62,523 nucleotides of DNA, taken from the NCBI GenBank assembly GCA_033442325.1, contig JAWQFM010000004.1, positions 1,555,895 through 1,618,417 of the forward strand, written 5' to 3'. The translations under genes were made by a program, and so were the position numbers. Position 1 is the first letter of the stretch. Every line of letters starts with the position of its first letter. Positions 1 through 62,523 of this stretch are shown in pieces. Under the pieces are notes generated by a model. That model was not told where the DNA came from. It saw only the letters and a list, made by a program, of their open reading frames with translations, and ran no database searches. Origin of the DNA: Salpingoeca rosetta. Lineage: Eukaryota; Protista; Choanoflagellata.

Positions 1-73
1 ACACCTTCCTCCACGCCTGTGTCTGTCCGTGCGTGTCGATGCTCATGTGGCGGCAAAGTCGTACAACGCATAC

Positions 74-1303
74 ACCTGCTGCGCCCGAAGAAACGTCATG
101 TGCGCAGAGTCCACCTGCGTGTGTGAATGAATGAATGTGTGTGTTGGTGTGAAGAATTGAATCGGCATGAGTAAAGAAGATCACGAGGTCCTACCCTCCA
201 CCTTCTCTTCCTCTCCCACCGCTTTCGCCGCCTCCTCCTTATTGCCTCCAGTTCGCCTGATTGCCTGCAAGCACAAATGCGCCCTCACCAGGTCCTGGAA
301 GATGTGTGCGCGGGCGGCGGGGATGTGCCGCTGGATGTTCTTGACGGCGGCAAACGCTTCGCCAAACGTGGCGTTCATCGCAGCGAGCAGCGGTCGGACC
401 TGTCGTTTGAGGGAGAGGGGGGCGATGATGATGATGGAGGAGGACAGGTTGGCACGGCGACCATGGAAGGAAGCAGGGAGCTCACAAGGAATGTAATAGG
501 AGTACATGCACAAGCACATGTTAATACACAACACAACATAACACAACACAACACAACACAACACAACACAACACAACACAACACAACACAACGCAACACA
601 ACACGCGTACACAACACAACACACCACCTCCTCCCTGCTGTCCTGACCTCTGTCCAGTAATTGGGCTGCATATCCAGACGGGCGGCGTTGAAGTCCAGTT
701 TGTTCGGCTGCGTTGCGTCATTCGGCACCGCCCACGACGACAGATCCGCCATCGCGTCCCACCCTTGGATGTATGCCTGCAGGCATTGTTGCGAAAATCG
801 AGAGAGTGCAGGTAGCAGGGGCAGCAGGGGCAAGCAGGAGTTAGGGGTTTGCGGGACAGCAGCACGACATGACGCAACGTAAAGCAAGTGTGACAATCCA
901 CACCTGTCCGTTGCGCTTTGCATATGCGGTGTCCTGCGTTGGAAGCGGCGCAGACTTGTTCCAGTGACCGAGAACTGTTGGAAGAGGAGGGGCGGGGGCG
1001 GGTGAAGATGGATGAAGAATAGAAGGGAGCCAGTTGCAGTGAGTAAACTGGTTCAGCAGACACACAAGTACACACACACACACACACAAACAAACACACA
1101 CAAACACGCACACATGCACCGCACGCTTACCGAGGAGGCGGTGCTGCTGCTGTGCGTATGTGAGGAGCCAGTCCCTGACCATCGGCCCGGCGGTGGCGCC
1201 AAAGGCGGCGGCGATTCGACCAAAGAGAACAGACAGCGCAGACACGTCCGTATCACACCCGTCGTCGTCTGGATTCACAGGTGTGTGTGTGTGTGTGTGT
1301 TTG

Positions 1304-1342
<39 letters not shown>

Positions 1343-3450
1343 TGTTTGTGTGTGTGTGTGTTTGTGTATGTGTGTGTTTGTGTGTGTGTGTGTGTGTGTT
1401 TGTGTGAGTCTCATCATGAGACATGCACAAACGCACAGCTAGAGTCCCGCTCGCTCCATTCTAGCCACTCATACACCACACCACCACCGCCACCACCACT
1501 CACACACCACCATCAACCGCAACCCTCCTTCCTCTCCACTCACCGCCACAGACGTCCCAGAACATGTCGGCAGTTGCCACGTCCTGCACCCAATATGACC
1601 ATTCCCACCCGGAATCAAAGTTCATGTGCCCGTCCAACCGCACGCGTTTTCCACTATCACCATCATCATGAGCATCACCAACGCCATCACCATCAGCATC
1701 AGCACCACCACCACCAATGCCATCGCCGGCATTGTGAACACGTTCAGCGGCAGCCGCTGCAGTTGTTCTGTTGTGCTCCTCGCTCTTGATGCGTCGCAGG
1801 TCCCTGACGCGACCGAGTGCGTACAGCGGAAGAAACAGCGGCACATCCACATCAAAGTTGACCCAGTATGCCGTCTCGGGGTGGTACACCACCTCCCGCG
1901 CCTTGCCCAGCTGCCGGAACATAAAGTCGAACATGCCCGTGAAGTTGGCGTTGCCGTATGTGTTGGCCGGGTCGTCGTGGCTGTAGAACTGCACCGTGTG
2001 CGGCATAATCCCCATGCGCTCGTCGGCGAGGATGGGCAGGTAGTTGAAGTTGAGTGGCTTCCCCGTGTCGGGGTCCACGTAGTGCTTGCAGTACTGCCCG
2101 CTGGAGATGTGGCACTTGATGTACGCGCCCATGTCCACGCCGCTCGCGGCCTCTGTGGTCACGTTGATCCAGTGCAGCATGAGCTTGTCGTTCGGGTGGG
2201 TGAACTCGCTCAGGCCGTTCTCCGTGCTGATGTAGTCAAAGCCGCACGCTGCCAGCCACCGCATGCGCTGGTGGATGGTCACGTCGCCCTCGGTTGTGTT
2301 GAGCAGGGCTGCTGGGTCGACCAGCGTCATGGCGTGCTGCTGCTCCTCCGCGATTGCCGCGTCCACGCCCGCGTGCGTCGCGTACGCGTGGCACAGCGAT
2401 GTCAGGTTGCGGAAGCGGGCCTGCCGCTGCGCGCTGAAACCGTACCACGCCCAGTCCTTGGCAAACAGCGACAGCCACTCCACCCTTGTTGTGGTTGCGG
2501 TTGCGGTGGAGTCGAAGAGAGGGGGCGACAGCGTGTGAGAGAACATGAGAGATGGTCAGAGGGAGATGGGGGGCCACAGAAGGCGAGAGAACGTGAGAGA
2601 GCGTGAGACGCAAGAGGAGATGTGAGCAGATGCAGAGATCTCAACAACGGGTGTTGGTTGGCATGTTCAAGTTCCAACCGCACACACGCGCATGCTGTAC
2701 CTGTTGAGGCGGTGTGCAACGCTCCATTGGAGGTAGCGCTCAAAGTCTGGAACCATGTCTTCCCACTTCTCGACGACCGTACCGTTGATGGTGATGTCAA
2801 AGCCGGTGAGCATGTCCGTGAGCTCGAGCGGGTGCTCCGTGTGGATGTGGAAGCCGCGCAGGCGCCAGCGCGGCTCGCTCGTGGTGTTCTTGACGCGAGC
2901 AAGGTCCAACGCCCCGTTAACGGGCTTCTCCACGCGCAGTGGGTGCAGGAACGCAAACCCAAGCTGCTGCAGGGCGTCGTAGCAGGCATAGACAGAGCCA
3001 CGCCCAAGCATGTGCTTGTAGTGCGGATCAAACTGGAGCTTTGAGGGCGCGCGACCCCGCGCAACGACGAGGGTCGCGTTGTCGGCCTGCCGCACCGCGC
3101 GCACAATGTAGCCCTCTGGTTCAAGCGCAGCCACCTCATGATCTGGCACGACGGAACGCGCGTGCGTCGTGTTCCCGCACACGAGCGTGCTTGCTGCGCC
3201 GGCGTTTGTGCTTGCACTGAGCATCGTGACATCCACATCGCCCACGCTTTTCAGCAGTGCCGCCACGGCCGCCTGCACATGGCTGGAGATCTCATCGCCA
3301 AACTGCACCTTCACCTTGGTCGTAGTCGCAGTAGCAGTAGCAGCAGTCGCAGCAGCAGTAGCAGCAGTCGCAGCAGCAGTAGCAGCAGTCGCAGCAGTGG
3401 GGGCTGTTGCAACAAGCAACAGCGCCGCCACCGCACACGGGCAAGCGGAG
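74..3450 (-). CDS. Multi-exon secreted glycoside-hydrolase-like protein (GH20/GH67-type N-terminal domain + probable TIM barrel); probably continues off the left edge; no in-frame ATG seen
   Basis: Hydrophobic leader AVAALLLVATA; 'PEGYIV..LVVARG..GRGSVYACYDALQQLGFAFLHP' resembles the hexosaminidase/glucuronidase N-terminal domain, followed by 'PRWRLRGFHIHTEHPLEL'. GT-AG exons at about 3450-2700, 2485-1500, 1280-1130, 975-904, 778-649, 399-289 and 114-75 give a continuous protein. Confidence 0.6.
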
Positions 3451-3493
3451 CAGCAGCAGTTGGATTGATTTCTTTGTGTTGTTGTTGTTGGCG

Positions 3494-4090
3494 ATGATGA
3501 CAACGATGCGATCAGCGTTACTGTGGTTGGCGTGCAGTGCTCTCGTGGTGGTGGTGGTGGTGGCGTGTGGAGTTTGTGTTGAGGGAGAAGAGCTGTGCGT
3601 GTCAACGGCAGGTGGTGTCAGGTCACTTGTGTTTGCGGTGGAGGATGCAGAGGTGCTTGCAGCAATCAGCGGGTTCACCGACACGACACCAGCGCACCCG
3701 GATCATGTGGAAGTGGGCGTGGATGTGGTTGCGGTCACGCCAAGTGCAGCACACGCGATGACATGCCGTGCTGGCCGCGCTGTCGTGCACCGCTTCATCT
3801 GTGCTCGGCACAACAAGGCGGAGGAGGCCGTGGCTGCGTTTCCGCTGGGCGCGTACGGCCACCTTGGACCAGCGTGCGTGCACATGACAGTGCACCGCAC
3901 CAACGCCAGCGGTGTCTGCCAGCCGCGTCACGCTGCAACGCCCTGCCCCACCAACAGCGTTCCACTGCCGACACTGGCACAGCAGCGCTACCAACGCCAC
4001 GAGATTGTTGGGGTCAGTGAGTGTTGGTGGATGTCAGTGTGTGGATGAGCGTTGGAGTGGGCTTGTACGTGTGTGTGTGTGTGTGTGTGT

Positions 4091-4137
<47 letters not shown>

Positions 4138-5035
4138 TGCCATCGTGGGAGTTGAGCTGCTTGTTGATGTGTGGCTCGTCCATCCATCCATCCGCTTTGA
4201 GTTGACTTGCCTGTGCACCACGGGCTTGGCAGTTGACGCACTTCAACATGGCGACGTTCGTGCACAACGGGGACCCGGCGTGCTCGTCGACCAACTGGAA
4301 CCAAGGCGTCAACTGCTCCAACCCGGCCGTGTTCAACCCCGTCAAGCTGGACATTGACAACTGGATTGCTTCGTACAAGGCCCTTGGTGCCAAGCACGCC
4401 GTCCTCACCGCCAAGCATGGTTGCGGCTTCCTGGTGTGTATGTATGTGTATGTGTGTGTTTGAGTGTGTGTGTGTGTATGTGTGTGTGTGTGTGTGTGTG
4501 TGTCTATGTGTGTGTGTGTGTGTGTTTGAGTGTGTGTGTGTCTGTGTGTGTGTGTGTGTCTGTGTGTGTGTGTGTGTGTCTGTATGTCTATGTGTGTGTG
4601 TGTCTGTGTGTGTGTGTCTGTGTGTTTGAGTGTGGTTATGAAAGGAAAGCCCTCGTTGTGGTTGTGTTCCCTCACTGCTTTCACGCCTGCATCATCTTCA
4701 AATCCACCCCATGCCACAGCTCTGGAGCACCAACACCAGTCTTCCCAACGGTCGTCCGTATGGCTATGGGGTTCAACGGCCCAACGTACCCTCGTTCCCG
4801 CGCGATGTTGTGCTTGAGTTCAGCACAAAAATGCAGGCAGCTGGCCTTGGTCATGGCTTCTACTACTCCACGGGCAACAACTTCTACCTCAACCGCATCG
4901 ACTTTAAGCCAGCAGGCGCCCTCTTGCCAGGACAGGTAGTGTGTGTGTGTGGGGGGGGGAGTGAGTGTATGGTGTGTGTGTGTGTGTGTGTCTGAGTGTA
5001 TGGTGTGTATGTGTGTGTGTGTGTGTGTGTGTGCA

Positions 5036-5074
<39 letters not shown>

Positions 5075-6458
5075 ATCTGTGTGTGTGTCTGTGTCTGTAC
5101 GCCAGCACTTTTCATGTATCGATGCTTGGCTCAGTCTTACACCTGTTGTGAACGGCCAAATCCCACAAAGGTAAATGTCACGGACAAGGAGTACAACACG
5201 CTCGTGTTCGAGCACGTGCGGGAGCTGTGGTCGCGGTACGGGAACCTGACGGAGATTTGGTTTGACCACGGCTATGCCGGCGACCAGAAGGCCGCGCTGC
5301 AACAGCTCCTGCAACAGTACCAGCCACATGCGGCAGGATTCAACGGCTACGTACGTGATCCTGTGTGCTTGTGTTGGGGAAGGGGTTCGTTGCGAGTAGC
5401 TGGCGTCGTTGTGAATGCGTGTGTTGTGTGTGTGTCTGTGTGTGTGTGTGTCTGTGTGTGTGTGTCTGTGTGTGTGTCTGTGTCTGTATCTGTGTCTGTA
5501 TCTGTATCTGTATCTGTGTCTGTGTCTGTGTCTGTGTCTGTGTCTGTGTGTGCCTCCCCGTCTACCTGCCTGCCTGCCTGCCCACCTGTGACAGCGGTCA
5601 ACGCCGCTCGAACCAACTGCGTGTTATCGCATGCTCTTGTCTCCCCTCTTCCCTCCCCCCCCCCTCTTCACATCTCTTCCCCCCTCTTCCCTTCTCTTCC
5701 CCCCCTCTTCCCCCCTCTTCACACCTCTCCAACCATGCCTCATCAGGGCATCATGCCCAGCCCCGTCAAGTGGTGCGGCACGGAGAGCGGAACGCCCCCG
5801 CGCGGTTTCTGGAGCACGGGGTGCGACGCGAGCTCGGGCAACCCAAACGCCACCAGCTACTGCCCAACCGGCGTCGACACAACGCTGCAGGACTTTGACA
5901 CGTGGTTCTGGATGCCCGGCGTGCCCATCCGCTCGCTGGGCGCCATGATGGACGTGTACCACGCATCGGTCGGCAACAACGGCGTGCTTGAACTCGACTT
6001 TGCCATCAACAGAGACGGGCTCGTGGACGCGACGCACGCGGTGCTGTACAAGCAGCTTGGCGACTGGATCCGCGCGTGCTACGGCACTCCGCTCGCCAAC
6101 GCGTCGGCGACAGGAACCACCGTGACCCTCACGTTCCAGCAGCCCGTGACGACGGACCGGTTCATGCTGCAGGAGGCGTTTGAGTCCGGGGAACGCGTGC
6201 GCACGTGGCGCATTGACGTGCAAGAGAAGAATCATCTGCAGCAAATGCGGCAACGGCATGAGGGAGGTGGACACGTGCAAGCGGAGGGTGCAAGGGAACC
6301 TAATAGCAGCAGCGAGGAGGAGGAGGAGGATGATGATGCTTGGAAGAGCGTTGCGTCAGGGACGGTGATTGGGTACAAGCAGATTGTGTTGCTGGACGGC
6401 GGGTCCACCACCATCACATCTGCCCGCCTCACGATCACCTCCGCTGCAATGACGCCCC
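3494..6458 (+). CDS. Alpha-L-fucosidase, GH29 family, secreted, 5 exons, C-terminal CBM32-like domain; 3' end lost in the gap
   Basis: Exons 3494-4012, 4233-4433, 4720-4935, 5171-5350 and 5747-6458 with GT-AG sites. Motifs [57 protein letters not shown] (nucleophile), [14 protein letters not shown] and GTVIGYKQI. Confidence 0.9.
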
Positions 6459-6998
6459 NNNNNNNNNNNNNNNNNNNNNNNNNNNNNNNNNNNNNNNNNN
6501 NNNNNNNNNNNNNNNNNNNNNNNNNNNNNNNNNNNNNNNNNNNNNNNNNNNNNNNNNNNNNNNNNNNNNNNNNNNNNNNNNNNNNNNNNNNNNNNNNNNN
6601 NNNNNNNNNNNNNNNNNNNNNNNNNNNNNNNNNNNNNNNNNNNNNNNNNNNNNNNNNNNNNNNNNNNNNNNNNNNNNNNNNNNNNNNNNNNNNNNNNNNN
6701 NNNNNNNNNNNNNNNNNNNNNNNNNNNNNNNNNNNNNNNNNNNNNNNNNNNNNNNNNNNNNNNNNNNNNNNNNNNNNNNNNNNNNNNNNNNNNNNNNNNN
6801 NNNNNNNNNNNNNNNNNNNNNNNNNNNNNNNNNNNNNNNNNNNNNNNNNNNNNNNNNNNNNNNNNNNNNNNNNNNNNNNNNNNNNNNNNNNNNNNNNNNN
6901 NNNNNNNNNNNNNNNNNNNNNNNNNNNNNNNNNNNNNNNNNNNNNNNNNNNNNNNNNNNNNNNNNNNNNNNNNNNNNNNNNNNNNNNNNNNNNNNNNN
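6459..6998. other. Assembly gap (540 N)
   Basis: Run of N. Confidence 1.
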
Positions 6999-7432
6999 AC
7001 ACATGCGCACCAAGAATACGCTCCGCGGCGATGATGACGGAGAGGTAGCTGAGGATTGTTCTGTTGGGCGTCGACATGATGAGCAAACCACCGGGGCGCA
7101 CCAACCTGAAACGTGGTCGGACGATGAGAGCAAGACACGAGGAAGGTGGCGTGAGGTCAGTATGAGGCGGGGGCGGGATAGACTTCAGCAGCAGCAACAA
7201 CAGCAGCACGGTCAAACGAAACAACAACTGAACCTTACTTTGCGAGGCCCGCAACAAAGTGGTCGACGTCTGTCACGTGCTCCACAACTTCCAGACAGCA
7301 GACTGCGGTAAAGGGGAGGAGGTGTGATATTGTGAGTGAATGTGTGTGTGTGTGTGTGTTTGTGTGTGTGTAGACGTGTGTGCGTACGTACATGCGCCCT
7401 CTCAGCATGATGCGGTCATCCAACACACACAT

Positions 7433-7481
<49 letters not shown>

Positions 7482-8627
7482 ACGCACCGACGTCAAACTG
7501 CCTGTGCTGGGCAACGAGGTCATCTGTCGTGCCATGGATGTACTCGAGGTCGAGCCCCATGGCCTTGGCGTGCACGCGGCCAACAGGCGGCGTCTCCGGC
7601 GTGGAGTCAACGCCAACAACATCCGCCCCTGCGAACATGGCAAGGCACTCGCTGGTTATGCTTGGCGCAGCACAGAATGCAAAAATGAAAACAAGGAGAA
7701 GGGGAGGGGTGCTGTTGATGAAAGGCGGTATTATGTGCTTCGTTGCCTGTGCCAGGGATGCTCACCAAGATATGCCAGGTGCTCTGCGACGATGCCGGCG
7801 CCACAGCCAACGTCCAGCATCGTTAGGCCCCGGAGCGGAGCATCGCTTGGAGGCGAGAGGGTACCAGCCGCCACCTGCGACAGCTTGGCACAGTAATCAA
7901 TACCTGCGTCCTGTACCTCTGCACGTGTTGAAGGGCGGGTGGGGCGTTGCATTAGATTCAGGAGGAGATAACCAGCCGTGGCGGCAAGCGTGAGATTACA
8001 GCCAATGTTAGGCAAGCTTTCACACAACGGCACGTACAACGAGAGACACAAACGAGTTTTCTCAAACGCATGGGCCTGTACTCAGGCGCATACACAGTCA
8101 TACGCATACACACACACGCGCGCGCATTTGCACAGTCATACGCAAGCACACACACACACACAAACACCGTCATACACACACACACACACACACACAAACA
8201 CCGTCATACACACGCACACGCATGCGTCCACTCACGCTGAAGATGAGAAGAGTACGAGGCGCAAAGGTCTTCAAGCCTGGATGGCGATAGGGTGTCTTGG
8301 CGTGCAAAGTGGTGGAGGGTTTGCTGAGTAATGTACTTGACGCGCGCCGGGTTCATGTGATGCAGTGGGCGCATGGGCCCATTCAAGTCCCACCACTCCC
8401 GTGCCACCCGAGACCATGTCGCCTGGTCCTGGTTGTCAACAAACAAACAAAGGCGCACAGCAAAGGAAAGAGAAGCGCGCAGAAAGGAGTTAGTGATGGG
8501 ACGGCTATTGTTCTTCCCTGAGCCCCTCAACGGCGAGAAGTAACAACCACAAGGCAGCGTGCAGGCGTGTTACCTTGTCGTCCACAGTCGAGGTCGTGGT
8601 TGGCGTGGAGCGGTGCACTGCGCTCAT
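6999..8627 (-). CDS. COQ3: Ubiquinone biosynthesis O-methyltransferase (COQ3/UbiG), multi-exon, 3' end lost in the gap
   Basis: Spliced peptide MSAVHRSTPTTTSTVDDK / DQATWSRVAREWWDLNGPMRPLHHMNPARVKYI / MLDVGCGAGIVAEHLAYLG / ADVVGVDST / VCCLEVVEHV / LVRPGGLLIMSTPNRT, with SAM motif I and UbiG signatures. Confidence 0.92.
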
Positions 8628-8770
8628 GTCTGTTCTTTGTTGCGCACTGTTGCCTTTGGCTTGAAAAGTGGCGCATATCATTCACAACTCTTCCCGACTT
8701 CACACCAACACAAACCCCAAGAGCAAGCAAGTCGAAGCTTCCTCCTCCTCCTCAGCACTTCATCATCAAA

Positions 8771-9562
8771 ATGGCGGGTGTTGTCCTTTTCAGAGCTGTC
8801 TTTGTCGTGTTCTTGGCTGTGTGCGCGTGCAGTGTTGAGGCCATCACCACACCACCAACACCAAACAGGGCCAAGCTGGCGCAAGATGACAGCGGCGCCG
8901 TGCACATCAACTCGAGTGACCCAGCGACCCAGCCCGTGTTCCTGAATGGCGTGAACGTTGTTTCGGAGATGCAAACGCTGCGTGGAACCGTGGTGGCACA
9001 ACAGAGCATGATTCAGGCGTACCAATCAACGGTGCAAGCACACCAGAGCATGATCGCAGCACAGAACAGCACGCTTCAATCCCAGCAGAGCACGATCGAT
9101 GCTCTTCGAGGCAGGGTGTGTGAGGCGACTGCCAGCACGTTCGGACAGCTTGGCTCAACAACAGCCAAATGGCGTGGCGGTGTATTGGCGAACAACGGCC
9201 TGATCTACGCGGCACCATACAACTCGCCTTCTGTGCTTATCATCGATCCCAGAACCAACACCGCTGACACAACCACGATCTCCGGACTCGGAACAGACAT
9301 CCTAAAGTGGGCGGGTGCTGTGCTGGCACACAACGGCCTCATCTACATGTTCCCAGCAAACAGGGAGACGATGCTCATTATCGACCCCGACACCAATACC
9401 GCTGACACCACAAGCATCCACTCGCTTGGCTCCGGTCAACGCAAGTGGTACAGCGGTGTGGTGGCTGACAACGGACTCATCTTTGGCATTCCATTCGCTG
9501 CGGGCTCTGTGCTGATCATTGATCCCAACACCAACACAGCCGACACCACAACTGTTGTGTGA
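8771..9562 (+). pseudogene. Secreted coiled-coil/beta-propeller family, copy A, truncated after repeat 3
   Basis: Signal peptide, QDDSGAVHINSSDPATQPVFLNG module, coiled coil, Cys and 3 repeats; similarity ends abruptly at 9552 with a stop at 9560-9562. Confidence 0.85.
9266..9552 (+). repeat. 287-bp direct repeat identical to 15063-15349
   Basis: Base-by-base comparison at offset 5797 showed no mismatch; the flanks diverge on both sides. Confidence 0.9.
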
Positions 9563-9588
9563 AATGCTGACTCAGCTTTCACACAACA
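9553..9588. repeat. 36-bp near-perfect palindrome at the truncation point of copy A
   Basis: TGTTGTGTGAAA-T-GCTGA-C-TCAGC-TTTCACACAACA. Confidence 0.9.
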
Positions 9589-9655
9589 TACCCAACCACT
9601 TGCATGCATGCAATCTTACATCAACTTGCACGCATGCAAGATGGCTGCCACGTGT

Positions 9656-9716
9656 ACTTGTTGTTCACCTGTCTCACTTGTTGTTCACCTGTCTCACTTG
9701 TTGTTTGTTCACTTGA
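9656..9716 (+). repeat. 20-bp tandem repeat (ACTTGTTGTTCACCTGTCTC) x~2.5
   Basis: Directly visible. Confidence 0.8.
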
Positions 9717-9819
9717 TGTTTGTTTGATTCATTCACCTCTCGTCTTGTCTACTTTCACATTACACTACTTACACTACCGACATCTCGGTACAACAGGAAG
9801 AGCGCCGTCTGAAGTGACA

Positions 9820-12002
9820 GAAGCAGCGCCCGTGCTTGCGGTATAACCGGCATCAGCACCAACGCCTTCTTGCGCAGCCGCTTCAGCTCGCTGTCCAGCA
9901 ACCAACTCCTTGGCCACGGACATGGGCACCTGGCACACGTAGCGTGTGGGCCGGATGTGGGCGATGGTGCGGAACGTCGACTCCATCGTAGGGATGACCG
10001 TCTGCATCACATCGCGGCGGCCAGCCACCATCCATCCACACATTGCGCTCAGTGGGCGTGCCAATCACGTCCTGCGGCGCAACGTAGCTCACCACGCCGT
10101 CCTGCTTGCGGCACAGCGTGCGGCTGGCCTTGGTGAGATAGTTGAACAGCTTGCGCTTCAGGAAGGTGACGTCTGCCTCGGACATCTCCGGCACGTGCGA
10201 CGTGTCAATGACCGGAAGGTCGAGCACGTGGCACAGGTACTCCTTGAGGGTGTCCTGCACCGCGTTGTCAAACGCCGTCAGCTGCCGCTGCATGCCCTCC
10301 ACGGTCACGGGCACGCTCGAGGCGCACGCGTCCCTGTCCTCCGCGCTGGGCTTGCACACATACACGCGGAACTTCGGGCCAGCTCCAGCAGCTGCGAATG
10401 TAGGAAGCGGTATTGCATGCCCGTGACGCTGATCGTTGTCTGCGACTTGATGTTGGCGCCGACGGTGCTGTTGATGTAGCTGAGCCCGCGCTCCCTGTCC
10501 TGATCCAGGTAGTAGTACAGCGAGTACTCCAGCAGCATGGCGCCGTCCAGGTCGCACGTGTGTATCAGCGCCTGCTGGGGTGCCACGGGCGATGCGATGG
10601 GCGGGGTGCTGGTGACGGGCGGCGGCCGCACAAACTCCACATCCCGCATGGCCCCGTGTGTCGTGTCTGCGTAGGGCAGCAGGCCAAGCGTCGGGTAGCG
10701 CACGAGCTTGAGGCCGTAGTCGTTCAGCACGTGCTCCATGATCTTGTCGTCGCCCAGCACGCGGTCGCTGCGGGCACACGGGTGGAAGGTCGGCGCGAGT
10801 AAGCTTGCAAGCAGCTTGGCCTGCGACCACACCAGCACGGCGGTACTGCCCGTGAAGCAGATGCGGTTGCCCATAGTTGCAGCCGCCAGCACATTCAAGT
10901 CCTTGGACACGCTGCTCTTGTTGAATGCGTCGACGAGGTCCGACAGGAGGCCGCCCAGCTTGGGGTCGAGCACCGCCACGTGCATGTCGTTCGGGTAGCA
11001 CAGCCGCGCCACAAACGTGTGCGAGACGGAGGTGGCAAACTGCATCTTGCGCACGCACGCATGCGCCGCACGCGTGTCCGTTGTCTCCAGCACAAACACG
11101 CGCTGCAGTGTGGTCTCAGAGGACGAACTGCGGTTCTTGCTGTAGTCACTGCCAGCATCGCCATCTTTCTTGTACTGATGAGGGTCGTGCACAGCCGTGG
11201 GCTTGGCAGCAACATCATGTGCCTCACTATCACCTCCACCATCCTGCTGCTGCTGTTCCCCTTGTTCTTGTTCTTGTTCAGTTATGCGGGTGTTGGCAAA
11301 CGGCTGGATGTGGGACAGCGTGTCCTCGAGGGACTGTGGGATGGGCACAAGCTTCGCCTTGCCACCAACTCAAACGCCTGCACAATGTCGCGGCCCGTGG
11401 TGGGCTTGCTGTGCAAGGTACAGGTGACGACAATGCGGTGCAGCGGTGCGTGCCGCGCCTCCAGACGACAGGCGCTCGCTGCCGTGTCAATGGGCAGTGG
11501 CAGCAGGCTCCGAAACGTCTCCTCGCTGTCGGCAACCCCGTCCACGCTCGCACAGCGCAGGTCCGGGAAGACCTGCAGCGACTGGAAGTTGACGCCGGCG
11601 CGCTCCAGCGTCGCCTGCACGCTGCGGTACGTGTCGGTTGGCCAGGACATGGCGGCAGTCAGGCCTTTTGCTGTCACGCTTCCTGCCTGCCTCGGTCAGG
11701 TAGAACGTGATGCGCTTTGCCTGGCCCGCAACAGGCGCCGGCGTGATGGATGTTGGGGACGCAGGGGAGGAGGACGTGGAGTCCTTGCCCTTGCTCTTCC
11801 AGTTCTTTGCCTTTGGGTCTGGGAACACGTTGAGCTTCGTGCCCAGCACCTCCCGCTGGTCGTACAGGCGGACCATCAGCTCCGCGCTCTCCCGTGACAC
11901 AAACCTGTTGCAGGGGGAGTTGGTTGGTTGGTTGAGGACGTGGTTGAGGGAAGCGCACGCATGCTCATGCAGAATGAAGTTGCAGGAGCATCTGTGCATG
12001 CA

Positions 12003-12042
<40 letters not shown>

Positions 12043-12840
12043 TCGCCTACCTGAATATGCCCCTGACGCGGTTGCCGTGCCGCTTGTACGTGTGGGAGTG
12101 AAAGCCACTGTTTGCCTTGGCGAGCGAGGGCAACACCTCCTCAAGACCTTCGGGCACGGGCTCGACCCACACGGACCACAGCTCGTCCGCCGTCCAGGCG
12201 GGGCAGTCCCGGTCGCGGCGGGCCGTCCGCTGCACCTGCCCAATAGGGAAGTTCGTCATCTCCCTCAGGAGGCGCTCGCCAACCTTACGCGTCGCGCAGC
12301 TGCACATGTGTGTGTGTGTGTGTGTGTTTGAGTGAGTTGAGGGTGTATCGGTGCGGGATGTAGACAGGGATTACACAAGCATGATGAGAACTTGACAGTC
12401 GCATCCTCGCGCCATTACCCGTCACCACATGTCGTCATTCCCATCATGATCCTCGCATGCAACAAACACCTCCTCAACCGGTTACAAACCCACAACATTA
12501 CCACATTACTACCACCCCACCCATCACCACCATCACCTCCAACCAGTCAGCAGCAGCTCACCTGACGCGGACCACCTGCCCCTGATGTTCGTCCAGCGGT
12601 GAAATGCTGATGATGCCTGCTGCTTGCCAAGGAGCGCGCGCACCAGCTCAAGCATGCCCATGTGGTACACGAGCACGTCAAACGGCCCAAGCGACGCCTC
12701 CTCTCCATCACCCTCGTCGCCATGTGCCAGTGGTGGTGCTGCTGTTGTGTATGGCTCCGGTTCGTGGCCAACTGGCGGCTGCCGGGTGAATGGCTCGTTC
12801 CGCTGCGCATGGTCGTGGGTGATGATGGGTGACGAGGGGT
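9820..12840 (-). pseudogene. Truncated duplicate of the macro-PARP gene (RRM and KH-like part only), frameshifted
   Basis: Same peptides as 56820-59840 (WTADELWSVWVEPVPEG, FVSRESAELMVRLYDQ, LLEYSLYYYLDQDRERG); lacks the macro, WWE and ART regions. Confidence 0.8.
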
Positions 12841-12981
12841 AAGAAGTGTTGAGAAGGAGAATCGTGCCTTTGGGACCTTACACCCGCCACTGGTGCCCCT
12901 TTCCAAGAGGAAACACGAGCTTCTATCAATCTTCGCTCTCTCATCCTTCAATCCAACACACGCACGCAAGCGCATGTGCAC

Positions 12982-14250
12982 CTGTATCGGGGCAAAATCG
13001 TTGAGCGGGTCATCCGTGGTGATGCACGCCTGGATGCTGAATCAACAGGCGGGGATTGTGTCCTGTTCGAGCTCGAGATGTTCCAGCGTCGCGCCGCTAG
13101 CAAGCATCAGCTGCGATTGCACAAGGTCACCTGGTGGAGAGAATAAAGGAGGGAGAAGGAGAGGAAGGAGATGATGGAGGAAGTGTCAGTGAGGTGGGAG
13201 GAATGAAGCAGACGAGTACGCCACAAACGTCAAAGTGGGCAAAGTACCATCGACAGTGCTGCTTCAACAGACCACCACAGCTCACCATCCCCGCGTCTTG
13301 GATGCGTAGGTTCACCTCCACGAAACAATGGCTGCACCACATTGCGCACGTTGGGTGATCGGCATGAGCGTTGGGGCAGGTGCGGTAGTGTTTGTCAACA
13401 CAAAACGAGTGCATGCACGCAACACAACGCACCACAACACCTACATCTCCACCCCAACACCCCAACACCACACTGCTACACTGGCTCACCGGCCATCGGA
13501 TGTGTCGACGAGGAACTCGACGGTGCCGGTGTTGCGGTGGTTGAGGGAGCGGCCCATCGCAACAGCGTCCTGAGGGCAGGAGAGGGGGTGGGAGGAGGAA
13601 TGGAAGGAGAGACGTGGGAGGGAGGAGAGGAAGAGGGTTGAGGGACGATCACAGGTGAGCTGCGTTTGTTGTGACCGCAGCACAAGCACAAGCACACACA
13701 CATGCACATGCACATGAGGCAAACCTGGCAGAGCTGTTGGCGCACATCGGAGGTGCGGGGCAGGGGCAATCTCAACCACCTGAAAACACAAATGGGATGC
13801 GCGTGTGCATGGGCATGAGGTCGGATGTAGGTGATGATGAGTGCTGTAGATCACTACACAGGTACGCTTCTTAACCACACATACGCGCACACACACACAC
13901 CTTTTGCTCCTTGGCGATGCAGACAACGTCGTCGAAAGTGAAATGGGCGGCAATGGGGGCTTTTGTCGGGGGTCAGCATGTACGATTCATGAGCCTTGCA
14001 ACGCTGCACGGATCTGTGACGAGGAAGGGCGCGTTGCAGGCGAGTGAGTGAGCGAGTGTGTGTATGTGTGCGTATGCGCTTACGTGTGTTGAGCACACAA
14101 GGCTGAGCAATGCAATGCAATGCAATGTAATGGAATGACCTCACACACACACACGCACCTTTGGATGAACAGTGTATTCTTCAGTCACGATGGCTGCCTC
14201 CTTCACATGTGTTCAACTCACGCCCTTCTTCTGCACTGCGTGATGAAGCT
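12982..14250 (-). pseudogene. Pyruvate carboxylase (biotin carboxylase domain) relic exons, copy 1
   Basis: Degenerate peptides VQRCKAHESY, HFTFDDVVCIAKEQ, QVVEIAPAPHL, DAVAMGRSLNHRNTGTVEFLVD, FVEVNLRIQ and DLVQSQLMLASGATLEHL..SIQACITTDDPLNDFAP; stops, frameshifts and missing middle exons. Confidence 0.75.
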
Positions 14251-14630
14251 GTGTGCCGTGTGTGCTCTGTCCTTGTTGGTCCAGTGATGAGGTGATGAAG
14301 GAAGGCTGAGGGATGGATGGATGGATGGATGGATGGAAGGCTGTCTCAAGGGGTTTCAACGTGCTCCTTTCCACAACATGATGTACACACACAACAGTGA
14401 ACTTGCTTGCTTGTGTGTGGCTGGAAATCCAATGCACGATTCCCAACAATCGTCCACAACCACAACCAGCCAAAACGCCACAAACAACCACAAACAACGA
14501 ACCAATCCTGTCTTCTCTTGGTGCTGCGCCTGTCCTGCGAACAGACACGCGAACGAGGAAGGAGGGAGGCACACTCCTTCTTCTACTCTTCTTCTCCTCT
14601 CCTCTTCTCTCTTCTTCACCCACTTGGGGT

Positions 14631-15875
14631 ATGATGGCACCGATGAGAACGATGGGGTGCCTGCAGGCACGTGGGATGGTGCTGCTCCCCGTGCTGCTGG
14701 TGGCGGCGGCAGTGTGCTTTATGCCGCTCATCAGCAGCGTTGTTGGAGAGGTGACGCTGGTGGAGGATGATGCAGGTGCGTTTCACATCAACACGAGCGA
14801 TCCAGCGAGCCAGCCCGTGTTTGTGAACGGCGTCAACGTTCATGGGGCGCTCAGCACGCTCATGAGTACCGTGTCGGAGCAGCAGAGGGCGATTGACCGT
14901 GTCCGTGGCAAAGTGTGCACCCCAAGTGCCACGACGTTTGGCCAGCTTAGCTCAACAACATACAAATGGCTTGGTGCCGTGTTGGCCAACAACGGCCTGA
15001 TCTACGCTGCACCTCGGAACTCCCCTTCTGTACTCATCATCGACCCCAGCACCCACACACTCGACACAACCACGATCTCCGGACTCGGAACAGACATCCT
15101 AAAGTGGGCGGGTGCTGTGCTGGCACACAACGGCCTCATCTACATGTTCCCAGCAAACAGGGAGACGATGCTCATTATCGACCCCGACACCAATACCGCT
15201 GACACCACAAGCATCCACTCGCTTGGCTCCGGTCAACGCAAGTGGTACAGCGGTGTGGTGGCTGACAACGGACTCATCTTTGGCATTCCATTCGCTGCGG
15301 GCTCTGTGCTGATCATTGATCCCAACACCAACACAGCCGACACCACAACATTGGCTGGGCTGTCGAGCCAGGAATACAAATGGTATGGGGGCGTGCAAGC
15401 AGACAACGGCCTCATCTACTGCATTCCCGTGGCAGCTTCCTCTGTCCTCATCATCAATCCAGAGTCCTTCACAATGGACCTCACGACAATAAGTGGCTTT
15501 GGATCGGACCTGAAATGGTATGGGGGCGTGCTCGCAGGCAACGGCCTGATCTTCACAATCCCGTTTCATGCCACGACCACGCTCGTCATCAACCCGACCA
15601 CCAACATCGCCGAGGAGCTGCCTGTTGCCCAGGGCTCAGGCCCTTCGAAATGGACTGGCGGCGTGCTCGCACCCAACGGCAACATTGTCGGCATCCCCCT
15701 CGGAGCCTCATCGGCTCTCATCATCGATCCAAGTTCAAACACCACTGACACCACAAGTATCGACGGTCTTGCTGGATCCTACAAGTGGTTCGATGGCGTG
15801 CTCGCTGACAATGGCCTCGTCTATGGCATTCCGTTTTCGGCTGAGTCCGTCCTCGTCATCGACCCCGGGTGCTGA
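14631..15875 (+). CDS. Secreted coiled-coil/7-blade beta-propeller family, copy B (intact, intronless)
   Basis: ATG 14631, signal peptide, EVTLVEDDAGAFHINTSDPASQPVFVNG, 25-aa coil, Cys, 7 repeats, VLVIDPGC*. Confidence 0.9.
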   Translation: MMAPMRTMGCLQARGMVLLPVLLVAAAVCFMPLISSVVGEVTLVEDDAGAFHINTSDPASQPVFVNGVNVHGALSTLMSTVSEQQRAIDRVRGKVCTPSATTFGQLSSTTYKWLGAVLANNGLIYAAPRNSPSVLIIDPSTHTLDTTTISGLGTDILKWAGAVLAHNGLIYMFPANRETMLIIDPDTNTADTTSIHSLGSGQRKWYSGVVADNGLIFGIPFAAGSVLIIDPNTNTADTTTLAGLSSQEYKWYGGVQADNGLIYCIPVAASSVLIINPESFTMDLTTISGFGSDLKWYGGVLAGNGLIFTIPFHATTTLVINPTTNIAEELPVAQGSGPSKWTGGVLAPNGNIVGIPLGASSALIIDPSSNTTDTTSIDGLAGSYKWFDGVLADNGLVYGIPFSAESVLVIDPGC

Positions 15876-16616
15876 TCTGCCCATGCGTTCTCTCTTTTGT
15901 TGGTGACCTGGGGACCCTGTTTCTCGTCCGTTCGTGTGTGCGTTCGTTTGTGTTCGTTTGTTGGTCTTTTCCTGCGTGTCGTGCCGTGTGCGAATGCGCT
16001 TTCCACCCTCGTGTTTCTCTTTTGGTTACTTGGTGTCATGTTGGCACGATCCTGTTGGATCGCGGTTACGGCCAACACTTTCACTCCTTCCGCTTCTCGT
16101 GTGTTCTTCCGTTCACCTTGTTTCCTTCCGTTCACCGTGTTTCCTTCCGCTCTTCTTGCATCTCTCCTGTCCCTCGTACTCCTTTCCGTTCCTTCCTGCT
16201 CCTTTCCGTTGCTTCCGTTCCCTGTTTGCCTCGTGTTGCCTCGTGTTTCCTTTTGTTCTCGTGTTCTTCGTCTTCACCTGTATTGTTGTGCCATCCACGC
16301 CACACACCGGATCACTCAATCATCATCATCATCATCATCATCATCACACACACAAACACATCCACGGAGTTCTGCAGCTGTCACTTCAAGCAAACGAAAC
16401 TGTGACACACGCACCCAAGCACACACCCTCTTCGTTCCTTTACGTTACACAACCACCACACTCCTCCATGACTCTCTTTCTTTGCGTTCACAGCCACACG
16501 ATGTGTACGTCATACTCTGCTGCCCAACATTCCGCTTCTCTTCTGTTTCAATCCTCAATGTAGACCGCGCCAGTAATCAAGATGTGTTAACACGTGTTTG
16601 TACTGAGGTGGGGATT

Positions 16617-16680
16617 CGATGAACAGAAGAACACATCCCTCGATGAACAGAAGAGCATGTCACTCGAAACAGAGCACGGA
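16617..16680 (+). repeat. 24-bp degenerate tandem repeat (TCGATGAACAGAAGA...) x~2.5
   Basis: Directly visible. Confidence 0.6.
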
Positions 16681-17170
16681 AACGCGTCGAATTGACAAGC
16701 ACAAGAAGCACATGGGTCGAGCACAAGGGTAACACCAGCATAACAGAGGTGACATGTTGCGGACGCGGGCAAACAATCAAGAAACAAAGCAATTGGCAGT
16801 GAACACACACACACAGACACACGACGCCGAGAGAGAGGCAAGGCGTGGGCACGGTTGTGCGTGGACTGATCTACGGATAGAAGCGCGAATCATTGAACGA
16901 GCAAATGACGCGCTTCGAAGAGTACAGTGAGCTGACACCAAACACAAAACAGCAGCAAGGAGAGCGCGTGTGGAGAGGATAGGAGGATGGCACAGGAAGG
17001 GAACGCTGGAACAACCACAACAGCACAGCAGCCCCTCTGACAAAAACGCAGAGAGAAGAAATCAAGAGAAGACAAGTAACACTCTTACAGCATGCACGCA
17101 GGAAGAAAGAGCGCTGAATGTGCTCATGTGAGATGGACAGTGCGCATAACTTGACCAGGTGAACACAAAG

Positions 17171-18565
17171 TCAGCAGCCGGGGTCGATGACGAGCACCGT
17201 GTCAGCATGGCTCGGGATGCCGTAGATGAGGCCGTTGTTGGCGAGCACAGCATCGTTCCACTTCCTGGATCCATCGAGGGCGTTGAGGCCTGTGATGGTT
17301 GTGGTGTCCGTGGCGTTGGTGGCGGGGTCGACAATGAGGACGGACCCCGAGTCGTGTGGAATGCCAATGATATTGCCGTTGGGCGCGAGCGCACCGCCTC
17401 GCCACTTGCGCGAGCTTGCCTCGTCAGCGACAACCAGCACATCTGTGGCGTTGGTGGCTGGATCAATGACAAGCATCGCCGCAGCCATTTCTGGGATGGC
17501 GTAGATGAGGCCGTTTGGTGCAAGCACGGCACCACGCCATTTGAAGGAGGCAGTGTCTAAACCAGCCAGTGTGGTGATGTCCGTCGTGAGGGCAACTGGA
17601 TCGACGACAAGGACATAAGCTGCCGAGTTGGGAATGCCGTAGATGAGGCCGTTGGGCGCGAGCACACCGCCATACCACTTGCTGGAGTCAGAGGGAAGGC
17701 CAGCCAAGGTCGTGGTGTCAGTGGTGTTCGTTTCTGGATCGACGATCAGCACAGACGTGGCGAAAAACGGTATGCCGAAGATGAGGCCGTTGTCCGCCAC
17801 CACACCTCCAAACCACTTGTTGTTGCCATCAACAGACGTCTCAATGCTTGTGGTGTCAGTAGTGTTGGTGTCGGGGTCGACGATGAGCAGCGTGGTTGCA
17901 AAGGACGGGAACATGTAAATGAGGCCGTTGGACGCCAAAACGGCTCCGGCCCACTTGTTCCCACTGTCCGAGAATCCAGAGATGGTGGTTGTGTCGAAGG
18001 TGTTGGTGCTTGGGTCGACGATCAACACAGATGGCGAGTTGTAGGGTGCAGCGTAGATGAGGCCGTTGTTGGCGAGAACACCGCCTATCCACAAGAACGT
18101 CAGCGTGCTGAGTTGTCCTCCGAAGATGCTTGCGTTTGCGTGGCACACCTCTGCTCGCAGAGCATCAATCCGGCCCTGCTGTGCGTCGATGGTGCTTTGC
18201 TGTGCATCGATGGCGCTTTGCAGAACAGTATTGATGCTCTCCTGTGCGTCGATGGTAATCTGCTGTGCGTCAATAGTGCTTTGCAGAACAGTATTGATGC
18301 TTTGTTGTGCGTCGAGGGTGATCTGTTGCGCAGTGACAGTCTCTAGCAACGTGCTAATTGCTGCATTGACGTTCAGGCCGTTCACGAACACGGGCTGGCT
18401 TGACGGATCGCTTGTGTTGAGGTGGAATGCGCCTGCAACGTCCTGCTCCAACACAACCTCAGCCCGGCACACGGCACAGCGCCCACCAACGGAGACAGAC
18501 ACCACCAGCAACAGCACCAGCCGTGCTGCAAGCAAAAGCGAGCACTGCTTCGCAACTCGCCTCAT
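17171..18565 (-). CDS. Secreted coiled-coil/7-blade beta-propeller family, copy C (intact, 464 aa)
   Basis: Signal peptide, module, 74-aa coil built from 21/63-nt DNA repeats, 7 repeats, IDPGC*. Confidence 0.9.
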   Translation of the reverse strand: MRRVAKQCSLLLAARLVLLLVVSVSVGGRCAVCRAEVVLEQDVAGAFHLNTSDPSSQPVFVNGLNVNAAISTLLETVTAQQITLDAQQSINTVLQSTIDAQQITIDAQESINTVLQSAIDAQQSTIDAQQGRIDALRAEVCHANASIFGGQLSTLTFLWIGGVLANNGLIYAAPYNSPSVLIVDPSTNTFDTTTISGFSDSGNKWAGAVLASNGLIYMFPSFATTLLIVDPDTNTTDTTSIETSVDGNNKWFGGVVADNGLIFGIPFFATSVLIVDPETNTTDTTTLAGLPSDSSKWYGGVLAPNGLIYGIPNSAAYVLVVDPVALTTDITTLAGLDTASFKWRGAVLAPNGLIYAIPEMAAAMLVIDPATNATDVLVVADEASSRKWRGGALAPNGNIIGIPHDSGSVLIVDPATNATDTTTITGLNALDGSRKWNDAVLANNGLIYGIPSHADTVLVIDPGC

Positions 18566-18857
18566 GTTTTGGCTCGTGGGAAATTGTGTGACTTGTGAGA
18601 ATTGAGGAAGACACAGGAACTGTCACAGGAGCCTGATATCCAAGTGCACGCCAATTGCGGGTTTTGCACAGCGAGGAGCAGAGGAGCTAGGAGGAGCGAG
18701 AGTGTTTGAGCACACCTCCACCTTTGCTTTCTCGCCAATTACTTGGTGCTACCCCACTTCCCACGCCTTCAAGCCTTCAAGCCTTCCATCGCCGTCGCGC
18801 ACAGCAGAACACGGCAGAACATGGACGACACCCACACCCCTGCACAAGTGCACAGGC

Positions 18858-19964
18858 ATGGCTGACGTCGACAGTGAGCAACACCTCCAAGGCCTTCCTC
18901 GCAGACCTGCAGAGCGAGTTCCCCGACACGTACACCGAGATGACGACGGGGGATGCCTGCAAGCAACTCGTGGTGCCACGCACACGCCAGCACGACTGCG
19001 CGTACGTCGACCTCTTGCGCAAGCAGCTGAAGCAGTCACCACACAAACATGTGAACAAGGCCACCGTGCTTGTGTCGCACGCATGACGGTACAAAGATCG
19101 CAGCGGCGAAGAACGGGCGCTGGAAGACGCCATCCATGACAACTGACCGATACCTTGGTGCGCGTGCAAGCATAGCGCGCCAAGGCCTTCAACCCGCGCG
19201 GCAAGGCTACAAGGACATGATCCTCGAAGCCATTCGGGGCGACGCTCGGTTACGACGAGAAGGCGCTCGCCATCAGAGTGGCGACGCTGGGCGACAAGCA
19301 CCCGAGCACAGCCGACACCTACAACAGTTTGGGCAACGCGTACGCTGGCAAGCGCGAGTACGCCAAAGCCATCGCGTCCCACGAGAAGGCGAAGGATGCC
19401 TTTGGAGCCTTGCTGGGTGAAAACCATCCAAACACGGCAATGGCACTTGCCAACATCGCCCTCGTGCATGACGACTGTGGCAACAAGTCCCAGGCTTGCA
19501 CGTGCATGGAACAGGCACTCAAGGTCTTCTCAGCCACACTCGGGCCACGCCACCCGTTCACCCAAAGAGCGGAGCGCAACCTGCAGCGTATTCGCGGCGA
19601 TGGTGCACAAGGCACAAGCCAACCCGACCAGTCACAGCAACAGCGTGCAGCACACGCCAGTGCGCCCTTGGCCGGCTGGTTGCAGAAGCGAGGGCTGTGG
19701 AACACCGCCTTTCGCCTTCGCTGGTGCTCGCTTGAGGGTGGCCACCTTGTGTACAGCAGAGGGCCTCAGCTCGCAGAGCGTGGACGCATTCCTCTTGCAA
19801 CCGTGTTGTCCGCTGAGCTTGCGCAGGGGGACGGCCAGGAGCTGCACGTTGCCGTTCCCGGGCGAACCTTCGTCTTCCGCCTGGACGAGCGGTCAGGGAG
19901 GGAGACCATGCTTGCCGAATGGTGCAGTGCCATCAGCACGAGAGCGAGTGGGCGTTGTGAGTGA
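18858..19964 (+). pseudogene. Kinesin-light-chain-type TPR protein with N-terminal 'VSHAW' domain and C-terminal PH domain; disrupted
   Basis: KATVLVSHA*RY (W to TGA at 19084); TPRs LGDKHPSTADTYNSLGNAY and LGENHPNTAMALANIA; PH domain GWLQKRGLWNTAFRLRWCSL..GRTFVF..EWCSAI. Confidence 0.75.
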
Positions 19965-20544
19965 GTGTGTGCGTGTGAATGTGTGACTGTGTGTGTGGGG
20001 GGGGGGTGTGAGTGTGCGTGTGTGTGTGTGTATGATGGTGATGTACATGTCAACCAACTGCGACCATAGCGACTGCCAACACATGGCAGTTGTCGTTGTC
20101 GCATCTGCGCGCACTCATCGCACAAATTGCATCTTTGTTATTCTGTGTTGCTCACTCTCTGCACCTGCTGTCAACGTGCGCACTTCTCCATAAGTGTGTG
20201 CTGACTTGCATGAACGACTCTCAAATACTCAAGCAGATGCACCCTTGTCTGTCATGTTCATCGGTGGAATTGTAATGAAGCGCAGCACTCAGAGTGCTGG
20301 ACATAAGAGGGGTAACACGAGGCAGAGGACAGGCAAGGGCAACGCTGCGACGATGGTCAGTGCAAGTCGCGCATGGGTGGCGAGCAAAGGCGATAAAGGA
20401 AGAGGTGGAGATGGGGAGGAGGACGGGAAAACAAAAGCAGGACACTCATCGGACAGGACAGCGGGAGAGGGGAAGAACAGGACAACGGGAGAGTGGGAGG
20501 ACAGGACAACGGAGAGCAGGACAACGCAAGAAGCCATCATTCAA

Positions 20545-20587
<43 letters not shown>

Positions 20588-20612
20588 ACACACACACAAC
20601 GAAACCCACACG

Positions 20613-21180
20613 TCACACTTGCGAATATCCGCCAGCGTTGACTGCGCGACGCTTCAGGAGGTGGCTGAGGGCGAGCAGAAAGTCGACGGCATAGACAAGG
20701 CCGTACAGGCCACACGAGACGTAGAAGAAGCGCAGGGCGCGCTTGCACTCGCTGTCCGAGGGGTCCACGTAGCCGTCCGAGACACACTGGAAGAAGTTCT
20801 GCAGGGACACAATCGCCGTGGCGCAGGCGGCCACCACCACCGCGTAGCCAACCACGAGCCACGTCTTGAGCAGCATGGGCGCCTCGCTTGCAGCGGACGT
20901 GTACCGGATCAGAAAGTGGGTGTAGAAGGTGATGCCGATGACCCAGATCAGGCAGTACATGCTGGCAAAGTAGGCGCCCACCAGCAAGGCCACGGAGATG
21001 GGCGCCAGCACGGCCAACTGCACCACAAAGTTGACGCTCGCACGTCGCGGCTGCGTGTGCACCACCGTCACATGATGCTGCTGCTGTGGGTACTGCTGTG
21101 GGTACTGCTGGTACTGCGGCGGTTGCTGCTGCTGTTGGTACTGCTGCTGTTGCTGTGGGTACTGCTGCTGGTGGTTGGTG
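20613..21180 (-). CDS. Small ~4-TM membrane protein exon with QQY/P-rich N-terminus; first exon and ATG not found
   Basis: Pyrimidine-rich acceptor ...AAAACGCAG at ~21181, GC3-rich open frame, four hydrophobic segments, TGA at 20613. Confidence 0.55.
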
Positions 21181-21253
21181 TCTGCGTTTTGGTTTTGGAA
21201 GGAAGAAGGAATGGCGCACAAACACGACGCACAAACAAAGAACCAAAACGAAG

Positions 21254-22864
<1,611 letters not shown>

Positions 22865-23609
22865 TGTGTGTGTGTGAGAGTGTGTGTGTGTTCAAGTGCT
22901 CGTATTGCGCATGTCCTGCAAGTTTCATTGATTCTTGCGCTGTTGTTCGGTTCCGTCTTTTCGTGCGGTGTTCACAAGGTGGCGGTAATACACAACAGCA
23001 GCAACAGCTCGCATTGGTGTTGGTTGATGGAGTGACCACCTCAAACCAGCTAGGGGTGAGGCGCAGCTTGCTCTTGCTCGTGCTCATCATGGAGGCCACC
23101 CACAAGAAGACAAGATAGAAGACTCTCTCCTTCTTCGCGACACTGTGAGTGCTCAGCACCAAACGCAAGGGATCTTCGTGATGAGGGGCATGTTCTGAAG
23201 TAGTGGTTGCACAAGATGTCGTGGATTCCATCACACGATGAGGAGCAAGTGCACAACATGGTCGCAAACGCTGCAGGTTCACTGTGTTGGTTTGAGCCAC
23301 GGCAACATGGAAGGAGTACACGCGGCAAGGGTGGTGAGCGCACAAAAAGGAAGACAAGGTGAAAAGGAGAAGGGAAAGGATGACGTGGGACAGAAGCAAG
23401 AATGGGGTGGAGTAACAGCAGCAGTGGGTGTGCAAAGTGGCTGCAGGCTAGTAGGGAGGAGGGAAGGGAGACAGAACAAAGTGGTGGAAGAAGAAACAGA
23501 AGGGCGCTGCAACACATCCCACGAAGAAGATCCAAGACGAGCAGGCAAGCGAACACACAAGTAGAGAAGAAGACAAGCACCCATGCGCACGCACAACATG
23601 TCTTCACCC

Positions 23610-24450
23610 CAGCATCCTGGGTCGATGACAAGCACATACTCGGCGTTGGCGGGAGGAATGCAGTCGACAAGGCCATCATTCACAGCAAGCAAGCACGCCT
23701 CCTGATGCTGGTCGTTGATGTTGCCGTTTGACGCAAGCACGCCGCCAGACCACTGCACTGTAATCGCTGCATGTCGAGCTGTGTCGATCGCAGGCATCGT
23801 CGGCGTCGTCGAGTGATCTGCTGGCTGGGACATTGTAGATGAGGTCGTTGAATGCATGTGAGGTCGCCTCCCGCACCACGAGTGCCAGAGAATGTGCTTT
23901 GTGGAATGCAGCCGTTGTGGATGACGCCATTTTCAGCTGGCATGCTTCATCAGACAGCTGTGTTGGTGGTTCTTGAATCAATCGAGGATAGTGGATAGAG
24001 TGTTGCAGTCGCTGATAAGGGGCCTTGTCTTTGTCTACAGCAAGGGATGATAGTCAGCATGTAGATGAGGCCGTTTATCGCTGGAATTGTGGTCGCTGCG
24101 TCGAACAGGGGTGGATGTCAGGGATCGACGATGAGCACAGATGCACGTCCCTGCGCACAGGTCAAGCTTTTGCTGTTGTTGTTGTTGTTGTTGTTATCGG
24201 CCATTGCACCGCCACCCATGCCATGTTGCCATATCTCTGTGGTTGGCTGAGGTCACGCACGTCACGTGTCGCACGATGGTGTGTTGTGTCTATGAGGCGT
24301 CCTCACCATTGGTTGATGGGTGCTCCTGCACCATCTGTGCTCCACTGCTGCACTGGTGCAAGCACACCGTTCATGTCCACCATGCCCGTTGACTGACTTG
24401 AGTCCATCAGTGGGATGGATGGCTGGTGTTGATGTGTTGATGTGGAAGGG
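23610..24450 (-). pseudogene. Heavily degraded beta-propeller family relic, copy D
   Basis: Remnants FHINTS..VNG (~24440-24385), QWSGGVLASNGNI, NDLIYNVP and EYVLVIDPGC; many indels. Confidence 0.75.
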
Positions 24451-25059
24451 AAGGTGTCAACCTTGTGTCAACCAGAGCTGTGATCCTGCCCATCAACCGC
24501 CTCGCTCGTTTTCTCTTGCACAACACATGGTCCTGCCACCACTGTGGTGCACCTGTCTGTGTCTGTGGCAAGAGCCATCAGTGACGCAAACGAGGAAGAA
24601 GGCGAACAAGAGCACAGATGGCGTCCACATGCGTCGCAAGCAAGCGACAGAGCGAGCAACAGAGCGAGCAAGCGTTGGTGGCTGGCTTGTTGCGGCAGTG
24701 TGGAGTGTGTGCGACAACACAATAACTGTTGTGGTGTATTGTGTATTGTTGTGTTGTTTTATCTTTTTCTTTGTGCTGCAGGGCGGGAAAGTGCTTCCAA
24801 ATCGGGTGGCAGGTGTTGCCAGAAACGCAAGGATTTTCCTTCTCTGTCAACATGGCAAGCAAAAGAAGGAAGCAAACAGCGCGGTGCGTTTTGTCAATGT
24901 GAGCGCCACTGTTGATAACAAGAAGCAAAGGACAGAAAGCAAAAGGACAGAAAACAAGCAAGCACACTGCGTGGATGGTTTGGTTTGTGGATGCGATCAC
25001 AAAGAACGCCTTCCTCGCGTTCACGCAAGCCAGCCAGCAAGCAGCTCGTCGTCGTTGTG

Positions 25060-25260
25060 GTACAACAAGAGGGACAGCTGCTGTGCGTGTATTATTGATC
25101 TGTTGCACAAGCAGTGGCAGCCACTCCACGATGCAGTGGGCAATGGAACCGTGCTCTTTGTGTCGCACACATGGCGGTTCAAGAAGATGACACACGTGCT
25201 GGACGTGTTCAGCTTGCTGCTGCTTTGAGAGTTTGCACATGAAGAAGGAGCAGGCAGGCA
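25060..25260 (+). pseudogene. Second fragment of the 'VSHAW' N-terminal domain of the TPR family
   Basis: RDSCCACIIDLL..AVGNGTVLFVSHTWRF aligns with QHDCAYVDLL..VNKATVLVSHA*RY at 18990-19090. Confidence 0.55.
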
Positions 25261-25294
25261 AAGGCAACAAACAGCAAGTGTGTTTGTGTGTGTG

Positions 25295-25365
<71 letters not shown>

Positions 25366-26803
25366 AGAAAGACAGCGTGTATGCAATACACTCTACTCAC
25401 TCCACTGACTGCTCCCACCCACCACAACCTTCCAATCCGACCTGACCACCTTTCACACCACCCTGCTGCTACCATATCAGGAAGCGTCTGCCACAAGAAC
25501 TACCCCCCTCCCCGACTCTCATGCAAGCACCTGCTCGACGCTCGACCTCCATGCGCACACAATGTAAGCCGGCTGCAGTCACGTCCCTGTTCATCACTTT
25601 TATTCCTCCTCCTCGATCACACGCATGCACACACTCATGCACTCGCACACAAACGCACACATGGGACATTGCTGCCACCACCCGCAGTCAAACAGCATGG
25701 GCGACCGCAGGAGAGCAGACTGGGGATGAGCGTGGCTGAAGTGGGCGAGGAAGAGGACAAGGAGCTCGTGCACGAAGCAGAGGATATGGCAGAGAGGGTA
25801 CATCCATCCACACCACACGCGACAGCGCCACCATAATGAACGCGGCACCACTCCTGCAACTACTATTTGGGAGCGGCATCACGCCCATTCCAACCAGCAC
25901 TGCATGCACCTGTACATGGGCCAGCAGTGACACCGTCCCTGACGCATGCCATGGTGCCGACATTGTCAACAACACCAATCATCACAAGCACATTGCCACC
26001 GCTGCAGCGGGATTGCAGTGCAGCCGCCAAAATCTCGACCTCATCTGCAGCAACGGCAACGACAGCAACAACAGCTGTGATGGCAGCAGAAACAGCGGCA
26101 GCAGTAGGGCTTGTCCACCTTCCTTTCCTAACACGGTGCCGCCGTTACCTCATGTCTGCGGCGACGGCTACAGCGACAGCGCCACGGCCGTTCAGGGGCA
26201 CCCTTCTGTCGCGGACTCCCTTGATGGCATCACCATCATCTTCATCGTCGTCTTCTTCACCCCATCACCGTCATCAACAACAACGACAGAAGCCGCAGCG
26301 GCGTCACCATCGGCAAACACTGCTGCACCACCAGTATCGCTCTCGGCGTATGCAGCGCTTGCAGACAGGGAGCTGGGGACGGACGAGATTCGCATGCTCG
26401 GCTGTTCGTGATGGGGTGCACCAAATGACTGTGTGCTGGCGGTTCGCAGCAAAGAATAGCGCGTCGTATCATTTGTTGTTGTGGCGTGTTCAGCGCATGC
26501 TCGATGGCACGGCGATCTGTCCACCCGTCTTTGCGTGAGAACAGTCAGCTGAGTTCGTGTTGTTTATTGTGGTATTTTGAACGGGTCGTGAGCTCCTGCT
26601 CAAGGCGTTTCAGCAAGCATGCAGTCGATGACACAGACGAGTACAACAGTTCAGCTCAACAACCTTCGACCGCACCGCCAACTCCACAACCACACCACAC
26701 TACGAGATGGGAGCATGAAACAGTCAATGGTACATAACTACACATCACAGGCATCGACCCGAACGGCCTCTCTGATTGTGTTGTTGACACGAGAGGTATT
26801 CCA

Positions 26804-28027
26804 TCAGTCCTCGGCACCACCATTGTCCAAGGCCACGCTCACCGCAAAGATTGCGATTGTTGCTGTGATGCCATCGGCCAATGTCGCAAAGAACTCCGTG
26901 CGAGCCTCTCGACAAGTCACCAGATCCTCGATGTAGTCAGCGTCCATCTTGCTGGGGTATTGATGTACGTCCGGGCACTCCGGGAACGCAACTCTCAGCA
27001 CGACGCTCCATGCGACCGTGAATGTAATGACAACACAACACAGGATAACCCAACACGCCAGCAGCCATCCCGATCTGATGAGACTGTGGCCCCTTCGATG
27101 TTGGATGAGGGATAACATGATGGCCATAACCACTCCCAGAATTCCAAAGTTTGTGCTCAAGGCGGACAGCGATCGGCTTCGTGTGGCGAGGCAGTGCGCG
27201 TAGTTCTTGTATGCCTCACTCTACTCCATCGTGTCGTTGGTATTTTCGAGTTTGATGTCTGAACAGGTGCCGGGACTGCCATATGTGAGCAGCAATGCTG
27301 TCAGGACAATGAAAAGGATCAATCCAAGGACTCCAAGAACACCTTTGATGATGACTTTGCCCTTCCCAGCTCGAAGGAAAAAGTTCTTGAGTGTGGCCTG
27401 AAGGAGAACAAGAACACGCAAGCACGTGGGCGAATGAAGGAATAAGGTGTGAGATGGCCAAGCAAACAAACTGGCGCGCTGGTCACCGAGATGACGTGCA
27501 AGGCTACAAGAGGCACAAGAGCGAAACGGCACTACCGTTGAGGTTGCTCGCACCAGGATCTTTTCACGTAGCCAGACTGATTTGGCTTTGGCAAAGTGCC
27601 CGTCTGTGCGGTGGATGATCTTTGTCACTTCTGATGATGGAGGGTATCCAGGTGGTGGTCGGACAATGAACGGCACGTCGGCCAAGTACGAGTACACGTG
27701 GATGGTCTTCTGCAGTTCCGCCGCTACCGCCAACAGACGCACGGCTTCCATGCATGGATTGCTGGTGCCCTTGAACACCCTCAAAGCCCTGATGTCGCCA
27801 ACGTCGACGATTCTGTTGTGGTTCCGCTCAATCCAGCTGTCCAGGGCTGGGCCAGCCACACCAAACAGTGAACCCACATCTTTCGACTCACCCACTTCAT
27901 ACAGCCCATGCCTCAGAAGCAGATTGTCCAAGATGTTGCTGCCGCCTCCTTGTGGTGCAGGGCGCTTGTGCACCTCTGCATACAAGTCCACCCAAGGTCG
28001 TGGCGAAGCAAGTTGGTGAGCACACAT
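26804..28027 (-). pseudogene. OTU-like domain (catalytic Cys replaced) + 4 TM protein with one in-frame stop
   Basis: ATG 28027; intron 27553-27398; HGLYEVGESKDVGSLF..LLAVAAELQKTIHVYS..IIHRTDGHF; TAG at 27221-27223, then the frame continues through further TM helices to TGA 26804. Confidence 0.5.
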
Positions 28028-28655
28028 TGCTGCTTGCTGTTGTTCTTCGTTGTTTCTGGCTGGCGTGAAGTGGCGGGCGAGGGAGAGAGAGGTGAGTTGG
28101 GGAAGGGTTCGTTGAAAGGTTGAATGACAAATGGTTTGGCGAGACACTGTGGGAGGGCGTGTCTCACTACTCTTCCAAAGTGCAAAACAATTCTGTTTGC
28201 ATTTGCTTGCTGGCAAGCAAGATAAGAACGGTTGAGTCAGTCAGGTCTTCACGACACCCGACTTGTTGACTTGAACCAACGACCAAGCATAGATTGACAG
28301 AACGAGTGTGTGATAGATGTTTGCTTGCTTTGCTGGTGGATGATGTGATTTCTCTTCGGCACACGTCACAGCGTCACGGTGGAGAGGCCAGAGGTTGGCG
28401 TGTGGCAGCAAGCATTGAAAGGGAATCGAAAAAGGGCGGGTCTGTAGGACATGCGCTGTCACCCACAGACACGTGCAACTAATTTGAGCACGCTACCACA
28501 CTAGCGGAGTGGTGTGGTGCGATTGGCTCATTGTGCAGGAAGAGCAGATCTAAGGGGAGGAAGACATGAACCGCACTACCCCATACACATGTTAACTCCC
28601 ATCTACACCTCCGTCTTCTTCCGCCCCCCCCCACAACAACAAAGCACACATCCAC

Positions 28656-29915
28656 TCAACACCCTGCATCCACCACAAGGACGTCCTTCGAACTACTTGG
28701 CAGGCCATAGATGAGGCCGTTGTTGTTAGCAAGCACACCATCATACCACTTGTTGGTGCCAGCGTCCACAGCAAATGGTTCCAACAAGTTGGTTGTGTTG
28801 GTGCGTGGGTCCACGATGAGCACGCTTGACTCCATGGCGGGAATGCCAACGATGTTTCCATTTGGCGCCAGCAACCCTCCACGCCACTTGCCGTGCTCAG
28901 ATGAAAGGCCGGCGATGGAGGTCGTGTCTGTGGTGTTGGTGGCCGGGTCAATGACAAGCACCGATGTACTCTTGAAAGGGATGCCGTAGATGAGGCCATT
29001 TCTCGCACGCACGGTACCCTGCCACTTGTCGTCGCCTTCGAGCCCCGCGATGGAGGTGGTGTCGGTCGTGTTGGTGGCTGGGTCGATGATGAGCACGGAT
29101 TGGGGGTCGCGTGGAACGGAGTAGATGAGGCCGTTGTCCGCCTGCGCCCCGCCATACCACTGGCAGCAACCACTTGCAAACCCAGCCATGGTTGTGGTGT
29201 CAGTTGTCTTCATGGCCGGGTCCACAATCAACACAGATGAGGAACGCCACGGGATGCCATAGATCAAGCCGTTGTCAGCAGCCACCACGCCGCTGATCCA
29301 CTGACCAGTGCCAGCAGGGAGCCCGCTCAAAGTGATATTGTCCACGCTGTTGCTCATGGGGTCGATGATCAGAACGGACTCGGCATCGTATGGGAAGGCG
29401 TATATGAGGCCATCGTGTGCCAGCACGCCACCGCCCCATTTGCGCGCGTCTGGGGCCAAGCCAGGGATGGTCGTTGTGTCGGCGACATTGGTCGTCGGGT
29501 CGATGATGAGCACAGAAGCAGAGCGGTGTGGGATGCCGTAGATGAGGCCGTTGTTTGCCAGCACGCCACCAAGCCAGTCGGCGTCTCCTGTGCCGACGTT
29601 CGCCAGGGTGGTCATGTCTGTTGACGGCGGAAACCGGCGACAGAGGGCTTCCTGTTGCTGTTCATGCCGCTGCTGCAGCTCATCGTTGACACCCACCTGC
29701 TCCTCCAACATGCTGGCCTGTTGCTGCACCAACTTGAACATCTTTCCGACGTCCACGCCATTGACAAAGACGGGCTCCTTCTCTGGATCGCTTGTGTTGA
29801 TGTGCAGTGCACCTTCCTTATCCTCCTCCAATACCACCTCCCCGCACACGCGTGCAACGACGACCAGCACCAGCAACAGCAGGAGGGGTTGGAAGCGGGC
29901 AGCCATCATCATCAT
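28656..29915 (-). CDS. Secreted coiled-coil/7-blade beta-propeller family, copy E (intact)
   Basis: MMMMAARFQPLLLLLVLVVVARVCG signal, EEDKEGALHINTSDPEKEPVFVNG, 7 repeats, VLVVDAGC*. Confidence 0.9.
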   Translation of the reverse strand: MMMMAARFQPLLLLLVLVVVARVCGEVVLEEDKEGALHINTSDPEKEPVFVNGVDVGKMFKLVQQQASMLEEQVGVNDELQQRHEQQQEALCRRFPPSTDMTTLANVGTGDADWLGGVLANNGLIYGIPHRSASVLIIDPTTNVADTTTIPGLAPDARKWGGGVLAHDGLIYAFPYDAESVLIIDPMSNSVDNITLSGLPAGTGQWISGVVAADNGLIYGIPWRSSSVLIVDPAMKTTDTTTMAGFASGCCQWYGGAQADNGLIYSVPRDPQSVLIIDPATNTTDTTSIAGLEGDDKWQGTVRARNGLIYGIPFKSTSVLVIDPATNTTDTTSIAGLSSEHGKWRGGLLAPNGNIVGIPAMESSVLIVDPRTNTTNLLEPFAVDAGTNKWYDGVLANNNGLIYGLPSSSKDVLVVDAGC

Positions 29916-30264
29916 TATGACTGTGAACGGCGAGCTGGTGATGGCAGGCTTGTTGCTTGTTGCTTTTGCTTGCTTGCTTGCTGGCTGGATGCCTGCTTCT
30001 TTGCTTGCTGTTGTGCTGAGTGTGGGTGTGGAGAAGTGATGGAAATCGTACATCAGCCTTCTGCACAGACAGCAGGAAGCAGTGAAGCAGAGAAGAAGGC
30101 GTTTGGCTGTGCTGTGTTTGTGCTTGTTCTTTTGTTTGTGCTTGGTGCGTTCACACCAGACCATCTACCCCCCTTCATCTTCCCATGACCTCGGTCCTCG
30201 CAGAGAGAACGAGGTCACTCATGTGTCTCCCTCTGTCTCCCCCTCCTCTCACAGTCCTACAGTC

Positions 30265-31216
30265 ATGAGGCGATGTCCTTCCTCTTTCGCTTGCCTTACA
30301 CTCAGCACACTCAATGCCCTCCTTGCGCTGCTGTGCATACAACACCACCATCCCCAACCACAACAACGACAACAGCAGCAGCAACAACAATACGCTGTTC
30401 GCACATGCAGCGGTGATTGAGGAGGACGAGTGGGGCACCCTGTACATCAACACCACCACAGCCAGCAACAGCAACAATAATGTCAAGCACCAACCTCGTG
30501 TGCTGGTGAATGGGGTCGATGTGGAGCAAATGCAAAGTCAGCTGCGGGAACCCGCTCGCCTCGCAGACACGTTGCAGCTTGTGCTGGCTGCTGTGGCAAG
30601 CGAGAAGAATGTCATGGCCAGTACCTTGCTGCAGGCAGCAAACCCTGGCGTGGCTGTGTCCATTGATCAAGCTGGAAACATCGACGTGGAAGGACAAGGT
30701 CTCACATCATTCTCGTTTGGGGTCATGCAAGCCATCGATGGCGACGTGAACTTGTCCAGGAACGACCTCACTTTCATCGACTTTGGCCTGCTCTCAAGCG
30801 TCGGCGGAGACATGTCGTTGCACAACAACGACCTGACTCTGTTGGATCTCAAACGCATCACCCGCGTGGGTGGCTATATCCATGCCGACAGCAACGGGCC
30901 GGTTGACATCGACTTTGGCGCACTGACGATGGTGGGCGGCTTCCTCAGCCTCCGATACAACGTCCTCACGTCGGTCGACTTTGGCAACATCGTCAGCGTG
31001 GGCGGGAATATGTACATTGCCCGCAACCCCGCCCTCTCTTCTTTTCAGTTTGGCCAGATCACCAATGTGGACGGCGACGTTCTTCTCTTCCAAACCAGCA
31101 TCACCTCTGTGAATTGCACTGGTGTCACCATATCTGGATGCATGTGTGTGGATGCAGGGGTTGAGCTCACAAACTGCCCCTCAACATGCACGGGCGAACA
31201 CTGCTCGTGTTCATAA
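30265..31216 (+). CDS. L-domain/LRR-like repeat protein carrying the propeller family's N-terminal module; signal peptide is out of frame
   Basis: VIEEDEWGTLYINTT..RVLVNGVDV, short coil, about 6 GGxxxLxxNxLTxIDFG repeats and a Cys-rich end. The leader MRRCPSSFACLTLSTLNALLALLC (ATG 30265) is one frame off from the body. Confidence 0.75.
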
Positions 31217-31546
31217 GTGGCGCGTGTGTGTATGTGTGTGGGTGACTAATGTAAAGTAAGGTCTTGCTGTGTACTGTGCAGGAGATGAAGGAGCAAGTAA
31301 AGCGGAGAAGGTGAAAAGCCGAGTAACAACAATCAAGCAAGGGGAGAAGAGACAGACACAAGGAAGAGAGAGAACCATCCCTTAGTACTCCTTCACCGAC
31401 ACTGAAGTTCAGGCTGTATGTCGTGGTGCACGAGCCTTGTGGAGATCAAAGAAAAATCGAACAAAAGTATCAGACATGAATCTGTGTTCAAGGGCAGAAG
31501 GGTTGTGGTTCCAACACACCAAAGGAGTTGGCCGCTGCAGGGTCAA

Positions 31547-32770
31547 TTAACAGCCTGGATGAATGGTAAGGACTGAAGTTGCGTCAAGAGGCACCCCATA
31601 CACAAGGCCATTCGGTCCAACAACGCCATTGTCCCAGCGTTCACCACTCGATTCAGGGTCTGTGATGGCGATCATGCTTGAAGTGTCCACCTTCGTGTCA
31701 ACGATGAGGACGGTAGCTACATCGTGTGGGAAGCAAAACATCAGGCCATTGTTGGAGAGGACGCCGCCACTCCATTTGCCTGATTCTCCACCAAGCTCGG
31801 TGATGCTTGTTGTGTCTGCGGTGTTCGTGGCGGGGTCAATGATGAGGACTGCTGGTGAGTTGTGCGGAACTCCATAGATCTTGCCGTTATCCGCAAGCAC
31901 ACCACCAAACCACTTGTATTCATTTGGACCAAGGCTTGCAATCGTCGTTGTGTCTGTGGTGTTTGTGGATGGATCAATGATAAGAACTGCGGGAGAGTGA
32001 GATGGAATGGCGTAAATCTTGCCATTGCTCGCGAGTGTTCCACCACGCCACTTGCGTGTGCCGACCGCAATATTTGCCAGAGTTGACGTGTCCGTAGAGT
32101 TTGTGGTGGGGTCAAGGATGAGAACATTCTGAGAGTTATGAGGAATGCCATAGATTTTGCCATTGTTGGCAAGGACGCCTTCGTTCCATTTGGCTGCATC
32201 GGGTCCCAAATTTGCGATTGTCGTTGTATCTGCTGTGTTGGTGGCGGGATCCAGGATGAGAACCATCGAAGCATCCGACGGTATTCCGAAAATGAAACCG
32301 TTATCAGCAAGCACACCGCCCACCCATTTTCCACCAACGTCCGTGAGACCAGTGATGGAGGTGACGTCAACCGTCTTTGTAATGGGGTCAAGGATCAGCA
32401 CCGAAGATGAATGGGATGGTATGCCATACACAAGGCCGTTGTTGGCAAGCACACCACCTCGCCACTTATTAATGCCAAATCCTACATTCACATCCAAGTT
32501 GATTGTTGGATTCCTGTTGTTGACGCAGCAGCACGAGCGTTCAAAATACTCAAGACGTCTTTGCATTGTTGTCACAGAGGCCTCAACCCTTTGGTTCTGC
32601 TGCCCCAGCAACTCAAACATCAAACTCACATCAATGCCATTCACGAACACAGGTTGTCCGTTTGAAGCACTCAAGTGAAGCGCTCCAAGCTCATCAACAG
32701 CGAGCCGGCCCTTTCCACCACACGCCACTCGAGCTACAACCAAGAGCAACAGCGCAACAATCATTCTCAT
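31547..32770 (-). CDS. Secreted coiled-coil/7-blade beta-propeller family, copy F (intact, divergent, AT-richer codons)
   Basis: Signal peptide, VDELGALHLSASNGQPVFVNG, CCC, 7 repeats, VLTIHPGC*. Confidence 0.9.
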   Translation of the reverse strand: MRMIVALLLLVVARVACGGKGRLAVDELGALHLSASNGQPVFVNGIDVSLMFELLGQQNQRVEASVTTMQRRLEYFERSCCCVNNRNPTINLDVNVGFGINKWRGGVLANNGLVYGIPSHSSSVLILDPITKTVDVTSITGLTDVGGKWVGGVLADNGFIFGIPSDASMVLILDPATNTADTTTIANLGPDAAKWNEGVLANNGKIYGIPHNSQNVLILDPTTNSTDTSTLANIAVGTRKWRGGTLASNGKIYAIPSHSPAVLIIDPSTNTTDTTTIASLGPNEYKWFGGVLADNGKIYGVPHNSPAVLIIDPATNTADTTSITELGGESGKWSGGVLSNNGLMFCFPHDVATVLIVDTKVDTSSMIAITDPESSGERWDNGVVGPNGLVYGVPLDATSVLTIHPGC

Positions 32771-33090
32771 TCGAAGTCAGGGGGGAAGTAAATGCAGTGT
32801 CAAAGAAGCTTGCGGCAGTCACATTGCATGGTGTTCCACACACCGTGCGTCATCACATCACGCGTTTCTGTGAACCACGCCCCTTTCTTCAAACGGGAAT
32901 TTCCGGAGCCGCGTTCGCCACACCCCTTTGGCGCAGCACTTTTCGTTTGCGACATCCAGCAAGCCCCACCCCTTCAGCACACGTCATTTCGTTTTGTTCT
33001 GCCCTCGACTGTTGCCACTACTGCTATCGGCGCAATGCCTGTTGTCAAACTGCACCCGAAACGAACTTATGGCGCCCACGAAAGCACGAA

Positions 33091-34546
33091 ATGGCGGAGC
33101 GACCTGTGCTCCGCCCTGTGTCGATGGAACCAGCCTACAACGAGTTTGTGGTGAACAACAAGGAGAGTGCAACCGACGCCATCGAAGAAAGGAGGCATGG
33201 GATTCTTCAGGTCCTTAAGGACACGTTCGACGCTGTGAAGGGGCAGATGCAGGCGTTTTTGGACGCAGTGCACGAGGAGCAAGAGCGCAATCAAGGCAGT
33301 GAGTTTGAGGACCATGTGAGGCAGCAATACAGCGACGACGATGCTGACAGTGTTCAAGAGGTGGACGTACACGGTTAGTCCATGGCCCCACTCATTGCAA
33401 CCTAGTGAGTAAATCCTGTACTTGCGTTTGCAGCGGTGTCGTTTCTCACACTGTCGTTGGGATGTGATTGTGAGCAGGCCTCGAGTCAGACCTTGAAGAT
33501 TTCCCAAGTCTTGACAACGCGCAGAACGCGGGGGACGTGAGAGCCCCCATCGCTGACGTGCGCAACATCATCAAGGCGTTCAAGAAGCATCGTGCTGACT
33601 TCGAAGTGGAAGCATGTGCCATCGATGATTTAATGCTTCTTCTGTTCCATGTTAGTTTTCTCGCATGTGTGGAAGGGATGTGATAGAAAGATGGTAACCT
33701 TGCGATCATTTACCGTGCCAGGACACCTTTGGCGAGCTTCAAGACTTGTACCCGCTTGAAGCTGATCTCGACTTTGACGGGCTTCGCATCGACGTTGAAA
33801 ATGCCGCAGAAGACCTTGTGGAAGGAGCCGATGCATTCGCTGCTCACCACGACCATGCTGAGGCAGCACCTGGTGTCGGTGCGCAGGAGTATGGCGAAGC
33901 ATGTGCCACCGCGTTCCTGCAATGGATTGAAAATTCTGCCCGCGAGGCCTTGAGCATTACACTGCTTGACAAGTTGGAGGAGCTGCTCAACACGGACGAG
34001 CCACTGTGGCCACTGTATGTGGTGACGGCAGGCAAGCTTGATGACGGGAAGAAAAGGATCATGTATGTGGGAAAGAGCACAAACTACTTGAACCGCTTCA
34101 AGGGTGGGCACACTGCTTTCTGCAAGCTGCTGCACCCAGACTTCTCTGGCGAGACGCATCGTCCATTCGAAGTTACTCTGTTTGACGTCACAGTGAATGA
34201 TCAAAGGTTGGTTCTACACCGGCCACAACAGATGCACGCGTGTCGTATTGCATGGTGAGTTCGTTCGCTCACCCTTGCAACAAATGTTCTCGTATGCAGC
34301 TTGACAGGTCTCGACAATTCTGCGGACCTCCTGACCTGTGTGGAGCAGAGCACGATCTGGCGTTTTCGGTCTCCTTTGAACAGCGCAGATCAGGGTCGCG
34401 AGAACCTCAAACTCGAGAAAGCCGACAATGCGGAGCTTGCGAAGACGCTTACCATCGAGTTGGATAACGTCAGTGATGAAAAAACCATTTCGATGCAAAG
34501 TCCGCAACGAACACATGGTGACCTTCAGGCCAAACTTGCACCTTGA
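33091..34546 (+). CDS. GIY-YIG nuclease-domain protein, 4 exons, acidic N-terminal half
   Basis: Exons 33091-33373, ~33478-33650, 33722-34206 and 34300-34546 splice in phase. Motifs PLY..IMYVGKSTNYLNRFKGGH..LTCVEQSTIWRFRSPLN. Confidence 0.7.
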
Positions 34547-34924
34547 TATCACATCTGTGCACACGCTCAAACCCACCTGCACTGATTTGCGTACTGACCT
34601 AAACCCTCTGTTCTTGGTTCCCGTACGTTGACGTGACTTCACGACACGATTCGTTTCCTCACCGTGCGTTGTCGCATGTTCACTGTTTTTCGTGGGGGAC
34701 GATAAACCATGATGCCGTTTCTGTCAGATGATGTGACATCAACCTGGCCCCATCAAGGATGGCGGATGAAAGGAAAGGCAAGAAGAACGAAAACAGGGAG
34801 ACACTAAGAGTTCACCACACACGCACAGTTGATGCCACGCTGTCCGGCACCTCCTCAGATCCGGCAAAGCGCCATGTGCAGCATCGATGCTGGATACTGG
34901 CATGTTGCTGTTGCAAAGCGTTGT

Positions 34925-35140
34925 CACTTGCCAGTCGTACCACAGCTGCTTGTCCACAAACGCGTGGTGCAGGAAGAATGGCGGATCATGCGATGAATCA
35001 CGCGGCGAATCACGTGGCGAATCATGCGGCGAAGAATACGTTGCCATCCGTCCCGCCTGCCCACAAACACGTGCATGCCCTCGTGGAGCAGCTGCAACGT
35101 GTGCGAGGATGCCACCAATGCAACGTCCGCAAACGCCCGC
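34925..35140 (-). pseudogene. Tyrosinase (type-3 copper, CuB site) relic
   Basis: LHEGMHVFVG [frameshift] MATYSSPHD..DPPFFLHHAFVDKQLWYDWQ matches HxxxH..DPxFxxHHxxxDxxWxxWQ. Confidence 0.7.
34986..35033. repeat. 12-bp tandem repeat x4 (consensus ATCAYGCGGCGA)
   Basis: atcatgcgatga atcacgcggcga atcacgtggcga atcatgcggcga. Confidence 0.85.
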
Positions 35141-36729
35141 ATCGCCTCTGCGCGATGAAGAGGAGTGAGTGACAGTGCACTGTGTTGCCGTCTGTCGGCG
35201 CCGCCAACGATCCACACACAGGCGACGGCTACTCTTGCCTGGCAGCACATAGCGCGTCAATCGTCCAGTTTCAGCTTCGGATAGCCACGTTGCAGTTGCT
35301 GCTCTCCTCTCGCAGCGTCAGCGCAAAGGTGCGTGTTGGTGAACTGCGAGTCACATGTTGCTCTGCGCCAGCGTTTGCGTGCAGCAAAGATCGTCACGCA
35401 TGCACGCATCGAGCACGATGTGTATGAGCGCGAGAGAGCTGCTGAGTTGAGTTGGCTGTGGATGGTGGTGTCATTCAAAAGCACTCGCGCTGCAAAACAG
35501 GAATGGGATGGTCGCAGGAAGGCGCACGCACAGTGAACGTGAGATGGCTGCACTGCACAGTTCAGTAGTGTGTACGCATGTCTGAGAGAAAGCATGGTGA
35601 CAAGAGAAAGGGTAACAAAACATGCTGCATGTCGATCTCACATGGTCTCATGGTGGTTACTGCCAAGCCAGTGCAGCGCGAAGAAAGGTTGCCGTCCATG
35701 ATGATAACGATGAAGGAAAGGGAAGTGAGGTGTGGCCGTGCACGGAGTGCAGGAAAGAGGTGTCGTGACACTGCGCAGTTGTCTTCACGGTTGCTGCTGT
35801 TCTGCTGTCAGCATGCATCCTTGTTTGTGCCACTGCCAGTGGCTGTCATCATTCGGAAGTAAACGATGAGGTGGAAGAAGGAGGCAGCACACATTCGGAA
35901 GCACGCCGTCGTTGGCTGTCTGTGCGGGTGATGGCGGCCATGATGATGGGAGCAGCTGCTGATGCGGTGTGCAGTGTGGAAGCGACAGTGCTGTTGTTGA
36001 TCCACAACCAAACCAAGCCAACGTGCGCGACAGTACAAAGCACAACAAAACAAAACCCACACCTTGTTTTCTCTGTATTCTGCACCCTTGCCAAATCCAC
36101 TTGCGCGTGTTGCCAAAAGTGCCAGGTTATTCCTTCTCTTGCAAAGCAAATCATCGCAGGGCAATTAAATTAGGAAGGAAAGTGTTTGCGCAGAAGGAAA
36201 CACAGCCAGCAAAACTGGGAATCCTTTCCTTCCCTGGTGTATTGTTTTGTTTTGTTTTTCTCGTGTGTTTTCTTTTTCTTCCACTTCCTTCCTTCACTGT
36301 CCTTCCTTTGGTGTCAACATGCCGCGACCTCCTCCTCCTCCTCCTCCTCCTCCTCTCCCATGTGCTGCTGCTGTTGCTGCTGTTGTTCGCCCTCATCATC
36401 GCTGGGCGCTGTGCTTGCAGTTGCCACCACTGTTGCTGTTGTTGTTGTTGGCAGGCTAGTCGGTGACTCGTGTCCATGGCATCACGGCTGCTTGAAGGAT
36501 GCTGTGAGTGTGAGTGTGTGTGTGTGTGTGTGTGTGAGTGAGTGAGTGTGTGTGTGTGTGTGTTCTCGCCTTGTCCGCTCCGGTTGTGGTGCTCTTGTTA
36601 TCCTTGCGTTTTGGTTCTTTGCCACGATGTGCCATCTGCTCTGTTCACGATCGCACTTGCAGCTGCCACTGACTCACACCACCCCATTTCCACATCTCCA
36701 CCTCTCCACGTCTGATTCCCAACACCAAG

Positions 36730-39700
36730 GACCGCACGCTGTCCCCCTCCGTGGACACAACATTGAAGCACCTTGCAACAACGCTCAAAGAGCATCGCGT
36801 GCTGTTCGCCACTGGACAGTTGCGTCCACGAAACACTTCTTCCACCATGATTGATCTGTCATCGATCCAACGCATGATGAACGCCAGGCCTTTGGATGCA
36901 ACAGCAACGGTATTGAAGAGGGAAATGGGGGAAATCAACACCCATCAAAGGCAGCCCATCTCAACCAGACACGGCATGCACTGCCCTCCTCAAGAGCGCA
37001 CAACCGCACCCCTCATGCACACGCGTGCGACGCGCTGGTAGCGACGAACAACCCTGCAAAGCATTATTGATGGCTCGTGCGCTGGAGCCTTGGAGCTAGC
37101 GCCAATGGTGTACTGTTCCTCACGGTTTCTGGACACGAAGCAGTCAACAGCACAACTGACACGAGTACTTTGCAAGCGGCGTCAATGACAGTGAGGCACT
37201 TGTCTTTGCAAGGGCACGTTGAAGCAGAGATACTTCAGTGGATTGTCAACAATGGCAACTGGACCTCGTGCACGACGGTGCGCATCACTGGTGTGCAGTT
37301 CCCAGCGTTTCATTTGAGCGTGCTCAACGATTTTCCCATCCTGGATGAGGTGGCTGTTCAAGACAACACACTACTCCAGGAAGTTGACAAAGAGGGGTTC
37401 AAACATGCAGCACAGCTGTTTGCGCTTCGTTTGCGAAACAACTCCCTTGCATCAGTTCCAAAGGTTGCACTGATGACGTCCCTGGTCGAGCTTGATTTGG
37501 ACCGCAACAAAATTCCGCGTATCCAAGCAGATGCATTCGAGAAACTCACAGCCCTGGATGAGCTCTTTCTCCACTCCAACAGCATCAGCAAGGCAACATT
37601 CCCACTGGCGCGTTTCATTCACTGAAGCACTTGACATGGCTGGAGCTGGGCGCAAACCCGATTCGGCAGCTAGACGCACACGTGTTTGCTGGCCTAACGC
37701 AGCTGCACACATTGCATGTGGGTGGCACCCTCCTGACCTCCCTGCCACCCACCATCTTTCAGACAAACCGCCGATTGAATGACGTCGTTCTCGAAGGGAA
37801 CCTCCTCACGTCCCTCCCAGACTTTATCTTTGCTGGGCTAACTTCTCTACGCCACCTGTCCTTAAACAACAACCACCTGACATCACTGCAGCCAACTCTG
37901 TTTCGAGATTTAGTCTCCCTGAGCGACTTGAGCCTGAGAGACAACCAATTGACAGCATTGCCTGACCGGCTCCTTGATTCATGCTACCGCTTAAAATGGC
38001 TGTTCTGTCACAACAACCGCCTCAGTGTGCTAGCCCCCGACCTATTCGCGCACACGCCCAACTTGCGGGAGGTCACTTTCGAAAACAATCGCCTTCGTCA
38101 CGTTGACGGGCTGTTTGACACAGAGTTTCCACGCCTCGAGCGCATTGACATGGCGGCGAACAAGCTGACCCGGTTTCTCATTCCCAACCCATGGCCTTCC
38201 CTGCACACCCTCGTCCTGGGCGACAATCCCATGCAATACATGCCAGACATGACGAAAGCGCCTGCACTTCGTGTGCTGCGCATGCAGAACCACGATGTCA
38301 AAAGGATCGATCTCACACCGCTTCTGACTCTTCCAAATCTGACAACTGTCGAGCTGGACGCAGCGCATGATGACGACAAAACGAGCAGAGCAGTGTTCGA
38401 GGCCACCAACTTGACACCTTCTCCACACCTGCGCACCCTCAGCTTGCAACACGTGGACGTGAGTGAGGTGCTTGGCTACCTGCTGCAACTGCCACTTCAG
38501 CTTCGAGTGATTGGACTGGGATGGCCCGGCGTCGACAACCGCACTTTGCCATTGGAAATGGTATGCAATGTACTGGCAGACGAGGTGGACGTGTTTCGCC
38601 TCGTCAACACACGGCACACGAGGTTGCATCTCTGTACGAACAAAACCTTCCAAACTGTTCAGATCCAACGCAACAAGCACCTCAAGTTGGTCATCGTCCC
38701 CAGCGCGCTGAGAGAGCTGAACGCGTCCGATTGCACGCAGTTAACTCAGATTGACGCGCCGTTCATCGATGTGTTGGACATCAGCAACACACGCATTCAG
38801 CCCAGCACTGCCTTGTGCACGCGGTGGGGCCGCCGTGTTTTCTTTGCGCGGAACCTGAGGGCCGAGAGCAACTTCAACTCGGTGTCTGCTCCGGCTACCA
38901 TTTCCACATGCCTGTTTCTCCTTGATGTGGTTGATCTCTCGGGGAACAAGTGGCTGCATGACCCAGCCGAAGTCAACCGAATCGTGGGACACGAGATCGC
39001 CCTATCCGAATCAAATCTCCGCCGCAACGGACGAGTTTTTCCTCGCAGGCCTCGAGCGCCAGTGCTACAACTGCAAGACGCTCCCATCGATTGCGCGCTT
39101 CACCTCTCGAGCGGAGACTTTGATCTTTTCGATAACACGATCCCTGGGCTAGTTGGTTCAGTCACTGAGATTGTGTACTCCTTTCATTGCCAGTGCTCAC
39201 AAGGGCATGAGATGCGACGCGGGCGGTGCGAACCAATTGAGCTCGACATTGTGCCGGCTGTGCTGGGGACGATCGCTGGCGTGCTTGCACTGCAAGCGTT
39301 GCTGTTCCTCGGGTACCGCACGTACAAGAGGCAAAGGCGTTTACAAGCAGACAACGCGCTTAAGGACCAATTGCTGGTGGAGATGGACGAAGAGGTGATG
39401 GCGCTGAAGAAAGCGTGGGAGATTGGATACGATGAGCTGAAAATGATTAAGCGGGTGGCTGCGGGTGCATTTGGCGTGGTGTTCATGGCAGAGTGGGACA
39501 CGGTGACGGTGGCCGTCAAGGTGCTGCAGCAAGCCGTCATGGCATTTGGTGAGAGCACGGTGTTGGAATTTGAGAAGGAGGTGGAGTTCCTGCAGCGGAC
39601 ACGGCATCCGCACGTGGTGCGGTTCTTTGGTGCGGGGACAGATCCCAACGGCAGCCCGTTCCTGGTGCTGGAGTTTGTTGCTCTGGGGTCCCTTAAAGAT

Positions 39701-40474
39701 TTGTTGGAGAAGGACGTGGAGCAAGTGTTAACGGAGGTGGAGCAAGGGAAGCAAAGCGGGGAAAACAGTGTGGAGGAGGGTGTGACAGCATCAGAGATCG
39801 TGGGTGAGGAATTGACGTTGGTGAGCACAGGAATCGACAGAAGCGTTGAGACGATGACTGTGTGGGAGTTGAAACTGCGCCTGCTTCGCGACGTCGCCAG
39901 TGGTATGGCCTTTATCCACAGCCTCGACCAGATGCACCGGTGAGTATGTGTGTGTGTGTGTGTGTGTGCGTGTCTGCAGGCATGTGCTTCTTGCTCACCC
40001 CTTCATCTCCACTCACCCATCCACCATCCACTTTACAGGGACTTGAAGAGCGGCAACGTGCTGGTATCATCGTCGCTGCGTGCCAAGATTACGGACTTTG
40101 GGTCCATTCGCCAGTGCTTCACGCGTGACAGAAATCAGCAGCAAAGGACACGCCTGTCCTCAAGCCATGATGATGATGATCCGCAGTACAGCCAGCAGGC
40201 TGTACTGCAAACGATGACGAGCATGACGCTGACGGCTGGGGTGGGGACGCCACTGTACATGGCACCAGAGGCACTGACGGGCGACAAGTACAGCTTCGAG
40301 GCAGACGTGTTCAGCTTTGGCGTGCTGATGTGGGAGGTGGCGACACAGCGACCACCTGATCTGATCGAGCAGGAGAAGGGGAGTGGGTATCGAGGCCCGA
40401 TCCTCGCCACCATCAGCAACCTGATGGCAGATGGAAAGCGGCTCAAGTTTGAAGACAGCGAACAACATGGTGAG

Positions 40475-40508
<34 letters not shown>

Positions 40509-40710
40509 ATGTGTGCTCGTTTAGATTGCGTGACCACGCGTCCATCTCTCTCTCTCTCTCTGTCTCTGTCTCACACAAACACACACACACACATGCACAC
40601 GCCTTTCAGCCATCCCCGAGTGGCTCCAGTCGCTGACGTACAAATGCATGGCGCAGAGCCCGCGTGAACGACCATCGTTTGGAGAACTCAAGGACCACCA
40701 CTTTGCTTGA
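36730..40710 (+). CDS. LRR receptor-like TKL Ser/Thr kinase; 5' part disrupted (stop 37039, frameshifts ~37075 and ~37600)
   Basis: 24-aa LRRs, Cys cap, TM VLGTIAGVLALQALLFLGY, kinase motifs AGAFGVV/VAVK/HR|DLKSGN/DFG/GTPLYMAPE/DVFSFG; introns 39940-40038 and 40470-40609; TGA 40708-40710. Confidence 0.85.
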
Positions 40711-41099
40711 TTGCACGTGTGTGTGTATGCATGCGCACTCGCTTGCTCGTTTTGTGTACGTATGAGTGAATGTGTCGTCAACATGCATGTATTGCGGGGT
40801 TTGGAACGACGCAAAGTGCAAGCAATAAACCAACACCAACGCAAAGACAAACCAACACAACGCCATCAACTGCAAGTCATGTCACAATTCATTCTACGAT
40901 GGTCGGCAACGCCGTTCTGCACGTGCTGTGCTGCATCTCCTTCTTCAGCGCATGCAGCACACCCTGCCACTGCACGCTGCAGCCAACACTTGAAAGAAGC
41001 GTCGCACACCCATCCCCCTCCTCCTCCTCCTGCATCAGTCACGCCGCAGCTGCAACTCAATGTCTGCGCAGTCCGACGTGAGCGCAATCAGCAGGTTCA

Positions 41100-43120
41100 G
41101 CACCATTGATATGCAGGACGCGCAGCAGCCAGCACCACCACTGTAGTCGCCGTCAAAGGTATCCACAGGTCAAGGTCCGCCAGCAGCAGCAGCAGCAGCA
41201 TGTTGTTGAACACGAGCAGCAAGGCCGTTGGCCGACAACGTGTTGTCGTTGTGCAGCAGCAACCGGAACGACGTCCACCCGGCCACAATGCTGATGCCGA
41301 GGGCGAGCAGAGCAGGAAGTGGCGCATGTCGAAGCAGATGGGCCAGGATCATGCGCTGGCTGGAACGGGTGTAGGTGGTACAGCAGTGGAAAGGAACGTG
41401 TGTGCGTGCTGGGAAGAGTGCATGTTGGGAAGGGTGCGTGCTGGGAAGAGTACGTGCCACGCACCACAAACACCAACACCACATTCGTCGCTTCCAAACA
41501 GCCGTGACTGCCGCACCTCCTGCACCATGTCCACAACCAGCCAGCACACCCAGCACCAGTATGATCACCACCGACTTGTTGTCGTCGGCTGCACCCAGCA
41601 GCAGCTGTACCACGTCCTTGCCACTGACGAGGGCGACGGTGAGCATGTACCACGCCACTGCAGACGCGAACAACGAAGCTGCCTAACAGCTCCGCATCGC
41701 CCGTAGACCGTCATTCACAAACCCAGCTGCACGCGTCAGTGGCACCACGCGCGCCCCAGGGTCCTCAAGCTTGGCCAGCTCACCAGACAACTTCAGCCGG
41801 TTGTGCCAAAACGTACTGCTGCTCATCTCGCTGATGAATGTCCTGTCTGCCCTGGTGAGACAATCATGCCCGCTGGTGGTGGTTGTACTGCTTGTCGGCG
41901 GTGGAGGTCGCAAGCTCAAGCTCGCTTGTAAACGTGCACACAAGCAGGATGACGTCTGCCACGAGTGTGTGCGTCAGGGGCGACGCGCAGTGACCAGGGC
42001 TTCCCTGCCAGGGCTTGTCATCGCTAGGGTTGAAGAAGGCTCTGGCGAACTCACACACCTTGTCCACGATGAACTGCTCTGTGCTGCAGTCGAGCCAGGA
42101 CACGCTGGTGGTGCTGAAGATGGCGCGGAGTGCGGACGCGTGGCGGGCCTTGCTGGCCGTAAACGACAACAGAGACAGCGGCGTGTCTGTCTCGGCATCC
42201 TGGACGGCAGTGCTCACGGTGACAGGGAACATGCGCACGGCTCGCTGCAGCTTAGCAACACTGCTCAAGTCAATTGAACGGGAGGTGATGGGGAGCTCGG
42301 GCACAGCCTCGGCGTGGTGGGTAACAAGGGCAACGGCTCCAGGCATCGTGTCTTGGGTGAAACTAGATGGCCAGCAGGGCAAATTGTGACGGCCGTGGTG
42401 TTGACCTTGTTGAAGCTGAGCACACAATACGCAGCCGGCACCGCGAAGCTCGGCCACACGGGAGAACCTGCTTGGCGTCGCGTGTTGATGCGGCTGATTC
42501 AAAGCTGGCACTGGCCGGCGTGGTGCTGTGTGAGAGCTGCCATCCTCGCGTGCTCCACAGCACAATGGCAACACTTGTCATGTTTCACTGCTCCAGGGTG
42601 TGCGTGGTCAGGACGTGCTCCCCATCCAGGGGCTGGCGCACACCCCCGCTGTTGCCTCTGATCGACTGCGCTGACCACCAAACGGGGGCAGCAGAGCGGC
42701 CACACGGCAGGGCTTGTCCACGTTCCAAACACTTTGCGCCACCGTATCCGCCAGCGACCAGGAGTGCCCTGCTGCAAGAGGGCTGTGGATCAGGGACAAG
42801 CGCAGCGACGTGGAGGAGGAGGTCACGCTGTACATTGCCAAAACACAGGCCTCCGGCACAAGCAGGTGCTGCTCTCTGCTCGCAGACATGCTGATGGTGC
42901 CGATGAAGCCATGGCCCTCGCCAAAATGATGCCACAGGAGCACAGGAGAAGGTGACGAAGTGGTGGCTGTTGCGATGGATTGGATCTCCGAGACGTGGAC
43001 GCTGGTGATTTCGCGGATCGCGTGCACGTCCGTCGTTGGCGTTGCTGAAGAGGTGGCCACTTGCCACGACCAGTGGATGGCTGCGGCCGCAAAGCCGCGA
43101 AGCCACAAACGTCAGCGGGG
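41100..43120 (-). pseudogene. Unidentified degraded coding sequence ending in hydrophobic TM-like segments
   Basis: Protein-like blocks in shifting frames (e.g. FASAVAWYMLTVALV..VVIILVLGVL); no family recognised. Confidence 0.3.
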
Positions 43121-43149
43121 TTACTCAAGGATGCAACAGCAGCGCACCC

Positions 43150-45158
43150 GTCACCGCGTTCACCACCTGCACCACACGGCCCAGATGAAGCTTGTAGTGG
43201 ATGCGGAGCACGGTCGCATGCAACAGGTGCATGGCCAGCAAACACATTCAGCAAGCAGGTTGTCCTTAATCATCAGAACGACATCCGCTGACTCAATGTT
43301 GATGTTGTCGCCAACTATTGCCACCACCTCGCCCTTTCGCCTGCAGCTCCTGCACGCTGCTGCGAGCACGTTGTCGATGCCAATCTCTGCCCCAAATGGA
43401 CCGCGCAGTCGCCCGTGAGCATGGCCATGGTCAGGCCGTGCGGGCGCAGCAGGCGCACCGCTCTCTTCGCCTCGAAGGCTTGCACGTGTCAGCGAGACCC
43501 CACATGGCCCAGGCAGGAGGTTGCCGTCTGCCGAGCACGTAACAACCGTGTAGCCACGCGTCTCGTCGTCTTCGTGCATCGTCTGCCACATTTCGGTGCT
43601 GATGTTGTGGGATTGCCAACAACACAAGGGCATGCCAATACCTCAATGTGCATGCCAATGACAATGGGCATGCTGTCCACGGTTGCTGAGATGCCGCGAC
43701 CAGAGAATGTCTTGAAGTCCGTTGCAGGAGACAGCGCCGACGTGCGCCACAATCGCCTGGCCCAGGGGCATGCTCGCTGTTTGCCTCTGCAGCCGCCACC
43801 AGCTTCAACAGGGCGTCCTCGTCCGTCCACGTGTCATCATCGCCGAGCACGCGCACACATGACTTGTGGAGATCCAACCGTCAGCGTGCCCGTCTTGTCA
43901 AACACGGCCTGTGTGGAGGGAGAGTTGAGTGTGTGGGTGAGAGAGAGTGTGTGTGTGTGAGTGTGTGAGTGAGTGTGTGAGTGAGTATGTGAGTGTTCTC
44001 TAACCACGACTTGCGAGCACCACACACACACACACGCGCACGCACGCACGCACACACACACACACGCACGCACGCACACACACACACACACACACACATA
44101 GACACACCAGTTGAACGTCGCCTTCGTCAGACGAATGTGTCAGCGGCACCCGAGGTCAGCAGCGCAACCCACACACCAATGGCAACACGATGCCTGACAC
44201 AAAGCGCCCCGCCAGCTTATCTGGGAAAGAAAAAGGAGAGATGAAGGAAACGAGAGATTGTGTGGGTATGTGTGTGAGTGGGAATGTCTATAGAAACATT
44301 GACAGGCACGTGTGAAACATTGGTGTCGCGTGTTGTATGCAGAACACACACCTCTGCTGGATGGGCGCCTTTGAAAGTTGAGCACCCTCGTTGTCAACGT
44401 GTGTAGCAGTACCATGGTGCCGCCCACATGACAATGCCGTCAACGCCTTTGGAGACGAGACGAGTGTTGATTCGCCCCGTGATCATGGCCTCGTCCATTT
44501 CACCCGCACCCTCCAGCACGCGTCCATCCAATTCACAGGCACTTTGTCACCAGCCACCATCTGCCAACAAGAACGTGAGGGAAGGTGAGCGAGATGCAAC
44601 GACAGTGCATTTTCTGGCGGCTGCCACAATCTCAGCTGAGGGTGGCAACAACTGCCACATTGCTGCTGCTGCAGCTACAACCAACCACTCGCCATCACCC
44701 GCCACCACATGTTACGCACCACCACCAACTCCAACACCCAACCCCCTCATCACGCACCTTCAGGTCGTCGCCGCGCTGCACCAGTCGGTGTCAATTCGCT
44801 CCTCCACGCGGTTGCCTTGACTATACCTTCCTTCAGCAGGCTGGAGGTGTTCCCTGTGGCGAGGTGTTCGATGTATCGCCCGGGCGAAACAAAGGTGAAG
44901 AGGGAGAATGCCGGTCTCAAAGAAGAGGTCGCCACCACCAGTCAGAGTCTTCGTGGGAGGCGGGTGCAATAACGAGCACCACCAGGAAGTGCAAGTATGC
45001 AGCCCTGAGGTGGAATTGTAACAACGCAAGGGCAAGTGTGGGTGGATCAGCGATACGTGTGCACGCATGCAAACGTGAGCAAAGAAGGCACGCATAACGC
45101 TCTCTCGTTCACTGCAGTGCTGGACTTGACAAGAACACGCGGAAGTGGTCGCAACAAA

Positions 45159-45245
<87 letters not shown>

Positions 45246-45707
45246 ACATTCATGTTGGCAGCGCCGTGCATGGTGGACTGCACCGCGGAGAGGACGAAAC
45301 GGCCGACCGGGAAATGAAGGAGATCAGACCCAGCAGCATGAGGATGAGGTTATGCGTCGCGACATGTCGTCAATCATGCGCGCATCCCTGGAGTCTGGCC
45401 ACACGCGGCAACAATGATGGTGGACGGCGACGAACAAACACGGCGCACACGATGAAGGTGATGGGGCAGAAGCGGATCTCGCTCCTGTGGGTGGTGATTC
45501 GTGTTCCAGCTCCGCCGCGTACCCCAGCATCCTTCAGCGCGCTGCGGTCACAAATGGGTGTTGTGTGAAGTGCATAACACAGGGCGTTCTTGTGAGCAAG
45601 TGGTGGTGGGTGGCACGGCGCGGCAGCAAGGGCAGACACAGAGTCCGTTGAAGGGATGCGGTTGGAGGGGAGCAGAGAAGAAGCAAGACGAAGCGACACG
45701 TACAAGT

Positions 45708-45770
<63 letters not shown>

Positions 45771-46800
45771 TGACCATGTCGCGTAGGTCTCGTGCTTGAT
45801 TTCCACACGGCGCGACGCATCATCAACATGCACCATTTGAACACACCGGGCACGGCCCTCAGCATCGCCTGTCATGCATGTCCAACAACAGCAGCAGCAG
45901 CAGCAGCAGGAGGGTGAGAGGTTGAAGCGGAAAGCAGGCATGCGTGCACACAAGCAGCCGTGCAAGCAAGCAAGCAAAACAGACAAGCACAGATGCAGTG
46001 CTGCTCACATCGTATACCTTATGCTGAGGTACGTCATGCCTTGTGCTGGTGTTTGCGTTTCTTCGCGGGCCTTGTATCCTACCTCGCCGATGCTGGCGAT
46101 GATGGCTGCAGGGCTTCACCGGCGCGGTGCCAGCGAGCAGGCCCACACAACACATTGCTGTGCACGCTGGCGCATACGCCCTCAATGTTGGGCACGCACG
46201 AGGTGCACGACATGCCTGTAGTGCAGCGCAGCGGTAGATGCAGTGTGTACCAGCGAGAATTATGTGTGGAAGTGAGGAGGTGTCGAAGTGAGGATGTGCA
46301 CACACACACACACATAGAGTGCACGCACCTGCAACTTGGTGTCAGTGCTGTCAGAGGCGTGAGGAGCTGCTATTGTGCTGGGGTGGGGTGATGGCTTTAT
46401 GAAGAGTGTCGGCAACAGCATCTTGGTGGTTGTCGGAAGGCGCCACTTTTTTCCTGTCAGGTGTGCTCAAAGCTGAAGTGGAGGAGGTTGACACCTCAAC
46501 ACCTTCCTGCTGCTCTTCACGCTGCTGTGGCAGTGAGACGATTTCAACGGAGTGCCCGCCCTGGCGTACAATGTCTGCCAGCTCGCCTGATGACATCTCA
46601 GCAAGATGTTCGACAGCAACCGTCTCGTCTTCGATCATGAGTGTGGTCTTGATCACCGTTGGCCTGACACACTGCTGCTGTCGCATACGATGGCCGCAAT
46701 GCTCTGAGCACACAATCCACATGCCACGGTGGACCTTGCCTGAGGAGACGCCATGGCTGTTGTTGTGGTGGTCGTCGTCGTGGAGCCAAGTGGCCACATG
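43150..46800 (-). pseudogene. P1B copper-transporting ATPase (ATP7/CopA-like) relic
   Basis: HMA motif GMSCTSCVPNIE, GRYIEHLATGNTS, degenerate MITG(E)S, VFDKTGTLTVGSPQV (~43900), FKTFSGRGISATV, VAIVGDNIN and SADVVL; many lesions. Confidence 0.85.
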
Positions 46801-47259
46801 CAGCAGCAGCAGCAGGTTCACGTTGTTCTTCTGCTCCTCCATCCACCATCTGGCAGCTGGCCCACACTGGACATCGCACATGCTTGCAGCTGCCTTGGTG
46901 AGGAGAGTGCCATGTTGGTGTGGAGGAGGAGGCGCTGCACGCATGCACGCTGGTGCCAACCAGACGGAGGAAGGAAGGGTAGACACTCCTCATGATACCG
47001 CCAGCAGTGGCTGGAGAGTGTCTTGGACACAGAGGGACAGCTGCATCACATGCGTGCATCAGGTGCACCTGTGTGCGTCCTTGGCTGTGTGGACACTATG
47101 TTCACAGAGGCGCGAGGCAGCGTGGAGAAGGTGGTGGCGGGGGGACGAGAGCGTCACGATGTCAGACACGACGTAGATGCGAGAGGAGGTAAGGTGCACC
47201 AGCACAATGGAAGATAGGCAGATGGGTGTGAGCATGTGTCATATGAAGCAATGTGTGAG

Positions 47260-48080
47260 GTATGTGTGCAAATGCGTTTACGTGTGTTGAGCACACAAGG
47301 CTGAGCAATGCAATGCAATGCAATGCAATGCAATGGAGTGATCTCGCACACACTCACACACGCACGCACCTGTGGATGAGCAGTGTATTCTTCAGTCACG
47401 ATGCCTGCCTCCTTGACATCAGTTCAATTCACGCCCTTCTTTTGCACTGCGTGATGAAGCCGTGGTGTGGGTACAACGCAGCAAGACACCGACATCGCGT
47501 GCCGTGTGTGCTCTGTCCTTGTTGGTCCGGTCATGAGCTGATGAAGGAAGGCTGATTGAAAGTTGGATGGAAGGAAGAAATGGATGATGGATGAGATGTG
47601 TTTCAACGCGCTTCCTTCTTCCCACAACACACCAGTGAACTTGCTTGCTTGTGTGTGGCTGGAAATCCAATGCACGATTCCCAACAATCGTCCACAAGCA
47701 CAACCAGCCAAAACGCCACAAACAAACCAATCCAATCCTGTCTCCTCTTCTCTTGGTGCTGCGCCTGTCCTGCCAACACACACCACGAAGACGAACGAGG
47801 AAGGAGGAAGGCACACTTAACTTCTGCTCCTTCTCCTGTTCTACTCTTCTTCTCCTCTCCTCTTCTCTCTTCTTCACCCACTCGGAGTACGATGAAGAGA
47901 ACGATGGGGTGCCTGCAGGCACGTGGGTTGCTGGTGCTCCCCGTGCTGCTGCTGGCGGCAGTATGCTTGGTGCCGTTCATCAGCAGCGTTGCTGGAGAGG
48001 TGACGCTGGTGGAGGATGATGCGGGCGCGTTTCACATCAACACTAGCGATCCAATGAGCCAGCCCGTGTTCGTAAATGGG
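47260..48080. repeat. Third, shorter copy of the duplicated upstream block (pyruvate carboxylase first-exon relic + intergenic DNA + 5' end of propeller gene)
   Basis: Matches ~14065-14830 and ~61080-61870, including the (GCAAT)n tract and GTGTGGCTGGAAATCCAATGCA. Confidence 0.85.
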
Positions 48081-49217
48081 GTGAGCGTGGATGTGCTGTT
48101 TGGGGCAGTCTCGGCGCAACAGAGCATGATCGATGCGCACCGGAGCATGCTGCAGGAGTACCGGTCGACATTGCAGGAACAGCGTAGTGCTAACGCGGCA
48201 CAGCAGAGGGTCAACGACGCACAACAGAGTGCGATTGATGCCTTGCGAGCTAAGGTGTGCAAGGCGGCAGCTCACACGTTTGGAGACCTCCCTTCGGGGC
48301 CGGGCAAATGGAGTGGCGGCGTGCTGGCTAACAACGGGTTGATTTACGCCGCTCCATTCAATGCCCCGTCGGTCCTCATCATCGACCCAGTCACCAACGC
48401 TATCGACACAAGCACTATGGCTGAGCTTGGAACTGACATCAACAAGTGGGCTGGCGCCGTTTTGGCGAAGGATGGCCTTATCTACATGTTGGCTGCCTCA
48501 AGACCATCCCTTCTTATTGTTGACCCTGAAACAAACACTGCCGACACCACGAGTATTCAGTCGCTCGGAAGCGGTAGCCGCAAATGGTTTAGCGGGGTCC
48601 TTGCGAACAACGGTCTCATCATTGGCATCCCCAACTTTGCTACTTCCGTGCTGATCATTGATCCAGCCACAAGCACAGCGGATATCACCTCATTATCTGG
48701 ACTTTCCTCCGATGGCAACAAATGGTACAACGGTGCCCAGGCAGACAACGGTCTCATCTATTGTGTTCCAAGTGCGTCGGCTTCAATACTTGTCGTCAAC
48801 CCGGTATCGCTGTCAATGGACCTGATACCACTTGCGGTCTTGGATGTCCGATTCAGATGGCGTGGTGGTGTTCTTGCGAACAATGGCCTCATCTACTCAA
48901 TTCCGGCAAATTCTGCAACACCGCTCGTCATCGACCCAGCCACCAACGCCACCTTCACACTTGATGCTGTCAATCAGGACGGATCAGGAAGGTGGGCTGG
49001 AGGAGTGCTCAGTTCCACCGGACTGATCGTTGGCATTCCACACGACGCACCATCCGTCTTCATCTTCAATCCGGCCACCAATTCCAGCGACACCACCAGC
49101 ATCGATGATCTTGCTGGATTAGGAAAATGGCTCGGCGGCGTGCTCGCGACCAACGGCCTCATTTATGGGATCCCTCTTGTTGCTCAGAACGTCCTCGTCA
49201 TCGACCCGGGGTGCTGA
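47892..49217 (+). CDS. Secreted coiled-coil/7-blade beta-propeller family, copy G (intact)
   Basis: ATG 47892, signal peptide, module, 56-aa coil, 7 repeats, IDPGC*. Confidence 0.9.
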   Translation: MKRTMGCLQARGLLVLPVLLLAAVCLVPFISSVAGEVTLVEDDAGAFHINTSDPMSQPVFVNGVSVDVLFGAVSAQQSMIDAHRSMLQEYRSTLQEQRSANAAQQRVNDAQQSAIDALRAKVCKAAAHTFGDLPSGPGKWSGGVLANNGLIYAAPFNAPSVLIIDPVTNAIDTSTMAELGTDINKWAGAVLAKDGLIYMLAASRPSLLIVDPETNTADTTSIQSLGSGSRKWFSGVLANNGLIIGIPNFATSVLIIDPATSTADITSLSGLSSDGNKWYNGAQADNGLIYCVPSASASILVVNPVSLSMDLIPLAVLDVRFRWRGGVLANNGLIYSIPANSATPLVIDPATNATFTLDAVNQDGSGRWAGGVLSSTGLIVGIPHDAPSVFIFNPATNSSDTTSIDDLAGLGKWLGGVLATNGLIYGIPLVAQNVLVIDPGC

Positions 49218-49219
49218 CT

Positions 49220-49410
<191 letters not shown>

Positions 49411-50251
49411 TTGGTTGCGTGCTTGCAGACATGTTCCCTTTTCTCCGTGATGTACTTCAACCCCACGACTCAAATGCCCTTCCCTCCACCCCCACCCCTA
49501 CATCCCTTTTGTTGCCCGTGATGTTCTCTTCCCTCGTTGCCTCCTGTGACACACCTTCCATGCGGTGCGAACCCGACCAGTGAAAGAACAACCACAGCAC
49601 TAGTCTTTGTGTGATCTCATTGTTTCCCATTACGAAACACGTCGTGTCATCACCCCCACCATCCCGCAGTAGTTCCTCCCAACCAAACACACAACATCAA
49701 CGAACACACCATCATGCTTCACCACGGCACCCGAGATCAGTGTGCTCTGCCCTCTGCTCAGCTTTCCCCAGCAGCCGCTGTTCAAGTACTTTGTTGGTGT
49801 GGAAATTGGTTGTCTGCCGCGTGCTGGATGCACATGAAGACATGAAGCAACAAGCATGACACACAAGGCGCAGCAACAACAGCATGCAAACACAGTCAAG
49901 TGTGCTCATACATCCTAACATCACACTGTTGCATTTATTCATCCATCAACTCACTTGCAACTCACAAGTAGAAGCGCCAATGCAGCGATGAACAACATAA
50001 AGGTCGAACTGGCATAACAACCAAAAGCAACAAGCAACACAGCACACAGGACAGCAAGTGCACGCAGAACGTGGCATCAAATCGGAAGCGAAGCCACAAG
50101 ACACACGAAAACACACAAAGTGAACTCACGAGGAAATAGCACAGGTCGTGTCAAAGCACATGCGACAACACAAAGATGAGCACAGTAACGAACGCGCACA
50201 GTTTCAAACAAGTCTCGCAACCGATGATGACCTCGCCTGCCAGCCGACCAA

Positions 50252-51513
50252 TTAGCAGCCGGGGTCAATGATGAGGACGTCTTCTGAACTGGACGGAATC
50301 CCATAGATGAGGCCGTTGTTGGCGAGCACTCCGTCAAACCATTTGTCATCTCCAGAAGGAACAGGAAGTGATGTGGCGTCGACCGTGCTAGTTTCGGGAT
50401 CGATAAGGAGAACTGTCTCAGCGCTTCGTGGGGTGCCCACAATGAGGCCGTTGGGTGCAAGGATTCCACCAATCCATTTGTAGTCACTGGTTGAGAGGCC
50501 GGTCACTGACGTGGTGTCAATAGTGTTGGTAGCTGGATCGACGATCAGCACAACGCCAGAGCCTGATGGAATGCCATAGATGCGACCATTGTTGGCCAGC
50601 ACCATGCTTTGCCACTTGCGAATACCAGCGATGACGGGGATGGACGTGGTGTCAGCTGTGTTGGTCACCGGGTCAATGATCAGCACAGACTCAGCACGCG
50701 CTGGACCGCAATAGATGAGGCCATTTGCAGCTTGAGTGGCGCCTTGCCACTTTTCTCGGCCAGTACCCAAGCCAATGATTGTTGTCGTGTCGGTGGTATT
50801 TGTGGTAGGATCAATGACGAGAACGGAAGGCGAGTGCCACGGAACACCATAGACGACACCATTCCTCGCGATAATACCGCTCCGCCAGTCATCGCCACCA
50901 GGCAGTCCACCAAGTGTAGTGGTGTCAACTGTGTTTGTGCTTGGATTCATGATGAGCACAGACGTTGCAGCTCGAGGGAACCCAAAAATATGGCCATCGT
51001 GCGAGATCACGCCACGTCCCCATTTGCCCATTCCAGCACCGAGCCCAGTAATCGTGGTTGTATCAGCCGTGTTGGTGCTTGGATCGATGATGAGCACTGA
51101 GGCTGCGTTGAACGGTATACCGTAGATCAAGCCATTGTGGGCTAAGACTGCGCCAAACCAGGCACCTTTGCACTTCCAACACCAGCGATCGTGGTCGTGT
51201 CCACCCTCGGCGGCACACCCATTGCACAAAGACGGTTTTCGAACACGTTGTTCTTGCCTCGCTCTTCTGCGAGCATCCTCGCCTGCGCTGAAACTGTACT
51301 TCGCAACGACGCAATCTCCTCGCCAACGTCCACTCCGTTGACAAATACGGGCTCCTTCATGGGATTGCTGGTGTTGATGTGCAGTGCGCCGTGTGCATCC
51401 TCTTCCATCACCACTTCTCCCAGGACGCACCCATGCTGCTGCTGGTACTGTTGTTGCAGCGCGAGCATCAACACCATCAACCGATGAAACAATGCTCTCT
51501 TTGCTCTCGTCAT
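50252..51513 (-). pseudogene. Beta-propeller family, copy H, complete but with a single 1-nt frameshift at ~51167
   Basis: ORF 51513-51142 gives the signal, module, coil and Cys; the adjacent frame gives GAWFGAVL..IIDPGC*. Confidence 0.85.
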
Positions 51514-51922
51514 TTTGCTTCCTGGATGTGCAAGTAAGGTCGGAGGAGCGTCCAGAGAGAGTATGTGTCGATCTCGCCTGTGTTTGGTGTCACACCAACT
51601 GTGAAGGAGGAGCGAGACAGGCAGAAGGAAGTCGTCGGCTTGTGCGCAGGACAAACGGACACACGAAACAAGGAGCAGATCGGAGAAGAGAGGACAAGAG
51701 GGAATCACGTAAGAATCAAACACGACCAAATGCGGAGAGTTGTGAACGCTGCCACCAACAATCTACAATGAAAAGGAAGACAGCAGACATCCAAAACGCC
51801 AGAACACACCACCCCATTCTCTCAGTTCTCTCTCTTGCTCCCTCTCCTCTTCCTTCCTCCTTCTTTACTTGTCCTTGCCAGTCCAACCCAAGCACCCCCT
51901 TCCCCGCGCACCTCAGAGCAGC

Positions 51923-53134
51923 ATGACGCCCCGCTTCTTCTTCCTCTTGTTGTTGGGAGCACTGCTGCTGGCGTTGATTGGACAGCGTTCCGGCCTTTGC
52001 ATGGGAGAGGTGACGCTGGTGGAGGATGATGTGGGCGCGTTTCACATCAACACGAGCGATCCAATGAGCCAACCCGTGTTTGTGAACGGGATGAATGTGC
52101 ACGAGACTTTGGGTATGTTGATGAGTACCGTGTCGGCGCAGCAGAGCGCGATCGATCGTGCTTATGGGAAAGTGTGCACTCCCAGCGCCAGCACATTTGG
52201 GCAACTCAGTTCAACGAGCGCAAAGTGGTTTGGGGGTGTACTGGCAAACAATGGACTGATCTACGCTGCACCATTCAACTTGCCTTCTGTACTCATCATC
52301 AACCCCAGGACCAATACCGTCGACACCACCACCATCTCGGGACTTGGAACGGATCCAGCCAAGTGGGCTGGTGGGGTGATGGCACACAACGGCCTCATCT
52401 ACATGTTCCCTTCAAACAGGGAGACCATGCTCATCATCGACCCAGACACCAATGAGGTTGACACCACGAGCATCCACTCCCTTGGTACTGGTAGCTACAA
52501 GTGGTACAGTGGTGTGGTGGCGAGGAATGGCCTCATTTTCGGCATTCCGTACTCTGCCACGTCTGTGCTGATCGTCGATCCAGAAATCAACACAGCCGAC
52601 ATCACCACGCTGTCCGGGCTGTCGAGCGAGGGATACAAGTGGTACAGCGGTGTGGAGGTGGAGAATGGTTTGATCTATTGCATTCCACGTGATGCTACAA
52701 GCATCCTCATCATCAACCCTGAGTCCTTGACGATGGACCTCACCACCATCAGTGGCCTCGGCACTGGCAAGAAGTGGTGGGGCGGCGTGCTTGCACGTAA
52801 TGGCCTCATCTACGCCATACCAGCTTTCTCTGCAACGACACTTGTCATCAACCCAGCTACAAACGCCACCAACGAGCTTCTTGTTGTAGCTGAGACATCC
52901 AGTATCAAATGGGTTGGTGGCGTGCTCGCACCCAATGGCAACATCATTGGCATCCCATTCAGCTCGCCATCCGTCCTAATTGTCGACCCAGCCGCCAACA
53001 CCACCGACACCACGACTATCGATGATCTTGCTGGATCCTACAGCTGGTGGGGTGGTGTGCTCGCCCCAAATGGTCTCGTCTACGGCATCCCTTCTTATTC
53101 CGAGTCCGTTCTCGTGATCGATCCTGGGTGCTGA
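51923..53134 (+). CDS. Secreted coiled-coil/7-blade beta-propeller family, copy I (intact)
   Basis: ATG 51923 MTPRFFFLLLLGALLL, module, 25-aa coil, 7 repeats, IDPGC*. Confidence 0.9.
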   Translation: MTPRFFFLLLLGALLLALIGQRSGLCMGEVTLVEDDVGAFHINTSDPMSQPVFVNGMNVHETLGMLMSTVSAQQSAIDRAYGKVCTPSASTFGQLSSTSAKWFGGVLANNGLIYAAPFNLPSVLIINPRTNTVDTTTISGLGTDPAKWAGGVMAHNGLIYMFPSNRETMLIIDPDTNEVDTTSIHSLGTGSYKWYSGVVARNGLIFGIPYSATSVLIVDPEINTADITTLSGLSSEGYKWYSGVEVENGLIYCIPRDATSILIINPESLTMDLTTISGLGTGKKWWGGVLARNGLIYAIPAFSATTLVINPATNATNELLVVAETSSIKWVGGVLAPNGNIIGIPFSSPSVLIVDPAANTTDTTTIDDLAGSYSWWGGVLAPNGLVYGIPSYSESVLVIDPGC

Positions 53135-53910
53135 TGTGTGTGTCTCTGTGTCTGTGCGGGCGTGCGACACTTTTGTGCCCTTCTGCATCTTCCTTCTTTC
53201 TTCCAACCCTGTGATAGCGTCCTGTGCACCTGACGCTGCTCATCATTCGTTTGCACTTCCAATTGAAATGACTCAACCGTCAACCGAATATGTGCATGCA
53301 TTGTGATGGCGGGAGAAGCTGTTCCACAACTGTGGAACACGAAGTGATCATGAGGGGGAAAAGAGACAACACTTTCAGTACAACAAGGCAACCACAGTTC
53401 TTCGAATCATCAGCACGCAAGCCAATGCGCATTCATCCACGTGACATCAACATTGGGGTTCAACACGGGTTCAACCGCACATTTACAACCCCCACGCACT
53501 CTTCCACTCACGCACTCTACTTTCATTGTTCGGTTCATACACATGTATGAGTTTCCGTTCACAACAACGACCATGGTTAAGCTTGTTAGCAACGCGCACT
53601 CTCAATCAAGAACGAATGCGCTGAGTGCGAGCATGTATTCACTCACTCAAGACTCTACCAAGGAAAAGTTAAGATGGTTCAACAGTTAAATACACACGCG
53701 CACACACGCAAACCAACAAACGTGCGCAATCCCGCACGCAAGTAAGGCTTCATTCATCCACACGTGAGCTTGGATAGCTCCAAGGAATGTGTGACAAACG
53801 GCGTTGTGCAGTCTTGCACAGCAACACCAACAAAGAACAGGAAAGAAGGGGGAGGGAAGCAAAACAAACGCAAAGCAGGCCAACACCACCCACTTCAAAC
53901 AACACCCACT

Positions 53911-56900
53911 TCAAACAACACCTGCTACGAAACAAACCACCCCGCAACCCTCGTTAACGCAAGACAACCAAACTGGCGTACCAATCTGACCAACTGTCAC
54001 TAGTCTAGCTTGTAGGTCCTTCAAGAAGGCACCAGCAGCGACTGACTGTAGCCAAGGTTGAGACAGCTGGCATTGCCAAGAATGTTCTGGTTGTTGTTGG
54101 GATTGTTGTTCTGGGTTGTTGTTGTCTTGGGGGCTACCTCTGATTCCGTACGCGCCGTAGCCGTTATTCTCAGCGACAGCACCATCACCGGGAGCATCGT
54201 TTTGGGGTGGCAGGGGTCGCTGTGATTGATCGCCATTATCACGTGGCAGATCATCACCACCATCACGTGGCGGACCATCACCACTATCACGTGGCGGATC
54301 ATCACCATCGCCACCATCACCACCGCCATCAGCGGCATCCTCACTCCCAGCCGTGAGTCGCATGCCCCTCACTTCAGTACCTTCCACTTTCGCAGTAGGC
54401 TCACTTCCACGGTCATCATCACTCCCCCTCCCCGACGACTGGCGCGACTACTTCTTCTTTCGCATCCTCTGATTCGTCCACTTCCTCCTCAACATCAACA
54501 GCATCATCGTCAAAGTAGATGATGTACTCCGGGTAGCACATGCCGTTGTCATAGATGACAAACAGGTCCGTATCGCCGTCGAAACCGCAAACGGAATGTA
54601 GAACACAGTCCCACCAGCAGCAGAAGCAGTCATGCGTCCACCAGGACCTTCGGCACCACCTGAAGTCCCTTCACTCTCTTCACCAGCAGCAACGCGGCCG
54701 CTTCCTTCTCCTTCGTCACCACCATGGCGAGAAACAGCAGAAACAGCAGTTGCAGCGACATCATCATCAGCACCATGATCAGCAACGTCATTCGGCTGGG
54801 GCGTCAATACATCGACATACACGTGCCGCTCGCTGGCGGTGTCGTTCTTGCCTGTTGCGCTGCCCTCGTGGTGGCCACACTTGACAGCAAACGACGGGTC
54901 GCGGCTGAAATACAGGCCCGGGCGAAAGTAGCCCTCCGCGCTGGCGTAGTTGATGGTCAGGTCAAGCTCGCTCCTGCAGATGCCATGCAGCAGGCGGTGC
55001 ACAAACACGTTGTAGTCGTCGCCAGAGGGCGGCGCAATGACGCTGGACAGGTTTGGTGGCGCGGGCCGCCAGTACACGCGGTGCACGCTCTCCAAGTACC
55101 GCTTGAACAGCGACACGTTCTGCACACGCTGCACGCGCAGGTTTCGTGGGCGAAGCGGCTCCAACAGGGGGCGCACGCACGTGGCCCAGCTCGTCCTCGT
55201 TGGTCACATCAACAAGCAGCTGACCCTCGCGCATGTCCCAGCGGTCCGGAATCTCAAAGATGGCCTTTGGCTCCAGCTTCGACCGCTGCTCGTCCAACCA
55301 CCCGCCGCACGCACTCAATCTCAGGCGCAGGTCGTTCTTGTGCATGCCCACGTGCTCCACTCACGTACACCCAGTGGTCCTGGAAGTCCACCGTGAAGTA
55401 GCGGTGAACCACTGGATCTTGAAGAAGCACGCCGACTTCCACGCCTTGCGGTTCTTGTACTCCAGCCACCGCTGCAGGACATCTGGATCAACCGTCCGGC
55501 GCATGTTGCGCTCGTCCTCCGCAGCCGCAGTTGCACGGGCATCCGCCACCACGCGGGCGGCCTCCTCCTCACTCATCTTGTCGTGCTCCTTGTGCAGGTA
55601 CTTGTCGGGGAAGCGCCCGCACGGCTTTGTCACCATCAACTTGGGCATCTCGCGCGCATGCTCCGCCGCAACGCCGCCAGCAGCGACACCCTTGTGTTTA
55701 CCGACGCTGCCACCTCTGGCCATCACTGCCATCATCACCACCACCACCATTACCAACATCACCACCACCACCAACGTCATCCGTCGTTGTCAGCATTGCT
55801 GCGCTTGCACTTGGCAGCGATGGCTGCATGGTATTTGTTGAAGGCGTTCTCAATCAGCAGCCTCGCGTCGTGCGTAAGCCCGTTCCACGCCGCCTTGTTG
55901 TCCAGCTCCGCCTTGGAGGGCGGCTCCGTGTACGTTGGCCCCGTGTACAGCCACTTTGGATGGGGTCAGCTGGCGTCTCGTCGGCCAACCCATCCAGTGC
56001 GCTGCGCTGCAGGTCCTCATACAGCCCACTGCCCACCTTCTCGCCGTAGTACTTCTCAAACGTCTGCTTAAACGCCGACAGCATGCTCACGTCCTTGGTG
56101 ATGATGGTCACGCGGATGGTGTCGAAGAGCGTGCCGTCGCGGCCCACCTCGTCAATCACCTCAAACAGCGTGCATGCAGATGCGTATGGGGAGCAGGGGA
56201 AGGCGCCGCACCCGAGCGCGCACGTGGCGAGCGAGCGGATGTTGTTGTCCCGCGCCGTCGTCAGCAGCGCGCGGTACGCCGTCGTCAGGTCCGCAGCCGT
56301 CTGCGCCACCGTGCTGCCATGCCAAACTCGGGTGCAAAGTTTGGCGCAACCACGTGCAGCACGTGCTCAATGTTGGACGAGAGGGCCAGCGCACCGGACG
56401 TGGTCACGCGCGCCTCGTTGTACCGCAAGGGGGCCGCTCCTCTCGGCGTTCATGTCGCGGTCGTTGGTGATGCTTCCCTCGCGAATCTCCGCATGCAGCT
56501 GCACCGCGAGCAGCGTCTCGCTGATGGTGTGGTACTGGTATGGCTCCACCTCCCACACGGCCTGCTTCACCTTGGCCGGGAACAGCCTCTCGCACGTGGT
56601 CAGCAACATCACTTCCGACGCCGCCACCACTTCCATGCGCGGGCCTTTAAGCACGGCGTGGGCACTGAAGTTGACAGGCTGTCGCCCCTGCCAGAATCAT
56701 ACACACCCTTTGCTCGCTGTTGTGATGTTACTCCTACGTGCGCGGCTTGCGCCATCGTCGCCAGCAGCAGAAGGAGCAGAAGAAGCAGTGGCAGCAGAAG
56801 CATTTGCAGTTGCCGAAGGAGCGCCCGTGCTTGCGGTATAACTGACATCAGCACCAACGCCTTCTTGCGCAGACGCTTCAGCTCCTTGGTCACGGACATT

Positions 56901-59290
56901 GGCACCTGGCACACGTACCGCGTGGGCCGGATGTGGGCAATGGTGCGGAACGTCGACTCCGTCGTTGGGATGACCGTTTGCATTAGATCTCGGCGGCCAG
57001 CCACCATCCACACGTTGCGCTCAGTGGGCGTGCCAATCACGTCCTGTGGCGCAATGTAGCTCACCACGTCGTCCTTGCTGCGGCACACCGTGCGGCCGGC
57101 CTTGGTCAGGTAGTTGAACAGCTTGCGCTTCAGGAAGGTGACGTCCGACTCGGACATCTCCGGCACGTGCGACGTGTCAATGACCGGCAAGCCGAGCACG
57201 TGGCACAGATACTGCTTGAGCGTGTCCTGCACCGCGTTGTCAAACGCCGTCAGCTGCCGCTGCATACCCTCCACAGTCACGGGCACGCTCGAGGCGCACG
57301 CGTCCCTGTCCTCTGCGCTGGGCTTGCGCACATACACGCGGAACCTGCGGGCCAGCTCCAGCAGCTGCGAGTCCAGAAAGCGGTATTGCATGCCCGAGAC
57401 GCTGATCTTCATCTGCGACTTGATGTTGGCGCCGGCGGTGCTGTCGATGTAGCTGAGCCCACGCTCCCTGTCCTGGTCCAGGTAGTAGTACAGCGAGTAC
57501 TCCAGCAGCATGGCGCCCCGCCGTCCAGGTCGCGCGTGTGTGTCAGCACCTGCTGGGGGTGCCACGGGCGATGCGATGGGCGGGGTGCCGATGACGGGGG
57601 GGGGGGCCTCACAAATTCCACACATCCCGCACGGCCCCGTGTGCCGTGTCTGCGTAGGGCAGCAGGCCAGGCGTCGGGTAGCGGACCAGCTTGAGGCCGT
57701 AGTCGTTCAGGACGTGTTCCATGATCTTGTCGTCGCCCAGCACGCGGTCGCTGCGGGCAAACGGGTGGAAGGCGGGCGCGAGGAAGCTTGCAAGCAGCTT
57801 GGCTTGCGACCACACCAGCACGGCGGTACTGCCCGTGAAGCAGATGCGGTTGCCCATGGTTGCAGCCGCCAGCACATCAAGGTCCTTGGCCACGCTGCCC
57901 TTGTTGAATGCGTCGACGAGGTCCGACAGAAGGCCGCCCAGCTTGGGGTCGAGCACCGCCACGTGCATGTCGTTCGGGTAGCACAGCCGCGCCACAAACG
58001 TGTGCGAGACAGAGGTGGCAAACTGCATCCTGCGCACACACGCATGCGCCGCACGCGTGTCTGTCGTCTCCAGCACAAACACGCGCTGCAGCGTCGTCTC
58101 AGAGGACGCACCGCTGCTCTTGCTGTCGTCGCTGTCAGCATCGCCGTCTTTCTTGTACTGATGAGGGTCGTGCACAGCCGTGGGCTTGGCAGCAACATCG
58201 TGTGCCTCACTACCACCTTCACACTGCTGCTGTGCTCCTTGTTCTTGTTGTTGTTCAGCCATGCGCGTGTTGGCAAACGGATGGATGTGGGACTGCGTGT
58301 CCTTGAGGGACTGCGGGATGGGCACAAGCTTTGCTGTGCCGCCAAAGTTCGTCTCAACCGCCTGCACAATGTCGCGGCCCGTGGTGGGCTTGCTGTGCGG
58401 GGTGCACGTGACAACAATGCGGTGCAGCGGTGCCTGACGCGCCTCCAGACGACAGGGGCTCAACGCCGTGTCAATGGGCAGTGGCAGCAGGCTCCAGAAC
58501 GTCTCCTCGCTGTCGGCAACCACGTCCACGCTTGCACAGCGCAGGTCCGGGAAGACCTGCAGCGACTGGAAGTTGACGCCCGCGCCGCGCAGTACGTGTT
58601 GGTGGGCCAGGGCATGGCGGCAGTTAGGCCTTTTGCTGTCACGCTGCGTTGCTGCCTCGCTCAGGTAGAACGTGAAGCGCTTTACCTGGCCCGCAACAGG
58701 CGCTGGTGTGGTGGATGTTGGTGAGGCAGGGGAGGAGGACGTGGTGCCGTTGCCCTTGCTCTTCCAGTTCTTTGCCTTTTGGGTCTGGGAACACGTTGAG
58801 CTTCGTGCCCAGCACCTCTCGCTGGTCGTACAGGCGGACCATCAGCTCGGCGCTCTCCCGCGACACAAACCTGTTGTGAGGGGGAGTTGGTTGGTTGGTT
58901 GTTTGGTTGGTTGTTTGGTTGGTTGAGGACGTGGTTGAGGGAAGCGCACGCATGCTCATGCAGAATGGAGTTGGAGGAACATCTGTGCATGCACATACAC
59001 AGACACACACAGACACACACACACACCCATCGCCGACCTGAATGTGCCCCTGACGCGGTTGCCGTCCGGCCTGTATGTGTGCGAGTGAAAGCCGCCGTTT
59101 GCCTTGGCGAGCGAGGGCAGCACCTCCTCAATACCCTCGGGCACGGGCTCAACCCACACGGACCACAGCTCGTCCGCCGTCCAGGAGGGGCAGTCCGGGT
59201 CGCGGCGGGCCGTCAGCTGCACCTGCCCAAGAGGGAAGTTTGTCATCTCCCTCAGGACGCGCTCGCCAACTTCACGCGTCGCGCAGCTGC

Positions 59291-59349
<59 letters not shown>

Positions 59350-59840
59350 AGTGAGTTGAGGGTGTATCGGTGCGGGATGAAGAGAGGAACTGCACACAAA
59401 CATGATGAGTACTTGACTGCCGCATCCTCGCGCCATTACCCGCCACCACATGTCGTCATTCCCATCATGATCCTCGCATGCAACGAACACCTCCTCAACC
59501 GGTTACAATCCCCCAACATTACCGCACACCTCCAACCAGTCAGCAGCAGCTCACCTGACGCGGGCAACCTGCCCCTGATGCTCGTCCAGTGGTGTGATGC
59601 TGATGACGCCCTGCTGCTTCCCAAGGAGCGCGCGCACCAGCTCAAGCATGCCCGTGTGGTGCACAAGCACGTCAAACGGCCCAAGTGCCGCCTCATCAAC
59701 CTCTCCCTCATCCTTCTCGTCGCCATGTGCCGGTGGTGGTGCTGCTGTTGTGTATGGCTCCAGTTCGCGGCCGACTGGCGGCTGCTGGGTGAATGGCTCG
59801 TTCCGCTGCGCATGGTCGTGGGTGATGATGGGTTACGAGG
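53911..59840 (-). pseudogene. PARP14-like macro-PARP: RRM x2, KH-like region, Macro, WWE, ART catalytic domain, acidic tail; multiple frameshifts
   Basis: RRMs (PFDVLV..VARVSCATREVGERVL; LWSVWVEPVP..GTFRFVSRESAELMVRLYDQREVLGTKLNV). Macro (HVLHVVAPNF..LTTAYRALLTTARDNNIRSLATCALGCGAF). WWE (KWLY..AAWNGL..LIENAF). ART (IPDRWDM, VQRVQNVSLFKRY, RLLHGI, GLYFS, DLFVIYDNGMCYPEYIIYF). Confidence 0.8.
54238..54310. repeat. 24-bp coding tandem repeat x3 (GDDPPRDS-like) in the PARP tail
   Basis: ATCACGTGGCRGAYCATCACCAYY units. Confidence 0.8.
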
Positions 59841-61870
59841 GGTAAGAAGTGTTGAGAAGGAGAAGAATCGTGCCTTTTGGACTTTACACCGGCCACTGGT
59901 GCCCGCGTTCCAAGAGGAAACATGAGCTTCTCTAAATCCGCTCTCTCTCCCATCCTTCAATCCAACACACGCACGCAAGCGCATGTGCACCTGTATCGGG
60001 GGCAAAGTCGTTGAGCGGGTCCTTCGTGGTGATGCGCACCTGGATGCTGAATCCGCAGGTGGCAATTGCGTCCTGTTCGAACTCAATCATCTTACAGCGT
60101 CGCGCCGCCAGCAAGCATCAGCTGCGATTGCACAAGGTCAACGCCAGTCACCTGGTGGGAAGAATAAAGGAGGGAGAAGGAGAGGAAGGAGATGATGGAG
60201 GAAGTGTAAGTGAGGTGGGGGAGGAATGAAGCAGAACAGTACGCCACAAACATCAAAGTGGACAAAGCACCATCAACAGTGCTGCTTCACCGAACCACCA
60301 CAGCTCACCATCTCCGCGACTTGAATGCGCAGATTCACCTCCTTGAAGTAGTGACTGCACCACATTGCGCACGTTGGATGGTTGGTGTGAGTGTTGGGGC
60401 AGGTGCGATTATGTTTGTCAACACCAAACGAGTGCATGCACGCACCACAACACCATATCTCCACCCCCAACACCCCAACACCACACTGCTACACTGGCTC
60501 ACCGGCCATCGGATGTGTCGACAAGGACCTCGACGGTGTCGGTGTTGCGGTGGTTGAGGGAGCGGCCAAGTGCAACAGCGTCCTGAGGGCAGGAGAGGGG
60601 GGAAGGGAGAGGGAGGGAAGTAGCAGACGTGAGAGAGAGGAGAGGAACAGGGTTGAGGGACGATCACGATCACAGGTGAGGTGCGTCTGTTGTGACCGCA
60701 GCACAAGGACAGCACAAGCACAGACACACACACGCACATGCACATGAGGCAAACCTGGCAGAGGTGTTGGCGGACATCGGAGGCGCGGGGAAAGGGGCAA
60801 CCTTAACGACCCTGACAACACAAATGGTGATGCGCGTGCATGGGCATGAGGTCGGATGTAGGTGATGATGAGTGTTGTAGATCACAGCAGTGGTACGCTT
60901 CTTACAGACACACACACACACACCTTTTGCTCCTTGGCGATGCAGACAACGTCGTCGAAAGTGAGGTAGGCGGCAATGGGGGCTTTGACGGTGCACAGCA
61001 TGTACGATTCATCAGCCTTGCAACGCTGCACGGATCTGAGACGAGGAAGGAAGCGTTGCAGGCGAGTGAGTGTGTGTGTGATGTATGTGTGCGTATGCGC
61101 TTACGTGTGTTGAGCACACAAGGCTGAGCAATGCAATGCAATGCAATGTAATGGAATGACCTCACACACACTCACACACACGCACCTTTGGATGAACAGT
61201 GTATTCTTCAGTCACGATGGCTGCCTCCTTCACATGTGTTCAACTCACGCCCTTCTTCTGCACTGCGTGATGAAGCTGTGTGCTGTGTGTGCTCTGTCCT
61301 TGTAGGTCCAGTCACGAGCTGATGAAGGAAGGCTGAGGGAAGGAAGACTGAGGACATGGAAGGATGGATGGATAGATGGATGGATGCGTTTCAACGTGCT
61401 TCCTTCCCACAACAACACACACACACAACAGTGGTGTTGTGTGTGGCTGGAAATCCAATGCATGATGCCCAACAATCGTCCACAACCACAACCACAGCCA
61501 AAACGCCACAAACAAACCAATCCAATCCTGTCTCCTCTTCTCTTGGTGCTGCGCCTGTCCTGCGAACAGACACGCGAACGAGGAGGAATGAGGCACACTT
61601 AACTTCTACTTCTACTCTTCTCCTCCTCTTCTCCTCTCCTCTCTTCTTCTTCACCCACTTGGAGTATGATGGCACCGATGAGAACGATGGGGTGCCTGCA
61701 GGCAGGTGGGTTGGTGCTGCTCCCCGCGCTGCTGCTGGTGGCGGCGGCAGTGTGCTGGATGCCGTTCATAAGCAGCGTTGCTGGAGAGGTGACGCTGGTG
61801 GAGGACGATGTGGGCGCATTTCACATCAACACGAGCGATCCAGCGAGCCAGCCCGTGTTTGTGAACGGGA
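56815..61870. repeat. Segmental duplication, copy 2 (paralogue of 9820-14830)
   Basis: Colinear similarity with scattered substitutions and indels. Confidence 0.9.
59991..61275 (-). pseudogene. Pyruvate carboxylase (biotin carboxylase domain) relic exons, copy 2
   Basis: YFKEVNLRIQV, DLVQSQLML..EQDAIATCGFSIQVRITTKDPLNDFAPDT and DDVVCIAKEQ. Confidence 0.75.
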
Positions 61871-62523
61871 TGAACGTGGATGCGCTCTTTGAGACAGTGG
61901 CTGCACAGCAGAGCATGTTGCAGGTGTACCAGCAAAACGTGCAGACGCAGCAGAGCATGATTGCCATACAGCAGGACACGATCACCGCTCAGCAGGGACG
62001 AATCGACGCCCTTCGAGCCGAGGCGTGCAGCGCAAGCTCATTCACCTTCGACGATTTTGGCACTCTCGTCTTCAAATGGGCTGGCGGGGTGCTGGCGAAC
62101 AACGGCCTAATCTACGCTGCACCTTTCAGCTCAGAGTCTGTGCTTATCATTGATCCAAGCACCAACACCGCCGACACAACCACCATCTCCGAGCTGGGCA
62201 TCGACAGTGACAAATGGTCCGATGCGGTGCTGGCGCACACCGGTCTCGTCTACATGTTTCCATCACACAGAGAAACCATGCTCATCGTCGATCCCGATAC
62301 CAACACCGCCGATACCACAACCATTCAGTCCCTCGGTGTGGGAACGGGCAAGTGGTTTAGTGGTGTGGTGGCAGACAACGGCCGCATCTTCGGCGTTCCG
62401 TTTTACGCCACCTCTGTGCTGCTCATCGACGCCGCCACCAACACCGCCGACACCACCACCCTATCAGGCCTCTCCTCTGCTACCCATAAGTGGTACGGCG
62501 GCATTCAAGCAGCAAACGGCCTC
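61666..62523 (+). CDS. Secreted coiled-coil/beta-propeller family, copy J (open to the window edge; missing from the ORF track)
   Basis: Manual translation gives 286 open codons: MMAPMRTMGCLQAGGLVLL..EVTLVEDDVGAFHINTSDP..RAEACSASSFTF..KWAGGVLANNGLIYAAP. Confidence 0.9.
   Translation, partial: MMAPMRTMGCLQAGGLVLLPALLLVAAAVCWMPFISSVAGEVTLVEDDVGAFHINTSDPASQPVFVNGMNVDALFETVAAQQSMLQVYQQNVQTQQSMIAIQQDTITAQQGRIDALRAEACSASSFTFDDFGTLVFKWAGGVLANNGLIYAAPFSSESVLIIDPSTNTADTTTISELGIDSDKWSDAVLAHTGLVYMFPSHRETMLIVDPDTNTADTTTIQSLGVGTGKWFSGVVADNGRIFGVPFYATSVLLIDAATNTADTTTLSGLSSATHKWYGGIQAANGL

What the first reader, a model, noticed from the sequence alone, without database searches (positions are those of the whole stretch)
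8771..62523. Array of ten diversified secreted stalk-and-propeller genes: candidate variable recognition or adhesion system
Seen: 10 paralogues in 54 kb on both strands, sharing the layout signal - EDDxGAxHINTSDP/VFVNG module - coiled coil - Cys - 7x45-aa repeats - terminal GC*. Intact, frameshifted, truncated and relic copies coexist, a birth-and-death pattern. Framework residues (W, GGVL, NGLIY, P, VLIIDP) are conserved while residues just before W and just after P vary per blade and per copy. Inference: oligomeric, collectin/ficolin-like secreted binders with variable propeller-face loops, for microbe or glycan recognition or extracellular matrix. I do not recognise a named family with this architecture.
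Basis: partly seen in the sequence, partly recalled or inferred. Interest (0 to 1): 0.88.

Follow-up and report, generated by a model that had tools for sequence, protein, structure and literature searches.

The report
Secreted trimeric stalk-and-propeller gene family
This stretch of the choanoflagellate Salpingoeca rosetta holds ten old, diverged copies of a family of more than 100 intronless genes for secreted proteins that probably form three-stranded stalks carrying seven-bladed propeller heads with a variable top face. They are likely binding proteins, but their ligand is unknown.

Summary
Ten copies lie at 8771-62523, five on each strand. Six are intact, one is truncated and chimeric, one is frameshifted, one is a multi-frame relic, and one runs into an N block.

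The genome is Salpingoeca rosetta. The same genes occur at 108 or more places genome-wide, and the N-terminal module at 150 or more.

AlphaFold (pLDDT 91) gives a signal peptide, a beta-hairpin cap, one long helix and a seven-bladed propeller closed by an N-terminal velcro strand. The two conserved cysteines sit where a ring-closing disulfide would form; that bond is inferred. A trimer of cap plus helix scored 0.84 against 0.01 for the best control.

The propeller is a DUF6923/YVTN-type repeat. Its best fold match is virginiamycin B lyase (Z 31, 8% identity), but no catalytic-type residue is conserved.

Variation concentrates in the D-A and B-C loops on one face. Three positions per blade change as fast as or faster than synonymous sites (omega about 1.4, positions chosen post hoc). 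Whole top loops give omega 0.5.

The copies are old (dS 0.64 or more), not a recent tandem burst. The same cap and stalk also carry receptor-L-domain, cysteine-rich and mucin-like heads.

Two copies showed almost no RNA reads. Function is untested. The scan had noted this family before, on other DNA of this genome.

The parts
8771..9562 (+). c1: truncated chimeric copy with signal peptide, N-module, long stalk and blades 1-3, then a stop
   Evidence: A 287-nt run (9266-9552) is identical to c2, while the upstream part is only 80-92% identical.
14631..15875 (+). c2: intact copy, 414 aa, short stalk, ends DPGC*
17171..18565 (-). c3: intact copy, 464 aa, with the longest stalk in the window (heptad units like QQSTIDA repeated)
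23610..24500 (-). c4: relic pseudogene, with family motifs scattered over three frames
   Evidence: The HMM fragments alone are weak (E 0.005-0.013).
28656..29915 (-). c5: intact reference copy, 419 aa. Signal peptide residues 1-25 (29841-29915), N-module 26-55 (29751-29840), helix 56-94 (29634-29750), propeller 95-419 (28659-29633).
   Evidence: AlphaFold2 pLDDT 91.3, pTM 0.83. Pfam DUF6923 38.3 bits against a cut-off of 27. Trimer model.
30314..31216 (+). Divergently placed neighbour of c5 with the same N-module, but a leucine-rich 'FG.L..VGG.L.L' repeat head instead of a propeller
   Evidence: The longer genomic relative L061 matches Receptor L domain PF01030 at 3.5e-8. This gene itself had no Pfam hit.
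31547..32770 (-). c6: intact, most divergent copy, 407 aa, with three Cys at the end of the stalk
47892..49217 (+). c7: intact copy, 441 aa
50252..51513 (-). c8: copy whose reading frame breaks between 51151 and 51181, at the junction of stalk and blade 1
   Evidence: Public reads neither confirm nor refute the break.
51923..53134 (+). c9: intact copy, 403 aa, divergently placed to c8
61666..62523 (+). c10: copy read up to blade 4. It is cut by the window end and, just beyond it, by an N block of about 3.9 kb.

Best explanation
The ten genes belong to a large family of intronless genes, restricted to choanoflagellates, that encode secreted proteins.

Predicted build of each protein:
- After the signal peptide is removed, each chain starts with a roughly 30-residue beta-hairpin cap (the N-module).
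- A parallel alpha-helical coiled coil follows. Its length varies between copies, partly through repeated heptad units like AQQSxID.
- Three chains are predicted to join through cap and coil.
- Each chain ends in a seven-bladed DUF6923/YVTN-type propeller.
- The propeller ring is closed by an N-terminal strand that supplies the outer strand of blade 7. It is probably locked by a disulfide between the Cys at the end of the helix and the C-terminal Cys.

The assembled molecule would be a stalk holding three propeller heads. The framework of the blades is nearly the same in all blades and all copies. The D-A and B-C loops, which lie together on the top face around the central opening, differ from blade to blade and from copy to copy.

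The most likely job is extracellular binding, with different family members binding different partners. Candidates are bacterial or other surface glycans or proteins, or matrix components.

Shown here: gene anatomy, family size, fold, where the variation lies, and purifying selection on the framework.
Predicted by models: the trimer.
Inferred: the disulfide, secretion, binding, and the nature of the ligands.
For: Anatomy and copies.

Family size: 108 or more propeller matches and 150 or more N-module matches in the genome; both are lower bounds.

Fold: pLDDT 91.3, with hairpin 27-41, helix 56-94 and seven blades. Strand 100-104 completes blade 7.

Trimer: ipSAE 0.84 against 0.01 for the best control. 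The three runs share at least 98% of contacts, and partner pLDDT is at least 89. The tool's mark was reached by 21 of 30 proteins solved as pairs of one chain and by 0 of 23 solved as single chains, and that calibration used two copies, not three. Contacts follow an unbroken 3-4 spacing from residue 59 to 94, and strands 36-40 of one chain pair with 49-52 of the next.

Conserved residues: C92 and C419 are each conserved in 90% or more of 53 copies. All other conserved positions are repeat framework or N-module.

Variation: entropy 2.4 bits in the top loops, 1.3 in the bottom loops and 1.0 in the strands.

Selection: omega is 0.24 in the core, so the genes are under constraint. Positions W-3, W-2 and P+2 of each blade have pN 0.57 against a global pS of 0.475. 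That gives omega 1.40 (bootstrap 1.25-1.61), and 16 of 17 disjoint pairs go the same way.

Scaffold: the same cap and stalk carry other heads, namely Receptor L domain, a cysteine-rich globular head and a mucin-like tail. This marks cap plus stalk as a general presentation scaffold.

Distribution: the N-module is found in only 56 of 1.84 billion representative proteins. One of these is from Microstomoeca roanoka.
Against: - No binding, secretion or oligomer has been measured.
- Taken as whole loops, the top face gives omega 0.51, below 1.
- The three fast positions were picked after seeing the data. The Nei-Gojobori estimate is near saturation and ignores codon bias.
- Loops vary more than strands in any family.
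- c8 and c9 had next to no RNA reads in two RNA-seq runs, and most of the reads that did lie there fit only in part.
- Only the trimer was modelled, so a dimer or tetramer is not excluded.
- The best structural match is an enzyme.
Confidence: 0.6

Rival explanations
1. The proteins are secreted enzymes of the virginiamycin B lyase or lactonase type. They would break down bacterial cyclic depsipeptides, lactones or similar small molecules, and the stalk only multimerises them.
For: The best fold match is Vgb lyase 2z2n (Z 31.0, rmsd 2.6, 293 of 293 residues), clearly above the next hits at 26.5 and 25.9. Foldseek gives TM 0.86 by target. Atlas clusters of the same shape are auto-named 'Vgb family'. 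UniRef names some paralogues SMP-30/gluconolactonase-like.
Against: Identity to Vgb is 8-10%. Pfam Vgb_lyase and SGL are not among c5's hits at E up to 1. Among 53 paralogues, no His, Glu or other polar residue outside the repeat framework is conserved at 90% or more. The top face, where Vgb binds its substrate (my own knowledge), is the most variable part.
Confidence: 0.1
2. The proteins are structural parts of the extracellular matrix, theca or cell coat without specific ligands. The loop differences are only relaxed constraint in old duplicates.
For: Whole top loops give omega 0.51. The copies are old, with dS 0.64 or more. A mucin-like tail occurs on the same stalk. Many copies are decaying.
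Against: More than 100 diverged copies are kept with framework omega 0.24. That is hard to explain by bulk structure alone. Three positions per blade exceed the synonymous rate in 16 of 17 pairs. The same stalk carries binding-type heads such as the Receptor L domain.
Confidence: 0.2
3. Most copies are silent relics of a past expansion, for example of a gene acquired from bacteria or viruses. They have no present function in the cell.
For: c8 and c9 have almost no RNA reads. Relic, truncated and frameshifted copies are common. The genes are intronless. The nearest relatives outside choanoflagellates are bacterial lipoprotein-like proteins and proteins on viral contigs.
Against: Six of the ten window copies, and 53 of the fetched genomic copies, keep full open frames despite dS of 0.64 or more. 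Core omega of 0.24 shows long-term purifying selection. Only two copies and two RNA runs were sampled.
Confidence: 0.1

Closest known systems
Pfam DUF6923 / NCBIfam TIGR02276 YVTN beta-propeller repeat proteins, including spirochaete lipoprotein-like proteins and the archaeal S-layer protein 1l0q
   Same: The repeat matches both models above their cut-offs. It is a seven-bladed propeller. Identity is 21% to 1l0q and 35-47% to bacterial proteins over the propeller.
   Different: The bacterial relatives have lipoprotein-like N-termini and a conserved C-terminal PYFNKF. They lack the N-module, the coiled coil and the Cys pair. Their function is also unknown.
Virginiamycin B lyase (Vgb, PDB 2z2n)
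   Same: It is the best structural match for the whole propeller: Z 31.0, rmsd 2.6, 293 of 293 residues.
   Different: Identity is 8%. There is no Pfam Vgb_lyase hit and no conserved catalytic-type residues. Vgb is a cytoplasmic monomeric enzyme without a stalk (my own knowledge).
Collectins and ficolins (animal soluble pattern-recognition lectins)
   Same: The design is the same: secreted, a trimerising alpha-helical neck, three globular binding heads, many paralogues, and interchangeable head types on one kind of stalk.
   Different: There is no collagen Gly-X-Y region, no C-type lectin or fibrinogen-like head, and no N-terminal Cys-rich region. The head is a propeller. This is an analogy, not homology.
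Olfactomedin-family proteins (myocilin, noelins, gliomedin)
   Same: Signal peptide, N-terminal coiled coil that oligomerises, and a C-terminal beta-propeller head stabilised by a disulfide (my own knowledge of that family).
   Different: The olfactomedin propeller has five blades and its own Pfam family. None of c5's Pfam hits is that family, and c5 has seven blades.

Membership tests
DUF6923 / YVTN-type beta-propeller repeat | Match to the family profile above the curated cut-off | tested here: met
   PF21959 scores 38.3 bits against a cut-off of 27. TIGR02276 scores 30.7 against 27.85.
DUF6923 / YVTN-type beta-propeller repeat | Four-stranded blades arranged as a closed propeller | tested here: met
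   The AlphaFold2 model has seven blades, pLDDT 91.3. Fold matches: 1l0q, Z 24.0.
Virginiamycin B lyase (Vgb) | Seven-bladed propeller fold superposable on Vgb | tested here: met
   Z 31.0, rmsd 2.6, 293 of 293 residues aligned.
Virginiamycin B lyase (Vgb) | Match to the Pfam Vgb_lyase profile (PF24684) | tested here: not met
   It is not among c5's Pfam hits at E up to 1.
Virginiamycin B lyase (Vgb) | Invariant catalytic His/Glu residues and metal site on the top face | tested here: not met
   In 53 paralogues, no His or Glu in the propeller is conserved at 90% or more. All conserved positions belong to the repeat framework. A residue-by-residue superposition on Vgb could not be made with these tools.
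Collectin / ficolin | Collagen-like Gly-X-Y stalk | tested here: not met
   The stalks are heptad-patterned, Q-rich helices with no Gly-X-Y runs.
Collectin / ficolin | C-type lectin or fibrinogen-like head | tested here: not met
   The head is a DUF6923 propeller.
Collectin / ficolin | Trimerising alpha-helical neck | tested here: inconclusive
   The trimer model passes its controls, 0.84 against 0.01. It is a prediction, and other stoichiometries were not tried.
Olfactomedin family | Five-bladed OLF domain (Pfam OLF) | tested here: not met
   c5 has seven blades, and OLF is not among its Pfam hits.
SMP-30 / gluconolactonase / LRE-like (the name given to some paralogues by UniRef) | Match to Pfam SGL (PF08450) and a six-bladed propeller | tested here: not met
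   There is no SGL hit for c5 at E up to 1, and the model has seven blades.

The most novel reading that the evidence does not exclude
The family, together with the other heads carried on the same cap and stalk, is a germline-encoded recognition repertoire of the closest living relatives of animals. On this reading, more than 100 secreted trimeric binders have top-face loops under diversifying selection at about 21 positions per propeller. They would recognise surface structures of prey, symbiotic or pathogenic bacteria (or viruses), in the way collectins, ficolins or FREPs do in animals, but built from a propeller related to bacterial and viral ones.
Probability: 0.22. Interest if true: 0.85.

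Novelty: new variant of a known kind. Interest (0 to 1): 0.55.

Why it matters
Choanoflagellates are the nearest relatives of animals. They live by catching bacteria, and bacterial cues steer their multicellular and sexual life stages. How they tell bacteria apart is largely unknown.

A family of more than 100 secreted, stalked, three-headed propeller proteins with a variable face gives a concrete set of candidates for such recognition, or for matrix building. The genes are single-exon and about 1.2 kb, so they are simple to express and test. The N-terminal cap plus coiled coil is also a compact trimerisation unit with no Pfam match, and it carries several kinds of head.

If the proteins turn out to be plain structural parts or silent relics, the finding is of local interest only.

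Tried and rejected
1. **c8 frameshift against public reads.** A contig of run X8 carries an extra A behind 51170 plus 10 substitutions. Applying these gives an intact c8 frame. However, the same genome holds a 97% identical fragment at G000:C4:1459459-1459766 covering exactly that stretch. The contig therefore most likely comes from that paralogue, and the frameshift stays neither confirmed nor refuted.

2. **Site-wise selection by ancestral codon counting.** I did not reconstruct ancestors in any other way and used disjoint closest pairs instead.

3. **The cysteine-rich head on the same stalk (L056, L057, L059, L062).** By eye it reminded me of intelectin or fibrinogen-related domains. It has no Pfam hit and no PDB sequence hit. 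The AlphaFold2 model was unusable, pLDDT 36. The resemblance is unsupported and is dropped.

4. **N-module and stalk.** No Pfam family at E up to 10 apart from weak coiled-coil noise. No usable ESM Atlas feature hit.

5. **PHROGs.** No hit for c5 or for nine metagenomic, viral-looking or bacterial relatives.

6. **Origin of the propeller.** In a quick tree the backbone is unresolved. The S. rosetta and N-module-bearing environmental sequences group only at SH-aLRT 87. I claim no donor and no direction of transfer.

7. **The search for related loci with alignment A1.** It failed for lack of a conserved stretch.

8. **Read laying on 47500-53300.** The part 49420-53300 was laid instead.

9. **Literature.** No paper was found for six paralogue locus tags, for DUF6923, or for S. 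rosetta with beta-propeller and secreted, secretome, or horizontal transfer with propeller.

Full report
**Source and observation**

The window is G000:C4:1555895-1618417 of a 55.45-Mb genome. Paralogous proteins in public databases carry PTSG locus tags of Salpingoeca rosetta, so the genome is that choanoflagellate.

Five lie on each strand.
- Intact (6): c2, c3, c5, c6, c7, c9.
- c1 stops after blade 3. Its last 287 nt (9266-9552) are identical to c2, while its 5' part is much less similar, so it is a truncated chimera.
- c8 changes frame between 51151 and 51181.
- c4 is a relic whose family motifs are spread over three frames.
- c10 is cut by the window end and by an N block of about 3.9 kb just beyond it.

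The described layout is real in every element.

**Anatomy**

Each intact copy is one open frame without introns. It starts with a hydrophobic signal-like segment, which ends directly before EV.L.EDD.GA.HINTSDP..QPVFVNG.

AlphaFold2 on c5, with a 67-sequence alignment, gives mean pLDDT 91.3 and pTM 0.83. The model has:
- a beta-hairpin (27-31, 37-41) plus two short strands;
- one helix (56-94);
- seven four-stranded blades.

Strand 100-104, which comes just after the helix, supplies the fourth (outer) strand of blade 7. The other three strands of blade 7 are the last in the chain. The ring is therefore closed by a 1+3 velcro.

C92 lies eight residues before that strand. C419 is the last residue and directly follows strand C of blade 7. 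Together the two cysteines occupy the two ends of what is the C-D loop in the other six blades. Both are conserved in 90% or more of 53 genomic copies, and 42 of 53 copies end in DPGC*. A ring-closing intrachain disulfide is the natural reading. It is inferred from topology, because I had no access to model coordinates.

**Oligomer**

Three copies of c5 residues 26-96 (cap plus helix) were modelled together.
- ipSAE was 0.84, 0.85 and 0.84 in three runs; the best of three controls was 0.01.
- The runs agree in at least 98% of contacts, and partner pLDDT is at least 89.
- The tool's mark was reached by 21 of 30 proteins solved as pairs of one chain and by 0 of 23 solved as single chains. Its calibration used two copies, not three.
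- The contacts run 59, 63, 66, 70, 73, 77, 80, 84, 87, 91, 94, an unbroken 3-4 spacing.
- The core residues are M, V, Q, L, Q, N, L, H, Q, L, R. A polar-rich core fits a trimer (my own knowledge of coiled coils).
- Strands 36-40 of one chain pair with 49-52 of the next, so the N-module would form an inter-chain cap.

This supports a parallel trimer but does not show it. Dimers and tetramers were not tried.

The distance from VNG to the first W ranges from 43 to 102 residues among 53 copies. In several copies, heptad units such as QQSTIDA are visibly repeated.

**Family and distribution**

Within the genome:
- c5 finds 108 or more places (lower bound), most of them spanning nearly the whole protein in one open frame.
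- I extracted 53 full-length copies.

The window copies are 40-74% identical to one another, and their nearest relatives mostly lie elsewhere on C4 or on other contigs. Synonymous divergence is 0.64 or more for all but two genomic pairs. The cluster is therefore an assembly of old paralogues with local decay, not a recent tandem burst.

Recent events do exist:
- the identical tract shared by c1 and c2;
- a copy of c5 plus its divergent neighbour, inverted and 95.5% identical over 2,551 bp, about 225 kb away;
- near-identical truncated copies on four contigs.

Outside this genome:
- The N-module profile finds only 56 proteins among 1.84 billion representatives.
- It is present in Microstomoeca roanoka and in a few environmental eukaryote-like proteins.
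- Propeller relatives without the module occur in Salpingoeca kvevrii and Hartaetosiga gracilis.
- They also occur in bacteria, as spirochaete lipoprotein-like proteins ending in PYFNKF, and on viral contigs.
- A quick tree leaves the backbone unresolved, so I claim no donor.

**What the head is**

The repeat matches Pfam DUF6923 (38.3 bits, cut-off 27), DUF5074, and the NCBIfam YVTN repeat.

The best structural match is virginiamycin B lyase (Z 31.0, rmsd 2.6, 293 of 293 residues, 8% identity). It is followed by YncE (26.5), the leptospiral antigen Lp49 (25.9) and many generic seven-bladed propellers.

Against an enzyme reading:
- Pfam Vgb_lyase and SGL are not hit.
- All positions conserved at 90% or more are repeat framework (W, G, Y, P, aliphatics, D-P, N, D/T), the N-module or the two cysteines.
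- No His or Glu, and no blade-specific polar residue except K205, is conserved.

**Where the variation lies**

Each structural blade reads as follows:
- strand A: W.GGVL;
- strand B: LIYGIP;
- strand C: VLIID;
- strand D: .DTTTI.

The D-A loop (before W) and the B-C loop (after P) lie on the same face. This follows from propeller topology and the DSSP string.

| Region | Mean entropy (bits) | Nei-Gojobori omega, 18 disjoint closest pairs |
|---|---|---|
| D-A loop (top face) | 2.43 | 0.51 for the two top loops pooled |
| B-C loop (top face) | 2.38 | (pooled above) |
| A-B loop (bottom face) | 1.32 | 0.34 for the two bottom loops pooled |
| C-D loop (bottom face) | 1.29 | (pooled above) |
| Strands (core) | 1.03 | 0.24 |

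So the genes are under constraint, and the loops taken whole do not exceed neutrality.

I then pooled by position within the blade over the 17 of these pairs with appreciable divergence. W-3, W-2 and P+2 have dN at 1.86, 1.33 and 1.17 times the global dS. Taken together, pN is 0.567 against pS 0.475, omega is 1.40 (bootstrap over pairs 1.25-1.61), and 16 of 17 pairs go the same way.

Caveats on this result:
- The positions were chosen after seeing the data.
- The estimate is close to saturation.
- Codon bias is ignored.

I read this as a hint of diversifying change at about 21 top-face positions per propeller, not as proof.

**A shared scaffold with other heads**

The N-module and coil also precede other heads:
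- Receptor-L-domain / leucine-rich repeat heads: window 30314-31216, and the 685-aa L061 with PF01030 at 3.5e-8.
- A cysteine-rich head of about 200 residues without any match: L056, L057, L059, L062.
- A Ser/Thr-rich mucin-like tail: L055.

They support the stalk-and-head design and make cap plus coil a general presentation unit.

**Expression**

Two RNA-seq runs with raw reads were laid on 49420-53300, with about 1.6 billion letters read from each. They gave near-zero depth on c8 and c9. The few reads lie on conserved segments and fit only partly in 10 of 34 reads in one run and 19 of 21 in the other, so they probably come from paralogues.

The conditions of these runs are unknown to me. Expression of the family therefore remains open.

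**Comparison and verdict**

By membership, the head is a DUF6923/YVTN-type propeller with a Vgb-like fold. It fails the Vgb, SGL, olfactomedin and collectin/ficolin membership tests.

By design, it works like collectins, ficolins or olfactomedins: a secreted oligomeric stalk that presents several binding heads.

The family is annotated only as hypothetical proteins, and I found no paper on it. Earlier notes of this scan had already met the family on other DNA of the same genome.

I rate it a new variant of a known kind, of moderate to good interest. The architecture is well supported. The trimer and the disulfide are predicted or inferred. The binding function and its targets are inference.

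Noticed in passing
window 28000-31204 and G000:C4:1810643-1813189 (L042 844-3390): The divergent gene pair c5 plus the L-domain-headed gene is duplicated as a block, inverted, about 225 kb away. Identity is 95.5% over 2,551 bp, with a further 596 bp at 91.8%.
   Followed up: yes
window 9266-9552 versus c2: A 287-nt run is identical between c1 and c2 and ends at c1's truncation point. Upstream identity falls to 80-92%. This is a recent conversion or a chimeric duplication.
   Followed up: yes
G000:C4:1459459-1459766: This fragment is 97% identical to c8's stalk/blade-1 junction (window 51045-51354). It carries one extra base at the site where c8's frame breaks, and it explains the odd contig in run X8.
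   Followed up: partly
L043-L046 (G000 C15:1042017, C17:261813, C1:3077580, C4:939139-939773): Near-identical truncated family copies (open frames of 204-216 aa, starting MIRGLLAVFVVGALCRVCPG...) sit on four contigs. This suggests recent dispersal of a fragment, perhaps as part of a larger repeat.
   Followed up: no
L056, L057, L059 (G000 C31) and L062 (G000 C8): The N-module and a short coil are joined to a cysteine-rich head of about 200 residues. The head has no Pfam or PDB sequence match, and its AlphaFold2 model failed (pLDDT 36).
   Followed up: partly
L055 (G000:C31:590724-591563) and L061 (G000:C14:353301-355355): The same N-module and coil are joined to a Ser/Thr-rich mucin-like repeat (L055) and to a 685-aa Receptor-L-domain/LRR head (L061).
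   Followed up: partly
window 37631-40636 (+): A receptor-like gene with leucine-rich repeats (LRR_8, 2e-26), a transmembrane-like segment and a protein kinase domain split over two open frames (Pkinase, 3.6e-18 in 39950-40636).
   Followed up: partly
window 21086-23035 (+): An open frame with a signal-like start and 'FG.L..VGG.L.L' repeats like the L-domain head. It is interrupted by (CA)n/(TG)n tracts that read as HTHT and CVCV runs.
   Followed up: no
L063 6599-11693 (IMG/VR contig of 110,927 bp): Four tandem genes of 372-379 aa sit on a viral contig that also holds a Ser/Thr kinase and a fused ribonucleotide reductase. The propeller match covers at least the first two of them. This would be an array of the same propeller in a virus.
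   Followed up: partly
window 6459-6998 and 49220-49410: A 540-base N block lies inside an open frame near the window start. A (TG)95 microsatellite follows directly after the c7 stop codon.
   Followed up: no
window 33091-34546 and 53911-59840: Earlier notes of the scan place a GIY-YIG nuclease and a PARP14-like macro-PARP inside the array. The two open frames I scanned in the second region (55935-57059, 57510-58724) gave no Pfam hit at E up to 0.001.
   Followed up: no

What the first reader, a model, noticed from the sequence alone, without database searches (positions are those of the whole stretch)
53911..59840. Hidden PARP14-like macro-PARP with an H-Y-L mono-ADP-ribosyltransferase triad
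Seen after stitching frames: RRM-RRM-(KH-like)-Macro-WWE-ART, with H (LLHGI), Y (GLYFS) and L (DLFVIY..YPEYII) at the catalytic positions. Known: vertebrate PARP14 has RRM/KH/macro/WWE/ART domains and an H-Y-L triad; PARP9/14/15 are interferon-induced and antiviral. Inference: the architecture predates animals or arose convergently, and is duplicating and decaying here like an immune gene.
Basis: partly seen in the sequence, partly recalled or inferred. Interest (0 to 1): 0.8.

Follow-up and report, generated by a model that had tools for sequence, protein, structure and literature searches.

The report
Dead copy of choanoflagellate PARP14-like gene
This stretch of the Salpingoeca rosetta genome is a broken, apparently silent copy of a PARP14-like ADP-ribosyltransferase gene; a far better preserved copy on another contig is transcribed, and PARP14-like genes in choanoflagellates were already described in 2014.

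Summary
On the minus strand of 53.9-59.8 kb lie pieces of a macro-domain plus PARP-type ADP-ribosyltransferase gene, with H, Y and L at the catalytic positions. It is not a hidden working gene.

- **Breaks.** Only two of the frame changes are inherited GT..AG introns. About 22 are frame-breaking indels. Five larger deletions remove, among other things, the ADP-ribose-binding motif of the macro domain.
- **Copy family.** At least nine other copies on this chromosome share the same deletions, and every copy with upstream flank carries a pyruvate-carboxylase-like fragment in front. One already dead progenitor was therefore amplified, apparently as a passenger beside a propeller gene.
- **Parents.** The C25 locus has a 1996-aa open frame with Pfam Macro (1.5e-22) and PARP (6e-11). 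The C4 0.9-Mb locus is the annotated PTSG_02668 and lacks the transferase domain.
- **Expression.** RNA reads laid on the window carry C25 or C4 letters, almost never the window's.
- **Domain calls.** Structure models of the intact paralogue support tandem RRMs and a type-I KH module. WWE is not supported.
- **What is known.** The organism is Salpingoeca rosetta. The window's pieces are publicly annotated as hypothetical proteins (PTSG_02840 and a 506-aa model). Perina et al. 2014 already described PARP14-like macro-PARPs in choanoflagellates.

Interest is modest.

The parts
59935..61031 (-). Pyruvate-carboxylase-like (biotin carboxylase / ATP-grasp) gene fragment joined upstream of the macro-PARP remnant. 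It belongs to the duplicated unit, not to the PARP gene.
   Evidence: Motifs KADESYM (61019-60999), VTGVDLVQSQ (60151-60122) and DPLNDFAPDTG (60021-59989). The same fragment in sister copies scores Pfam CPSase_L_D2 at 9.5e-18 and 1.5e-9 in public models PTSG_11904 and PTSG_02793. It lies upstream of every degenerate copy with upstream flank and is absent at the C25 and C4 0.9-Mb parents.
59555..59832 (-). Exon-1 remnant: linker plus the first half of the first RRM-like unit (FDVLVHHTGMLEL...QGQVARV).
   Evidence: tblastn to PTSG_02668 variant residues 2-33 at 91% identity. The donor AG|GTGAGC is kept. The fold of the intact paralogue is RRM-like.
59287..59554 (-). Inherited intron 1, holding the (TG)26 microsatellite at 59294-59346.
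   Evidence: GT..AG ends are kept, and the junction rebuilds ...ARV|SCATRE as in the public spliced model P0015.
59038..59286 (-). Exon-2 remnant: second half of the first RRM-like unit and first part of the second.
   Evidence: tblastn to P0001 from residue 34. RRM topology and Foldseek hits for the paralogue model.
58871..59037 (-). Inherited intron 2 (CA-rich).
   Evidence: GT..AG ends are kept, and the junction rebuilds GTFR|FVSRE as in P0015.
57556..58870 (-). First part of the large exon: end of the second RRM-like unit and further alpha/beta modules, broken by frameshifts.
   Evidence: Non-3n indels at 58780 (+1), 58634 (+1), 58580 (-19), 57624 (+2) and 57606 (+2) relative to C25. RNA reads lack the extra base at 58777.
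56861..57555 (-). KH-like array remnant, bounded by the 743-bp deletion (at 57555) and the 379-bp deletion (at 56868).
   Evidence: 87% identical to C25 residues 475-709. The module ISVSGMQYRF...VPVTVEGMQ (57406-57260) corresponds to model residues 88-168. Those residues match type-I KH domains at Z 10.9-8.2 and multi-KH proteins in the Atlas.
55953..56660 (-). Macro-domain remnant lacking the N-x6-GGV ADP-ribose-binding segment.
   Evidence: Pfam Macro 9e-6 on profile positions 73-115 only. Deletions of 102 bp (at 56490) and 105 bp (at 56444), and frameshifts at 56428 (+1) and 56324 (+5). RNA loose ends at 56445 and 56490 read the missing segments.
55325..55965 (-). The fold is not established.
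   Evidence: No Pfam WWE above E 0.1; WWE_5 at E 0.24 only. hhalign against fish PARP14 WWE gives probability 0.09. Embedding search gives nothing. Indels at 55956 (-1), 55785 (+4), 55715 (+1), 55411 (-31), 55358 (-8) and 55327 (-391).
54422..55324 (-). Pre-transferase segment (IPDRW) and PARP-type transferase remnant, with H (54987-54985), Y (54912-54910) and L (54565-54563).
   Evidence: Collinear with zebrafish PARP14 and with the C25 and Tara orthologues. Deletions of 24 bp just after H-G and of 33 bp, and frameshifts at 55297, 55171, 54597 and 54428. Publicly annotated as PTSG_02840. Not detected by Pfam PARP.
53914..54421 (-). Out-of-frame remnant of the acidic C-terminal tail and the 3' end of homology.
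   Evidence: A 2-nt deletion at 54428 creates the stop after ...GEGE. Homology to C25 continues to about 53907.

Best explanation
The window feature is a non-functional, at most marginally transcribed pseudogene copy of a Salpingoeca rosetta PARP14-like gene. The parent layout is RRM-like units, a KH-like array, one macro domain, and a clade-3 PARP transferase domain with an H-Y-M/L triad.

A progenitor copy lost its own 5' end and gained a pyruvate-carboxylase fragment upstream. It also suffered five sizeable internal deletions. That dead unit was then copied at least ten times along this chromosome, together with the convergently oriented propeller gene where flank is available. Each copy has since collected its own frameshifts.

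The working function resides elsewhere.
- **C25 locus.** It keeps the KH-like region, macro domain and transferase in one 1996-aa open frame and is transcribed.
- **C4 0.9-Mb locus (PTSG_02668).** It keeps everything except the transferase.

Inferred for the intact protein, not shown here: it binds RNA through the RRM and KH modules, reads or removes ADP-ribose with the macro domain, and mono-ADP-ribosylates targets. The triad lacks the glutamate needed for chain elongation, as established for PARP10, PARP14 and PARP15.
For: - **Family size.** At least 10 copies at 85-90% identity, on C4 and C25.
- **Breaks.** About 22 non-3n indels and deletions of 743, 379, 391, 102 and 105 bp relative to C25.
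- **Shared deletions.** All degenerate copies L001-L009 and L012 share those deletions where their flanks are present. C25, C4 0.9 Mb and the Tara Oceans orthologue P0012 keep the segments.
- **Carboxylase fragment.** It lies upstream of every degenerate copy with upstream flank and upstream of neither parent. The propeller gene lies downstream in L001, L002, L009 and C25.
- **C25 open frame.** Pfam Macro 1.5e-22 and PARP 6e-11, 42.7 bits against a cut-off of 26.7. It is the only member of this family over the PARP cut-off in the genome.
- **Expression.** At the differences the tool listed, 90-100% of reads carry the non-window letter. Loose-end sequences match C25 exactly, five of them C25-specific.
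- **Assembly independence.** Independent DNA contigs (X16) and the 2013 public gene models reproduce the window sequence exactly.
- **Selection.** Ka/Ks is 0.27 between the two parents and 0.44-0.69 among dead copies.
- **Domain folds.** Tandem-RRM fold and type-I KH fold.
- **Transferase affinity.** A choanoflagellate-only profile hits PARP12 (3e-7), PARP15 (2e-5) and PARP14 (2e-4) before tankyrases (1e-3).
- **Macro affinity.** 34% identical to PARP14 macro 1.
Against: - Ka/Ks among the dead copies is below 1 (0.44-0.69). This could mean residual constraint, gene conversion from live copies, or only the bias of the uncorrected Nei-Gojobori method.
- A few reads (up to about 10% at some sites) do not carry the C25 letter, so very low transcription of this or a sister copy is not excluded.
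- Public annotation predicts proteins across these copies (PTSG_02840, PTSG_11904, PTSG_02793).
- C25 itself has a 4-nt deletion that puts its RRM exons out of frame with the 1996-aa frame, so the best copy may also be impaired or N-terminally shortened.
- The structure models have low mean confidence (pLDDT 54).
Confidence: 0.85

Rival explanations
1. It is a real, intron-rich gene. The frame changes are introns, and the public models (PTSG_02840 and the 506-aa model P0009) are genuine short proteins carrying a shortened transferase or KH module.
For: S. rosetta genes do have introns. Two of the frame changes are true GT..AG introns. Public gene models cover the locus at 100% identity. Ka/Ks among copies is below 1.
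Against: - No GT..AG joint was seen in the RNA reads over 6 kb.
- The reads carry C25 or C4 letters and read straight through the positions where the window has indels.
- The segments 'skipped' in the window are in-frame coding sequence in C25, C4 and the Tara orthologue.
- The models lack the macro binding motif and strands of the transferase fold.
Confidence: 0.05
2. The frameshifts are assembly or sequencing errors in an otherwise intact gene.
For: Long-read assemblies can carry indel errors.
Against: - X16 DNA contigs match the window with 0 differences over several pieces (table 8).
- The older public assembly's gene models match at 99.5-100%.
- The breaks include deletions of 100-740 bp shared by nine other loci.
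- Substitution divergence from the nearest copy is about 10%.
Confidence: 0.02
3. The dead copies are kept because they are useful as DNA or RNA. They might serve as donors for gene conversion that diversifies the expressed C25 and C4 genes, or as non-coding transcripts or small-RNA sources regulating them. That would be an immune-gene-like pseudogene reservoir.
For: - Many copies are clustered on one chromosome.
- Ka/Ks is below 1.
- An earlier first-stage note reports an identical 287-bp tract and mosaic ancestry between two copies in this window (s1-442343, not checked here).
- Vertebrate PARP14 is fast-evolving and antiviral (PMC13224862).
Against: - No test of gene conversion into C25 or C4 was done.
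- C25 and C4 are 95% identical to each other but only 88-90% identical to the dead copies.
- Little or no transcription of the window copy.
- Passenger duplication with the neighbouring propeller gene explains the copy number without any function.
Confidence: 0.07

Closest known systems
Vertebrate PARP14 (ARTD8)
   Same: - The order RRM units, then type-I KH units, then macro, then C-terminal clade-3 PARP domain.
- The pre-transferase 'P..W' segment.
- The motifs RVQN, HGT, G.G.YF and YPEY[LI]I.
- H-Y-L/M triad. Zebrafish PARP14 also has M at the third position.
- The macro domain is most similar to PARP14 macro 1, at 34% identity.
   Different: - One macro domain instead of three.
- None of the PARP14-specific Pfam RRM, KH or WWE families is detected (compare).
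- No demonstrable WWE.
- A KH-like module sits directly before the transferase.
- A long acidic insert lies inside the transferase domain, and a long acidic tail follows it.
- The window copy itself is broken.
PARP14-like macro-PARPs of non-vertebrates (sponge, lancelet, choanoflagellate, Amoebozoa) described by Perina et al. 2014, PMC4245714
   Same: Macro plus PARP, with RRM in some members. The genes are frequently duplicated and often clustered on one chromosome. The paper states that choanoflagellate clade-3 proteins carry macrodomain, RRM, WWE and PARP domains.
   Different: The paper does not, in the text I could read, name this locus, describe the dead-copy family or report KH modules. 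No supplementary accession list was available.
S. rosetta PTSG_02668 (XP_004996165, 'Macro domain-containing protein', 2791 aa)
   Same: A paralogue on the same chromosome (C4, about 0.9 Mb), 95% identical in DNA to the C25 gene. It has the same RRM, KH and macro layout and the same two introns.
   Different: It lacks the transferase domain and ends instead in two repeated RRM-like exons. It is intact where the window copy is broken.
Public models at or near the window: PTSG_02840 (380 aa), the 506-aa model P0009, PTSG_11904 and PTSG_02793
   Same: PTSG_02840 and P0009 are encoded by the window itself (54422-55131 and 55780-57511, at 99.5-100% identity). The other two are the same kind of copy at other loci.
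   Different: They are gene-finder constructs that jump frameshifts with predicted introns and fuse the carboxylase fragment to macro-PARP remnants. They carry no PARP annotation.

Membership tests
PARP catalytic domain (Pfam PF00644), clade 3 mono-ADP-ribosyltransferases | Profile match above the curated cut-off | tested here: not met
   Window pieces get no PARP hit at E<=1, and the window copy is absent from the genome-wide PF00644 scan at E<=0.01. The intact C25 paralogue does meet it, at 42.7 bits against a cut-off of 26.7.
PARP catalytic domain (Pfam PF00644), clade 3 mono-ADP-ribosyltransferases | H-Y-[I/L/M/T] triad instead of H-Y-E at the NAD site | tested here: met
   By alignment to zebrafish PARP14 and to the orthologues, the window has H (54987-54985), Y (54912-54910) and L (54565-54563). 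C25 has H-Y-M and the Tara orthologue H-Y-L. In the window, H/Y and L are in different frames.
PARP catalytic domain (Pfam PF00644), clade 3 mono-ADP-ribosyltransferases | Closer to PARP7/9-15 than to PARP1-3 or tankyrases | tested here: inconclusive
   A profile of the choanoflagellate transferase domains against the PDB gives PARP12 3e-7, PARP15 2e-5, PARP14 2e-4, tankyrases from 1e-3 and PARP10 0.2. PARP1-3 are absent. This ranking is only a proxy; no phylogeny was built.
PARP catalytic domain (Pfam PF00644), clade 3 mono-ADP-ribosyltransferases | Uninterrupted reading frame through the domain | tested here: not met
   Frameshifts at 55297, 55171, 54597 and 54428, and deletions of 24 and 33 bp.
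Macro domain (Pfam PF01661) | Complete domain including the N-x6-GG[VLI] ADP-ribose-binding segment | tested here: not met
   In the window only profile positions 73-115 match, at 26.1 bits. The 105-bp deletion removes IVNSANPDLMNDGGVAFAI..., and two frameshifts follow. C25 has the whole domain, at 1.5e-22.
PARP14-like macro-PARP architecture | N-terminal RRM domains | tested here: met
   Pfam RRM families do not hit this region. The AlphaFold2 model of PTSG_02668 residues 672-1000 shows two beta-alpha-beta-beta-alpha-beta units (pLDDT 55-82). Foldseek gives 179 PDB hits at E<=1e-3, and the top 50 are all tandem RRMs, best 1.8e-7. Embedding leads are RRM families, including RRM_PARP14_3. The test was made on the intact paralogue; the window holds broken remnants.
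PARP14-like macro-PARP architecture | Type-I KH domains between the RRMs and the macro domain | tested here: met
   No Pfam KH hit. The model has mean pLDDT 54, with 64-82 in residues 90-170. Foldseek is weak, at E>=0.008. In VIA-align against 48,161 chains, the top 27 are almost all type-I KH domains, at Z 10.9-8.2 and rmsd 1.5-3, covering whole domains. All Atlas shape rows are multi-KH proteins. The embedding score for KH_1 is 0.89. Confidence is moderate.
PARP14-like macro-PARP architecture | WWE domain before the transferase domain | tested here: inconclusive
   No Pfam WWE at E<=0.1. There is only WWE_5 at E 0.24 on a 61-aa piece. hhalign against fish PARP14 WWE gives probability 0.09. 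The embedding search gives nothing.
PARP14-like macro-PARP architecture | Three tandem macro domains | tested here: not met
   One Macro stretch in C25, PTSG_02668 and the Tara orthologue, against three in fish PARP14.
PARP14-like macro-PARP architecture | Orthology to animal PARP14 by phylogeny of the transferase or macro domains | not tested
   Only two fish PARP14 sequences were in hand. They were the best non-choanoflagellate hits in the word-filtered, length-limited search.

The most novel reading that the evidence does not exclude
The expressed C25 gene, and its Tara Oceans orthologue, would be true orthologues of animal PARP14 that already had the full RRM - KH array - macro - H-Y-L/M transferase layout before choanoflagellates and animals split. 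The KH array, recognised in human PARP14 only in 2023, would then be ancestral rather than an animal innovation. The transferase-bearing S. rosetta copy would be missing from the public proteome because it lies on a contig not represented among public models.
Probability: 0.45. Interest if true: 0.45.

Novelty: new member of a known kind. Interest (0 to 1): 0.3.

Why it matters
For genome annotation, several S. rosetta 'hypothetical proteins' are gene-finder artefacts laid over dead copies and should be flagged as pseudogenes. These are PTSG_02840, the 506-aa model, PTSG_11904 and PTSG_02793, including the odd 'ATP-grasp + macro' chimeras.

For PARP biology, the useful object is not this window but the C25 locus. 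It is an expressed choanoflagellate gene with KH-like, macro and H-Y-M transferase domains in one frame. It could be used to ask what a PARP14-like enzyme does in a unicellular relative of animals that has no interferon system.

The dead-copy family also illustrates how a disabled gene can reach ten copies purely as a passenger of segmental duplication. That is a caution against reading copy number as a sign of an arms race.

Tried and rejected
- **Window pieces against profiles.** Pfam on ten window ORF pieces gave only a partial Macro hit. phmmer of the window transferase and macro pieces against the PDB found nothing relevant. phmmer of the intact C25 transferase region also found nothing at E<=0.01; a two-sequence profile was needed.
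- **Rfam on the window.** Nothing.
- **RNA joints.** I expected introns, but no GT..AG joint appeared.
- **Distant homologues of the N-terminal 1200 aa.** Among 1.84 billion representatives there were only S. rosetta paralogues and one metagenomic cluster. No animal PARP14 was reached by sequence in the RRM and KH region.
- **Search for a public protein of the C25 transferase.** Only PTSG_02840 came back. The length windows searched were 306-975 and 1098-3493 aa, so a model of another length is not excluded.
- **WWE.** Tested by Pfam, hhalign and embedding, all negative or marginal.
- **Foldseek on the KH model.** No hit at E<=0.001. The exhaustive VIA search was needed.
- **Synteny in the Tara scaffold.** No propeller gene in the short flank.
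- **Paper search for the PTSG identifiers.** None found.
- **Transposon idea.** Rejected because the copies lie almost only on one chromosome, plus C25, and travel with host genes.

Full report
**What the genome is.** Earlier notes of this scan called it a 55-Mb choanoflagellate. Protein searches confirm Salpingoeca rosetta: the nearest public proteins carry PTSG_ names and S. rosetta accessions. The window is G000:C4:1555895-1618417.

**Checking the observation.** Translating the minus strand of 53.9-60.1 kb gives a chain of open segments that hop between all three frames.
- They include macro-like text (ATCALGCGAF) and transferase-like text (IPDRW, RVQNVS, LLHGI, GLYFS, DLFVIY..YPEYII).
- On the window pieces alone the profile evidence is thin. 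Pfam gives only the last third of a Macro domain (9e-6). It gives no PARP, RRM, KH or WWE.
- phmmer of the transferase piece finds no PARP structure.

**A multi-copy family with better preserved members.** A DNA search of the whole genome finds at least ten loci at 85-90% identity, nearly all on contig C4, plus one on C25. One of them is a second copy inside this window, at about 9.8-12.7 kb. Two loci are far better preserved.
- **C25:297435-291448.** This is one open frame of 1996 aa.
- **C4:901410-895918.** This is one open frame of 1831 aa.
- The C25 frame scores Pfam Macro 1.5e-22 and PARP 6e-11, at 42.7 bits against a cut-off of 26.7. In a genome-wide PF00644 scan it is the only member of this family above the cut-off.
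- The C4 0.9-Mb locus is the public gene PTSG_02668, a 'Macro domain-containing protein' of 2791 aa. It has no transferase domain and ends in two repeated RRM-like exons.
- A 2555-aa orthologue at 28-47% identity sits as one uninterrupted gene on a Tara Oceans metagenome scaffold. It is collinear from the KH-like region through macro to the transferase, with H-Y-L.

**What the frame changes in the window are.** Two are inherited introns.
- 59554-59287 holds the (TG)26 repeat, and 58871-59037 is the second intron. Both keep GT..AG.
- Both rebuild exactly the junctions of the public spliced model...ARV|SCATRE and GTFR|FVSRE.

Everything downstream is one large exon in the parents. There the window differs from C25 by about 22 indels whose length is not a multiple of three. 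It also differs by deletions of 743, 379, 391, 102 and 105 bp, and by smaller in-frame losses.
- The 105-bp loss removes the N-x6-GGV ADP-ribose-binding segment of the macro domain.
- A 24-bp loss follows the catalytic H-G directly, and a 33-bp loss removes a strand of the transferase fold.
- H and Y lie in one frame and the third triad residue in another.

These are not assembly errors. DNA contigs of an independent run match the window without a single difference over several pieces (table 8). Gene models from the older public assembly match it at 99.5-100%.

**One dead progenitor, then amplification.**
- Every degenerate copy (L001-L009, L012) lacks the same deleted segments, wherever its flanks are present. 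C25 and C4 0.9 Mb keep them.
- The Tara orthologue has homologous sequence in those segments, so they are deletions, not insertions in the parents.
- Every degenerate copy with upstream flank carries a fragment of a pyruvate-carboxylase-like ATP-grasp gene directly in front. Neither parent has it. In the window it lies at 59935-61031.
- A convergent gene for a propeller-repeat protein follows the unit in L001, L002 and L009, and also at C25.
- The simplest history is this: a copy of the C25-type two-gene block was rearranged and crippled, and the block was then duplicated repeatedly. The macro-PARP remnant travelled as a passenger and gathered copy-specific frameshifts (different open frames per copy).
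- Ka/Ks by Nei-Gojobori is 0.27 between the two parents and 0.44-0.69 among dead copies. Constraint is relaxed but the ratio is not 1. I regard this as compatible with neutrality given the uncorrected method, and note it as a caveat.

**Expression.** I laid two 2026 RNA-seq runs and two contig sets on 54200-60199.
- Most RNA reads were only 95-99% alike.
- At the differences the tool listed (40 of 186 rows were shown), 90-100% of reads carried the non-window letter.
- They also lacked the window's extra bases at 58777, 56427 and 55296. They carried the base missing at 55956 and the 31 nt missing at 55411.
- Their loose ends read into the segments deleted in the window.
- All of these loose-end sequences occur exactly in C25. 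Five of them occur only there, including two downstream of the transferase domain.
- Hence the transferase-bearing C25 gene is transcribed, and the window copy contributes at most a few percent.
- No GT..AG joint was seen, which argues against the reading that the frame changes are introns.

**Domain calls, tested on the intact relatives.**
- **Macro.** Secure. It is most like PARP14 macro 1, at 34% identity and E 1e-15.
- **Transferase.** Secure by Pfam, and collinear with fish PARP14 from the 'P..W' segment to YPEY[LI]I.F. H, Y and M or L sit at the triad positions. A choanoflagellate-only profile ranks PARP12, PARP15 and PARP14 ahead of tankyrases, and does not reach PARP1-3.
- **RRM.** Pfam fails. 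An AlphaFold2 model (mean pLDDT 54, with 55-82 over the first 160 residues) shows two beta-alpha-beta-beta-alpha-beta units. Foldseek returns 179 PDB hits at E<=1e-3, and the top 50 are all tandem RRMs.
- **KH.** Pfam fails and Foldseek is weak. An exhaustive structural comparison puts type-I KH domains in nearly all of the top 27 places, at Z 10.9-8.2 with whole domains covered. The Atlas shape search returns only multi-KH proteins. Embedding leads agree.
- **WWE.** No support beyond a WWE_5 hit at E 0.24.
- **Differences from PARP14.** There is one macro domain, not three, and none of the PARP14-specific Pfam families is detected (compare).

**Comparison with what is known.**
- Perina et al. 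2014 (PMC4245714) state that the macro-PARP ancestor arose early in unikonts and is 'PARP14-like'. They also state that such genes are frequently duplicated and clustered, and that choanoflagellate clade-3 proteins carry macrodomain, RRM, WWE and PARP domains.
- A 2026 review repeats this view (PMC13224862).
- I did not find the following described: the dead-copy family, the carboxylase chimera, the KH fold in the choanoflagellate protein, and the fact that the only copy with macro and transferase in one frame is on C25.
- No public protein model of that C25 copy turned up in the length ranges I could search. No paper names the PTSG identifiers.

**Open points.**
- C25 has a 4-nt deletion relative to both C4 and the window. 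This puts its RRM exons out of frame with the 1996-aa frame. I could not check it in reads.
- WWE is untested by structure.
- No phylogeny was made.

**Verdict.** This is a real feature, correctly recognised at the level of family and triad. It is a pseudogene of a known kind of gene, in a lineage where that kind was already reported.

Noticed in passing
window 59935-61031 (-), and upstream of L002-L005, L007-L009: A pyruvate-carboxylase-like ATP-grasp fragment is joined in front of every degenerate macro-PARP copy that has upstream flank. Public models PTSG_11904 and PTSG_02793 merge the two into chimeric 'ATP-grasp + macro' proteins, which are probably annotation artefacts.
   Followed up: partly
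window 9804-12661 (-): A second degenerate copy of the same unit lies in this window (C4:1565714-1568983). It covers only the RRM to KH part and is flanked by another propeller-repeat gene.
   Followed up: partly
window 51869-53134 (+); L002 8443-9165; L009 398-1240; C25 289130-290320: A gene for an NGLIY-repeat (propeller-like) protein lies tail to tail with the macro-PARP unit at the parent locus and at several copies (56-78% protein identity). It stays open while the PARP part decays, so it may be what selection kept in these duplications.
   Followed up: partly
G000:C25:297413 (L014 about 9414): The best-preserved, expressed copy has a 4-nt deletion (CCCA) relative to both C4 0.9 Mb and the window. 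This puts its RRM exons out of frame with the 1996-aa macro-transferase frame. It could be a real lesion, an internal start or an assembly error.
   Followed up: partly
G000:C4:894538-895750 (L013): PTSG_02668 has lost the transferase domain. It ends in two near-identical tandem exons encoding an RRM-like unit (Pfam RRM_1 1.7e-6), each preceded by CT/CA microsatellites.
   Followed up: partly
L006 4698-5096 and 5508-6212: One degenerate copy (C4, about 1.08 Mb) carries two transferase-tail remnants in tandem, and alone keeps the 31-nt segment lost in the other dead copies.
   Followed up: no
G000: C13:1698708, C32:33875, C20:1226891, C24:1202293, C2:37708, C28:969913, C27:1038676, C34:18375, C25:56362: The genome-wide PARP scan shows a separate set of about nine dispersed loci. 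Each has an open frame of roughly 370-405 aa matching PARP profile positions 38-190. There is also a pair of long PARP-bearing frames at C31:304-312 kb.
   Followed up: no
L015 (TARA_SAMEA2623477_METAG-scaffold_4051): A marine metagenome scaffold carries an intact 2555-aa orthologue as one uninterrupted frame, with CA-repeat sequence at its 5' end. It is probably from an uncultured choanoflagellate.
   Followed up: partly
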